In this document: positions 1 through 64,000 of the stretch, piece by piece
Layout of the letters: each line of letters starts with the position of its first letter
How positions within the stretch are numbered: the first letter of the stretch is position 1
From: Eledone cirrhosa
Lineage: Eukaryota
Assembly: GCA_964016885.1 (NCBI GenBank)
Contig: OZ024740.1
Span: forward strand, 405,418,001 to 405,482,000
DNA length: 64,000 nt
Direction: 5' to 3'
Translations under genes and position numbers: made by a program
The notes under the pieces: generated by a model
Databases searched by the model: none
The model's input: the letters and a program-made list of their open reading frames with translations, nothing else
Told to the model about the DNA's origin: nothing

Positions 1-270
1 GCTCGGCTGAGGCAGGCATCAAGCAGATGGTCCCGGCATAAGCAGTTGAAGGCATTCCTCATGTCAAGCTTGACAATGAGATGCCTAGAGTCCCTGGATG
101 CCGGTTCCGGTGGGCAGCTGTTGAAGAACTGCCTGGTTGCATGTGCGGCCCCCTCACAGCCACTGGACACGCTGACACCCAGTTGCACCGGACTGAACTC
201 CTCACCCAGTCTGGGTGTTATGGACCTGCAGACCGCCTTGTCAGCCAGCCTCTGGAAGACATTGCCCACA
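1..270 (-). mobile_element. CRE-clade non-LTR retrotransposon RT fragment
   Basis: Minus-strand translation PVQLGVSVSSGCEGAAHATRQF...VKLDMRNAFN fits CRE RT motifs. Confidence 0.75.
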
Positions 271-345
271 GTGATTTTGTATATCATGGTTTGAAAATAT
301 GTATGTATATGTTACAGGGTTTACCATATAACATATACTATATAT

Positions 346-565
346 AATGGTTTCTGTTTTAGGAACAAGGCCAATCATTTTTTGGTAGTGGTAAGTTGAA
401 TAAATCAGCCTCAGTGCATTACTGGTGCTTTATTTTATCGACCCAGTAAGGATGAAAGGCAAAGTTAACCTCGACAGTATTTGAATTCAGAATGTAAAGG
501 GGCGTATTTAATATATGCTGCAAAGCATGTTGTTCGACGCTCTACCGATTACTGTCAATCTACCA
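346..565 (-). mobile_element. tRNA-derived SINE with Nin-like domain
   Basis: Reverse complement of gcctttcatcctt...gggtcgataaaataaag core repeated across the window. Confidence 0.8.
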
Positions 566-589
566 ATATAATGAGTGATGATTGTAGAG

Positions 590-900
590 CAGCAGAGAAG
601 GCTGAGAAGAACAAAAATGTAAATAGTTCAGTGGATGAATAAAGTATCACTCACTGAATTGCATTGCATGATGGGAATTGAAAGAGTGAGGGGTGTTATG
701 ACAGGGAAAGGAATGAGATATTGGAGTCATGTGTTAAGGAAGGATGAAAGTGACTGGATGAGAAGAGCAATGGAAATTAATATGGAAGAAAGAGAGAATG
801 AGGAAAACCAAGAAAGACATGGATAAAGATGCTAGAGGAGGAAATATAAGTTAGTGAGAGATGTAGATGATAGGACAAAATGGAAAAGCTTGCTATGGGG
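590..900 (+). mobile_element. Degenerate RTE-type LINE 3' fragment
   Basis: RYWSHVLRKDESDWMRRAM resembles the RTE C-terminal LRWFGHVLR motif. Confidence 0.55.
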
Positions 901-1019
901 CTTGCAACTCTAACTCCTCCTTTAGCAAGGAAGATAACCTTAACAAACTGCTTCTTGTCATACAGTCACTCCAATACATAGAATTTCTATGAAAGCCATT
1001 ATAATAGACTACCACTTAC

Positions 1020-1099
1020 CTGTATATCAGATTTGATTGAAAACTTTTGGCCGTCGCATGATCGAAGAAACTCTGATGGCTGCCAACATTTCTGATTAT
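1020..1099 (-). CDS. Kinase subdomains VIII-IX exon ((D)NQKCWQPSEFLRSCDGQKFSIKSDIQ)
   Basis: Phase 1-0 exon, ttccag|...CAG|gtaagt. Confidence 0.9.
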
Positions 1100-1820
1100 C
1101 TGGAATGAATAATAAAATACAATCTATAAATTGTGATATAAACAATAATTTGTTTTTCTATATGTTAGAAAGTGGGAATGTTTCAAGTGAGAGGTGTTAA
1201 AAGTTTCAACCAATTCCCTTGAAATACTCAATAATATTGTGTCTTTGTCACTCACATCAATCAATTCTCTTGTAGATATCAAGAGTCTATGGGAATGCAA
1301 CACCCTATAGAAAGCTTGTTACTACTATAAATGGTTTCAAAATAAGTATGTATACATGTGTGTGTGTGTGCATATGAATATATGTATATGTGTGTGCATA
1401 TGTATATATATATATAATATGCATATATATATGTGTGCATATGTATATACATATATATGTGTGTGTTTACACATATATGTATGCATATGTATACATGTAT
1501 GCATGTATTGACTACTCTACAATTGTAGCCATTACTCAGAAATTTATGCCAGTTTGTAACACATTTGTTCACAACATTTGTAAGGTGGCATGTATCTTAA
1601 ACTTTCTTTCTATAGACATGTCTATGTTTGTTTACATTCAGCCCAGTAGGCTTTCATTTTGCTGTTTTAGTTTGCATTGTATAACTTATTCTTATACTGG
1701 TATTTAAATACGATACGTTCTTTTAATTATTTATTAAATTGGATTGCTGAGTTAAAATGTCGTATTTCTCAGTGGTGTACAGTTGACATTTTTTTGCTCT
1801 GCTTATGTCTGTTGCTACTG

Positions 1821-1851
<31 letters not shown>

Positions 1852-4800
1852 ACCATTGATGTTTTTGTTAGTGTTTTTGATATTGTTTATAAATAGCTTC
1901 AAGCAACTCAACTTGAGCAAACCTCTGGCATATTGGTAGCCAATTGAATAGGTGTTTAATATCCCAAAATTCAACAAAACTAAATGTTGTACAGTGTTAT
2001 CAAAGAACATGTTATATATGTCATTATATGGTATTTCATTGAGTGGTTATCAGCATTACAACTGAGTAGGTAGGGCAAATTACTTAACAGAATCTCAATT
2101 TATCACAGTCTACTTTGATACCTTTCTGAACTACACAATTGGAGCATATTGGTAATCATCATCATCATCGCCATTTAATGTCCATTTTTCCTGTTGTGAG
2201 CAATGCTAGATCAGGTAACAATGTCTTGCCCATACAGAACTGATTCTGGCTTGGTTTCTACAGCTTCATGCCCTTTCTAACCCCAACCTCATTTACAGTG
2301 AGTACTGGGTGCTTTTTATCATGATGCCTACACGACCACTTTACAGTGTGGACTGGGTATTTTAAAACTCTGAATTATATTTTTTCAGACATTTTTTCAG
2401 ACATTTTTTCAGACATTTTTTCACGCATTTTTTCAGACATTTTTTCACGCTCAGAGTTGCTGAAGCATGGAACAAACTGCCTGCGTCAATTGTTAGCTGC
2501 CGAGACACTGCATCCTTTAAGACACTCATGCTTCCCGAAATACGCCAAAACTACACCTGATGTACCCCTTCCATACACATGCACACATGTGTGTATCATG
2601 GCTCGTGCACTGTTCATTTTACTGATGTTTGTGCATTGCCCTATGTACTGTACATGCACTTTTTTGATGAGTTGTGGTGCACCTGGGCACTGTACACAAT
2701 ATTTCATTATTGTTATTGTTATTATATCATGACTCATACACTGTTCATTTTCCTGACATTTGTACATTATTCTATGTACTATACATGCACCTTTGATGAG
2801 TTGTAGTGCACCTGAGCACTGTACACAATAATTTCATTATTATTATTATATAATAAGGGTCCAGTGTATAAACCCACTGAAAAGATAGATAGAGATGATG
2901 AGAGAATATGTAATCAAATACTTTTAGTTAACTGGTTCTGTGACCAACATTTAATAAATGTTTCCTGGAGAAGTGTTCTGGTGAAACTTACCAGACATCA
3001 TATAATTACAGTTTTGACATTCAGGTCCATGTATCCATGAAGAGTGGAAACCATAATTACTCAGAAGAAGTTTCCCATATACGGTTATGAGAATATTTTT
3101 GGGCTGAAATATAAATAAATGTTTACTTTTAACTTCTTATCATTTAAGAAAAAAAGAAAAACATTTGCAGGAGAAAAACAATAATAGAATAATTTATAAC
3201 ATAAATCACATTTGGTGGTGATGAGTAGTTTCTTTTTCATATGTCCTTGAAACCAATGGTACATCATGGCTTTGGAATTATTATTAAGCCTTTTTATGCC
3301 ATATTTCTAATGAAAGACACTGCTAATAGTTTTCAAATGATTTTGAAAATAATGAAGAATTTGAAGGAGTTTAGTAATATAACAAATTTTCTCATTATTA
3401 AGCTGGTGTTTGGAACATAAAAGTTCTTACATAGAATTATATTGACACAGTTTAGTATCATAGAATTAGGGATGATTTTGATGTGGTTTGGTACCAAAAG
3501 GGTTAAGCCTTTTGTTATTATATTACTACTGAAAGACACTAACTACTATGGTTTTTAAGTAATTTTGAAAATAATGAATCATTTGAAGGGATTTAGTAAT
3601 ATAACTAACTCTCTCATTGTTAAGCTACTTAACATTATTAAGCTACTGAACATAACAAAGGTTCGTACATTAAATTATAATTGAAGAATTTCAGATAAAT
3701 ATAAATACATTAAATTATTGTAGAATCAAGGACAATTTCAGGCTTAACAATAGAGGTTGGGTTATGGTAATGGGGATGTAACGGTAAAAGTACTGATTGA
3801 CTAAATAAGGAACATGGACATTTTAGCTCAATAAGACTTTCCATAACCCTTTCATTATCATATTTCTAATAAAAGACACTTTGTGTTCCAAGTAATTTTG
3901 AAAGTAATCAAGAATTTGGAAGAATTTAGTAATAACTTTCTCATTATTATGGTGTCTAAAACATGATGGAAGGCTTTTAGATAAATATCAACATTTTAAA
4001 ACAACCAGGAGCCATTTCTGACAGTTTGTTATAAACCAGATACATTATAGATGACCCCAGGCTTTACACTGGACATAATCCATCAAAATCTAGTAGCAAA
4101 AGTATTGAGTTAAAGAAAATTACACTGTTCCTTGTTTAGATTGAAAACATCGTTACTGATGATGAAAATGAAGAGAAATGATAGAGAAAGAAAAAGAGAG
4201 AAAGAAGACAATGCGAGAAAAAGAACATAAAAAAGAAAGAAAAAAAGAACAACAGCAACAGCTGCAACAACACTAATGACAATAACAGCAGCTGCAACAG
4301 TAACAGTATCAACAACATTAGCTGTAGTATGACCATAATATCTTCTGCAATGGTGATTACCTCAAGTCGTCCATGTACAATATTATTGTCATGTAAATAT
4401 TTCAGGCTGCTAATCATGTGCCAGAAGAGGTAAGAGGCTGTATTGGAGTCAAATTTATTGGAGTACTTCTTCCAATCAATGTATTCTTTGAGGTTGCACT
4501 CACATAGGTTCATTGTGGCCAGGAAGAATTTCTGGCCAACCATCACAGACTGGAAATAAACAGAAATAACTATTGTATTAACTATATAGACTTTTTATCA
4601 GTCTGTCACACAAACGTCATGATCTTAAAATGTCTACTAATATAAATGCCTTGTGTATTTGTCCATCACACACTAGAAATGACTGAGGAAGGAAGGGATG
4701 ATTGCGTCAACTGAGGAAGGAAGGGGTGTCTAAGCAGCGTCTAACATTCGCTACACCTTTGTGTATATATATGTATAGTGAATTGGCTACACACATTGGT

Positions 4801-7800
4801 TATGGTTATGTGTGTGTGTGTAAATTATGTTTATATATATTTATGTGAGTGTATATCTGTTTGTGTGTTTATTTAGAAAAATACATAGGCAATAGTATTG
4901 CAAACACACACAAATCTACACATACATATATATATATATACATATATATATATACACAGACAGACTTAGAAAAAATAATTATTACATACACACACATCTA
5001 TGTGATGACTGTGGAAGGAGGGGGGTTAGAAACTATAGAACTAAGATTCACCACACTTGTGTGGGTATATGTGTAGCGATATGGCTACACACATAGTTTG
5101 TGTCTTTGTATCGCTTGCATGAGTGAGTGCAAAGGAACCAACCAACAAACAAACAAACGTCTCTTTTTTATATTATGTATAGATATTACAATTAGCTGTC
5201 TATTTTGACAGTATGGTGCCAGCTAGTATATTTATCCTAAACGGACGGTAGTCCATTTAGTAATATTGTTGTGGTCGTGTTTTCGTTGGCAATCGTCTGT
5301 TTACGACAGTACAGCACGGCTCTACTTTATTTAACTGAGATAAAACTTATATGAGCATGAACAGTAGATCATTACGCATCTTTTGGCTTAAAAATCTAGA
5401 AATTTGGTCCAGCGGGAAAAAGTTTATAATCAAAGTTTGCTGATAAATCTTGTGTTCAAGTGAGTGAGTAGTAAGCGTGACGCTAGGGAGGTAATTACGA
5501 GGTAATTACGATTCTCTCTCTATTATCTAATATATTTCAAATTGTATTTTTAACTAAATTCATTTATCATAGTCTAATATTTTTAAAATAGGTGAGTGCT
5601 CCACGATGATGACCCATGTCCCCGCCATGTGGAGGGGATGCTTAGAGAAGCCATCCAGATATCATGTGACCATTTTTGGTTTGCGGTGAACACATGATAT
5701 CTGGATGGCCCTTTATACTAATTAGTCATTTATCTGCATAAAAATTATACCAGATCATTCTGATTATTGGCTTGAAATCTTTTACAAAATTAGTATGAGC
5801 AACTAAGGGGTCATCAGTAGAAATAGAATTACTTTTTGAAGTTTTCATGCACAGCATTTTTTGGGATTTAAAATAAAAGTTAATATCATAATTCTTATTT
5901 TGTATACCCACATTGCAGATACAGAGAAACATGACAATCCTATATAAAGGTCGTAGACAGCAGTATCAGTTTTTATCCGTAACACCATTGAAATGCACAA
6001 GTTTCACCAATTCACTATTATGCACTAATCATCTCAAATGCATTCATGATTTACTAGCTTTGTCATTAAGCCAGTTGCCTCAACTAGATTGCAATTATAC
6101 TCAAAAGAACTTTAAAATGTCAATCACTTGTCAGTAATTCACTATGATCATTTAATTATTAGATAGTTGTTGCTTGCATTGCCTTAAAAAGTAGTAGACC
6201 AGATAGAAAAATGCGTACAGCAAAAAAAAGTAATATTGTTGGAATATAAACCTTTAAAAATACAGGACAAGAAACTAAAATAAAACTTTAAAAGAATAGG
6301 ACAAGAAACTAAGATAAAACTTTAAAGAATTGGACAAGAAATAAAAAATGTTACAATAATATTAGTGGAAAATGTTTTTTATTCGTTTCCTGTGCTATGC
6401 CCCAGTATCTTCTTGATTAGTGCATAATAATTGTCATGCTCTCATTGTGCGTTTCCCCTGAGCGGTTGGTTCTAGTTGGGGTTGGTTGGCTGAGCAGTTC
6501 TGCTCCGTCAGAATGACCAGTGCAAGAAGAATTGGCCGATGCAGCTGCAGGTCTCCTCCAAGAATGCACTTCTGGTCCCGCAACACCAGACGAAGATGGA
6601 GAAGACGACCGGGACAAGATGTCGACTCTGACCACCGATTACGGCACCTCCCTCAACCACCGGTCCTCCCTCCCTCTGTCCCGTCATCCCTCCAGTCCTC
6701 CTGCTCCCCCTTCCTGTACCAGAAAGCTGTGGAACGCATTCATCTGGACTGCCGGACTTGAACTCAAGGACAAGATGCAAGGAGAAGATGGACAGGTTGG
6801 TCAAGATCAAGGATGAGCGGGACGACAAGACCGTCCGCTGCTGCTCAAGATCTGTGCTCATGGTCCCATGGGTCCATTCACATTATGCATGACACATGAG
6901 GCGTGTCGCCGAATGATGAGATAGGGGTATGGTTATGGCCCAATTGGTGTTCAAACTAGGATCAAATGATCCCCCGGTCTGACGACGACCTCTGAATGTG
7001 GAACCCAGAGCCTATGAATGTGGAACTCGATTTTTTACCAATAAAAATTTTGCCACTAATATTATTGTAAATTTTTTTATTTCTTGTCCAATTCTTTAAA
7101 GTTTTATCTTAGTTTCTTGTCCTATTCTTTTAAAGTTTTATTTTAGTTTCTTGTCCTGTATTTTTAAAGGTTTATATTCCAACAATATTACTTTTTTTTG
7201 CTGTACGCATTTTTCTATCTGGTAATTCATGGAACACAAATGTAACTCAAAAGAAGGTCATGGGACAAATGTTTGAAATGTTCTGAAATGTTTGCATTCA
7301 TACTGGAAATCAGTGTTTTCTGTCAATAGTGTTCTATCTATCTAAGGGAGTTGTAGGGGTGCCATATTAACATACAGCATTTCAATGGAATTTTTTTTAA
7401 CTGGTGGAGCCCATCTCCTCTCCAGGTCAAAATATAATAAATTTCTTCCAGAGAAAAATAGACAGTGAGAGAATTGAAATGAGAAAGAGATATAGAGGAA
7501 GAATCAACTCCTGTACTTGACTGGTACTTTTTTTATAGACCTCGAATGATTTGCCTCAGCAGGATTTGAACTCAGAGCTTAGAGAGCCAAAACAAATACC
7601 ACATTCTATCCGACATTCTAACAACCCTGCCAATTTGCTGCCTTTCCAATATGATAGCTCTATCTAAAAAAATAGGCTGTGTTTTTCTTCATGTAGAGCT
7701 TGTATAGAATGCTTTGTAGCTGTTATGGTAGTTTGGGAAACTTGCAACTAGTTTGTTGTTAAGCTTATTTTTGTATAGACAAAGGTTTTTCTGGGGATTG

Positions 7801-10800
7801 CAACATAAAAGGGGCAAGGTAGATGTAGTTAGTATTTTTTAACTTAAGGCCAGCTCTAACTGAGTAGATTATAATTTAAGGTGTTCCAGCTTTTAGCATC
7901 CTATCTTTATCCAAGATTATATTATGTAATGGTGTGTGATTTGAGGGAGATTTGGCTGCTATTTCTAACTAGTAAGGCAACCATGTAGAGGCTCCATCAC
8001 TGATGGGTGTACAATTGAAAATAGTAGTTTGTTGATGGCTGTGTTGCAAATATCATGTGTATTTAATAAGGCTAAATTTTCACTTGAAATTTCTCCCTTC
8101 TAGTGACAGGACTCTCATTAATGTATAGATGATATGTTAGATACATAGAATTTAAGGAAGATGTCAGGAGCTCATTACAGACTGAAGATGGTAGCCATTA
8201 TTTATTAACAGATTAACCTGAGTAGACTGTCATGGAATTTCAGCCACACTAGCATCATAATTTTACCATCTCAGAATTCTCTGTGATCCACAAAATTCTA
8301 TAGATTGAAGTCCAAAAAATATAACTTCTGCTCATCCACTTTTCTATGAATTATGTAACATTAAAAACTCCCTTGATTAGAAGATTCATTTGAAAAATGT
8401 AAGTTATTGTTTTTAAATCTGTTCTTTCATGGTTGTATGGGTTGGTTGAAAGTCAGGGTTTATTCCAGTGACAAGACTCCACCTTGAGCAAGATGCCAGT
8501 TCATTGCATGGCTAACTTCCAGCTACTATTACTGCAGGTACTCATGCTCAATTTAATGTTGGTCAAGTTCACTTGACCAACATTAAATGGAATACTTTAC
8601 TCAAGGGCACAATATGCCATCCAGTCTGGGAAATGAACCATGACCATATGCACATGAATCCAACACCCTAACCACTTGGTCATGTGATTTTGGTGTCTTA
8701 GAAATGAAAGGTCTATAATTTTTTTACAAATAAAATCTTACTTTATAGTTCACCACAAACCTGGAATCCAGGCTTGCTTGTGAAAGTTTCCTGAGGGCCC
8801 CACATACAACAGGACATTCATTTGCTCGATACAACTTGACAGCCAGCTCAGTTCCATCAGACAAAAGTCCCACAACAACAAAATGGTTACCCCTGAAGTA
8901 ATATAGCAGTGAGAAAATAATTATTTATTAAATTTCTCTGAATAAATGTCATTCAACTTGTACCACATGAGAAAACTGGGCAATGACAAAACAAACAAAA
9001 TATGAAATATAGAATAGTTTTTAATTATTGAAATCAATTTTATAGTTATATTTAATCATGTCAAAACACTAGAAAATCATTTACTCAATGAACAAACAAG
9101 TAATTACAACAAAGTCTATGAAAACAATAAAGCAAAACCAGAAATAATAGTAAAATCTGAAAACGGAAAAATATTTAGTGTTTAACATTTATTTTGATAG
9201 CCTAGTGTGAGGAGGGAACTGAAAAAATCAGTCCATTACATCAATCATTTGAGCAACAAAATATCTTTTAAAAACATTATTTATGGTAGTTATACCCATG
9301 CATACATGCGTGCGTGTGTGTGTGTGACAGCTCACACCTATGCAGGTTTAGCTGGCCTCCTCCAAGGTATATCTCGTTGGAGGTGTCTTGGGTAATTTAA
9401 TGATAGGGACCCCAGTCCTATCGTCAATATCCATGCCAACTTAAAGAATGCCACAGTGCTGAAATATGCAGATGACATCAAGCTGTACCTTGAGATAAAA
9501 AGGACAGATCCTCTATGCTATAAATCTTTCCTGCAATCAGACCTGGACACAATGCAGCAATGGATTACAGACTGGCAACTCAAGCTGACTGCGAACAATT
9601 GTACCGTCATACATTTTGAGAGGAAAAACTCAGTTTTCACATACTCTATCCACAACACCAATCTCAAGAAGTCTTCTTGTGAACATGGCCTAGGCATTAT
9701 TGTCAACAGCGATTTGTGTTGGACAAAGCACATCTTTAAAATTGTCAAGAAGGCCAAAGATGTCTTAGCATCACTCAGTAAGACCTTTGTTAGCCACTCT
9801 CCAGCTATCTATTTAAAGCTGTATATAGTTATGGTGCATCCACACTTAGAATGTGCATCACCAGTCTGGAAGGAGAAAGTTAATTATATCAACCCCAATA
9901 CTTAACTGGTACTTTATTTTATCACCCATGGAATCATTAAGTTGAATTTGGTTGCATTTCAACTTAGAATGTAGAAAGTCATAACTATATACCACCAATC
10001 ATTTTGTCCAATGCTCTACTGATTCTGCCAATCACTACCCTTAGCCTATCTATAATAACAACCAAAACAGCACCACAGATGCATTCACCACTTCTCCTTT
10101 TGTTAATATTTCTGTCAAGGTGTCAAGTAAATCTGTCACTAAATACTTTGTCCATTTCCTCCTCCACAAAACCATAACTCCCTGGATCTCTTTCTTTGTT
10201 CACCTTTTCTCTCTAGATCTCAAATTGAAGCAGAACATCAGCCAAATTCACCTCAACCGTTTGGGTGAGCCTGGAAAAATTCAGACACCATGCTTCCTCG
10301 ACTAAATACATTTTAAAAATGCATCTTAGACATAAATATAGATGCCCCTTATATAAAGCCATGTGTATATTTACAAATTTAAGATGCAAAATAACTTCTT
10401 TTTTTTTCTTCAGTTTAGTCAAGGTTTCTGAGACTGAGAGAAAGATATCCTCAAACCAGAGACTCATTCCAAATGCTTGCAACAGAGTGGACTTCACGAA
10501 AGGTACTTAAATGCCATGGGGGTTAAACTGAACACTGGATTACATCTACCAACCTAGTAGACCACAGCAGTATTTGAACTCAGAATACAAAGAGCCAGAA
10601 CAAATACTACAAAGCATCTCATCCAATGCTCTAACAATTCCACCACTCCATCACCTTGAACAGGTACTTTATTTTATCAATCCCAAAAGAATGAAAGGTG
10701 ATGTTGATATTGGTGGGATTTGAACTCAGAACACTAAAACAAATTCTATAAGGCATTTTGTCCTATACTTTAACAACTCTGCCAATTCTCCACCTTATGG

Positions 10801-13800
10801 TTTGTATGTAAATATTTCTGCAGATTTTAGAAACATTGCAATATAATAGTCAATGATTTGTTTTTTATTTCTGGATTATAAATAGTATTTTAGTATTAAA
10901 CACAGTTAATATGATGCTTCAATGACTATCGTCCATTTTCCATGCTAGCATACCTTCAGTATCTTTCTTACACTATATCTATTTTTATATGCCAATACAT
11001 CAATCAACTAAACAGCAGATATGATATATATAGAGATTCCAACAACTTTCTTCTGGCATGGTTATAAGTACCACTCTTTTTTTCCAGTCTAAATAAAATA
11101 AAAGATAAAACTTGTGCGAAATAATCATCATTTAATTCCATTCTTCCATGCTGGCATGAGTTGGACAGACACATGAAATCAGTATTTTATTGGAGTCCCA
11201 TTACATCACCATGTATTCAGTGACAGGAGGTAGGATTTGAACTCAGAATGCTCAGAGCCAGAATAAATGCCACAAACAGATACAAACGCTCTAATAATTT
11301 TGGTAATCTGCAACCCTGGACTGGTTCTCTATCAACTCTGAAAGGTAAAGTTGACTTTTGTGGGATTTGAACTTAGAGCACAGAAAACTGTATCAGATAC
11401 TACAAATCATTTAATCCAATGCTCTAATGACTGCCAATTCATCCCCTATATTGATACTCTAGTAATTATCCATGAAATGAGATTGATACCTATTTTCAGC
11501 AGAGCTGATTGAAGCAAGCAGATTAGTTTTGTTTTGTCTAAGAAAACTAAGCAATTTCATAGCTAGTACACTCCTAAATAATTTACTTAAGTATTACAAA
11601 AATATTATGTCCATTGGTTACCTTACATTGATGTTGTAGTTTCTGATATAAAGTGGTAAAATAACATCTTCAACATAACACAGGTTTCTAGGTGGGAGCC
11701 GTAGTAGATGATTCACATGCCTTTGCCATCGTACAGACTTCTGGTGATTTCCAAACTGACTGAAAGACTTCTTAATATCACTGAATATTGTTGGCTGTTT
11801 TAAAGATGATGGAATATTTAATTTTGCTTTTAGAGTATTATTTTTATTGGCTTCTTTCACTGATGACTTTGCTAAGTGGTAACTAATACGATATCCTGTG
11901 GATACATTTGAAGAGAATATTTCTGGAAAATCCGACATGAGGCTGTCTTTTTCTTTCTGACTGAAATATGTCATGTAGTAAAATGCATTATGGTTATAGA
12001 CCAAATCTCTTGTGACAGAATTTTGACAAAGCTGTTGCAAATACTGACGCATCCACATTAATTGTATATCTCTGAAGGCAGGGCTGCTTCTTACAGAGGA
12101 GAGATTAAGGCAGGTTGGATCTTTACTGAATCTAGCCATATGATACCATCTGGTCTCTGTTTTCTTCAAATAATTTTCCTTGTTATAATCTGGGTATTGT
12201 TTTGTAGTAGTTAAAGAAGATTTTTTCATGATTTTTCCAACAGTCTCAGATACATTTACTGTTTTTTGATTATGCTTTTCATCAATTTTTCGTTGAATTG
12301 GGAGTAAAAGGTCTTGGAAGAAATGTGAATTCACTGACTGTGCCCTCTCTCTAAGATTAAAATCTTTTGAAAGAGAATTATTAGTAAAATCTTCCTTTAC
12401 TGATTTAATTTTAAAGTTTTCTTTATTATTATGATGGTTATATTCCATCTGTAAATAATTTTCTTTGTTGGCTGACATATCTTGGGATTTTATTACTGAA
12501 TTTATAGACTCATGGTTTCTTGAACTGTTAAAACATTTCTGTGTACTTTGTACGGCTGTGTAATTTGAAGCTGGTTCTACATCTGGTATAATATTTACAT
12601 TTACATTTTGTGTGACACCTAAATCTTGTGTGACACCTAAATCTTGTGTGACACATAAATCTTGTGTAACACCTAAATCTTGCATAACACCTAAATCTTG
12701 CGTAACACCTAAATCTTGTGTAACACCTACATTTTGTGTGACACCTAAATCTTGTGTAACACCTAAATCTTGAGTAACACCTACATTTTGTGTGACACCT
12801 ACATTTTGTGTGACACCTACATTTTGTGTGACACCTACATTTTGTGTGACACCTAAATCTTGTGTAACACCTACACTTTGTGTGACACCTAAATCTTGTG
12901 TGACACCTAAATCTTGTGTAACACCTAAATCTTGTGTAACATCTAAATCTGATGTATCATTTAAATCTGGTATATCATTTAAATCTGATGTATCATTTAA
13001 ATCTGATGTATCATTTAAATCTGATGTATCATCTGAATCTGGAAAGCTATTTACATCTGGTATAATACCTACATCTGATGTAACATCTACACAGGGTGGA
13101 ACATCTACATTTGTTGCATTATTTACATCTGGTATAATATCTTCATGTGGTGTATTATCTAAATCTGGTGCAACATTTACATCTGATGAAGTATGGATGA
13201 CTGGTGTATGTTTTTTCTCTGGAAAAACTTGTGAAACAGAGTCATGTTGTTTTGTTGGTATTGTAGTTGGTGGAATTTGCTCAGTAGTTGCAACTTTCAT
13301 TACATCAGGCCCATTCTTTTGGACACCATTTTCAGTATGCAAAGATTTCTTATCAATTTTGGTTGGTTTCCAATCTTTCTCCGATTCAAAATGTATGGAA
13401 GGCATAAAGAATGGTAAACCTACATTAGATTCTTTACTTGGATTAGAAATATGAGTATCTCCTACTTGAATCTCTGGTTTTGTTTCCACTGATCCATGAT
13501 TGTTGTCAACCAAATTATCTTCACTTTTGCAATAAGATTCAATCTTAGCTATCAGTAATTCTTCAAGGCTTATTTTTCCCTTTTTATGTTGAGAATCCAA
13601 AACTGAGCTATATGTACAATTAACGTTCTGTTTTGAAACTAAATTTGATTTGTTTTTCTTGAGAAAATATGGATAAGGAGATGGTGTAGAATTTATAGAA
13701 CTTCTTCTTCCACTCTATAAAAGAATAAACATAAAAATTTATCAAAATAACCATTCATAGAAAATTACAAAATTCACTTGAAATGAAGTCAATACTAATG

Positions 13801-16800
13801 AATAATGATAATAATGGTTTCTGATTTAGGCAGAAGACCAGCAATTACACCAGTGTATTACTGGTACTTTATTTTATCGACCTCGTAAGGATGAAAGGCA
13901 AAGTTAACCTCAGCGCGATTTGAACTCAGACCATAAAGGGCCGTAACTCTTTGCTGTAAAGCATGGCGTCAGACCCTCTACCGATACTGCCAATCCATTT
14001 AGGCAGAAGGCCAACAATTTTTTGGAGGGGAAAGTCAATTAAATTGACCCCAGTGCATTACTGGTACTTTATTTTATCAACACCATAAGGACGAAAGGCA
14101 AACACCATAAGGACGAAAGCAAACACCATAAGGACGAAAGGCAAACACCATAAGGACGAAAGCAAACACCATAAGGACGAAAGGCAAACCCTGACGGAAT
14201 TTGAAATCAGAATGTAAAGGGACGTAACCATATGCCACAAAGCATGTTGGCCAATGCTCTTCCAATACTGCCAATCCACTGCCCTTTTAATAACCATGAT
14301 GATAATGATGATGATGATTTAGGCACAAGTCTAGCAATTTAGGGGGAAGGAAAAGTTGATTATATTGACCCCGGTACTTGACTGGTACTTTGTTTTATCG
14401 ACCTTGAAAGGATGAAAAGCAAAACTGACCTCAGTAAGATTTAAACTCAGAAGGTAAAGAACTGGAACAAATATCACAATTCTATTTGTTTGACATTCAG
14501 GCACAAGGTCACCAGTTTGGAGAAAGGCCAAAGTGGATTATATCAACCTTTGTATTTGACTAGTACTCTATTTTATTGATCCAAAAAGAACAAAAGGTAA
14601 AATTGACCATGGCAGGATTTGAACTCAGAATGCAAAGGGCCAGAATAAATACTGCAATAGTATTTTATCCAACACAATACCAATTCTGCTAATTCAATAA
14701 TAAATTACCAACATACAGTATTTCCACTTTATTAGATTTTTTTTCTTTTTTTTTTTTTGCTAAGTCACTGGCCTTTTCCAAGACAGGTGAGATTGTTACT
14801 GTTGATGTTCTGCTGAAACTGTAACATGAAAACACCTGCAGGAATGACAAGTAAGTTAGACATTTCAGAAAGCCAACATTCTGGGTAAGAAGGACTGGAC
14901 ATTTTAGTTAGTGTGGAGGCCTGAATGAGGGTGGGCCTAATATGTGTGATGAGAGGAGGGGAGATATGTGTGGTGCTCCTTCATCCTTTGATTAACCTAT
15001 ATTTTTTTCTCTTTTTTTTTAATATGCTGTTGTGGCTTGTAATGGTTATGAACAAAGCTCTTTCATCTTTAGATCAACTTTTAAAAAAAGGATACCACAT
15101 AAATAACAACTTATGGGAAACATAAGGGTTAGAAACAGTATCATATAACTAAAAACATGTATTCAGGAACGTGTGTATCTGGTTTAGAATTGGTACACTG
15201 TGTCCTTATATGCTGTAAGCATCAAAAAGGGTTGGTGTCAGGTCGGGCAACCAACTATAAAACATTGCCTCAAAAGTCCTGTCCAAACCATACCAGCATG
15301 GAAAAGTTGGTGTAGAAATGATGATGATTATGATTATGATTCTGTGTTTGGAAATAATTCACAAGAAGTTACACTTACCACTGGTTTTACTTTGTACTTT
15401 TCAAGAGATTCTAATGGAGAAGGGAGTGGGGCTGCCTGAAATTTTTGTTTGGGTAAATCTTGAGGTATATTTGTGGAATAAGTTGAACAAAGAACATTTT
15501 TCTTTGAAAGAATTTTATCGCTTTCTACAGGCATGTTGCGATTTTCTAAAATAGTATTTACAGCAGTTTTATTATTTTGAGCCCTAAAATTAGACCCAAA
15601 AGTATTGTCTACTTTAACTGCACTTTCATTTACATATTTTGTTGTTGGATAACTTGAAGATTTTTTAAAAGTATTATTATTGTCTATTTTCTCAGTAATT
15701 TTTACTTCTGTTTTCATCCCATATTTGGTTCGATTTTCATATTTACAGGTAGATTTCTTGGCAACCACCGTTGTCCATTGGGCACCTAAATCATCATCTA
15801 TCGAATAGCAATCTTTATTTATATTTGTATTTATATTTGTATTATGTTCCATCTCATTATGAGATTTAGAAAGCAAATCTTCAGAGGCAGTTTTCATATT
15901 TTCAATTGGTGTATCACAAATAGAGTCTAAGCTACTTTCATTTGGAGATAAAACTATGTCCTGTGGGTTTTTTGATGTGTTCATTAGTAACATTTTTTTG
16001 CATGTCTTTCTGTTCAATTCAGTTGGTGATAAAAGTGACTGGTGACATGCATTGTCAACTCTGAGTTTTGCTGAATGAGTATCGTGCATTTCTTGTTCTA
16101 CATCTTTAAAAATGCAATCTGAAGAACCTTTATTTTTATTATTAGCCTGGACATCATTGTTGGTCTCAGAGAGAGGATTTCCAAAAATCTGTCGAGATTG
16201 TTGTGGATGGTGTTTCCTCTTTAGCTGCTTTTTCACGATTTTCTTCTCTTTCTTTTTGTTCAGTCGTATTTCATCACCCAAAAGCTGTGCAATAGTCTCT
16301 TGTTGTTTTTCATAGGCTATTGTATTGAAGTATTCTATAAAATTGGTCCATATCTAGGGGAAAAAAATCACAAAATTTCAAAAATTAATTTGGTTAAGTT
16401 TATGATATGTGAAAGAAAATATTCTGGTTTTAGAATAGGTACACAACATACCTGCATGTCATAAAAAGTGCCTAAAAGGGTTGGCATGTGGAAGGGCATC
16501 CAGCTGTAAAAATATGTCTCCAAATATCCCATCCAACCCAATGCCAGCATGGAAAAATTAAGGTTAAAATGATAATTGTCTCTACTTTTGGCACAAGGCC
16601 AGCAATTACCCAGTACATTACTGGTACTTTATTTTATCGACCCCGTAAGGATGAAAGGCAAAGTTAACCTCGGCGGGATTTGAACTCAGAATGATAAGGG
16701 CCGTAACTCTATGCGTCAAAGCATGGCATCCAACCCTCTACCGATACTGCCAATCCACCGCCTTAAGGTTAAAATGATAATGAGGGAATATCTAGGTTGA

Positions 16801-19800
16801 AAGTCCTCATTTACATGGTCATTTAATAGTTTGTTCTGGCAAGGTACAAAGCTAATTTTTGCAGGAAGATGATAGGATAAGTGTTGTCAATGAACCAATA
16901 TGTTGATACATATGTTACTGACCATCACAGTTAAAAGACAAAGTCAAACCTTGTGGGATTTGAACTCGGAACTTAGAACAAAACTAATACTGTAATCTAT
17001 TTCACTGAGAATAACATTTATTGGAAGAAGTATAAATAACTTAATATTTGCCAGTTGTCGACTGGTACATCATATAAGAAGGCTGGAAAGCAAAGTTATA
17101 ATCAGGATTTTTAGCATAACTGGGTAAGGGTCATCACTAGATACAGGCACTCAACCATTTCTTTAAATCTAGTAGATTAAATAAGAGTTTCTTACATCAA
17201 TAAAAGATCATACATTTCATTGACCCTGATGAGATGAAAGGCAAAGCAAACCCTTGAAAGATTTGATCTAACAATATAGAGCAGTGAGAAAAAATACCAT
17301 ATAATATTTGGCCTATTATGCTCTCGTTCTTGTTAACTTTCTCCCTTACTCCTACCAGTCTTAGTGGCCCCTAAAACATAAAGGGTTATGGGTGTTAGTC
17401 TTCTCTACTTAGCATGAAATAAAATCTTGCTCTCATTAACAGATTGAGTAATGACAGAGCACAAGGCCTATTCTTGAAAAGCAAGATGCTTCAATATCAA
17501 ACCAAATTAGCATATTGCTGGTAATTATTTTAGCAACAATATCAGGTAAAATCATAGAAAATATCATAACTTGTCATTTAATATAAATATCGTATGCTTT
17601 GTCATAATTGTTAAAATAATTCATGTCGGAATGAATGTTTCTTAGTGGTTGAGCCAGAAGAGGAAAGGCAGCACCCATAGACAAATGTTATGGACAATTA
17701 AGTCTACCATGCAAGAATAGGCACTGTTCAACCAACAGGATTTTAAGCTACCCAATTTTACCTACAATATTTGAGTAGTTCCAAGGTTACATAAATTCTG
17801 AAGCATTGAGAATCAATTATCTTAACCACAACCAAACCCTTTACTTCAGTTGACATTGCTAAAGATATTTTATAAAGACATACATGAAACAGCTCCCAGT
17901 TACTTGTCCTTGAAAGGAAATAGTTTTAATCCTTCAATCATAAATACTCGTATTTAAGAATCCTGAAACAGAAAAGGTGTTCGCCTTTTTCATCTAAGAG
18001 ATAAAGAAAAATAGTTTTCTTTTACATTATGAAATCAAAACAGTTATTTTTATTTCCTTTCTCTGATTTAAAGGTCTTTGAACTTAAAAATAAAATCAAT
18101 ATATCTTAAACAGCTACGTTTTTTCTATAGAATCCATTCGGGGTAAAACCCACACACATCATTGCCGGGAGCTTTCTGTGGATATTGAAATGGGATGCAG
18201 TAAACATTATAAGAAAAAGTTGAATAGGGGTATCTAACATAAATACCATGTATTGCAATGAGAGGCATGGCTGAATGGTTAAAAGTTTGCTTCACAATCA
18301 TGAAGTTTGCTTCACAATCATGAAGTTTCAAGTTCAATCACAATGAGCAAGTGTTTTTACCATAGCTTCAGGCCAACTCAAGCCTTTTGAGTGAAATTGC
18401 ATAAATGAAAACTGTGGATTTATTTTACATGTATTTCAAAAAGCTCAATCTTGTCATATATTGTACCATGCTGATTTGACTTAAGAATTATGTTACAGGT
18501 ACACATATCAGTGGAATACTTTTACACATTAATTCACAAGTTGGGTTTTTAGTTGATTGAACCACTAAATGCTCATCTTCAAAACTGATGGAGGATCTAT
18601 CACATTAATCTGGTCATCTTCAAAGATTTTACATCAACTTTTCCATGCTAGCATGGGTTTGACAGAACTTTTCAAAGCAATGTTTTACAACTGGATGCCA
18701 TTCCTGACACTGACCCTTCCTGTCCCTTCTTATGACATGCAGGGATATGGTATACCTATTCTAAACCGAGCGAGACACGGTCACCCGACCAATCTTGCCT
18801 CAAGTGGGACAATTCCCGTCTAAACCTATGCTAGTGTGGAAGATAGACGTTAAATGATGATGATGATGATACACACAAGATGCTTATAAATAATGCAGTA
18901 AGTATGAAATCCATATAAATCTAGTTGATATATATCACACTGATTGTTACTCATAGCAGATACTAGTCTATACACTCCTTTAATATACCTTGTATTGGCA
19001 TTGAATAATCGATGCTAAATTTCTTAAAGGAATTTATTAAAAGGGATTCAAGACAATTATAGAAAATTACATTGTATCATTGAAAATTATTTCCATCATG
19101 ACATCATACGTAAGACAGCTTACTGCTGGAATAGACATTGGGTTCAAATTCAGAATTAATTCAGATTAACCTTGGGGTTATCTTTACGGTTAATATGATT
19201 AAAATAGAGGTTAGAATTTTAGATCCCAATTATGGTTTTCTTTTATTCTCATAATCAAGAAATGGCATTGTTGAACCTGTCCATATTCAATCCCATCACT
19301 ACCATCCTTATCACTTGACGTCTCTCTTCCATCAAGAAGCCTATGTGTGGCGAAATGAATCAGAACTCTCCATATCTAATTCATCCTACCATCAACTCTT
19401 TATTTGATGCCAGCCATCACTCCCTTACCTCCAAACTACATGTTATTGACATCCATCACTCTCTAACCCTCACCTATCACTGGCAAACATGCAACTGCTA
19501 CTACTGTCTCTTTTCCATTAGCCCCTCCTCTACTTTCTTCCCTCCACCCACTCTGTTTCATCCATCATACTATTGCTCACCTCACTGGGTCTTATGTAAT
19601 CATCACTATCTTCTGTTCATCCTCTTCATCACATTACTTTGAACAAACACTGTAGAGTAGTGAGGGTTCTTTAGTCTTGTGAGGCATGAGGCAACCTCAC
19701 TAATGCTGGTACCACAATGAAATGCACTCAGTACACTCTGTAATGTAGTTGGTGATTGAGTCGAGACAATGTGAGGATGAGAAGCTCTTTTAGTCTAACT

Positions 19801-22800
19801 AACGACATGAGAATTTCTTTAGTGTTGGTGCCACAATAGAATGTACCCAGTACACTCTAGAATGATTGGCTTTAGGTAGGGCCTTCAACTATGGAAACCA
19901 TGCCAAAAATGGAATGTTTGAATGAGATGTAGCCCTTCAACCAGTCTAGAAAGGCAGTAACTTCAAATAAGAACCATGTCAGGGCATGGACAGACTCCAA
20001 TGCCAACAACAATTGTGTAATTTGTTGAATTCTGAATTTAATTCCAAACTTGATGTTTTCAATCCTCAACACATAACCATTAACTGTATGCATCATTATC
20101 ATCATCATCATCACCATTTAACCTCTATTTTCCATGCTTACATGGGTTAGACGAGTTCTCTCATGCTGTGGTCAGACTAGTCAGGAGATCATGTCTTCCT
20201 TGTATGTTCCATTTTTTTTTGGTTTCTACAGATAGACGTCCTTCTTAATGCCAACTATTTTACTGCATGCACTGGGAGCATTTTAATGTGACTCTAGCAC
20301 TACTAACCTATGGGTGGACTGGGTGTTCTTTGTCATGGCACCAGCACTACCCCTTTACAATGTGGACTGGGAGCTTTTCGTCGTGACAAGTGGACTGGGT
20401 ACTTTTTATTGACACCAGCATTAACTTATTACAACACGAGTGCACTCAGTGTTCCGTTGGCCATGCTGGGGAAGCATTGATGAAAATAAGGTAGATGTAA
20501 AATGGATATGGAGGTTGGCTGCATGTTACTTGCTGAGGGAGTGGGGAGGTGGTCATTCCATGGTGGGAGAGGAAGCGTCAGGTTATGGAGGTGGCTTTGA
20601 AGGAAGTGAGAGTCCAACACCCAATACATTTTTACAGCAACTTGTGCTACTAACCTATACTTTGTAATCCAGCACTTAACTGAGGCTCATACATTTAGTA
20701 AGATTTATTTTAAATATGACTTTGTCAAAGGAAGACCACAGCAATTACCTTTTTCAGGGATTATGAGACTAGTGGGAGACAGTTTTCCCCACACTGGAAA
20801 TGGACCCATTGCCAAAGGAGAAGCTGGTGGCCTGAGATGGAACTGTCCCCCACTTGTAAAATGGCACCCCCTCATATTTAGAAACATTTACAGTAATATG
20901 CTTATTCCAAAATTCTGCCTTAGAATTATTACAAAGACATTTGAACCAGAAACAATGTGCTTGCAAAACAAACTTCTAAACTACACAAGGACACCTGCAA
21001 TGGATTTGAACTCTAAACATATGAGCTTGTAGTCAATACCATAACTATTCAGTCATTTTTGCTTCTATTTTTTTTTTTACGTTGTCTTGTCACAATATAT
21101 ATATATCAGTCATGCAAGGAAATCAGTTGAGAAATATTTTCTCTGGGGCGGAACTTTTCATCTCCTCTTCTTAACTCTAAGGAAACTAGAGCCAAACAAT
21201 CATTGCAACTTGAGAATAGATAACAGGTTATATAATTATTGATCTTATAATCTGTGCCAACCTGTTAAAATTGCCTGTGCCAACCTGTTAAAACCACCCA
21301 CTTTGAACAGTTCTTATTTAGATTATAACACTCCAGCATAATTTTATTTAAGTTATGTTACAAACAACATTAACAAGACTTTCTGGAAAAGTACAAAACA
21401 GCACTATGATTGCATCATATTAAAAATTAAAGTCTTACTTTACTGCAAATGTTCTCAATGATCTGTCCACTAGCAAAGATACTGTCAAACATTTGAATTA
21501 ACAAACCTATTTTTAGACATTTTTATTAAATCATTACAGGATATTAAGAGTTAATAAATGAAATAATCAATGATTTTAGTAAATCCATCTAAATTATCTA
21601 TCAATTAAAATACAGAATATTTCATTAGAAATACAATCACAAAAGTGTTAAAATTCAACTACCATAAAACCTTTATTGACAAATAAATACTTGCCTTTTT
21701 ATGGATTGATTGAGATCCTTTACCAGAGAGTTTTATGGTGAACATCAAGAAGTAATTTTCCAGGCAACAATCTTGGAAACTTTGCACTAATGGCAACAGT
21801 CTCATGACATTATTTCTAAGCCACTCTTTTCCAGAATTTACTTCAGACAAAAATAATATTGGAAGAAGACATGCGGTTGAACAAAAGTAATTTTTATTCC
21901 CATCTTTCTGATGAAAAGCAGCTGCCTGATAAAAGAAAAATATAATATTAAAAACAATACATATCAATTCATCAATTGTTTTCATGATCATCATCATCAT
22001 CGATTAACGTCTATCTTCCACGCTAGCATGGGTTAGACGGGTTTGTCCCATTTAGAGGCAAGTTGCGTCAGGTGACTGTGTCTCGCTCATATAGGAGAGT
22101 TTCTGGCTGATTTTCTATGGCTGGATGCCCTTCCTAATGCCAACCACATTTACAGTGTGTGCTGGGTGCTTTTTGTTGTGACATCTACATGATCACTTTA
22201 CAGAGTGGGCTGGGCACCTTTGTTGTGTCACTGACACAACACAGTGGGGCCTGGGCACTTTTGTCTTGGGACTAGGGAGGGTGGAGGGGCTTGGGGGGGG
22301 GAATAATATGGACAGGGTAGTAGGGGAGGTATGGTTACCACTAAGGGAGGTGAATGAGAGGGGATAGAAGGTTGAGAAAGGTGTTGCATCCTGAGAATAA
22401 TAGAGGGAGGGTCTTCCATAAAACTGTATAGCACCAGAGGTTGCAGTCCTGAGTCATTGCCTTTGTCATTGTATTATTCCATTCAAAAGAAAGTCATTTT
22501 CCCTTATTTTTATAAATTAAAAGTTCTGTATGTGTAAAATATCCTTTACATAATTATCACCTTGGCAGTATCGGTAGAGCATCAGACACCATGCTTTGCA
22601 GCATAGAGTTATGGCCATTTATGTTCTGATTTCAAATCTCATTGAGGTTAGCTTTGCCTTTCATCCTTATGGGGTCGTAAAATAAAGTACCAGTAACGTA
22701 CTGGGGTCAATTTAATCGACTTTCCCCTCCCCCAAAATGCTGGCCTTGTGCCTAAATCAGAAACCATTATTTTAGCTATCTCCTCTGTCATAAACAGTTT

Positions 22801-25800
22801 TAGTGAATCAGTCCTAATTTCATTTTCATTTTTCTCACATTCTTTCTGCTTCCTTTGAAAAGCTTTACAAAATGGACATTTCAGGTCAAGTCAATGAAAG
22901 TAATCTATTTTTCAGATACAGATTAAATGTTATTTTTTTAACACTGCACAAGTGTTGATCAGAAAATGTTCAAATATCTTATTACATTTTCAAACTGTGG
23001 AGTATTTTGATTGCTTCCAATACTTTGGACAAAAATGTTATTAAAGAAGGCTTGTGACATGATATTTAACATTTTGAACCCACTAGCCCAAGGTTATAGC
23101 CATAACAATGTTTGACTATATCCCACCAGCCCAGTATTCTAGTCCCAACAATATTTCACTATATCCCACCAGCCCGGTATTCTAGTCCCAACAATATTTC
23201 ACTATATCCCACCAGCCCGGTATTCTAGTCCCAACAATATTTCACTATATCCCACCAGCCCGGTATTCTAGTCCCAACAATATTTCACTATATCCCACCA
23301 GCCCAGTAGTGTAGTCCCAACAATATTTGACTATAACCCACCAGCCTGCTATTCTTGTCATAATCACATTTGACTATATCCCACCAACCCAGTATTTACC
23401 ATGTCTGACACAACTGAAGAGTTTTCTAAATCCTTCATTTGGCAGGTTTTCTATAGCTGGATGTCCTGCCTATCACCAACCACTTTACTGAGTGTGTTTT
23501 ACAGTGACACCAACACTAGAGAGGTTGTTGTGCCTTTGACACACAATTGAAGAATCGTCTCAACCCTTTTTTTAGCATAGTTTCTATAGCTGTTTGTATT
23601 TTTTTTTAAATTGATTTCATAAATTTTATGCTGCTAACAAAACTCAATTTACAGAGTAATGCATATATTTGACATATTTCATCATCATCATCATCATCAC
23701 CGTTTTACGTCCGTTCTTCCATGCTAGCATGGGTTAGACGGGTTGTCCTGTTGTGGGCAGTGTCTGGTCGGCTGACCATGCCTTGCTCATACAGGAACTG
23801 ATTTGGCTTGATTTCTACAGCTGGATGCCCTTCCTAACACCAACCTCATTTACAGTGAGTGCTGGGTGCTTTTTCCGTGGTGCCTACACGTCCACTTTAC
23901 AGTGTGGGCTGGGTGCTTTTTTGCCGTGGCACCTCCACGACCACCTTGCAGTGGGAGGGTGTGGGGGCATATTGTTTATATGCTTCAGCTTGTACCCATG
24001 GGAGGTCGGGTACTATGTATTACTGCGTGATGCCAGAGGTCACGGTCGTGTGTCATTGCCTTTGAGAGGTGTAATTGGAAAAGGTCGCGTTTATCACCTC
24101 ATCCCAGGTCTTCTTGGATCTCCCTACTCCGCGGTCTCCATTGACTTCTAGTGCTCTGCACCTTTTTATGCAGCTGTCATCCTTCATACGCATCACATGT
24201 CCATACCAACGCAACCGCCTCTCCTGCACACAGCATTTGATTCCTCTTATGCTCAGTCTCTCTCAATTCATTTATGCTTTGTCGTTCGCGTATATTACTA
24301 TTACACATCCATTGGAGCATGGAGGCTTCGTTTCTTTCTAATCTACGTAAGTCTTCCACCTTCAGCGCCCAGGTCTCACTACCATGTAACATTGCTGTTT
24401 GGATACACGCATCATACAGTCTGCCTTTCATTTTGAGGGAGAAGCCTTTTGCAGCTAGCGGTGGCAGTAGTTCCCTGAACTTCTTCCATCCCGTTCTTAC
24501 CCTAGTTATTGTACTTTCTGAACACCCACCTCCGCTGCTAATTCGGTCACCTAGGTAGCAGAAGCTGTCTACTGTTTCTACAGAGCCCTCCCAGAGATTG
24601 GTGGTACTTGTTTCCTGTGGCTGTTTGCTGCTTGCTGTCCCAGCACAGCTGCTGCATGTGAAGCCTACATTCTTAATTAAGCTTACTGAGATCCCGCTAC
24701 ATCTCTTGTGTACCCATTGTTTGCATTTGGGGCAGAGAATAGAGTTCCTACCTACATCTTTCCTACATACTGAGCAAGGCCATTTCCCTGAGGGGATCTG
24801 GGTTCTGTTTTCTCGTCTACTTACAAGGACCTTAGTCTTTGTCATGTTGACTTTGAGACCCTTTCTTTCTAGTCCCTGCTTCCAAGTTTGGAATTTCTTC
24901 TCTAGTTCTACCATAGATTCAGCTATAAGTGCAAGGTCATCATCATACAGGAGTTCCCATGGGCATCCGGTCTTAAACTCCTCCGTTATTGCCTGCAGGA
25001 CTATGATGAACAGGAGAGGGCTAAGAACAGAGCCCTGGTGGACACCAACCTGTACGCTATGTCTATATACTAACAAATGTGTAACTTTACAGACATATTT
25101 CTGCAATTTGGTTACCTTTATACTGTATATATGCATCATCATCATTGTGTGTATCATCATCATCATCTTCGTTTAACGTCCATCTTCCACGCTAGCATGG
25201 GTTAGACAGGAGTTGTCCCACTTGAGGCAAGGTTGGTCGGGTGACTGTGTCTCGCTGATATAGGACTATCTGGCAGGTTTTCTACGGCTGGATGCCCTTC
25301 CTAACACCAACCACATTTAGTGTGGAACTGGGAACTTTTTACCATGTTACCTACACGGCCACATTACAGCGTGGACTGTGTGTTTTTTTGTCATGACACC
25401 TACACGATCTCGATCTCATTATCTCATTTATTTGGACTGGATGTTGTGGTACCAACTTTACAGAGAGAGGGTGGTGTATATAACTTTATCCATCAACTAG
25501 TGATTTATTGCCTATTGTTTCATCTAAGTAAACCTTTCTTCAGATTGTACTCAATCTATAGCTTAAATTCCTATTACACATCTCAAAGTTCAAAACAGTC
25601 AATGAACAAATAAATTAATTGGATCTTTAAGTAAAGCTACAATATATTGAATGTCAAGGAAAATATATTATCTATATAAGTAAAAGTCAAATCGTATCTG
25701 TCTGTCCGTGTGTCAGTCTGATCGTGAGATGAATGAGTTAAAACAAAGGAAGGGGATGGTGAAAATTCTATGGTGAAAACAAAAATCAGAGTTTCAACTT

Positions 25801-28800
25801 TTGCACAAAGCTCTGTTAGTGTGTGTGTGTGAATGTATGAGTGTGTAAAAGGGGGGAAGGGAGATGGTGTAAAAACTATGCCCTCTGTGAGTGTATGTGT
25901 TTCCAAAGGAGAATGAACTGGTGAGTAAATGATTATGATCATCATTGTCATCATCATCGTCATCATCATCACCATCATTATCTAAATCATCATCATCACC
26001 ATCATTATCTAAATCATCATCATCATCACCATCATTATCTAAATCATCATCATCACCATCATTATCTAAATCATCATCATCATCACCATCAAAATCATCA
26101 TCATCATCATCATCTTAAGACTATGTTAAGGGACAGTATGGCATTGGGAACATAGGATGGTAAAATATGGCAATGGGGAGATAGTGTGGAAAAGTACAGC
26201 ACTTCGGAGCTAGGGTGCCGTACTATGGCACTACGGAGCTAGGGTGGCACACTATGGAACTGGGAAGCTTCAGTAATACAATATGGAAATATGGAGCAAG
26301 GGTGACCTCCCTACGACAATGAAGAGATAGTGTGGGAAAATATGGCACTTTGAAGCTAGAGTGCCGCCCTATGGCACTGTAGAGCTAGGGTGTCGCACTA
26401 TGGCACTGGGGAGCTTCAGTGACACATTATGAAAATATGGAGCTAGGGTGAACCCCTATTGCAATGGGGAGATAGTGTAAGAAAGTATGGCTAGGTTGCC
26501 ACAATTGTCAATAGGGAGCTAGTGTGACCCCATATGGCAATGGGGAGATAGGGTGGCAAAATATAACACTTCAGAGCTAGCAAATAAATAATCATCAATT
26601 GTGTCAGCAAAAATAACAACAACCTACACCATTACTACCTCTATGGTATATGGCTGAAGAATGGTCTCTGTGTCATGGTTGGAGAGAGAGAGAGTGAAAG
26701 AGAGGAGAGAGAGAGTGAGAGAGAATGAAAGGAATAGGGCATAAAGCATATGATGAGATGGGAGAGGTAAAGTTGAAGAACATAAAATAAAATAAAAACT
26801 ACTTTTAAAATCATAAATAATGGACATATTTTAAATAGGATCTACTTAAAGAATTAGAGATATTACCTTAAGAAAGAAATCTGGTCCACCAGCATGGAGA
26901 AATTGCAGAACAAAACGATAGGTAATCTCTAGTTGACAAGACACAAAATTAAATTTAAGACAACAGTTGACACATAAGAGGCTGATAAAAGTCACTGTTT
27001 CACATTTACTGACAAACATTTGTAGACTACTTAGGACATTAGCTATCACTTTTAGTTTGTAATATACTTTCATAATATATGCATCTTTCTCAACCAGTTG
27101 AGCTGTGGCCATCAAACACAGAAGAATCCAGCCATAATATTCAATTTTCTCAGCTTCACTGCAATCCTTTGGAGCACGAATTTTCTCCAAAAGGTTCTGA
27201 AAAACAAAAATATCAGTGTAAACAACATAATATGAAATGACTTGGAGTGATGAGTGTGTAAAAACTTTTCATAAAAGTGTAGGAATCTCAAATATGGAAA
27301 TAGCTGTAAAACAGCCAGCTGCTATGAATAACAAGGAGTCAGGTTATAACTTTAAACCTCTTATGAACGGTAGAATGCTCAGAGAAGAGAGACTAATGAG
27401 GTTTGCATTGATATTCTCCTTTAAATATGAATAGGTCATTTTGGGTGGGTTGCTGTTATTAAACCAAAACATTTCAGGTGATTTGGGGCAAGTTGATACT
27501 GAAAAGATTAAATGCTTACAAGTAAACACAAACATTTCTGTTCTTAATATTCCCTACTGAAATAAGGCAGGTAGGTGGGGGCTCCTATATTTCAAGTATG
27601 ATACTTTACAAACACTAAAATACATAAAATTGTTACCTTCACATACTGCCTACACTCATTAGCAGTAAGTTTATTAAGCATTTGCTGAGCAGTGCACCAC
27701 ATTAATGACTGGTAGGCATGGCAGATGGGTGTTTCTTCATACTGAAAATAAATACATATCGAAGTTCAATGGCAATGGTGATGATGACAACAAGAATAAT
27801 AAAAATACAAGGAGAGAGAGGAGGAGAAAGTGAAGGTGATGAAGGAAGATAAAGACGTACATATAAGAACTGATACCTTTATAGCTATGACTACTACATA
27901 AGTTGGTCTCTTCCCTTCAAAATTTTAACATTGCTGCCACCACCACTGTCACACTCTCTTTTACATATATTCCAGCATGACAGACTCTTTACATGACAGG
28001 AACACCAGCTTTAATTGTCATATCTTTTACGTTCAGCTTAGAACTTAGTGATAAACTTTCTTGGGGCTTCTAATTTATAGTATTCACTTCTGAATACTCT
28101 TAATTTACATTATTCATTTCCTTTCCTACTGTCTATTTTTCATTCTCATCACATCATCATTATCATAACCATCACTATTTCACGTATATTTTCCATACTT
28201 GCGTAGATTAGACAGGTTGTCATATTCTGAAGCTATACAAGTCAGATAGCTGTGTCTTGCTTATACATTCTATTTTGTCATGGTTTCTACAGCTGGATAC
28301 CCTTTCTAATGCCAACTACTTCACAACATATACTGAGTCCGTTTTCATGTGGCACCACCACTACTATTTGACAGAGTGAGCTGGATGCTTCTTTTTTTTT
28401 TTTTCATGATACCAGCACTACAATTTTACAGGATGGGCTGGGTACATTTAATGTATCATATTAGCATTGGTCCTCTGCAACTAAAAAACAAATATGTTTG
28501 GATCATATCTAGTTGGACAGATGAGAGACTCCCAGCTGAAACTCTCAACTGTTTATGTCCCATCATCAGCAGTATTTTAACTCATCTTTATGGCTGAAAC
28601 TTTTAACTACCAAATTTGAAGAAAGGATAAATTCAAAGTGACAAATTGGTAGAGTTGTTCAAGCATTGGATTAAATACCCTGGTTCAAATCCTGCTGCAG
28701 TAAGCTTTTCCTTTTATCCTTTCAGGGTTGATAAATAAAGTACCAATCCAGGGGTAGTGGATTGGTGGAATCATTAAAGAGTCACATGGGATGTTTTCCA

Positions 28801-31800
28801 GTATCTGTTCTGGCTCTGCATGTCCTGAGTTTAAATCCCACCTCATGTCACTGGAAAAACTGATATTTCTGCTAGAAGTTATGCCCAACAGATAGTGTAC
28901 CTCTTCTCCAATAGACTAGCCTTTCATGAGAAGAAATTGACTTGAAAATGCAATCACTAATATTCTCAAATATCAATTGAAATGTTTCCTATCCTGCTAT
29001 AAACAGAGATAACGATTAGAAAAGAGTGCTTGACTGGTACTTATCTTATCAACGCCAGTAGTTAAAACTCAAATGTAAAAAGACATAACAAAATACAATA
29101 AAGACCTGTTAGTAATAGCAACCAAATCTTTTACAAATCACATCTTGTTCATATTAAATATGAGGACACATTAAGTAATATAATCCTAGACACATTGCAA
29201 TAAAATAATGTAGTCTTGTATATTAGAAAGATAGATGGTCATAGTTAGAAGGCTTTCATCAAAATTCTATTCAATCAGAGCTGGCTTGCAGCTAATTAAC
29301 AGCCATGTTTCCAGCTCCATGTCATGGAAACACAAACTTTCCTATTTCATTTACACTCCATGTCATGGATACACAAACTTTCCTATTTCATTTACACTCT
29401 TCATATATTTCACCATTCACCTTCTTACACTGATACAAAAACATACACTAAATAATTATTGTATATAAAAGCACATCACCGATAAAACACTTTTTCCCTT
29501 AACCTTCTTGCTCCCATGCAAAATTGTACACTAAATAATTTCTTTATATATATGAAAACACACATCGCTACCAAAATGCTATCTTTAATATAGAATGTTA
29601 GTACTAGTTTTATTTTAATTAATTTATTTTTCTTTTCCCTCTTGTTATTCTTCTTTTAATTTATTAAATTTAGTTTTATAACTATTCAAAATAAGGACAG
29701 TTCAAATAAGAAGCACTTCTTTAATATCATACATTTTTATCTTTGATTTCCTTCTCATACTTTGAAAAAGCCATTTCTTGTTTTCAAGTATTTCACATAA
29801 AAGATATAAATTATATCCACAAAACAAATACTTTAAACTTTTTAAATAAGTACTTCAGTTTCAATTCTTATCTACATACACTTTTCATGAGTTGTAGTGC
29901 ACCTGAGCACTGTACACAATATTTTCATTATTATCATTATTATCTAATTCAACTTCCTTAATAAGAATACAATTTCCGTTCACCTTTAGACCTCTGATAA
30001 TACTAATCAGTATGAGATTTAATTTGAAAAATATTCACACCTTATCTGTAGTCAATATATTACTTCCAGCCAAAATAAGTTGTTCAACAATTCTGTTATG
30101 ACCTTGAGAAGCAGCCAGCATTAGAGGGGTTTTTCCTTCCTTCAACAAAAACAAACAAAAAAATGCTTTTAATAAATAATTATTTAATAACAATTTACCC
30201 TTTTGATACTTGCCTGTCTGAAACTGCCTATAATCTTATAATATAAAACCTCTAATTGTAAAGAGCTCATACTTAAATTCAAACCTTTTGTTATAATTTG
30301 AAGAAACTTTTTCATTAAGATATGTTGTTAACACTATTTTAATAATGAAAATTTCAATTATTTTACAAAATCCTTCAAATTATTTTTATTATTTTAAAAA
30401 TTTATTGTATCGTATGGATAGCATATTTCATTCAAAATATGGTAATAAAAAAGTTAAGAGATATTATCATAATTTTACTTACACTTTCCATGTCAAAATT
30501 TGAGTCAGTTCTTGTTCAGAGTTATTGCCTACCTTTATGTCATTTTGGCAAGGTTTCAATAACTAGATGCCTTCCCTATTGCCAACACAGAGGTTATCAT
30601 GTTCTCAACAAGACTAGGGTCCTGTCTAACTTATGATGTCACCGTTCAATCGTCAACCACTTTACACAGTGTACTAAGTACATTTTAGTGCTGTGCCAGC
30701 ATTAGGGCAGTTTTCATGTTCTTGACAAGATTAAATAATTTTTTTCAAATTCTTGATTATTTGAAATAAATAGGCAGTCTTTCATAAGAAATAGAGTAAC
30801 AAGAGGTTTAATGTTTACATTGAAAACTTTTTAGGCTGTTATTCCTAAATCATTTTAAAATTAAGTAGTACTTACAGTGTCACATGCATTCACTGAAGCA
30901 CCATTATTAATCAATAACAAGACACATTTCTCCCACTGCACTTCAACTGCCAAATGAAGAAGTGTTTTGCCTTGCTGAAAGATCATATTCATACACAAAA
31001 AAATCAAAAGAAAGTAAAACAGCTTTATTAAACAAATCACAAATATTAACACAGAGGTTCTCATGGCCCCGTAATACCCTCGGGGCCCCAACCCTATTTA
31101 TAGAGAGACCTGCCTACACGCAAATTGTAAATACCCTTGGGGCCCCAATCCTATTTATAGAGAGACCTGCCTACACGCAAATTGTAAATACCCTTGGGGC
31201 CCCAATCCTATTTATAGAGAGACCTGCCTACACGCAAATTGTAAATACCCTTGGGGCCCCAATCCTATTTATAGAGAGACCTGCCTACACGCAAATTGTA
31301 AATACCCTCGGGGCCCCAACCCTATTTATAGAGAGACCTGCCTACACGCAAATTGTAAATACCCTTGGGGCCCCAATCCTATTTATAGAGAGACCTGCCT
31401 ACACGCAAATTGTAAATACCCTCGGGGCCCCAACCCTATTTATAGAGAGACCTGCCTACACGCAAATTGTAAATACCCTCGGGGCCCCAACCCTATTTAT
31501 AGAGAGACCTGCCTACACGCAAATTGTAAATACCCTCGGGGCCCCAACCCTATTTATAGAGAGACCTGCCTACATGCAAATTGTAAATCTCCTCGGGGCC
31601 CCAACCCTATTTATAGAGAGACCTGCCTACATGCAAATTGTAAATCTCCTTATAATATATAACCAGCAATTTCTCTGTCTGTCTGTCTGACAGTGGAAAC
31701 ACGTGCGCACGTGGTTGCTATCTCTCTCTCTCTCCAGCTATCCCTCTCTTTTAGTCTGTCTGTTTCTCTCACTCTCACTCTTTCTCTTTGTAACACACTA

Positions 31801-32418
31801 ACATTCCTCCCCTCTATCGCTGTGACGAATGGGGAGATGAAGGAGGAGGGGGAGGAGGAGGAGGAGGAGGAGGAGAGAGTCACTTCGTCACTTCACCTCT
31901 GCCTTTCTCTCCCCTCTCACTCCCTCATTACGTACAGACATTAGGGCGGTAGATCGGCAGAATCTGTAGAGAGTCGGACACCATGCTTCATAGCATGGAG
32001 TTACGTCCCTTTACGGTCTGAGTTCAAATACCGCCGAGGTTAACTTTGCCTTTCATCCTCACGGGGTCAATAAAATAAAGTACCAGTAATGTACTGGGTA
32101 ATTGCTGGCCTTGTGCCAAAAGTAGAAACAATTATTAGAAACATTGCTTCATTTTTACATATCTAACCATTAGTAAAATAACTAATAATTTCAAAAGTAA
32201 TTTTTCAATTCCAATTGTTATGAACAGCAAAACATTAATAATAATTTTCTTCTAAGAAATATATATACATTTCTGTGTGTGTAATATATATATATATACA
32301 CACACAGAAATATATATATACATTTCTGTGTGTGTAATATATATATATACACACAGAAATATATATACATTTCTGTGTGTGTAATATATATATATATATA
32401 TACATTTCTGTGTGTGTA

Positions 32419-32449
<31 letters not shown>

Positions 32450-35400
32450 GAAATATATGGGCATTTCTCTGTCTGTCTGTCTGTCCTTCCTTAAAACTCA
32501 AATGTAGGTGCTACAGAAATATTACCTTCCCCTTCCTTTCTCCACTTTGGTACTACCAAGAGAAACACTGTCGCTATAGAAACATTATCTTCCCCTCTCC
32601 ACTGACTTTGGTCACTGAGGCCGAGGGAATCGCTGGTTGCTATAGAGACACCTTGCACAAGCCAGAAGTAACCAGTTCAAGGCGGTTCTGACTTGACACC
32701 ATGCCAAGTCTACTTATAATATATAATGGGCATTTCTCTGTTTGTTTGTCTGTCTGTCCGTCTGTAAAAAATGCCAAGGAAACAAATAGACGCGGTTTCA
32801 AATCTCTATGCTTTTCAAATTCATTACATTAATCTTTATTTATACGTTTCACTTTACGAGTGTTTCGACTTACGAGTGTTTCGGCTTATCATTATATATA
32901 AACGTTTCTATTTCCATCGTTTTATCGTAAACGTTTATATATTTCCATCATTTTATCGTAAACGTTTATATATTTCCATCGTTTTATCGTAAACGCTTAT
33001 ATATTTCCATCGTTATATCATAACGTTTATATTTCCGTCACTAATCTCTTTTTCTCCTTTTTCGTTTTAACATATATTTATTTCAAAGATTTCACCGTAT
33101 AGATAACATATATATTTATACATGCATAAAAGACACACCGAGAGACGGTGAACATGTGGTGCCGAAAACATTTCTCATCCAAATCTCAACAATATCAGTA
33201 TATACACTAGATTTGCTAGCAGAAAACCGCCCAGAGGGTGGTTTTCTGCTAGTCTATATATATAAAACTGAGGATGTCTGTGTGTGTGTGAGTTCGAATC
33301 CCTAAAACTCGAGAAACACCCAACCGACTCTTTTCAATCTTTACACATGTAATACTTATGTTTCAGGGAGTGTTCTGAGCAAAGAAAATTTCAAATTTTC
33401 AATGCCCTAGGGACCGCATTAGGCGATTTAGCGATCTCTATCTATAATTCTTAGTCTTTCTCTTTTTAGATAGATACATACATATAACGTCGCGCCCTTA
33501 TAATATCTGTCTGTATGTCTGATGTCTGCATTACGTCAGCAATACTAAGCTTAGCTAAGCTTAGCTAAGGCGGTTATATATTTCACACAACACTAAAAAT
33601 GAAAGCCGGTAACTATGTATTAGTCAGTCTTTTCTTCATACCGTGAGCAAAGAAAATTCAACTTTTAGTGGAGAGAGTTAAATAAAGTCGACCCTGTTGC
33701 GATTCAAAAATCAGGTTTGCAGGTTATATATTTCACACAACACTAAAAATTAAAGGCGGTAAAGAAAAACATCGCTGTAATAGCTTCAGTTTGCTTACTT
33801 ACGTGCCTTTACGAGAACAAAAGTTACTATTTTACCGCTTAGTATTGTAGAGAAGCACCAAACCGACTGTTTTCAAACTTTACACATGTAATACTTATGT
33901 TTCAGGGAGTGTTCTGAGCAAAACAAATTTCAAATTTTCAATGCCCTAGGGACCGCATTAGGCGATTTAGTGATCTCTCTCTATAATTCTTAGTCTTTCT
34001 CTTTTTAGATAGATACATATAACGTTGCGCCCTTATAATATCTGTCCGTATGTCTGGCTGTCTGCATTACGTCACTTCCCTGAGGATGTCTGTGTGTGTG
34101 TTTGAGTTTGAATCCCTAAAACTCGAGAAGTACCCACCTGATTTTTTTCAAACTTTACATGTGTATTACTTATGTTTCAGGGAGTGTTATGCACATAAAA
34201 TTAACTTTTTTTTTATCTCTTAGGGCCTGCATTAGGTGAAAAACTGCGTTTTTAAAGATTTTTAGGGGTTTTTTGAGGCGTTACATTAGACCGATTTCCT
34301 TGAAATTGTAACTATGTATTAGTCAGTCTCTTCTTCATACCGTAAGCAAAGAAAATCCAACTTTCTTATGGCCTAGGGCCTGCATTAAGTGAAAAACTTC
34401 ATTTTTTCAGCTTCTTAGGGCTTTTTGGAGGTGTTACATCTAGCCGATTTTCCCGAAATTTAAAGGCATATTATGCACATAAAAAATATTCATTTTCTTG
34501 ATCCCCTAGGGCCCGCATTAGGTGAAAACCTGCATTTTTCCTGCTTCATCGAGGAAAATCTTAAAGATTATCCAGCCATCAGAGTATTCGGTTAATTTTC
34601 TTTACATATTGTCCAGGCATGCAGTTTTTCCCCGATTAGGTCTGTTGGCGGCCCGCGTTCCAAAATACCTAATCCCGTGCAACGCCAGGTACCGCTGCTA
34701 GTATATAATAAATAAAATCATTAATTTATATATAATAAATACTATAATATATACTATGTATAAATAAATATTACATATTTTTTTATTTTTCTATATTTAT
34801 ATTTAATATGTATCATTTTATATTTAATATACTATTATATCATCTCTACTACCCCCTTAGGCCCCAGCACCCCACTGGACTTTTTGAATGCCACCTAGGG
34901 GCGGTAGCACCCACTTTGAGAACCTCTGTATTAACACAAAGTATTAAGTATACAATAGATTAAAAGTTACAAGAATGAAGCTTATAGATGAGGTGTACAG
35001 TTACATAAACCTATACAACTCATGCTGGATTGGAAGAAATTGATGTTAAAATAGATGAAGATGATGGTTGTGGTGATGACAATAATAAAAGAAGTGAGAA
35101 AATCAATGACATTAATGATGATATAGTAAGATTGTTGTTATGAAGAGAAAACCAATTACAAATCCTAGCAACAAAACCAAGACTTATCTCAATGAAATAT
35201 GTCACTAAAATAATTAAATAAAAAGGTTTATCTCACAAGATCTGTTTCAAGTAAACTTGTGCTTTCATTTCTTTGATGCCAGATGATATGAAAAATATTT
35301 GAGTCCTTAACCATTATAGCTTTCATTAGAGCAGTTTTTCCATACTGTGGATGGAAAAATAATAGTGTTTAAATTTAAAATTCATAAATGTCTTTAAGTG

Positions 35401-37085
35401 CTTTTCAATTGATACCAAATGAAGAGTCTGAAAGACATACAAGGCAAACAAAACAAAATGTATATGAAAATACATAATAAAGATGAAGGTGTATGTTTCT
35501 CATTATCATTACATATCTGTAATGTCAATTAAATACATCCACCAGTTTCTCTGATGCTGAGGTTACTGTAACATCACAGTTAAAAAGATCACAGCTTAAA
35601 ATACTCACAGTGAGACTCTCTAAGGCTTCCTTCAATCATAGCTAATCATGGGTTTACACCTGGATAGTTCTTCAAAATGCAAGCCTGGTCATGTTGTTTT
35701 GTATGCAAGTCTCTCTTCTCCACATCACCGATGTTGTCCAAAGGAAAGGTAAGAGCCAATACAGTTTGGAACCAGTGATGTCAATGGTAAGCTCAGAATG
35801 TAAAGGGCCATAAGAGATAGTACAAGTTATTAAATCCAATGCTCTAACAATTCTGCCAATCCACCAACCAGGATTGATACTTTATAAACTATGAAAGAAT
35901 GAGAGGCAAAGGTGACCACTAGCAGGAGACAAAATGCTGTTTGTTGACTTCAATTCATCAATCTATGGTCCTACACTCCCAAGATAGTTTTGTAGCTTCA
36001 ACCCCCGAGCTTTAGAATTCCATTATGCAATTAAAACATTGCTTTTTATACAGAGTTGAATCTAATAATTAAGCAGGTCATGGCTAGAGTTAATATCCCC
36101 TCCAGCCATATTGTGCAGGATTTATGAGAAAAGGCCAGATGGTCTTACCCTTTGCCCTTAGATTAGAGGTAGAGATATATGCTTCATTTGGTACATCACA
36201 ATTATCAACTCTTTTTGTTGCTCCTTCGCATGTCCTGGATGTGGTGGCAAAGATGATCACTACATCCATAGCTGAACAGATTAAAATTTTAAAATACCAA
36301 CAAACTATTCTTTTCAATTGAGTCAGTGATGTAAGCTGAACTGCTTGCCTTACTGAATAGCATCACCTTATCAGGTAATACCCATGTGGGTGCTTAGTTA
36401 CTCCAGCACCATAACCTCACTATCTTGCCTAAAAAAATTATTAGAGGCTAAATCTGGCAGCCTTTGCAGTTACACGTAATAGAGTGCTTGTTTCCTCTGG
36501 ACCTTTTTATTTTTCCTCATACTGCTTTTGTTTTCTTTCCTCTGATTTCTTTCTGCAAACTGTTAATCTTTTAAAAATGTATGTAAATAAAAGTCAAATT
36601 TAACTCCTATTGAAACTAGTATTTTCTGACCAACAGACATTAGAATAATTATTTCAATATCATACTTACATCATCTCTGATAGAAATATTAGCCCCATTA
36701 CTAATCAAGCACTTGACCAGATCAAAACGTTTGTTTGTAATGGCTTCCACCAAAGCTGTTGCACCATCCTATAGAAAAAGATAAATCCTAACAGATATTA
36801 AATCAAAACAACTCGGCTGTTGCCATTGATGTAAAATAGACAAAAGTAGCTGAATATTGCATGTATACTATGGATAGCTATTTCTCAACTTTAACAACAA
36901 TAGTAACTGTTATTTGAAATATTGTCTTTGGTGTTGATAAGTAACTTGACATAAGTGATAGATAAAAACACCAAGTTTATATTCATAAAATAGCATGATT
37001 TTACGACACATCATATTGGCTTTCATAACCAAATACTTACCTTCTTTAAATACAGAAATAGTAAGGGACTGATTTCATTGTCCAT
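1020..37085 (-). CDS. Multi-exon gene (3' end outside window): ankyrin repeats + long linker + RNase L/IRE1-like pseudokinase
   Basis: 15 exons with AG/GT (one possibly GC) boundaries and compatible phases; TPL/TALH-type ankyrin motifs and kinase motifs DGTELAVK, PKNILI, CWQPSE, KSDIQ. Extra exons between 16.4 and 21.7 kb cannot be excluded. Confidence 0.85.
2376..2850 (+). mobile_element. CR1-like LINE 3' end with (att)n tail and 12-bp tandem repeat at its 5' side
   Basis: RVAEAWNKLPASIVSCRDTASFK; same element inverted at 62950-63290. Confidence 0.7.
2992..3103 (-). CDS. Kinase subdomains VIb-VII exon (PKNILITVYGKLLLSNYGF...)
   Basis: Phase 0-1 exon, ttcag|CCC...G|gtaagt. Confidence 0.9.
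3283..4040. mobile_element. Tandem degenerate piggyBac-like MITE copies
   Basis: ttaa(g/c)cctttt...aaagggttaa ends, shared ctttctcattattaagct core; related pieces near 30190-30455 and 40310-40570. Confidence 0.45.
4361..4549 (-). CDS. Kinase subdomains V-VIb exon (...LCECNLKEYI...LKYLHDNNIVHGRLE)
   Basis: 189-nt phase 0-0 exon; ORF 4136..4546. Confidence 0.92.
5650..5709. repeat. 19-bp perfect inverted repeat (MITE remnant)
   Basis: gccatccagatatcatgtg ... cacatgatatctggatggc. Confidence 0.7.
6198..7223. mobile_element. Non-autonomous DNA transposon with ~170-bp TIRs and GC-rich interior
   Basis: 6198-~6370 is a near-perfect reverse complement of ~7050-7223; subterminal ggacaagaaa x3. Confidence 0.85.
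8742..8892 (-). CDS. Kinase N-lobe exon (GNHFVVVGLLSDGTELAVKLYRANEC...FVVNYK)
   Basis: Phase 2-0 exon, ttcag|...|gtaag; subdomain II AVK lysine. Confidence 0.9.
9430..9870 (+). mobile_element. CR1-like LINE RT fragment
   Basis: KYADDIKLY, LQSDLD...W...WQLKL in ORF 9456..9905. Confidence 0.85.
11622..13714 (-). CDS. ~2.1-kb exon: disordered linker, hexapeptide repeats, pre-kinase segment
   Basis: 660-aa ORF 11618..13600 extended to acceptor ttttatag; donor AG|gtaacc (phase 2) matches the next exon. Confidence 0.88.
12598..13190 (-). repeat. In-frame 18-bp coding tandem repeat: ~19x VTQ(D/N)(L/V)G plus DTSDLN-like and degenerate units
   Basis: Repeated acacctaaatcttgtgtg / acacctacattttgtgtg units. 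Confidence 0.95.
13812..14285 (-). mobile_element. Two adjacent Nin-like SINEs, the second with an internal 22/23-bp tandem expansion
   Basis: SINE consensus; aacaccataaggacgaaa(g)gca x5 at ~14078-14188. Confidence 0.8.
14717..14835 (-). CDS. Small lysine-rich linker exon (VFSCYSFSRT...KKKKEKKSNKVEI)
   Basis: cctgcag acceptor, open frame, CT|gtatgt donor; may be alternative or non-exonic. Confidence 0.5.
15379..16353 (-). CDS. Large exon: helical/basic segment then low-complexity N/K/S/T-rich linker
   Basis: 975-nt phase 0-0 exon, cccctag|ATATGG...GTG|gtaagt; ORF 15334..16281. Confidence 0.85.
16577..16762 (-). mobile_element. Full-length young SINE with 19-bp TSD
   Basis: ttaaggttaaaatgataat at 16558-16576 and 16763-16781; tRNA-like head with gagttcaaatccc B-box. 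Confidence 0.9.
21695..21925 (-). CDS. Exon AAAFHQKDG...SQSIHKK
   Basis: Strong pyrimidine-rich acceptor; best donor AAG|GCAAGT (GC), alternative GT donor at 21671; ORF 21659..22000. Confidence 0.7.
22562..22770 (+). mobile_element. Nin-like tRNA SINE
   Basis: Matches the local SINE consensus. Confidence 0.8.
23110..23400. repeat. ~43-bp minisatellite
   Basis: actatatcccaccagcccggtattctagtcccaacaatatttc, about 6-7 copies. Confidence 0.9.
23680..25055 (-). mobile_element. RTE-clade LINE 3' portion (RT + PHD-like Cys/His cluster + 3' tail with (atg)n)
   Basis: GVHQGSVLSPLLF, LLYDDDL, CSVC...CPKC..WVH..C...C..C in ORF 24177..25166. Confidence 0.88.
25935..26115. repeat. (CAT)n compound microsatellite
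   Basis: Repeated catcaccatcattatctaaat units. Confidence 0.9.
26135..26580. repeat. Degenerate ~29-bp tandem repeat
   Basis: Recurrent ggagctagggtg...tatggcaatgg. Confidence 0.75.
26867..27196 (-). CDS. Exon encoding hydrophobic/helical region (NLLEKIRAPK...AGGPDFFLK)
   Basis: 330-nt phase 0-0 exon, tttttcag|...AAG|gtaat; ORF 26846..27190. Confidence 0.8.
27637..27741 (-). CDS. Ankyrin repeat 5 / capping exon (YEETPICHAYQSLMWCTAQQMLNKLTANECRQYVK)
   Basis: 105-nt phase 0-0 exon, ttttcag|...AAG|gtaac; ETP..HA ankyrin-like start. Confidence 0.8.
30041..30139 (-). CDS. Ankyrin repeat exon 4 (EGKTPLMLAASQGHNRIVEQLILAGSNILTTDK)
   Basis: 99-nt phase 0-0 exon; canonical GxTPLxxAAxxGH ankyrin motif. 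Confidence 0.92.
30876..30974 (-). CDS. Ankyrin repeat exon 3 (QGKTLLHLAVEVQWEKCVLLLINNGASVNACDT)
   Basis: 99-nt phase 0-0 exon, ttcag|...|gtaagt; within ORF 30861..31091. Confidence 0.92.
31071..31650. repeat. 60-bp minisatellite (~9.6 copies)
   Basis: aataccctcggggccccaaccctatttatagagagacctgcctacacgcaaattgtaa, near-identical copies. Confidence 0.95.
31944..32135 (+). mobile_element. Nin-like tRNA SINE
   Basis: ggcggtagatcggcag head, B-box, gcctttcatcct core. Confidence 0.85.
32709..33252 (+). mobile_element. Non-autonomous Helitron-like element
   Basis: 5' TC-tacttataatatataa, (ctgt)n, 3' hairpin gcagaaaaccgccc/gggtggttttctgc ending in CTAG. Confidence 0.7.
33253..34701 (+). mobile_element. 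Non-autonomous Helitron with internal duplications
   Basis: 5' TCTATATATATAAAA, 3' cccgtgcaacgccaggta...CTAG|T; internal repeats 33270-33540, 33860-34075, 34080-34240. Confidence 0.75.
35237..35344 (-). CDS. Ankyrin repeat exon 2 (YGKTALMKAIMVKDSNIFHIIWHQRNESTSLLETDL)
   Basis: 108-nt phase 0-0 exon, ccacag|...|gtgaga; GKTAL motif. Confidence 0.85.
36670..36768 (-). CDS. Ankyrin repeat exon 1 (DGATALVEAITNKRFDLVKCLISNGANISIRDD)
   Basis: 99-nt phase 0-0 exon, ctatag|...|gtaagt, ankyrin consensus. Confidence 0.9.
37041..37085 (-). CDS. Putative first coding exon MDNEISPLLFLYLKK
   Basis: ATG with upstream in-frame TAA; ends in strong donor AAG|GTAAGT, phase 0 matching the next exon. Confidence 0.6.
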
Positions 37086-37559
37086 GTTAATATATATTTA
37101 GCAGAGTTGTTGAGATGTTGTATTGAGCATATGTGTCATTGTGTGTGCGTTGATGTGCGATTACAGTGGAGAAAATAATTAAGACTCCAGAGCATTGAGA
37201 CAGACCAACAAAAACAATGCTGTTAATTTAGATTGCCATGGAATGTAACAGAACCATGTGGTTAACAATAACACAATAGGAATAAGTAAAAATTTAAAAT
37301 AAGGACAGTTATAAGCATAAAAGAGTATTTTGTTGTGATGGCCATATGTTCTTTATATTTCAATATTTAGAGGACAAAAGTGCTTATTTAAAGTAAATCA
37401 ATAGCATTCAGTTTGTACAGTTATGTCAATTAAATTATGAACTCATTTTTTTTACTTAACCTTTACTCAAATGTAATTTCTGGTGACCTCAATGATGCCA
37501 GCATAACTACAGTTTAATGCCCCACTTCAACTTGCTTTCTACTGGGATTTGATTACAGG

Positions 37560-38195
37560 GGTTGACATAATTTCTGAATAATACTGAGATTACAAGAGCA
37601 ATTAAAGAGCTCAAATGTAACAAGGCCGCTGGTGAGGATGAAATTTGGCCTGAGGTGTTAAAACCCTTATAAAAAGAAAGTATTCTCTAGCTGACTCATG
37701 TGTGCTGGGTGACCTAATTATCTGGAAAGGTACCTAAGCAATGGCAATTAGGAGATTGTTCCAATTATAGAGGGATCTTTTTCTTAAGCCTCCCTGGTAA
37801 AGTGTATGCTAAATGTCTGGCAAAGAGATACAGGGAGATTGTCAAGTTCAAGCTAGCTGGTGAATAGTGTGGTTTTCGCCCTGGATGCAGCACAGCCGAC
37901 CAAATATTCACACTACAGGATGTCTTTGAGAAATCGTGGGAATATTACCAAGAAATGTATTCTTGTTTCCAAGACCTCAAAAATGCATACAACTACGTTT
38001 CACAAGACCTGTTGTGGAAGGTTCTGCAGGAGTATGGGATTGGTGGACAGCTTCTTATTGCCCTGATGTGTCTATATGAATACCCAAGTATTTATGTTCG
38101 GATGGTTCTAAATCAAAACCATTCTATGTGGGAGTAAGACTCCGCCAAGGGTGCGTACTGTCACCTCTACTGTTCATAATCTTCATGCACAGGCA
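37560..38195 (+). mobile_element. Degenerate RTE-like LINE RT fragment
   Basis: KAAGEDEI, GFRPGCSTADQIF, DLKNAY, RQGCVLSPLLF with stops and frameshifts. Confidence 0.8.
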
Positions 38196-39132
38196 GGTTG
38201 GAAGTGATATAATGACTAGTGGTTAAGATCAGGCAACTGGAATTAGGAGAGGGGTGGGGAGAAAGAGAAGATGATCATTGTACGCAGTTCCGTTTGTTAA
38301 TACTGAATACTTACTATCCGAGTTTGTAGATGGCTAAATATAAACTTGGAAACTTTTTTTTATCGTGCCTTCCTATTTCATGTTGTTAATGAATAATATT
38401 AATCAAGATAATAGATTTTCAACAGGAACGCATAATCATTTTTTTTTTTTAATTAACATAAACGCTAATCCGCACCTCTGAAAATGTGTGTTTGCCAAAT
38501 TTCATCATGAAGAAACAAATTCGAAGTAGGCTGACAGCACTAAACTATAGTTATGCCATAATGCTGGGTCCGTCTCCAAGGGAGTTTAATGGATGGCACC
38601 CCCCCCCCCCCTCCTTTCCACTGGTGCACCTTCAAATGAAAAAAAAAGCCCCCTCCTCCCTCAACGCTAGTGCAATTTAACCTAGTGACAGGCTTGCATA
38701 ATGCTTTGTTTTCAATTCTCGTTTACAATACCTTAAATAGTAAAATATTGCGAGAGTCAAGTTACATTTAGTAAAGAAAATGTTTCTTTATATCGAAGTA
38801 AATAAACAGCTGTAACAGAAGTTGGAAGTAAAAATTTAATATTTACTGTTGTTCTTTCTTTCAGAGTTACAGAGAAAATATAAGAAAAATTGTTTTAGTA
38901 CTGCATAACATCGCAACCCTTGACGGTGTGGGGAAGCCCATGTTCCGGCCGCCTCTTAATCCCAACGGACAGGATAGAGAAAACGTTGCTGCAGAGGATG
39001 GTGAGGAAGACGCATTGGAATAGCAACTACAATTCGCTCGTATGGGTGACCAACTCCACCCTGAAAGGAGGAAGTAGGTAAGTGATATGTTGACCAAGAA
39101 CGCAGGAAGTCTCCCTTATTACATGTTTGGTG

Positions 39133-39310
39133 GTTTGGCAGTATCGGTAGAGGGTCAGACGCCATGCTTTGCAGCATAGAGTTATGGCCCTTTTCGTTTT
39201 GAGTTCAAATCCGCCTGGGTTAACTTTGCCTTTCATCCTTACGGGGTCGATAAAACCAGTAATGCACTGAGATAATTGCTAGCCTTGTGCCAAAAGTAGA
39301 AACAATTATT
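39133..39310 (+). mobile_element. Nin-like tRNA SINE with TSD
   Basis: ttatt(a/g)catgtttg on both flanks. Confidence 0.85.
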
Positions 39311-39774
39311 GCATGTTTGACGACAAATCTATCGGATACTTCTATAGTTTATGATCTTCGGCTTGACAAGCAGCGAATCCAGTGTTAGTTGCCAGATGTA
39401 CTAGGTTGCTGCTGGAGAAGGTGTCATTACATAGCGTTCCAGATTGAGGTGCTTAATTCAATAAATTAGCAATAAATTATTGTTACTTACGATTACGCTC
39501 TTCTCATTTATGTCCCAGCCAGAAGTTAACAGTTCTTTCAATGTCTCATTCGGGTTATTACTCGTAAGTAAAGCAACCACCTAGAAAGTTTATTATCAAA
39601 TAATAAATATATGAGATTAAATAGAAGTACATATATATAATCAAATTAATTATTGTTAAGAGACTTATAAATATAATATACAAATATATATAATTAAAAC
39701 GAGAAAAAGAAACATCAATTCAACACTAAGTGTTGTGTAATCGGTCACACATCACAAGGGTCAACGGAAATTTT

Positions 39775-39962
39775 TAAGGCAATCCAACACGCTCGCAAGC
39801 ATTAGCGCGGGTGATGGCGAGGCTAAGGCGCGGAAATAATCAGGTACCCTCATGTGCATCACCCGACGCCTTGGTAAGACGAGCCACTAATGATGACAAG
39901 AACTTCGCTGTCAGCGGCTTAGCCCCACCAAACGTCTCGAATACCAGAGGCTGGAAAAATAG
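39775..39962 (-). mobile_element. CRE-clade 3' fragment (restriction-like endonuclease C-terminus)
   Basis: FQPLVFETFGG...LFPRLSLAITRANA on the minus strand. Confidence 0.65.
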
Positions 39963-41136
39963 TTATTTAATGATTCCCTGTATTTTGGGATTTTAATCCG
40001 TTCGGCTACGAAAACAGTGACCCTCACATTTACCGCTGCATCCAGGGTGTGGGCGGGAGCAAAAGAGTCACTGACTGACATCTCAGATGGGACATCTACC
40101 TAAAAAGTATTAAAGAAGAATGACAAGTGAGATGGTTTTTTTCTTTCTCTTTTGAAAACTCAGACAATTTGATTGCACTTTCTTAATTCTACAAAAATTG
40201 TATTCATTCTAACCCAATTTAGAGATAAAAAAAATATATTTCTGCATTCGTGTAGATACATTATCTAAAACTATTCTATTTACTATTCGTGTAGGTAATA
40301 AATAAATTCATCTGGCTTTATTCGTTGTATTTATAGTGGAAAAGCATACTTTTGATATCAAGCTGTCCCTGATTCTATAATACAAAACTTTATTTTAAAA
40401 TCTTCCATCTTAATTTTATGTAAGAGCCTTTGTTATGTTCCAAACAACAAATACATTAGGAAAAAACTAGTTGTATTACTAAATCACTCTAAATCTTTGA
40501 TTATTTTGAACATTATTTGAAAAGTATTAGGAATGTATTTCATTGGAAATATGGTAAAGAAAGGGTTAAATGGCGAAGCGATTACAATACACCAATTCAA
40601 ATATTCATTCTATGACACGACAACGTTAATTGATAACTCATTGAAATCTTTCAACGTTGTAAATTAGTTACATTGCTTCTTAACTTATGTTAATAATTCC
40701 TTGTGATGACTGATGGATTTTGTTAGAGGGACTGATGCAGAAAACGTTTTTCGAAATATTGTCCAAGTCAGTGACTTCCAAAGTGTGGATGTATTAGGTC
40801 CCAGGTTCGATTCCACTGCGTGGTTTCATCATTGTTTTTACAGAATTAACTATATTGTTAACACTGGCGATTATTAGAATTTTCTTTCTTAGTATCTTCA
40901 ATACTATTAAAATGAATCAGGTTCAGGGCTAAATAAGCAAAATAAGCACACATTTAGGACATCAAACGAAGAGGGGCAGCATTTTATTGAAATTATATGT
41001 ATTTGGAAAAAAATGAAACGAAATTTCATTTCCCACTCTTAGTACGGCTGTTACTTAAATATAAGTATGTACACGTACATACATATATGTATACAGACGT
41101 ACAGTAGTATGTATATATATATACATACATGCACAC

Positions 41137-41467
41137 ATATATATATGTACGTATGGATTCACCGAACATTTATTATAATGCTCGGTGTGTTTGTATACAA
41201 ACATCCCGTATTAAGCCGTAGTGTCCAGCAACCATCGTTGCTCGTTTGTTCAACACTGACAAAGGAACGCTGTACTAGTTTCAAGCTTATTAGCTATCGT
41301 CAGCAACGTATACTTTCCTGCCAGATTGTTGAACATATATACTTACCTTATGCATGTTAACGGCTGAGTAGCCCAATTTGCATATCGAGTGGGTTAATCG
41401 GCCGGGTTTACAAACACACCGAGCATTATAATAAATGTTCGGTGAATCCATACGTACATATATATAT
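41137..41467 (-). mobile_element. Small hammerhead-containing element bounded by 59-bp perfect inverted repeats in a TA-rich microsatellite
   Basis: 41137-41195 is the reverse complement of 41409-41467. Confidence 0.8.
41267..41309 (-). ncRNA. Minimal type I hammerhead ribozyme (variant)
   Basis: acguug-CUGACGA-uagcu aaua agcuu-GAAA-cua-GUA-cagcgu; stem I pairs with one GU, and the base of stem II is a U-U mismatch. Confidence 0.7.
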
Positions 41468-43300
41468 TCGTTGACCTGTGTACTCCTTAACGCAACTTAC
41501 AATGACTCAGCATGAATCACAGATACATCCAACGAGCTTCCAAACAGTTTCTTTCAACCCACATTTTGTTTCTCAAGCAATGACTCTATTAAAGGTTACG
41601 ATTAAAAACACAGATGCCTCTCAGTGAGATCAAACTCGGAACCGGAAGATTATGAAATTAATCATTCGGCCATGCTGCACCCATGGAAAATTACGTAAAA
41701 CGAAAGAAAAATATTTCATCACACTTCGAAATCATCGTTTTATGAAAACAATTCTTCTTTATAACCACTTAAAATTTTTTTTTAAATATTTTATAACGTC
41801 AAAAAACTATTTTACTACATCGTGTCAAAAAAAGTTGCTTCAATGGGACATCACGGGAAAAATTTGCTTCATTGCGAAATCACCTCGTAATGACATTGCT
41901 CAAGACAAAGATGTGGCTATAATAAATTGTAGTGGGCCAGTGCATTACTGGTTCTGCTAAGATGAAAAGAAAATGTTAACTATGTAAGATTTGAACTTAA
42001 TAAAACAAAAAAGGAGCGAAGTCATTTTTTTTTTACATCTCACCGCCGCCTTCTAAAGCACTCCATGTTGAAATCGTCTGATTCGACAGGCAAAAAAAAA
42101 TTAATGGACCTCAGTCGGTTTCGATGCTGAGTTTTCCTATTGTTCGATCTACCCGTGAAAGTGGCTAAATATCTCATAGACACATGTACCTGTAATTATT
42201 TTCAAATAGATTTAGTGTATGACAAGGGTTTGAAGAACAGTTTCTGTCTGCCCAATTTTAGTCACAGAGTTTGGGTTGACTCGAAGTCATGATAAGGGAT
42301 AAGATACCTTACAATTAGAGCAAACCCAGAAGCTCGTGATTGTGAAACGAACTCCTTAAACCTTTTAGCTACTGTGTTGTCGTGCCGAATTAACCTAGTA
42401 GCAAGAGTAACATAGACACTGCACTTTTATGAACCCCGTGCTAAATGCTTCATACTATAGTACTCTATGCTACAAATTCCGCATAAACCTAAACTGACAT
42501 TGCTGTCTTGTCTCGCCACCGCCTATCTCATGATTTGTTTTATTTGCTATATTTCGTGTTAGTAATAATTGTTTCTACTTTTGGCACGAGGCCAGCAAAT
42601 AACCAGTGTGTTACTGGTACTTTATTTTATCGACCCCATAAGGATGAAAGGCAAAGTTAACCTCGGCGGGATTTGAACTCAAAATGACAAGGGCCGAATG
42701 CGGCGAATTGGCAGAGTTGTGAGAACATCGGATAGAATGCTTTGCAGTATTCGTACTGGCTCTCTGTTCTCTGAGTTCAAATACCACCAATATCAACTTT
42801 GCCTTTTATCCATTCGAGGTCGATAAAAATATACAAGTCTAGTACTGGGGTCAATCCTTCCTCCATATCTCTTTCTCACTTACATTCTCCCACTCTCTAT
42901 CTTTCTCTAGAAGAAATAGGTTGTGCTCAGACCTGGAGAAGAGATGGGCTCCGCCAGGTTTTAAAATGTTCCAAGATATGCTGTATGTAAATATGGCGCC
43001 CCTACGACTCCACCAGGAGTTACGGGTTCATACATACAATGATGTTGAAAGAAAAACTCGAAGCTATCTCAAGGTATTTTCAAAATTCGTCTTGACAAAC
43101 ACCTCTTCGAAGTTGATAAGGATGAAGGTACATGGTCAATCTCACTTTGGTGTAATAGTAGCGCAGCTGTCCGGTATATGGCAGGTCAGGTGTGAGTTCT
43201 CACATGCGATACTGTCCATTTTTTCCACTTCTAAGGAGCTTATATGTCCAACTTATTGGACTATTTTTCATAGTAAAAAAAAAACTACGTTGAAGCAGCT

Positions 43301-43527
43301 TACATCAAGCTAACACATACACGTGTGCGTGTAATTAAATACTTTTCATTGAAAAATTATTTTTAGATCGCGATAAAGCCCTGATGTTGACCGTATTTCC
43401 TCCCTATATATATACATCAAGCTAACACATACACGTGTGTGTGTAATTAAATACTTTTCATTGAAAAATTATTTTTAGATCGCGATAAAGCCCTGATGTT
43501 GACCGTATTTCCTCCCTATATATATAC
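43301..43527. repeat. ~113-bp direct tandem duplication
   Basis: tacatcaagctaacacatacacgtgtg...ccctatatatatac twice. Confidence 0.9.
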
Positions 43528-44282
43528 CTAATACTCTATACTGTAACCAAAGGGTGCAGATATACCCTGGATGGCATGTTTGGTCAATTCAGATGTGTAT
43601 TGAGTTGTGCTTTTCGGTGGGGGTAGCAAATTCAAGGATACCCTGATCGCTCGGGCGACACAGACTCTAGCTTTACGACAGCTAGTACTTAATTAACTTT
43701 GTTGAAAAGAAATACTCACGTTCACACTATCAGTTTTAACCCCGCAAATTATTTGAAACCAAACCTAAATATATATTCTAACATGGAATTCATTTAGCTG
43801 TAAGGTGAATATTGTAATTATTGTTACGTCTATAATTTCATACCTAAATCACTAGATAATTAATGCAGGATAAAGATAGTTTATGAGGTGAATTGGCAGG
43901 GTCGTTAGAACTTTGGATAGAATGTTTTACAGTATTTGTTCCAGCTCTCTACGTTCTGAGTTCAAATCCTGTCGAGGTCAACTATGTCTTTCGTCCTTTC
44001 GAGGGCGATAAAAATGCACCAGTCTAGTACTTGGGTAGATACTTCCTCTATATCTCTTTCTTTCATTCTATGGAAGTAATCGGCTGTGTTCAGACCTGGA
44101 GAGGGGATGGGCTCCATCAGGTTTAAAATGGCCAAGACATTGCGGCTCCATATATAGTATACATATTGTCAATATATATAAATAACATCTGAATGACTCA
44201 GATGAGTGGACTGGACAATCACACAGAGGCTATTTCAACAGAGTTGTTTCTCCTCATATTGACAATCTGTATACTATGTATG

Positions 44283-45597
44283 TATAGCGAAGATACTGGG
44301 TTGTATGAATGTAACAAGGAGACATGGTTTGTGTGTATAATATTTAATTAACAATCTAACAGTATAGTTGACATGTCAATAAAATAGATGAAAGAATGAA
44401 GCAAAGTTAGTAGTTACCGTTTTGATTGCCAGGCAAACGCGAGACGCCTGGCGAAGGCCAGGCGCCGGAAGGGCAATGAGAAGGAGAGAGCCGAGAGCTA
44501 TTCGTTTTATAGGGCTCTGCCGAAAGTTACAGAAAGGGTTCTACTTCCCGTCTAGATGTTAATCTATTGGGGTTGTGAGTCACAACAAGGGAGACAACTG
44601 CCACATAACCTCCCGCCAGAATTTTAGAATAAAATCGAATGAAATATGTAGCAAGTTGGCGAGATTGTTGTAACAGGCATGAAAATTACGACAAAAGAAT
44701 GTTTGCAAAAATCAATGATAGATATCAAGGTAGCCAACCGCTCTTGACCAGAGAACGACTGGACATCTATCTATCCATCACCCAAAGATACAATGTAATA
44801 AAGTAAGAGAAGAGCTCAAAGTTCAAATGTACAAAATATAGTTCACAAGTGTGCAATCACATGACAGCAGGAAAGAAAGTGTGTTCCAGAGAATGAATGC
44901 AGGTGGTTTCTGTTCTGTGGTATATCGTGAAATTTCCAACCTCCGAATGGATTTTCTCACAGGAAGAGTGCTGCAAAAATATATTCTCTGGCTTGTTCTG
45001 CTGGTTTTGGTTGTTGATGAAGCTGTGTTGCTGTGGATGTTGTCGTCTCGCTGAGTGAGCGTATTCGGTGTTTAAATTCACAGTAAAAAAAATATTTTTT
45101 TTCAGAAAAAATGAGTTGCGCAAGTGCTAGAAATAACAGCCGAAATTGATGGTCGATGTTGAGAATGCGTTGACCTGGAAGGGTCAAGAGGCCAGCGACC
45201 AAAGAAATAAGCATTCTGAATAAATGCGCAGTTTTCAACGGCAAATTTACGTGGTAAATTTTTAAACCGGCAAATAGGAGAATATAGCTTAAGGCTGAAG
45301 AATCCTTGGCGAGAAACGTTATCTCTGGCGTGCGGCTATCACTGTGAGTCGAGAATTTGTGCTGCCTACACGTGCCAATACAAGGTTAAGTTAGGTTGAA
45401 AAAATAATATTTCTAACGCGCGAGAAAATGATAGTGTAAGTGTGAAAGTGACAATGATGGGCTTCACTTAGCATAATTATTGGTGTGAACTTTGCAAAAA
45501 AAAACTTGAACGATGAAGAAAACGATGAAAAAAAAAAAGGCAATGGTTCATCTAAAATAAATGTTCCTGTTGAAATGTTTTTTAAAGAATATCAAAT

Positions 45598-45631
<34 letters not shown>

Positions 45632-46231
45632 TGTTCGTTGTAAGAAACGAGAAACATATATATATATCGTGAAATGCGACAGTTAGTTGATGCGTGAGAG
45701 AAAAAGTCTGTCTGTGCGAAAATTTCACATGTGCGTGGTGTGTTCGTTTCTTTTACTGAGTATTTTCATAGTTTGTCAATAAATTTGCTGTGTATTCGTA
45801 ATGCTACTCACACAACACCAGATTCCGCTATTTATTCCTTTTTTCGGGGTGACCACTTATAACAATGAACGGCTGCGTGTTGGTATCACGTCAGGGTTAC
45901 CAATATAGCGAAGATACTGGGTTGTATGAATGTAACAAGGAGACATGGTTTGTGTGTATAATATTTAATTAACAATCTAACAGTATAGTTGACATGTCAA
46001 TGAAATAGATGAAAGAATGAAGCAAAGTTAGTAGTTACCGTTTTGATTGCCAGGCAAACGCGAGACGCCTGGCGAAGGCCAGGCGCCGGAAGGGCAAATG
46101 AGAGGGAGAGAGCAGAAGGCTATTCGATTTATAGGGCTCTGACTGGAAGTTACAGAAAGGGTTCTACTTCCCGTCTAGATGTTGTTAATCTATTGGGGTT
46201 GTGAGTCACAACAAGGGAGACAACTGCCACA
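44283..46231 (-). mobile_element. Non-autonomous LTR retroelement (LTRs 44283-44605 and 45904-46231)
   Basis: TSD TATG; PBS TGGTAACCCTGACGTGAT (45902-45885, tRNA-Trp-like); PPT ggcgggagg; no recognisable pol. Confidence 0.9.
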
Positions 46232-46557
46232 TATGTGATGATAACGATCCCATAACTCCTTGTGGAGTCGTTGGGGCACCGTCATCCGGCGTGTCTAGGA
46301 TACTTCTAAACCTGGCAGAGCCCAACCCTCACCAAGGTCTGAACACAGCCGATATTTTCTGTAGAGGAAGAATCGACCCCAGTACTGGACTGGTGCATTT
46401 TTATCGACCTCGAAAAGATGAAAGATATAGTTGACCTCGACAGGATTTGAACTCAGAACGTAGAGAGCTGGAACAAATACTGTAAAACATTCTATCCAAA
46501 GTTCTAACGACCCTGCCAATTCACCTCATAAACTATCTTTATCCTGCATTAATTATC

Positions 46558-46740
46558 GGTGGATTGGCAGTATCGGTAGAGGGTCGGACGCCATGCTTTC
46601 CAGCATAGTTACGTCCCTTTACGATCTGAGTTCAAATCCTGCCGAGGTTGACTTTGCCTTTCATCCTTACGGGGTCGATAAAATAAAGTACCAGTAATGC
46701 ACTGGGTAATTGCTGGCCTTGTGCCTAAAGTAGAAACAAT
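46558..46740 (+). mobile_element. Young SINE inserted in the right arm of the inverted duplication
   Basis: TSD attaattatc; the empty site is visible in the left arm near 43855. Confidence 0.9.
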
Positions 46741-47844
46741 TAATTATCTAGTGATTTAGGTATGAAATTATCGACGTAATAATAATTACATTCACCTTAC
46801 AGCTAAATGAATTCCATGTTAGAATATATATTTAGCTTTGGTTTCAAATAATTTGTGGGGTTAAAATTGATAGTTAATTAAGTACTAGCTGTCGTAAAGC
46901 TAGAGTCTGTGTTGCCCGAGGGGTCGGAGTGTCCTTGAATTTGTCATGTTCCCATCCCCAATAATTATATTTTTCTCCCCAAACTACCAAAACACATCTA
47001 TTTTTATGTTATAATTTATGTACGTTATGTTTATGGCATGTCCAAGTTTTTTTTATATCTTAATTGACATTTGATAATAAAACTGTAATATATTATGTTA
47101 ACCTGCATAGTAAATTTTTTTTGTCATGTCATAACTTTTTCTCCACATCAATTGCCAATTGCTAGTATGTGTATTTCATTGCTGATTTCATTGGTCATTT
47201 TGCTATAATCACTTTATAATTATTGAAAGATGCAAATGTAATATGACCTGCTTGAACTCAAATTGCATTTTCTGACCATTTTAGAGTTCAAAGAGCTAAA
47301 TTAATTGACCAAATTTACTTTCCCCCACTCCCAATTCAGAAATGCTTCCACCGCTCCTGAGTACACATCCGAATTGGCCAAATGTGCCACCCAGGATATA
47401 TAATCACCCTCTGAATATTGAGGGAAGGCAAAATGTGTTGATACAGTCAACAACATCATTATCTAAAACTAGTTTTTCAATGTAGGTTTATTATTTTTTT
47501 AGTATGAAAAATAATTGAAGTTTGGCATATAAGCCTGGAAATGGAATAAGTGGACAGAATCGAACTTACACCTGCCGTATGCCGACAACTGTGCTACTAT
47601 TACACAAAAGTGAGACTGCCCACTTACCCCACATGTTTTTAGTATTTATCTATTAAATAGTGGATGTAAACCCAGAATCAATTGTATTTCAAAAAGCATT
47701 GAGGAAATTTTAATTTTGAAACGATGTTAGCTTAATGTAAACTGCTTCCGCACACGGGTTTTTTTTCTGGACATTGAAAAATAGTCAAACAAGTTGGGCA
47801 TATAATAATCCTAGAAGTGGGAAAAGTGGACGATATATATATAT

Positions 47845-49755
47845 AACGTGCCCTAAAACTCAGTACCCAGGACCTTAGACACCCTAAAGTAAATCAACCG
47901 AAACTAAAAGCTCTTCCATACATCTCCACACAACCCCCTCAACAATGACGCCTTTGACACCATCCTCCAGAACATCCCTGTGTTAAAAAAGGACCATAGA
48001 ATGAACCAAATCCTACGAACACACGATATCATAAAGAGCAAAAGACAATCTAAGTCAATGAAAAACATCCTAACACATGCCAAAGTACTGCCAACCACAA
48101 CAACGAAACCCACAGTAAAAAAATGCGATAGACCCAACTGTGGCATATGCATCAACCTAATAGAGGGTTCGGAATTCTATTTCAAAGAAGGACAACGTTT
48201 TATAGTAAAACACAATTTCACATGCGCATCAGAAAATCTAATATATGTATTAACTTGCTCAGGTTGTCGAGAACAATACATAGGCCAGACCAAAAACAGC
48301 CTCAGCCAACGCATGACTGTCCATAGATCCCAAATTAAAATACGGGAATACAGGAAAATACCACTGAGTGAACACATTGATACCTGTGCCGCCCAAAGTC
48401 ATCCCAACTTCAGAATCTTTCCCCTCTACAAATTTAAAGATAATGCCACCCACACCCAGCGCATCAGCAAGGAATCTCACTTTATTAACAAATACGGACC
48501 CCGTCTAAACACTTCTCCCTAAGACGAACCCACAACATACACACGTCAACATACATACCTACATCAGCATACATCCTACATACATCTCTATCCACATATA
48601 AACACAATGACATACGTAAACACACATGTTCTATGGTGCAACACAAATATACACAAATTTGCATACCTTTTGATGTCTATAGATATAAACGTGCCGACAC
48701 ACACACATACATATACGCACACATGCATTGCACACTGATGGGCACATACATATTTGTACACAAGTATTCCAATACGGCAAGGCCTAATGGATTCTCCTTG
48801 CAGTACGTGCAATCTGGACACTCTCACACACACCTTGGTGTTATGCCAATACTATATATCACTTCACACCTTTTATTATTAAGGTTTTTGATGTTCTATT
48901 GAGAGAATCGTTTTTACTGAAAATATCGAATAATGTACATCATTTTTACCAGTATCACAAAAATACTGGTCCACCCACACACACATACACACACACACAC
49001 ACACATATATACACACACACATACACACGTGTACACTAACATACAAAGAGACATATACACACTTCTCCGTATAAGACAAGAGCTGAAAAATATCTTTTAA
49101 CATGTTAAAATAGCCCCCACACACGTACAGACACATTCCTACTGACCGATCCCTCTACCACGAATTACTCTGCTACGCACACACACACACACTTGTCTTA
49201 ATAGGCATCTGAACTGTTGACCTGTCAACAAACTGCAATTCACACACACATCCCTACTGACCATTATCACAACAATGAACCTCTTTACGACTACTACACA
49301 CACACACACATATTTGTCTTGAAAGACTTATTTTTCAGTGACTTCTCAATCAACCGAGACAAACCTACATTTGGCGCAAAATCAATTTTTAACATTCACA
49401 TGACCTCTACCGACCAATCAAAATTGTTTTGACCACAATAATTTTTGCAACACGAATTGGCGCGAAACCTATTTTAATACATCTGGAGCCACTTTTTTCA
49501 CATAAAAAAGGTAGAATTTCCAAAACTAATCAGATTAGAGCAAACATCACGGGCGCTCTATCTCAAAATTATTTTTGAAAAGCATTAGAAATGCGCAACC
49601 GGTAAAAACTTAAAACCAAAACCGAATACTAACTAATACTATTACTAATTTTTACTTATTCCTAATGAAACTATTTTTTACTGGGAACAATTTGTCAGCA
49701 TTTTCTTTTCTTTTTACCAATATATCATAACTCGTGTGTTACACCTCTATTCTTT

Positions 49756-49757
<2 letters not shown>
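47845..49757 (+). mobile_element. Penelope-like element 3' part with GIY-YIG endonuclease
   Basis: CDRPNCGIC...NLIYVLTCSGCREQYIGQT...R...H in ORF 47980..48522; bounded by (TA)n. Confidence 0.88.

Positions 49758-49822
<65 letters not shown>
49758..49822. repeat. (TA)n microsatellite
   Basis: Pure TA run. Confidence 0.98.
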
Positions 49823-49828
<6 letters not shown>

Positions 49829-51800
49829 CGTAGTTTAGAAAGCCACAACAATGCAGAGGGAAATCTCGAGGTAGGAAGTGAATGATAGATAGGAGAAATA
49901 GGATAAAGTGAAAATTGAGAGAGACAAAGGTGAAAACAAAACAAAGGTAGAAGGGTTACCGTAGTGGAGATTTAATCCCAATATTTCGGGCTCACGCCCA
50001 TCAACGGGGGAAAGTTCCAAAAGGGGGGGAACAGGCTAAGCGGAGAAAGTTGTGATGTCGTTAAAACAGGAATGCCGTTATGGGGAGAAAAATTATTTAA
50101 AATTTAAATGAGGGGAAAGAATGCGCGTGCGCGTGATAGGCTGTGGCAAAAGCTACTGACCAAATGGGTTAAATCAAGAGGGTGCGCTAGCGTGTGAAAG
50201 CCGTAAAATATGTGTGTGTAAATATATATGTGTGTGTATATGTGTAAGTGTGTATATGTGTGAGTGTGTGTGTGTGTGAAAGATAGTGGGCTGTAGAAGC
50301 TGGAAATCAAAGGGTGTGAAAGGTGGTAGGTTGTAAAACATGTGTGCGTGTATAAATATAGATGTGTGTGTGTAAGCGTATGGGTATACATGTGTGAGTG
50401 CGTGTGTGTGTGAAAGATAGTGGGCTGTAGAAGCTGGAAATCAAAGGGTGTGAAAGGTGGTAGGTTGTAAAAACATGTGTGCGTGTATAAATATAGATGT
50501 GTGTGTGTATGCGTATGGGTATGCATATACGTACGTGTGTGTGAAAATAGCAGGCCGTAAGGGCTGTGAAAGGTCACTATGGTTAAGTTAGCCATGTCAG
50601 CTCATTTCTCTCAGCCCGGTTGTTAAGTGGGGGTCTGAGGTTCTTAATAACAAGTGCTTCCTTTATCCTTAAGGATCCGATGCTGCGTTCAGTCGCTAGG
50701 ACTGTGACCAAGGGTCTACCCTGTGGGTTTCCGCATTTAAGGATGTGTTTACGGAAGGAAGATGCGTTGGTGTTGATATGTTCCTTGATACGAACATGTA
50801 GGGGTCGGATGGTGCTACCTATGTAAAACTTGTTACATTTATCGCATTGAATCTTATATACGACATAGGTGCGTAGGCAATCTGCCCCCCCGTATCGGGC
50901 AGTTGCTGAGGGAACACGTCCCATCTGACTCGTCGGGTTTGTTGGAGAGGCATCTTCGCAGCGAAGGTCCTGTGTGGGCCAAATGTATGTCAAGTCCCTC
51001 CGTCCGTATGGCCCTGTGGATGGCGTTCGTGGTATATTCACTCAGGTGGGGGATTTTAAAGAAGCACCTGCTTTTATTTAAGTTTCTAGTGGGTGTCTGT
51101 CTATTGGGTCTGGGGTCTCTAATTCCGTTAATCAGTCGCTTGGGATATCCATTAGACTTGAGTAGATTACGGAATTGCGTGGTATGGGTGAGACCACCCA
51201 TCGGGTCGCTGCATCTGTTAGTGATCCATGTCAGTTCATTTAGGACATAGCCTCTCTTAGCGTTGTTGGGGAGGGCTGAGTTGTAATGCACAAATAAGTC
51301 CTTGCAGGCTGCTTTGCGGTAGAAGGTGGTGTTTATGTCTCCTTCTTCCGAGATGTTGATACGGAAGTCGAAGAGGGCGAGTGACCCGTCTTCTCCTGGG
51401 TGTTCGATGGTGAAATCGACGTGATGGTCAGTATCGTTGAAGATTTGGTGAATTTCATTCGCCATCTCCCGGGAAGAAGTAAGTATCAGGATATCATCAA
51501 CGTATCTGGAGTAGAAGGCGACGGCGTTGGGTTGGCAGGTATTGAGTGCCTTGCGTTCCAGGTGGTCCATGTACGAGATCGCAAGTATGCCGGACAGACT
51601 AGAGCCCATAGGTAGCCCAGAGATTTGTTTGTACGTGTGGCCGAGGAAATTGAAGAGTGCATTATCCACAACGAAGGAGGGGAGTTGGTGGATGTCCGTG
51701 TGTGTGAGTCCGAAGCAGTGTAGGTTAGATGCTCGGACTCGTTCGGTCAACAGATCGACGGCTGGGGATGCTGGTACGGAGGTATAAAGGGCGACCACAT
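49823..51800 (-). mobile_element. Penelope-like element: RT C-half + GIY-YIG (frameshifted) + 3' region
   Basis: QISGLPMGSSLS, RYVDDI, FTIEH, FYRK (50854..51798); VVYKIQCDKCNKFYIGST...R..EH (50583..51041). Confidence 0.92.
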
Positions 51801-52769
51801 CAAGATATAAGTTATATCAGTTTCTGTTGACAGGCCAATGCATAAAATTATGTTATCAAGGATTCTTACATAACAGATTTATTGTAAATTAAATTCGCTT
51901 TTAACCATTGTAAGCAAATAAGAGACGAAATGGTACCACTAGTGTTATTCTTGAATTCCGGTTATACACATTATGGCAAATAACATATTCATATTCACGT
52001 GGCCTTGTGATTATTCAAATAATCCAAAATTCATATAATAAATATTTGGATAGAGATTTGGCTGTATTCTTGCACTGCAAAAATGTTTCAGGAAATTAAC
52101 GATTAATCTTCAGCTGACATTGTAAAATTATCAGTATTGACTTTATTAATTCTCAAATATCAAACGAGTGTACCAATTAATTATTCTATTGCTGAAGTGG
52201 ACGCATGCCCAATCAGACAAAATTGCTTAGTTATGAAACAAATGCAATTTTTTATATGTTTATTAAAAGCCTAGGTCACATCTTGTGTATTTAAAGTATA
52301 TAGTGACCAACACAGAGAACATACAAGTAAGACGATATATGAAAGAACGTAGCAACAGAGAATCCAAACTACATTTAGTTAGTACTTTCATTGCCATATT
52401 TCTAATAAAAAAATTACTGCCTATCATTTTGGAGGGATTTAGCTTTCTCATGTTGGCAGCGAATTGCCAGAGTCGTTCAGACGACTGATATGTTTTGCAG
52501 TTTTTGTTCTAGCCCTCTAAGTTGAAATCAGTTGGGAGGTCAGCTTTGCCTCATTTCGAGGTTGATAAAAAAAAGTATCAGTCAAGCACCGGGATTGATT
52601 CTTCCTTTATATCTCTTTCCAATTCCATTCTCTCTCTCTCAAACCTAGGAGGATGAGCTCCGCCAGGTTTAAAGTGCCCAAGTCGTTCACCGACATCGCT
52701 CTTACGACTCGGGAATTAACGGGTCCATACATACATACACATTTCTCATTGTTAAGTTGGTGTTTGCTT

Positions 52770-52982
52770 TAGGGCGGTAGATTGGCAGTGTCGGACAACA
52801 TGCTTTGCGGCATATAGTTACGATTCTTTACGTTCTTAGTTCAAATCCCGCCGATGTTAGTTTTACCTTTCATCCTTGCGGGCTCGATAAAATAAAGTAT
52901 TTGTAACGCACTGGGGTCTATTTAATCGACTTTTTCCTCCCCCAAAATTGTTGGCCTTGTACCTAAATCAGAAACCATTATT
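52770..52982 (+). mobile_element. Nin-like tRNA SINE
   Basis: Matches the local consensus. Confidence 0.8.
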
Positions 52983-53695
52983 AAATTGCTGTTTGGAGTA
53001 TAGCTAGTATAGATTTGGGTTGTTTACTGTAATTAATGTTAGTGGCACAAAGTATACGAAAAGAAGATATTTGGTGGTATACTAGCATTGACTGTGGGTG
53101 GTGCTGCTGCATTCTCTATTGATGGCAGAGAGGATATCCTTAAGTATGATATAAATTGGTGGGCTGCGGGTTTATGTTTAGTAATAATAAGTTCCATAGT
53201 TGATGAAAGAATCCGAAAGCATATTTAAACTTATAATAATGGTTTATTCTCTTTAGAACAAATTAACACATAGTTTCATCGTGAAGTAGGCTGCATAAAG
53301 ATCAGTAAATGAGTTGCATTAGTTCTCTCAGGACAAAACCTGGAACGCAACTGAACTGAATAGATATTTAGGCGCGAATTCGTCTACTGGGCGGAAATTG
53401 TGCTTGGTATCCCTACGCCGCCAACATGAAGGCCTGGCGACTGACTAAGCACGACCCAATTATTCTGCCGCAATAAGGTAGTGCCATTGCTTGCTACAAG
53501 AGCATAACTGAACAAATGTTCTTACATAAAATTATGGTGGAAGGGTTTTAAATAATTAACAGACCACCCGTGACGCGTTGGGGCACGTTCACTTAAAAAT
53601 CATTTTTAAATAATTGAAATATACACAGACATATATAATGTAAAATGAAATTGGAAAGCTCATATATATGTGTGTATGTGTATATATATATATAT

Positions 53696-54346
53696 ATAAA
53701 AACAAATAACGAAACGAAATTAAATTTCGTTTCGTTTGTAACTCACTTTTGTATGACTGACGCTTAAACAATTAAGTTAAAAGTGTACATCCACATATGT
53801 ATACTGAAATACTAGTATGCATATAAATACACACACGTATACATATGTACATGTACCGAGCTTTTCACTGGACACTTTACTGTGAGTGTTCAGCTAGTCC
53901 GTATGTAAACACACAGACAAACCGGTTTTTAGAGTCATACTGGTTTTCGAGGAAACACCTTTCCTCTATTCTCCAGAGAGCCAGACAGGAATATTGGACT
54001 AGTTTCGATGTTATTACATCTCATCAGCAATATATACCCATCCTCCGGCCTCTCTAGAGAATCCTAAAAGCACATATCGTTATATGCTTTTTCTATGAAA
54101 ATTAGTAGTGGGCAGACTAATTTGCATAGAGTGTGAGTACGTACCGGTTCAGCGGAAACGATAAAAACAAATAACGAAACGAAATTAAATTTCGTTTCGT
54201 TTGTAACTCACTTTTGTATGACTGACGCTTAAACAATTAAGTTAAAAGTGTACATCCACATATGTATACTGAAATACTAGTATGCATATAAATACACACA
54301 CGTATACATATGTACATGTACCGAGCTTTTCACTGGACACTTTACT

Positions 54347-54350
<4 letters not shown>
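53696..54350 (-). mobile_element. Retrozyme-like element: 465-bp monomer, 1.4 copies (190-bp terminal direct repeat), between (TA)n runs
   Basis: 53696-53885 equals 54161-54350; hammerhead lies in the unique part. Confidence 0.8.
53991..54033 (-). ncRNA. Minimal type I hammerhead ribozyme (canonical core)
   Basis: auauug-CUGAUGA-gaugu aaua acauc-GAAA-cua-GUC-caauau; 6-bp stem I, 5-bp stem II, palindromic stem III, GUC triplet. Confidence 0.9.
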
Positions 54351-54387
<37 letters not shown>

Positions 54388-54421
54388 GTTTCTGTGCTAT
54401 ATATACACACACGCGCGCGCG

Positions 54422-54503
<82 letters not shown>

Positions 54504-54664
54504 TCCTGTCCTAACACAAATTATATGATAAATATGACTTAATATTCAGTCACCAAATTTCAGCTAAATACAGTAATACTGTATTCGATTCTTTGAAGTC
54601 ACCTGTTATAATTTCATTCAACAGCACCACCAGCCCCCCCCCCTCTCTCTCTCTCTCTCTTTAG

Positions 54665-54696
<32 letters not shown>

Positions 54697-55225
54697 ACCA
54701 CTATCTCTTTCTCTCTATGAAGGTACTCGGGAACTCATGTTCCGATTTACGCGATGCTTCTTTTATTCCATTTGTATTCCCATTTCAGGAGAAACTTCCT
54801 TTCAAAGTATTTTCCCATTATGCGCCGTTTTGGCTGTATTAAATTACAGACAAGCACACAAGCACAGAGTTTTAATAGTATATAGATAGATAGAATCAAA
54901 ATAAACAAACACCACACTACCGCCACCACCACCACACTGATACCAACACGACCCTCCATCACCACATATATTAAACTCCTATCAAATAATTCAACACCAC
55001 AAAAAAAGGAAGTTCTTCCCTACACTCCAGGTTCCAAAATGTGGGGGGGAGGGGAGGGAGAACTTTATAGAAGATGAAAATATTTGTTTCAAAGTAAAAA
55101 ATATTATAGTGGGATATAGAGAGGGAGAGAGAATTTGGTGTTCTAGTGAGAAAGAGTGAGGTATGTAGTTATATATATGTGTGTGTGTGTGTGTGTATTT
55201 ATATATATTTGTGTGTGTGTTTGTG

Positions 55226-55257
<32 letters not shown>

Positions 55258-55259
<2 letters not shown>

Positions 55260-55532
55260 AAAGCGCGTGAGTTCGATTCCCGGCGGTGCGTTGTGTTCTT
55301 GAGCAAGACACTTTATTTCACGTTGCTCCAGTCCTCTCAGCTGGCAAAATGAGTTGTACCTGTAATTCGAAGGACCAGCCTTGTCACACACTGTGTCACA
55401 CTGAATCTCCCTAAGAACTAAGCAAAGGGTTCGCGTGCCTGTGGAATGCTCAGCCACGCACATTAATTTCGCGAGTAGGCTGTTCCGTTGATAGTATCAA
55501 CTGGAACACTCGTCGTCGTAACCGACGGAGTA
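55258..55532 (+). mobile_element. Second SINE family (V/CORE-like central domain)
   Basis: gagttcgattccc B-box followed by ttgtgttcttgagcaagacactt; decayed copy near 18265-18600. Confidence 0.65.
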
Positions 55533-55636
55533 ACTCCATTTACATGTGTGTGTGTTTATATATGTGTATGCCTGTGTGTGTTTATATGTATGTATATGTG
55601 TCTACGTATCTATGTATCTCTCTCTCTATATATATA

Positions 55637-55708
55637 CAGGGTGTCCCCAAAAAAGGTATACTGATTAGAATGCTGTTGAAGTGTGTGTATATTTTTGGGG
55701 ACACCCTG
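55637..55708. mobile_element. 72-bp Tc1/mariner-type MITE
   Basis: TIR CAGGGTGTCCCCAAAAA / TTTTTGGGGACACCCTG flanked by TA. Confidence 0.85.
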
Positions 55709-56007
55709 TATATGTGTGTATTTTCATCATCATCATCATCGTTTAACATCCATAGTCCACGCTAGCATGGGTTAGACGGTTTTGTTCCATTTGATGCGGG
55801 CGGGAATGGTCGGGAGACCGTGTCTCGCTCGTACGGAAGTGTCTCTGGCAGGTGTGTGTATATATATATATATTATGCGTGTGTGTGTGTGTGTATTCCA
55901 GAGTCGGGCTAGATCGATACAGATCGAACCTTGAGCTGATCAATAGCGAAATGCGCGTCACTACTCAATAAACGTAATGGCGACGTAACAAAAAATCATC
56001 CTTTTTG

Positions 56008-56201
56008 ACCATCCGTGACACGTTGGGCCACGTTCACTTAAAAATATTTTTTAAATAATTAATATACACAGACATGTATATAATTTAAAATGAAATTTAG
56101 CAGGAAATATTCGCTAAACACATCCTGTCTTAAGACAAGTTATATGATACATATGACTTAATAATCAGTCACCAAATAATTTCTTTCAACAACACCATCA
56201 G

Positions 56202-56235
<34 letters not shown>

Positions 56236-56445
56236 ACCATTATCTCTTTCTCTATTTATGAAGGTACCCGAAAAAATCCGTATCTCGGGACCCGTGCACC
56301 GATTTGCGCGAAACTGCTTTTATTCCATTTGTATTCCCATTTCAGGGGAAACTTCCTTTCTAAGTATGTTCCCATTATGCGCCGTTTTGGCTGTATTAAA
56401 TTACAGACAAGCACACAAGCAAGGAGTTTTAGTAGTATATAGATA
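56008..56445 (+). repeat. Diverged paralog of 53565-53655 + 54500-54890, lacking the microsatellite/retrozyme insertion
   Basis: Shared ccgtgac.cgttgg..cacgttcacttaaaaat, acatcctgtc and cccattatgcgccgttttggctgtattaaattacagacaagc blocks. Confidence 0.8.
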
Positions 56446-57016
56446 AATACTTTAAAATATACACCATTATATCATAGAAGTTGATGGTAATTAGGACGGT
56501 TTATAATCATTTAAAATGTGTGAATAATATTGTATTTATTATGTGAGTTGAAAATACGAATGCATGTTTTAATGATAAATATTTCTAAAATGCTTGCGTG
56601 TGTGTTTCTGTGGAGCTGTTTTGGTTGGGTTTTATACTGATTTTACCCAGTTTTCATAGTCTGGGAGCCTTAAAATGTTGATATGAGTTGTTGAATATTT
56701 TGGTAATGTAATAATTCCTTAAAGTCCTAGCCCTAAGTGTTTCAAATGTTTGGGTATGATTTCGTCAGGCTTGATGTCTGGGGTTTTGAAGGAGTTGCTT
56801 ATTGCTTTTCTAGTGTCTGATGATAGGAAGGGGTCATGATCTATGTAAAAGGTGTGCATTTTGTTTTGTCATTTTGGTGGCTGATTTTGAAAAAGTGTTT
56901 ATGTTTGCTTTTTGTTACAACTTTTTGGCTTTTTGTGGGCTTTTATTTGGGTCGGAAGGAATGAATTGTGTCTATAAACACCACAGGTCCCTTGAATCTT
57001 GTGAGATTGATACGTT

Positions 57017-60000
57017 TGTAGCGCTCTCTAGACAAAAGAAGTAGCCAAAGTGACTTCCCGTAGAATTTCTAGAAACTCCTTGAATTTCCGTTTCAGATAT
57101 TATAAAAGATGGAGCAAAGGACAATCTCCCTCTTTTCCACCTCTTGGCTGCCTGGCCTTAAGGCCAGGTATGGTTACGCCAAAAGGTATACTCTCTTTCA
57201 CCAACGGCTCTAGAACTGACCACACCAAGCACATATGCTAAACTTTTCTAATCCTATCCTATACCTCAGGATTACACCACGTCATGGCACGAGGTACGTT
57301 TCACTACCAAAATTGTAATAAGCTACTTCAATTACTACATCGTCATTTCTTTTACATCTTCTAAACAAATTAAATTAGTGGTTGGCATGTAGTGGCGTTT
57401 ACTGGAGTATGGCCAATTCACTAAACTGGTGAACCCGACGTGGGACGATATATTTCAACTAGTTAAAAAAAATGGTTACCCCATTTTCGTTGGAATGTGT
57501 CGACCAACATTTCGAACACGCAACAAACTTTATTAACAAACTAGGAAAAATACGCAGACACAGAAACGAACACACGCACATGTGAAATTCTTGTTCAGAC
57601 ACTCTTTTTCTCTCACCTAACTTGATATATTTTTTTTCGGACTAAGAAATCCCTCCGACCGCCTTAGACATGGATTTCTCTCCGCATACACTGTCTTATA
57701 ACGAACACTTCGAAAAAAAAATATATATATATATGTTTTCGTTTCTTCTTACAACGAACAAAAAAAATTGGACTTTTATTTTACACATTTCAATATGAAT
57801 ATTTATTTTTGCTGAATTTCAACTATTGCTTACTCTTCCCACCAAGCCTTTTTCATCATTCACCGAAAAAATTCAAAATGGCGTTTTTTGCTCTATTTGC
57901 TTTCACTGGCAGCCATCTTGTCTTCTTCGTTTCGTCATTTTCCCGCGCGGTGGATTTTACCAACACACTCATTGCTATTCATCTCAAAGAATAGTTCGGC
58001 CACGAGCTACTTTATTAATGCCAGTAAAAAACTTTGCGTCACAAATTGACGTCACTTGCTGGGCATTTTTATGCACGTTCGTTCTGCGGTCAGCTACTTA
58101 AAAGAAACTTATCTGAACTTACTCAGATCACTGCGCTTAACTGTTTTTCTTCAACATTGACCAACCTACTTTGGATTCGCTGGACATTTCCTCTGACCAG
58201 TTCTGCTGTAAATTGGAATATTTACCTCTTCCATCTTCTGAAGGAAAAATTCACTGCGATATCTCTACTCGCTCACACGGACCACTTCTCCAAAATTGCC
58301 AGCTAAAGTAGAGGCAATTCAGCAATTAGCACCACCAACATCATTGAAACAATTACGCCATTTCTTAGGATTAATTAACTTTTATCGTCGCTTTATTCCT
58401 AACTGTTCGGACAAGTTATTCCCCTTGACAGTTTTTAAGAGCTGCAAAAAAGAAAGATGAACAAATTTCACTTTCTGCCGATGCATTGCAGTCTTTTAAA
58501 TCCGTCAAGTTTGAGCTAGCTAAAGTTTCCTTCCTTTCCCATCCTGTTGCAAATGCGAGACTTTCCTTATCTGTTGATGCATCTGATCGTGCTGTTGGCG
58601 CAGTTTTGCATCATGTAATCGATCACCGAGTTCAACCATTGGCATTTTTCTCTCGCCAATTAAAACCAGCAGAACAGCGATACAGCACCTTTGACAGAGA
58701 ACTGTTGGCGATTTATCTTGCCATGAAGCACTTCCACCACCTTTTGGAGGGGCGAGAGTTCACGATATTCACGGACCACAAACCGTTAACGTTCGCTTTA
58801 CAATCCAAGTCCGACAAGTACTCTCCGAGAGCGCATAGGCATCTGGATCTCATCTCATAGTATACCAGTGACATTCGTCACATAGCTGGAACTTCCAACA
58901 TACCTGCGGAGGCACCATCTCGACTTTCTGTGTGTTCTCTTGTGTCTCCTGCACATATCGATTTAGTTGCCATTGCAACTGACCAACCTACCTTGGAATC
59001 GTTGGACATGAACAGCATCATCATCAACAACAGCTACTGGTAAAACATTTACCACAACAACTACAGCCACAACACCAACGGCGATTTCACAGCAACATAA
59101 CAGAAGTGGTAGTTTCATACTTTTACCGCCACCGCCAACAACAACTTTTATAACAATTAATGCAAGAACAACAACTTTGAAAACATTTTGCACATTTTCG
59201 CCCATGTCAGACTTTATTTGTTTTCTATTAGACCCTAGGTGGTCATGTTATAAATAGCAAACAGCCAGTCATTTGACACAGCAGCATACATAACACTGGC
59301 CCCTTAGCGCCTCATTCATAATTTTCTTCTTGCATTCATTCATTCATTCATTTTTTTGATTGATGTGCTCTTTTTCAGCGTTTTCACACTAGTGATGTAT
59401 GAACTATTTTTTTTAAAGAAACTTTGAACTTACCATTGAGCATTAATTTTTTCTCTGCTCCTTTATGTTAACTTTGAATTATCAGTTTTGTTACATTTAC
59501 ATTTTTTCTTTGTCAAATGCATTTACTTGTTTTGTGCTTGTTTTTCTGCTATTTGCTTCAGTTGCGAGCTTATGTTTTATTCATGCACCTTCTTGTACCT
59601 TTGCTTTGCTCCTCATTTCTTACGGGTTCACGCTACAATAACCTTCGGCTGGTTATTCGACTTCTCGTCTGAGAGGGGAGCCTTGTAGCGCTCTCTAGAC
59701 AAAGGGAAGTAGCCAAAGTTACTTCCCGTAGAATTTCTAGAATACTCCTTGAACTTCCGTTTCAGAGATTATAAAAGAAGGAGCAAAGGACAATCTCCCT
59801 CTTTTCCACCTCTTGACTGCCTGGCCTTAAGGCCAGGCATGGTTACGCCAAAAGGTATACTCTCTTTCACCAACGGCTCTAGAACTTACCACACCAAGCA
59901 CAGATGCTAAACTTTTCTAATCCTATCCTATATCTCAGGATTACACCACGTCATGGCACGAGGTACGTTTCACTGCCAAAATTGTAACAAGCTACTTCAA

Positions 60001-60104
60001 TTACTACAACGTCATTTCTTTTACATCTTCTAAACAAATTAAATTAGTGGTTGGCATGTAGTGGTATTTACTGGAGTAAATAACCCTATGGCCAATTCAC
60101 TAAA
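57017..60104 (+). mobile_element. Internally deleted Gypsy LTR retrotransposon (LTRs 57017-57425 and 59684-60104)
   Basis: TSD CGTT; PBS TGGTGAACCCGACGTG (tRNA-Trp-like); PPT gagaggggag; RT C-terminus/RNase H remnant (VDASD..VGAVL, YSTFDRELLAI, TDHKPL) at ~58230-58930. Confidence 0.93.
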
Positions 60105-62111
60105 CGTTTGATGTTCGGCTTGAACAGTTGCAAGAAGGCTTCTGTGGAGTAAACGTGACTCAATTCGGTACCTTTCTTGATGCTAAATGCGCTTGCTTTC
60201 TAGTGGTCCAGTGCCTTGACCTTCGCATATGTGAGCTATACAAATTGATCATTGCGGAGCCAAGGTCGACGAGTTCGAACTATAGTCACTTCCTTCTCAC
60301 CACAGTGCATATTGATTCCTTTACCACGCTGCCTTGAACAACACCATTAGGAGGAGCCTTGATGCAGCCTATTTTCTATTACAACAGGAGCATGCCAGCC
60401 TCGACCGTGGTGATGGGAAGAACCAAAATGGGATAACCCTTTTCCTGTTCTGGTGGGAAGATCTCTTATCTGAGACGCCACATGCTGCAACGTTCTCAGT
60501 CTCCAATATTTTCGCTTCGACCACAAACCCGGGCACTGTTGTCCATAACATAGAGAAACAAACGATATCTGAATACCGGGACTTGACCGACTGCAACTAT
60601 CGAGACCTCTGATGTCCTCGGTCTCCAGACTGCCATTTTCTTCCCCAAAATTGTGAAGAGTACATCCCTCAGGTGGGATGTACTCTTTACATGGGGTAGA
60701 GTGGCTGATACTTGTCTGAGACAATGCTTTCGTCATCTTATCTACAGGGCACAGCTAAGATGTACTGCCAAGGTAGAGTTTACCACTCCCTTCATTCTGC
60801 TTTCTTCATTATTAAATTTTTTTCTTTCTACCTTTTTATTATGCGGAATATTTATATTATTAAAAAAATTTCATCTAGTAGGGAAAAAAAGCAATTGAAT
60901 ATGTATAATCTAATAAGCATTTCCTCGGATAGTTATATCTCCTCATCTCCATAATTGTAGCAATCCTTTTTAGAATCATTCGTGTAAGAAAAGTAACGAT
61001 GTTTAACAGAGGAACATATTTTGTGAGAGAATAGAGCCTATTTAATCAAACTCAGTATTTTCTGACTATTAATGAGAAGCAACAGATCGATAGATCCAAG
61101 TTTTTTCTGCTAAATAGAAATAAAATGAGATGATATCGACACACAAATTTCAAGGGATATACAAGAACAAATATTAGGGGAAATTTTCTTTTCCAAAAAA
61201 TTAGATTATTGGAATGCTTTACCAGAAATGTGATCTACTTGATAGCTATAAATAATTTTCTGGGAAGTTATATTGAATTGTTAATTCTGTAATGTAAAAT
61301 ATCAAACTAGAATACCAACTAGTGAGGCGAGCTATCAAGCATCAGTAATATTTAGTCTCGTTTATTACACTGGTGAGTTACAATTATCTTAGCGACACCC
61401 CTCTCCGTCGGATAGATAGAAGACTAAGTCGAAAACTAGCTTTTACACTAAAGATAAAATGCTTACATTCTGTGTTGCGTTATTGTATTTCGGAACCACT
61501 TCTTTCTTTGTCTTGTTTGCTGGTAATTTTGTGGTGATTGTTTCCGTATTTGGTAGTTTACTATCTTTATCCTCTCTCCAGCATAGGCAGAATTTACTCT
61601 TACATTCTAACGAATCCATATGGATTTTCCGGCGATTAGATTGTTCAGAGTGTATTGCCTTTGAATTATTAGCTTTCGGAGTAAACCGTTTCAATGTTTT
61701 ATGTCGTACCATCGTTTAATTTTTTCAATAAAATCTATAAAAGTCATTCCGTTTGAAATAATAATAAAATCGTCTTGGTTTCAAAAATGCTTCTTAAAAA
61801 CCATAAAAATACAGCGTTTAAGAAAAGTGCCGTTTGTCACTTGAACGCCTGTGTTTGTCAACTATTGTCCTCGTTATCGTGGTATACAGAAACTATTCTA
61901 AATTTTAAAGTTATTGTTGTTCCAGCTGTGACCATCCCATTTTTTATTTCAGTCATGTCTAGAATGGTGGAATGTGATATGAAGGAAATGCCATTGCTAT
62001 TTCTCGCAAGACTTGCAGCCACGGAAAAACTAGTGGTAGCTGAATATTTCAAATGTATCCCTTATTGTATCTGTTAAACTCAAAACATGGAAATAAATGA
62101 GACATCTTTAA

Positions 62112-62390
62112 CACCTTACTGAGGTATCAGGTGATGCCCGTGGGGGAGCCTGGTTATTTCAGCGCCTTAGCCTCGCCATCACCCGTAGTAATGCTGCAAG
62201 CGTGTTGGCTTGCCTGAAAGTTAACCCCTAAGGTGAGGTGCGGCCGATTGTCGAACTTAGTGGTGAATTGCGCCCCCACGAGCTTTACCAGTTACCTCTG
62301 TTAGGCGAGCCGCCAGTGAAGATAGGAATCTCGCAGTCAGTAGCCCGACTCCAAATGTCTCGAACGCCACAGGCTGGAAAATGTAGTTCG
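62112..62390. mobile_element. Two CRE 3' fragments arranged tail-to-tail
   Basis: + strand WLFQRLSLAITRSNAASVLACL; - strand YIFQPVAFETFG...LAARLTEVTG. Confidence 0.6.
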
Positions 62391-62776
62391 TATTTTGTTC
62401 TTGAAAAATATCCGTAAAAAAGAAATGCGTTATTATTTCGTGTTTATATTAAATCTAATCTCAAGTCATCCAAAATAACAAGCACTTTCAGAGATCAGAA
62501 AAAAATGTTGAAAGATTAAAAATAGATATAAGAAGGTTTTATCATCCTTACTTGTCAATAATGTTGTTTTTGTTTGTGTCACAATATATTTACATAATTT
62601 ATGTATTTATCATTTGTGAATTACATGGCTGAAACAGCACTTATCTTTTACATTAAAATTGAATATAACCAAGGTGTCTACATTTTGATACAGGTTGACG
62701 CTCAGTGTATTTTAAAATGACAGACATGCACTTGATTGATTTATGTCTAACACTTGTGTTTGATGGTTTATAAAAT

Positions 62777-62940
62777 AATGGTTTTTTTTTAATATAGGCA
62801 CAAGGCCTGCAATTGGGGGGGAGGGGAAAGTCGATTAAATTGACTCCAGTGCGTGACTGATACTTTATTTTATCGACCCCGTAAGGTTGAAAGGCAAAGT
62901 TTACCTCAGCGGGATTTGAACTCAGATCATAAAGGGCCGC
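62777..62940 (-). mobile_element. Nin-like SINE (5' truncated)
   Basis: Matches the local consensus. Confidence 0.75.
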
Positions 62941-62949
62941 AAGATGGTA

Positions 62950-63290
62950 TATAAAATAATAATAACGAAATTATTGTGTACAGTGCTCAGGTGCACTACA
63001 ACTCATCAAAGGTGTTTGTATAGTACATAGAATAATGTACAAATGTCAGGAAAGTGAACAGCGTATGGAGGGGGAATATCTGTTGTAGTGTTGGCAAATT
63101 TCAGGAAGCATGGAAGTTTTAAAGGATGGAGTGTCTCGACAGCTAACAACTGATGCAGGTAGTTTGTTCCATGCTTCAGCAATTCTGAGCATGAAAAAAT
63201 GTTTCCGGAAGTCATGGGAGCTGTGCTGTTTTCTGACTTTGTAGGCATGCCCACGTGTGTTAGACAACATGGAATTCAAAAAGGTGCTCG
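62950..63290 (-). mobile_element. CR1-like LINE 3' end
   Basis: TRGHAYK...RKHFFMLRIAEAWNKLP in ORF 63046..63378. Confidence 0.8.
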
Positions 63291-63574
63291 TGTTACGTCC
63301 ACTTTCCACACAGGCATGTGTTGGATGGGTTGTCACAATCTGAGACCAGACATATCGGAGCGACCTTATCTTGCTCATACATTACATATTTGGCATGGTT
63401 TCTATAGCTGGATGCCCTTTCTGGCGTAACCACTCTAGAGTGTTTACTGAGTGTATTGTTTTTGTGATACCAGCACAACCACTTTATACAGTTGACTAGG
63501 TATATTCTATCAAGGCACCAACACTAACAATTTACAGAATGTACTGGGTGAATTTTATCGTAGCACCAGTATGT

Positions 63575-64000
63575 CACAGCCAGGATTAGCAAGGAAAAAG
63601 CAGCTTCTATCATGCTAAAGAATGTCTGGGCATCAAAAGAGATCTGCCCAAGAACTAAACTTCGTGCCTTCAACTCTGACGTGAAGGTGGTACTGCTGTA
63701 AGAATGTGAAACTTGGAGGATAACAAAGAAGATGCAGCAGAAGATCCAGACATTCTTCAACACCTGTCTGAGGCACATCTACAACATCAAATGGCCAGAC
63801 AAGATCAGAAACGAATATCTGTGGGGGGAGGGGGGGGGGGGGATGGACAGGAACCAGTGGTAAAGCAGATTCTGCAGAGGAAGTGAAGCTGGATTGGGCA
63901 CTCCCTCAGGAAACATCCAGCAACACACGCCAATCCCTGACCTGAAACCCGCAGGGTTAAGAGGAAGAGAGGCCAGTTCCGCGGCAGCTGGAGACATGAC
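63575..64000 (+). mobile_element. RTE LINE fragment
   Basis: ARISK...TKLRAFNSDVKVVLL.ECETW...IQTFFNTCLRHIYNIKWPD. Confidence 0.8.

Follow-up and report, generated by a model that had tools for sequence, protein, structure and literature searches.

The closest described relatives of the gene reported here are IRE1 and RNase L, and several papers provide the background for their comparison. It was reported that the H1061N substitution reduces IRE1 cleavage at least 3x10^5-fold (PMC3149027), that an Arg is necessary for KEN activity (PMC3710099), and that the 2-5A pocket of RNase L requires ankyrin repeats R2, R4 and R9 together with the kinase N-lobe (PMC5927464). In the work of Chu et al., RNase L was placed in jawed vertebrates only, and other ankyrin-bearing relatives were regarded as independent gains (PMC10400998); OAS genes were reported in oyster and limpet (PMC6307210). 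The gene of the octopus Eledone cirrhosa described here is probably an intact 20-exon member of a protostome-wide ankyrin-pseudokinase-KEN family; in octopus, the protein has lost the catalytic residues of both kinase and RNase and likely serves as a soluble, non-cutting scaffold.

The window, i.e., the whole stretch of DNA analysed, comprises 64,000 nucleotides of contig OZ024740.1 (assembly GCA_964016885.1, positions 405,418,001 to 405,482,000). The gene lies on its minus strand, extends from 61712 to 11 kb past the left edge, and consists of 1,871 codons with zero internal stops (Table 1). Splicing was deduced from splice signals and orthologues: AG acceptors were found at 19 of 19 introns, GT donors at 18 and a GC donor at one, and the exon phases merge into a single frame. 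Comparison of gene models revealed that 1,466 of the 1,871 residues are identical to XP_014775694 of Octopus bimaculoides, and the same gene is carried by O. sinensis. These splice signals, the joined frame and the XP_014775694 match together argue against a chance model. When the genome was searched for paralogues with exon 13, the gene's own locus was the sole match (one of six candidates), a single short query that distant copies could escape.

A preliminary description of the locus, made from the letters alone, had quoted five motifs as a kinase domain, and all of them occur on the minus strand as claimed (SVRWQRHV at 11737, GLLSDGTELAVK at 8870, LCECNL at 4507, CWQPSE at 1088 and KSDIQ at 1034). 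A kinase is indeed present, but SVRWQRHV forms a helix ahead of the domain and outside it, and exon 14 was not quoted. The five ankyrin exons proposed for the N-terminus are real (from 36768, 35344, 30974, 30139 and 27741; 99-108 bases each, phase 0), but two upstream exons, 61712-61467 and 39580-39491, had been missed, the latter encoding a further ankyrin-type repeat. The estimated gap of about 1,250 residues between ankyrins and kinase was accurate: exon 6 ends at residue 247 and the first kinase strand lies at residue 1497, a distance of 1,250 residues. The end of the C-lobe and the KEN domain were found past the left edge, where they had been predicted, on five exons. Read from the N-terminus, six ankyrin-type repeats are followed by a helical solenoid and a charged coil; about 800 residues of low conservation come next, and the protein closes with an IRE1-type pseudokinase and KEN.

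Table 1. Exons and other features of the E. cirrhosa gene (window positions unless a contig is given).
Feature	Position	Strand	Basis or remark
Exon 1, start codon, basic N-terminal leader, aa 1-82	61467..61712	-	87% identity to O. bimaculoides P0010
Exon 2, ankyrin-type repeat 1, aa 83-112	39491..39580	-	Gene model and orthologue structure model
Exon 3, ankyrin repeat 2	36670..36768	-	
Exon 4, ankyrin repeat 3	35237..35344	-	
Exon 5, ankyrin repeat 4	30876..30974	-	
Exon 6, ankyrin repeat 5, ends at residue 247	30041..30139	-	
Exon 7, ankyrin-type repeat 6, runs into helical domain	27637..27741	-	
Exon 8, helical solenoid part 1, aa 283-392	26867..27196	-	93% identity to P0010; helical in orthologue's model
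Exon 9, helical solenoid part 2, aa 393-469, GC donor	21695..21925	-	97% identity
Exon 10, long charged helix (~aa 470-516), then start of poorly conserved linker	15379..16353	-	
Exon 11, linker with in-frame 18-base tandem repeat (12608-13089), then conserved pre-kinase helix SVRWQRHV	11622..13714	-	
Exon 12, pseudokinase N-lobe: ELAVK, without glycine loop or alpha-C Glu	8742..8892	-	
Exon 13, pseudokinase hinge to catalytic loop, HGRLE replacing HRDLK	4361..4549	-	
Exon 14, pseudokinase, NYG replacing DFG	2992..3103	-	
Exon 15, pseudokinase, CWQPSE ... KSDIQ	1020..1099	-	
Start of intron 15, continues off left edge	1..1019	-	
Exons 16-20, outside window	OZ024740.1 405415600-405415407, 405414140-405414057, 405412172-405412097, 405410433-405410318, 405407112-405406974	-	C-lobe end and KEN without catalytic Arg/His; stop TAA

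The proposed membership of the IRE1/RNase L superfamily was borne out by profile and fold. A PF06479 scan, as had been suggested, detected the KEN domain in orthologue P0001 (32.8 bits against a cut-off of 23.3), and all seven of the mollusc- and annelid-clade proteins that were scanned scored above the Pfam cut-off for KEN. Applied to the genome, PF06479 retrieved only another KEN gene, located on C20 and with the His preserved in its exon; it missed the present gene, whose KEN is split over short exons. When the last 433 residues of the orthologue were modelled (pLDDT 91), the prediction displayed a kinase fold followed by KEN and matched the superfamily over model residues ~33-433 with Z of 29-36.5. 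The values were 31-36.5 for IRE1, 29-31 for RNase L and at most 26.7 for other kinases, an IRE1 likeness that is not independent, since the model's alignment included IRE1-like rows. A family profile scored IRE1 at 184-192 bits, RNase L at 136-138 and other kinases at 95 or below; RNase L is divergent, so these scores do not place it.

In octopus, both domains have lost catalytic residues. In the alignment, the catalytic-loop Asp is absent in 32 of 32 family rows and the alpha-C Glu in 30 of 31 (octopus has Ala), and the octopus kinase carries HGR at the HRD position and NYG at the DFG position. The octopus KEN segment LVIFLYNTCILY aligns to DLLRALRNKYHHF of yeast IRE1, whose R1056, H1061 and Y1043, required by IRE1 for RNA cleavage, are replaced by Tyr, Leu and Ile, respectively; the motif is Y-N-T-C-I-L in all three octopus rows and not R-N-x-x-x-H. 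The His is also absent from annelid (1/1), arachnid (4/4) and insect-clade (9/9) rows with a residue there. Because catalytic residues are lost in both kinase and KEN, a scaffold is likelier than a nuclease. The reading as an RNase L-like effector is therefore partly supported: architecture and superfamily are shared, but with the catalytic Arg and His missing a nuclease effector is not supported, and the protein is most likely a doubly dead scaffold. In such a scaffold, which would not need 2-5A, the front, modelled as ankyrin repeats plus helical solenoid, may bind a protein partner, and the long linker may tether the solenoid loosely. By analogy with IRE1 and RNase L, the dead kinase-KEN unit, with its predicted IRE1-like fold, might self-associate, and it could bind RNA or a partner without cleaving.

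The shelled-mollusc clade retains the His in 12 of 12 rows that have a KEN, together with Asn and usually an upstream Tyr (variant YNxxxH); in bivalves and gastropods, LVLFxYNCCLHF and an upstream RxFRQY are nearly invariant, and 11 of 12 have Tyr in place of Arg. Since the His is kept there, not every member of the family can be called dead, and octopus could have an altered rather than an abolished site. These residues, and the KEN domains above the Pfam cut-off, would suit an atypical RNase using YNxxxH instead of RNxxxH, which would cut RNA in bivalves and gastropods and keep residual activity in octopus; this is improbable in our judgement, given that the octopus rows have no His and that the Arg is described as necessary (PMC3710099). 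It is similarly doubtful that the dead unit assembles with IRE1 of the same animal and modulates the RNase output of that enzyme. IRE1 is the nearest solved fold and sequence, the C20 gene keeps its His, and dead Ire1 H1061N was reported to stimulate the wild-type enzyme about tenfold when the two form mixed oligomers (PMC3149027), but identity to IRE1 structures is only 23-28%, the split from the IRE1 lineage is very old, and a membrane anchor is absent: the gene model has no hydrophobic window above 1.8, whereas two were seen in each of four IRE1 controls.

Identity to O. bimaculoides is 82-97% in ankyrin and helical exons, 94-98% in kinase exons and 85-96% in KEN exons. It drops to 63-75% in both linker exons, with 28-47% over their central 300 residues; the dead kinase and KEN domains are thus still constrained. 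The six helix pairs in the orthologue's structure model correspond to the six ankyrin-type repeats, and in a feature atlas the helical region resembled ankyrin-armadillo proteins (0.92, 140/256 features), which is taken as a lead only. When the N-terminal model was used for fold searches, generic ankyrins dominated the results, and residues past 281 were barely probed; RNase L was matched at Z 23.7, inside a crowd of ankyrin proteins at 19-25. The pre-kinase helix is present in the family, was not seen upstream of the inspected IRE1 rows, and matches residues 318-334 of pig RNase L (E = 1, one of 9 matches at E <=10 among 177,635 PDB sequences). This resemblance, the common domain order and solubility, and the OAS genes of oyster and limpet (PMC6307210) are what a true RNase L counterpart, switched on by 2-5A or a similar nucleotide messenger, would have in its favour. 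It is nevertheless very unlikely: the octopus catalytic residues are gone, the ankyrin domain resembles many other ankyrin proteins at least as closely as it does RNase L, Chu et al. confine RNase L to jawed vertebrates (PMC10400998), and six repeats instead of nine, with 1,250 residues between repeat 5 and kinase, conflict with the needs of the 2-5A pocket, a break in geometry that had been recognised from the spacer. The OAS profile PF10421 found no match in the genome, but PF03281 (Mab-21), generally expected in any animal, was blank as well, so the search was too weak.

Orthologues were identified in bivalves, gastropods, an annelid, arachnids and insects. The supposed mollusc or cephalopod gene is a cephalopod one, but neither an octopus nor a mollusc novelty. 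Based on a tree of 50 rows, hand-picked from 141 after 18 of 159 had been dropped as short or unrelated, the protostome family forms one clade (99/92), with IRE1 apart (100/99), and it shares a soluble clade (99/94) with fish and lungfish ankyrin-kinase-KEN proteins. A kinase tree had been recommended; the trees all lack RNase L, as none was obtained by the lungfish KEN-region search (83 proteins, none named tetrapod RNase L). The fused layout occurs in 18 of 19 family proteins scanned and, with the unbroken frame, supports the assumption that ankyrin and kinase exons belong to one gene. Some database isoforms (P0013-P0015) end ahead of kinase or KEN, and the octopus branch is long (1.12), as a decaying relic or two genes joined by annotation would predict; this is the least likely explanation, in view of the frame, the recurrent layout and two proteins, of 1,765 residues (scallop cluster, on 5.4-5.5 kb contigs) and 1,819 residues (P0030, on 5.6-5.9 kb contigs), which would derive from single mRNAs because such contigs are too short for introns.

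No description of the family was found in the literature searched, and six family gene identifiers were absent from those papers, although PMC10400998 may show some of the proteins as unnamed tips; databases call members 'uncharacterized' or mislabel them IRE1/IRE2. With this family, the IRE1/RNase L superfamily gains a third branch, which is conserved among protostomes. Its active-site series, RNxxxH (IRE1, fish), YNxxxH (shelled molluscs) and no His (octopus, arthropods), allows a direct test of whether KEN cuts with Tyr for Arg and what role a dead KEN has. It also bears on the origin of RNase L, since the published model adds ankyrins shortly before jawed vertebrates and the family is the obvious test. 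A broader scenario, to which we assign a rather low probability, derives the protostome family, the fish and lungfish proteins and RNase L from one soluble ankyrin-kinase-KEN gene of the bilaterian ancestor; bivalve and gastropod members would still be ligand-gated RNases with a new YNxxxH site and might be the effector that molluscan OAS so far lacks, while octopods, arachnids and insects would have become dead scaffolds independently. If so, the layout would be far older than RNase L, and its ankyrins would not have been gained de novo near the jawed-vertebrate origin.

Among known systems, the uncharacterised "IRE1-like" proteins of fish and lungfish have the pre-kinase motif of the octopus protein as well as its ankyrins, helical middle, kinase and KEN, but their kinase motifs are intact in 9 of 10 rows, RNxxxH is kept in 8 of 9, paralogues are many, and homology of the helical domains was not found by HHalign (probability 0.85%). 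By both sequence and fold, IRE1 comes closest to the kinase-KEN unit (~100 bits with a single sequence, ~190 with the family profile, Z up to 36.5). It differs in that the octopus gene has no signal peptide, luminal domain or membrane helix (no luminal Pfam family was found), in the dead octopus kinase and the dead or variant RNase of the family, and in its separate clade. RNase L is soluble like the octopus protein, has ankyrin, pseudokinase and KEN in the same order, and probably shares the pre-kinase helix. Its nine repeats abut the kinase, whereas the octopus gene has six ankyrin-type repeats, solenoid, coil and long linker, and a KEN without Arg and His. The pseudokinase lesions also differ: RNase L keeps the catalytic Asp, which is absent in octopus.

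The octopus ankyrin-pseudokinase-KEN gene, which lies on the minus strand, is real, intact and conserved. When the end of the large exon was searched against proteins, two of 334 candidates matched. Both are Octopus proteins, one from O. bimaculoides (LOC106873009) and the other an O. vulgaris model that carries the label IRE2. When these two proteins were placed on the window and the 100 kb to its left, 20 exons were mapped, yielding 1,871 codons with zero stops; the 19 introns all end in AG, with GT donors in 18 and GC in one, and 1,466 residues are identical to O. bimaculoides isoform X1. The window spans C1:405418001-405482000 of the genome. The five kinase-region motifs of the preliminary description were found on the minus strand where it had placed them, but its coordinates left out exons 1-2 (upstream) and 16-20 (beyond the left edge). 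The KEN domain expected there is present, the orthologue scoring 32.8 bits in Pfam against a cut-off of 23.3 for Ribonuc_2-5A, in addition to ankyrins and a kinase (residues 1425-1631). Four database isoforms (P0013, P0014, P0015 and P0002) stop short of the kinase or inside it, or are missing most of the KEN domain, and may represent true alternative splicing or model error.

In the predicted model of the N-terminal 436 residues of the orthologue (pLDDT 90), six ankyrin-type helix pairs, mapping one each to exons 2-7, are followed by a helical solenoid and a 54-residue helix. Downstream is a linker of about 800 residues with a high content of N, S, V, T, K and D, whose identity to O. bimaculoides drops to 28-47% mid-region and which contains an in-frame tandem repeat whose sequence and length are not those of the corresponding linker in other octopuses. 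The C-terminal 433 residues (pLDDT 91) are modelled as a pre-kinase helix, a kinase fold and KEN. The highest fold scores were to IRE1 (Z 31-36.5), followed by RNase L (29-31), with other kinases reaching at most 26.7; IRE1-like rows were part of the alignment from which the model was built. In the model, the kinase-KEN part is structurally like the IRE1/RNase L unit; no membrane segment was seen in the gene model. The introns carry fragments of mobile elements, and the RT plus GIY-YIG frames of intron 1 are of the kind carried by Penelope-like elements.

Repeats and mobile-element fragments within the gene (window positions)
Feature	Position	Strand	Location	Remarks
18-base tandem repeat	12608-13185		coding	about 27 copies, VTQDLG-like unit
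57-base tandem array	31073-31645		intronic	10 copies, 97% alike, two open frames
LINE-type reverse-transcriptase fragment	9396-9902	+	intronic	
LINE-type reverse-transcriptase fragment + PHD-like finger	24180-25172	-	intronic	
RT plus GIY-YIG frames	50586-51816 (-), 47908-48519 (+)		intron 1	
RT-RNase H fragment	58429-58857	+	intron 1	LTR retrotransposon

A full HMMER search, with the best 150 matches listed, returned 38 proteins with E < 1e-30, the named top matches being from Solemya, a scallop cluster, Patella, Mytilus, Ostrea, Haliotis, Biomphalaria, Batillaria and the annelid Owenia; two spiders, a scorpion, a tick, a cockroach, a bedbug, a sawfly and a beetle supplied additional members. 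Their N-terminal halves align to the octopus ankyrin, helical and coil regions, and ankyrin and kinase Pfam matches were found in 18 of 19 proteins scanned. Between repeat 5 and the kinase lie 1,039-1,586 residues in molluscs and annelid (10 proteins), 596-1,094 in arachnids (four) and 421-828 in the insect clade (eight), so a long spacer characterises the family as a whole. A false fusion, or a relic, is highly improbable. Speaking against the fusion, the scallop-cluster proteins and P0030, a 1,819-residue member, are wholly encoded on 5.4-5.9 kb contigs, which we infer to be mRNA assemblies. No published description of this protostome family was found in the literature.

A careful tree built from 50 rows picked by hand, which took in no RNase L sequence, groups the 22 family rows into one clade (99/92). 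This clade nests with kinase-KEN proteins from fish, lungfish and a hemichordate (99/94), and the 10 IRE1-type rows, labelled via motif, tree and hydropathy and not by name, are separate (100/99); a fast tree of 141 rows, likewise built from non-RNase L sequences, was concordant. The nine insect-clade rows include five without a name. A role of the octopus protein as IRE1 modulator is unlikely. The fish and lungfish proteins (P0003, P0038, P0189-P0269) constitute a large, mostly uncharacterised ankyrin-kinase-KEN family whose catalytic motifs are intact and which has expanded in teleosts, a group reported, in the passages cited, to be without RNase L (PMC10400998). Other soluble kinase-KEN relatives are fused to a GT4-conflict glycosyltransferase (the hemichordate P0098) or to ubiquitin domains (P0100, P0041), and these varied fusions suggest repeated sensor swapping.

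Among family rows, 32/32 lack the catalytic-loop Asp of the kinase and 30/31 lack the alpha-C Glu; the octopus kinase retains the beta-3 Lys and has HGR and NYG motifs. In Ire1, KEN catalysis involves H1061 and Y1043, with R1056 and N1057 serving the phosphate (PMC3149027, in part), and the Arg and His were each reported necessary (PMC3710099, in part). The R/N/H positions are Tyr, Asn and Leu in all three octopus rows, and the Tyr position is Ile. The bivalve/gastropod clade retains the His in 12/12 KEN-bearing rows (eight named), with Tyr in place of the Arg in 11; the His is missing in the annelid, 4/4 arachnids and 9/9 insect-clade rows. RNxxxH was found in the controls (10/10 IRE1, 8/8 multi-ankyrin and 8/9 fish rows). 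An atypical but active RNase is an unlikely reading of the octopus protein. Since the KEN exons are 85-96% identical among octopuses, the domain would be maintained for a role other than cutting. A second KEN-coding exon with the His retained (RNHY...), at C20:27363782-27363943 of the same genome, probably belongs to the canonical IRE1 of Eledone cirrhosa.

The octopus protein is most likely, and with some confidence, a non-catalytic scaffold, in which the ankyrin-helical solenoid would capture a partner, the linker would serve as a flexible tether, and the dead kinase-KEN unit would self-associate and bind RNA or protein.

As a member of RNase L the protein fails on repeat geometry and catalytic residues. 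One clue to closer kinship is the pre-kinase helix W-x-x-x-S-x-R-W-x-x-x-L, present in family and fish proteins and not seen in the five IRE1 rows inspected. A 47-position profile from 12 family stretches, searched against 177,635 sequences, gave nine matches, none an IRE1 chain, and one was pig RNase L 318-334, directly ahead of its kinase, at E = 1, which counts only since this target was named in advance. A shared ancestral ankyrin fusion is disfavoured because fish and protostome helical domains gave no match on comparison, several relatives bear other N-termini, e.g., ubiquitin or glycosyltransferase domains, and the family ankyrins are generic by fold comparison. In the passages cited, RNase L was confined to jawed vertebrates, and several ankyrin-bearing proteins were placed outside it, their ankyrins probably gained independently (Chu et al., PMC10400998); oyster and limpet were listed with OAS and without RNase L (Hu et al., PMC6307210), and neither was found in an Aplysia survey (PMC9334734). 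A 2-5A-gated counterpart of RNase L is very improbable. The 2-5A pocket, as described in the part of the source cited, requires ANK R2, R4 and R9 together with the kinase N-lobe (PMC5927464), whereas the octopus protein has six repeats, distant from its kinase.

What the first reader, a model, noticed from the sequence alone, without database searches (positions are those of the whole stretch)
41137..41467. Second hammerhead element, bracketed by a 59-bp perfect inverted repeat
It looks like a MITE but contains a hammerhead (CUGACGA...GAAA cua GUA) with the same AAUA stem II loop and the same stem III as the 54-kb ribozyme, while stems I and II differ in sequence yet still pair. That covariation argues for a conserved structure. 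The fold-back ends recall the inverted pLTR junctions of Penelope insertions.
Basis: partly seen in the sequence, partly recalled or inferred. Interest (0 to 1): 0.7.

Follow-up and report, generated by a model that had tools for sequence, protein, structure and literature searches.

The report
Hammerhead retrozyme with inverted insertion scar
A 400-base repeat unit holding a hammerhead ribozyme motif has a 59-base inverted copy of its own interior at one end, likely a scar left when Penelope-type retrotransposon enzymes inserted it, and likely not a pair of transposon ends.

Summary
The 59/59 inverted repeat (41137-41195 / 41409-41467) and the minus-strand type I hammerhead (core at 41303, predicted cut 41273/41272) are real. 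The repeat does not bracket the element. The unit runs 41408 to about 41006 and is colinear with the 465-bp unit at 54 kb (252 of 403 columns identical). The left arm therefore lies inside the unit, about 130 bp from its 3' end, and helices with compensatory changes span it. The right arm is an inverted copy of that interior, joined at the unit's 5' end; the 54-kb relative has none, and has a 190-bp direct partial tandem instead. MITE is rejected. Best reading: a solitary monomer of an animal non-LTR retrozyme, probably in an octopod, likely inserted by a Penelope-like RT/endonuclease, with the inverted piece as a copy-specific scar. Covariation holds (4 compensatory changes), but the base of stem II is U.U and stem III is minimal, so weak monomer cleavage is predicted; Rfam does not score this copy. 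Only two relatives could be compared; other copies, expression and cleavage are untested.

The parts
41006..41408 (-). Retrozyme-like monomer (about 403 bp, 37% GC, no sense-strand open frame over 51 codons); the 3' boundary is approximate (41005-41010)
   Evidence: Colinear with 53696-54160: local score 195 against a maximum of 54 in 200 shuffles and 63 in 406 other window segments; 252 of 403 columns identical; frames
41409..41467 (+). 59-bp inverted copy of the unit's interior (41137-41195), joined head-to-head at the unit's 5' end; its outer end is an (AT)5 run; likely an insertion scar
   Evidence: 59 of 59 identical; 61 of 62 with the junction triplet (blastn); the flank beyond 41467 has no window match above background
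41137..41195 (-). Donor segment (left 'arm'), internal to the monomer
   Evidence: Aligns to 53843-53903 at 36 of 59 identity, the same level as the rest of the unit
41263..41319 (-). Type I hammerhead: 6-bp proximal stem I plus 6-nt bulge plus distal stem, core CUGACGA from 41303, stem II with U.U at its base and loop UAAUAA, GAAA, palindromic stem III, GUA triplet, predicted cut 41273/41272
   Evidence: no Rfam hit
41247..41335 (-). Predicted long extension of stem I enclosing the ribozyme
   Evidence: MFE -27.8 kcal/mol, z -2.66, 3 of 200 shuffles as good; unchanged when the IR is included
41160..41187 (-). Predicted 11-bp hairpin inside the donor arm, kept in the 54-kb unit with compensatory changes
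41188..41203 (.). 16-bp perfect palindrome; the inner end of the donor arm (41195) is its centre
   Evidence: blastn self-hit 41188-41203
41043..41220 (-). Predicted long-range 7-bp helix, 41220-41214 with 41049-41043, which spans the left arm and ties the inside of the IR to sequence outside it; two compensatory changes against the 54-kb unit
   Evidence: (columns 228-234 / 413-419)
41009..41032 (-). Predicted 3'-terminal hairpin, matched by the 29-nt hairpin at the 3' end of the 54-kb unit; inferred reverse-transcription start region
53696..54350 (-). Related element: 465-bp monomer (53696-54160) preceded by a perfect 190-bp direct repeat of its own 3' part (54161-54350), in (TA)n on both sides; hammerhead C3 at 54027, cut 53997/53996

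Best explanation
The locus is a 403-bp unit (41408 to about 41006, minus strand) with a type I hammerhead motif, homologous along its length to a 465-bp unit at 54 kb, plus a 59-bp inverted copy of its own interior at the 5' end; it is likely a solitary non-LTR retrozyme monomer, likely reverse-transcribed into AT-rich DNA in trans by a Penelope-like RT/GIY-YIG enzyme, the inverted piece likely being a scar of that one insertion. SHOWN: the extent of the unit, the homology, the internal position of the left arm, the absence of an inverted copy at 54 kb, the compensatory changes, and Penelope-like RT and GIY-YIG fragments in the same window. INFERRED steps: (1) source arrays are transcribed, self-cleave as dimers through the palindromic stem III, and are ligated to circles; (2) first-strand cDNA starts at the 3'-terminal hairpin, not at the ribozyme cut, and runs through the ribozyme; (3) here it stopped about 11 nt short of one full turn, where a circular template meets its own start, whereas at 54 kb it ran 1.4 turns; (4) a second cDNA, primed from the other end of the cut target by pairing with the internal (AU)5 run, ran 59 nt to the palindrome at 41195 and was joined head-to-head through a 2-6-nt microhomology. 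Fold-back of the first cDNA onto the palindrome loop would give the same product and cannot be told apart here. (5) This lone copy is predicted to cleave poorly as a monomer.
For:: end-to-end homology at 62.5%, with the arm region no different from the rest; 41000-41136, outside the IR, has the two 54-kb repeats as its best non-self matches (93 and 92; next 69; 5104 segments), while both flanks are at background; helices predicted from one unit alone are kept in the other at 15 of 23 and 17 of 26 doubly changed pairs (null means 9.6 and 11.7; P 0.016 and 0.031), including a helix that spans the left arm; 41408 maps to 54149, 11 nt from the 54-kb tandem junction at 54160, which points to a fixed monomer length; no inverted copy at 54 kb. 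RVT_1 at 50857-51816 and GIY-YIG at 50586-51041 and 47908-48519. Literature: canonical metazoan hammerheads have a 6-bp helix I, a 4-bp helix II and a 1-2-bp palindromic helix III that needs dimers (PMC4209133); retrozyme repeats are 150-450 bp, under 50% GC, and axolotl HHR_Amex2 has the same U.U (PMC7229834); PLE insertions often carry an inverted 5'-truncated copy and favour (TA)n (PMC8557442; PMC3846280); a PLE protein nicks and extends both strands in AT-rich DNA and starts internally (PMC11167929).
Against: Only two diverged relatives were available, so 'copy-specific' was not tested within the 41-kb family. No tandem array with two ribozymes is in the window. Rfam does not detect this hammerhead. 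The non-microsatellite part of the 3' extension (41000-41062) alone is not above background (35-36 against 39). No sequence link to either PLE fragment in the window (scores 24-56, background level). No clear TSD (15 of 200 random pairs score as well). Published inverted pLTRs reach the element's 3' end or lack only a 30-40-bp tail; this one lacks about 130 bp. The predicted MFE pairs the core with stem III, an inactive fold, and stem III has probability 0 as a monomer. In 10.64898/2026.07.22.740005, 8 of 9 tested Xenopus dimers did not cleave.
Confidence: 0.62

Rival explanations
1. Same retrozyme-like monomer, but the inverted arm arose after insertion by a local replication template switch (about 210-270 bp range), with no part played by the retroelement enzyme.
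For: Local template switches make short perfect inverted repeats (PMC5453318, abstract only). The palindrome and AT run at the two ends of the donor favour switching. Such an event would also end the homology at the junction.
Against: The junction falls within 11 nt of the monomer boundary defined independently by the 54-kb tandem (roughly 2-5% by chance for a 465-nt unit, my arithmetic). The arm leads straight into unique flank, as expected at an insertion boundary.
Confidence: 0.15
2. The unit is the pLTR (3' end) of an autonomous Penelope-like element, inserted 5'-truncated with an inverted partial pLTR, and is not an independent retrozyme family.
For: Direct and inverted partial repeats are the PLE hallmark. 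Retrozymes are related to pLTRs. Selaginella PLEs carry canonical hammerheads. PLE fragments are in the window.
Against: Metazoan PLE hammerheads are mostly minimal, with long helix II and short helix I; these are canonical. Both units start at nearly the same homologous point despite 37% divergence. No ORF start follows the ribozyme. No similarity to the window's PLE 3' regions. Six short unit motifs gave only two hits, for one motif, in unrelated-looking contexts in the PMC8557442 supplement (line breaks can hide matches), and the Hydra-1_Obim hammerhead listed there differs.
Confidence: 0.14
3. A true MITE with 59-bp terminal inverted repeats that captured a hammerhead and inserted into a TA run.
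For: A perfect 59-bp IR, 331 bp overall, no ORF; both arms end in (AT)5, so a TA duplication cannot be formally excluded.
Against: Homology and conserved pairing run through and beyond the left arm. The relative lacks the IR. The flanks of the IR are CAC and TCG. No second copy of the arm pair in the window.
Confidence: 0.04
4. The inverted arm is an assembly or library fold-back artefact.
For: The arms are 100% identical; PLE-type inverted structures are known to trouble assemblies.
Against: The arm is short and followed by unique sequence rather than a long mirror image; the window has no N.
Confidence: 0.04

Closest known systems
Metazoan non-LTR retrozymes (PMC7229834; 10.64898/2026.07.22.740005)
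   Same: Canonical type I hammerhead in a short, low-GC, non-coding, highly self-paired unit; palindromic weak helix III as in axolotl HHR_Amex1; U.U at the base of helix II as in HHR_Amex2; solo monomers are described.
   Different: Here a lone monomer with a 5' inverted partial copy and no tandem of two ribozymes. It combines the weak helix III with the weak helix II. I found no mention of octopus in the main text of either paper, nor of inverted pieces outside one reference title.
Inverted pLTRs of EN+ Penelope-like elements (PMC3846280, PMC8557442)
   Same: Head-to-head, 5'-truncated inverted copy next to the 5' end; direct partial tandem in the relative; AT-rich or (TA)n targets; a palindrome associated with the break point.
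   Different: No RT/EN ORF. The inverted copy also lacks about 130 bp of the 3' end, against a 30-40-bp tail. The palindrome is at the donor site, not at the junction. No clean 8-10-bp TSD. The hammerhead is canonical, not minimal.
L1 twin-priming 5' inversions (as described second-hand in PMC2246262)
   Same: Two cDNAs primed from the two sides of a break, joined head-to-head.
   Different: On a linear RNA the inverted part comes from upstream sequence and is not a duplicate (recalled). Here it duplicates downstream sequence, which needs a circular or multimeric template, a second RNA, or fold-back.
Rfam Hammerhead_HH9 (RF02275, clan CL00010)
   Same: The 54-kb copy aligns over the whole model (33.2 bits, E 7.3e-07 in a 275-base search).
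   Different: Below the gathering score of 52; the 41-kb copy is not detected.
MITEs
   Same: Short, non-coding, long perfect inverted repeat.
   Different: The repeats are not terminal, there is no TSD at the arms, and the relative lacks them.

Membership tests
Type I hammerhead ribozyme | Core CUGANGA ... GAAA ... UH with helices I-III in type I topology | tested here: met
   0 hits in 100 shuffled windows
Type I hammerhead ribozyme | G10.1-C11.1 pair at the base of helix II | tested here: not met
   U.U; a natural U.U variant cleaves weakly in axolotl (PMC7229834)
Type I hammerhead ribozyme | Match to an Rfam hammerhead model at the gathering score | tested here: not met
   No hit at E<=10; the 54-kb relative scores 33.2 of 52 bits
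Type I hammerhead ribozyme | Loop 1 / loop 2 tertiary contact | tested here: inconclusive
   The bulge GUAU and loop UAAUAA are invariant between the two copies; the contact itself was not modelled, and the likeness to the Schistosoma motif is recalled
Type I hammerhead ribozyme | Self-cleavage | not testable with these tools
   Needs an in vitro assay
Non-LTR retrozyme | Short unit (150-450 bp; 51-972 bp in the 2026 preprint), GC below 50%, non-coding | tested here: met
   403 and 465 bp, 37% GC; longest sense frame 51 codons
Non-LTR retrozyme | Canonical, not minimal, type I hammerhead | tested here: met
   6-bp helix I plus bulge, 4-5-position helix II, palindromic helix III against the definitions in PMC4209133
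Non-LTR retrozyme | Tandem of at least two ribozyme-bearing units ('active' retrozyme in the 2026 preprint) | tested here: not met
   This locus is a monomer; the 54-kb relative is a 1.4-mer with one ribozyme. It is therefore filed only as a likely solo derivative; arrays elsewhere in the genome could not be searched
Non-LTR retrozyme | Highly self-paired monomer | tested here: met
   Predicted -138.9 kcal/mol (linear, 401 nt) and -156.7 (circular, 465 nt), with no shuffle control on whole units; cross-unit compensatory changes
Non-LTR retrozyme | Expression as linear and circular RNA | not testable with these tools
   No RNA data
EN+ Penelope-like element (autonomous) | RT plus GIY-YIG ORF linked to the pLTR | tested here: not met
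   No ORF in or next to the unit
EN+ Penelope-like element (insertion signature) | Direct or inverted 5'-truncated partial copy at the 5' end | tested here: met
   Inverted 59 bp here, direct 190 bp at 54 kb
EN+ Penelope-like element (insertion signature) | AT-rich or (TA)n target; optional 8-10-bp TSD and 30-40-bp tail | tested here: inconclusive
   The 54-kb copy sits in (TA)n. Here there are short AT runs; the best TSD candidate (10 bp, 1 mismatch) is matched by 15 of 200 random pairs; no tail seen
MITE | Inverted repeats are the element's termini | tested here: not met
   The left arm is internal
MITE | TSD flanking the TIRs | tested here: inconclusive
   Flanks CAC / TCG; a TA duplication inside the (AT)5 ends cannot be excluded
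MITE | Many uniform copies sharing the TIRs | not testable with these tools
   None other in 64 kb; the host genome was not available

The most novel reading that the evidence does not exclude
The two loci are a matched pair of Penelope-type integration products made from a circular retrozyme RNA. Reverse transcription starts at a conserved 3' hairpin about 265-300 nt past the ribozyme cut and stalls at one full turn of the circle. It is resolved either by strand displacement (direct 1.4-mer at 54 kb) or by second-end priming or fold-back (inverted piece at 41 kb), and both extra pieces end near the same internal hairpin. This would be junction-level evidence that PLE enzymes mobilise canonical-hammerhead circles, which the papers I read propose from co-occurrence and pLTR similarity, and it would be in a likely cephalopod family that my searches did not find described.
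Probability: 0.35. Interest if true: 0.6.

Novelty: new member of a known kind. Interest (0 to 1): 0.3.

Why it matters
As a single locus it is ordinary: animal genomes hold thousands of such hammerhead units, and inverted 5' pieces are a known Penelope signature. Its use is diagnostic. It shows how such an insertion can pass for a MITE. It also gives a sharp genome-wide test of an open question, namely which enzyme moves animal retrozymes and whether the template is a circle. The circle model predicts a fixed 3' end at the hairpin, a peak of 5' ends at one full turn, and variable inverted pieces primed at AU runs.

Tried and rejected
Rfam, whole window and local: only microsatellite-driven miRNA hits near 41 kb and no hammerhead hit for this copy. 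Copies outside the window: none in genome contigs for a shared hammerhead pattern or for a 33-nt stretch of the arm, none in phages or plasmids. These collections are prokaryotic, so the blanks say nothing about copy number in the host. An nhmmer profile of the two units found only the two units, the 190-bp repeat and the inverted arm; the remaining hits were low-complexity AT/CA runs or the units' own palindromes. The 31-nt pattern (2 matches, 0.02 expected) was built from the two copies and is circular, so I do not count it as evidence. A 77-nt version of the IR reported is rejected: the outward extension matches only 12 of 30 low-complexity bases. TSD search inconclusive. No link between the units and the window's PLE 3' regions. 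The antisense ORF 41043-41360 and the neighbouring ORF 41628-41960 have no Pfam match. The shuffle control (24 of 500) is weak with two sequences; the slid controls (23-46% paired against 96%) favour the structure partly by construction. Literature searches for a description of this family: 'hammerhead ribozyme'+'octopus', 'cephalopod'+'ribozyme'+'retrotransposon', 'retrozyme'+'hammerhead', 'Penelope'+'inverted pLTR', 'twin priming'+'inversion'+'Penelope'; none of the listings or passages seen described it. Repbase and Dfam could not be searched, and the supplements of PMC7229834 (unreadable) and of the bioRxiv preprint (closed) might list cephalopod retrozymes.

Full report
OBSERVATION. The inverted repeat is exact: 41137-41195 and 41409-41467 are complementary at 59 of 59 positions and do not extend outward. 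Shuffles of the surrounding kilobase reach at most 13 bp (200 shuffles). On the minus strand between the arms lies a type I hammerhead motif: C3 at 41303, stem II closing on UAAUAA, GAAA, the palindrome ACUAGU as stem III, a GUA triplet, and a predicted cut between 41273 and 41272. A general descriptor finds exactly two such motifs in the window, this one and 54027, and none in 100 block-shuffled windows. Between the two, 13 pairs in stems I-III give 7 invariant, 4 compensatory, 1 wobble change and 1 broken. The broken pair is 10.1-11.1: U.U here, G-C at 54 kb. Rfam scores the 54-kb copy as HH9 at 33.2 bits, under the gathering score of 52, and does not score this copy at all.

THE ELEMENT IS LARGER THAN THE REPEAT. 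Minus-strand 41394-40994 aligns with 54138-53687 at score 195, against a maximum of 54 in 200 shuffles and 63 in 406 other window segments. The global alignment is identical at 252 of 403 columns, and evenly so: 38/57, 45/70, 36/59 (the arm), 43/70, 32/45 and 56/94 from the 3' end to the 5' end. The stretch outside the left arm, 41000-41136, has the two copies of the 54-kb repeat as its best non-self matches (93 and 92; next 69; 5104 segments). Its non-microsatellite 63 bp alone do not beat background (35-36 against 39), and both outer flanks are at background. Structure agrees. Pairs predicted from one unit alone survive in the other at 15 of 23 and 17 of 26 doubly changed positions (null means 9.6 and 11.7, P 0.016 and 0.031). 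Single-sided changes are fewer than independence predicts (33 against 56; 39 against 59). One conserved 7-bp helix, 41220-41214 with 41049-41043, has two compensatory changes and spans the left arm. Both units end in a hairpin. So the left arm is interior, and the right arm is an inverted duplicate of it attached at the unit's 5' end. The 54-kb unit has no inverted copy of the homologous stretch (score 25 against 122 for itself). It has instead a perfect 190-bp direct repeat of its 3' part, which makes it a 1.4-mer of a 465-bp monomer set in (TA)n.

JUNCTIONS. The unit's 5' end at 41408 maps to 54149, 11 nt from the 54-kb tandem junction. Two insertions 37% apart thus share a unit boundary; the chance is about 2-5% by my arithmetic. 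The donor's outer end is an (AT)5 run, which cannot be told from target DNA. Its inner end is the centre of a 16-bp palindrome (41188-41203), and 5 of 6 bases match across the junction. The 5' end of the 54-kb direct repeat maps to 41177, 18 nt from 41195; this is suggestive only, about 8% by chance. Zero differences in 59 and in 190 bp bound the divergence at 5% and 1.6%, so both extra pieces are young. A 10-bp, 1-mismatch TSD candidate (40994 / 41459) is matched by 15 of 200 random pairs and is inconclusive.

CONTEXT. The window holds Penelope-like debris: a frameshifted RT plus GIY-YIG at 50586-51816, and a GIY-YIG with a cysteine-rich linker at 47908-48519, both ending at (TA)n. The three named relatives among 19 hits of the RT are Octopus bimaculoides proteins at 52-58%, so the host is probably an octopod; this is inference, not identification. 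Neither fragment shares sequence with the units. Octopus Naiad and Hydra families with (TA)n preference are listed in the supplement of PMC8557442, and their listed hammerhead differs from these.

MECHANISM. Shown: anatomy, homology, covariation, absence of the repeat in the relative. From the literature: canonical metazoan hammerheads with a palindromic 1-2-bp helix III work as dimers (PMC4209133). Such units form non-LTR retrozymes expressed as circles; axolotl HHR_Amex2 has a U.U at the base of helix II and cleaved 22% in an hour as a monomer, and Amex1, with a helix III like ours, 6% (PMC7229834). PLE insertions often carry direct or inverted 5'-truncated copies and favour (TA)n (PMC8557442, PMC3846280, PMC8969392). 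A purified PLE protein cuts AT-rich DNA, extends both strands and initiates internally (PMC11167929). Inferred: a PLE enzyme copied a circular or multimeric unit RNA from its 3' hairpin. The template cannot have been a cleaved linear monomer, because both insertions run about 135-165 nt upstream of the cut site. Synthesis stalled just short of one turn, and a second short cDNA primed at the AU run from the other target end was joined head-to-head. Fold-back of the first cDNA gives the same product. In a transcript the IR would form a 59-bp duplex, but it leaves the ribozyme's helix probabilities unchanged. Stem III has probability 0 as a monomer, while the palindrome dimer is predicted at -6.8 kcal/mol, so this lone copy is predicted to cleave poorly.

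RIVALS. A later replication template switch (0.15) and a solo pLTR of an unseen autonomous PLE (0.14) remain open. A MITE (0.04) is contradicted by the colinear homology, and an artefact (0.04) is unlikely.

LIMITS. All comparative evidence rests on two sequences. What I read: 10.64898/2026.07.22.740005 parts 1-3 of 5 plus a term search (supplements closed); PMC11167929 parts 1-2 of 4; PMC4209133 parts 1-2 of 4; PMC7229834 parts 2-4 of 6 plus passages (supplement unreadable); PMC8557442 passages and supplement searches; PMC3846280, PMC8969392, PMC5680766 and PMC2246262 passages; PMC5453318 abstract. The likeness of the loops to the Schistosoma hammerhead, the clade labels Poseidon-like and Neptune-like, and the geometry of L1 inversions are recalled and come from no call.

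VERDICT. A real feature, re-drawn: likely a solo retrozyme-type monomer with a Penelope-style inverted 5' piece, not a TIR element. It works like a non-LTR retrozyme but fails the tandem criterion at this locus, so membership is provisional. New member of a known kind; interest 0.3.

Noticed in passing
window 49824-51816 (-): 5'-truncated, frameshifted Penelope-like element (RVT_1 plus GIY-YIG) ending at the (TA)n at 49759-49823. Its 3' region holds what looks by eye like a decayed minimal hammerhead near 50005-49975 (stem II GGGC-GUGA-GCCC, GAAA, damaged core), which my descriptor did not detect.
   Followed up: partly
window 47846-49758 (+): 3' piece of a second PLE (GIY-YIG with a CxxPxCxxC linker, Neptune-like by recall) between two (TA)n runs, tail-to-tail with the first element across one microsatellite.
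   Followed up: partly
window 6198-7223: A 1-kb element with 181-189-bp inverted ends at 96-97% (151 bp perfect) around a GC-richer centre; three frames had no Pfam match. It could be a true TIR element or another inverted insertion.
   Followed up: partly
window 43127-47831: Nested inverted duplication (43127-43272 / 47503-47628, 43627-43864 / 46739-46943, 43855-44128 / 46304-46557) around a 330-bp direct repeat at 96% (44283-44607 / 45904-46233), with a dispersed repeat inserted in one arm.
   Followed up: no
window 53511-53652, 56007-56097, 40389-40569, 3284-3934: Another dispersed repeat family that abuts the 54-kb element across its (TA)n flank and has a diverged copy about 450 bp left of the 41-kb unit.
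   Followed up: no
window 57075-60043: 300-bp direct repeats at 96%, 2669 bp apart, with an RT RNase H fragment at 58429-58857: a probable decayed LTR retrotransposon.
   Followed up: no
window 11618-13714 (-): 698-codon open frame containing an 18-bp tandem repeat of about 40 units; only a weak LED-repeat Pfam match below the cut-off.
   Followed up: no
window 24180-25172 (-): RT fragment followed by a PHD finger (RVT_1 E 1e-12, PHD E 7e-08), an unusual pairing for a LINE-like 3' end.
   Followed up: no
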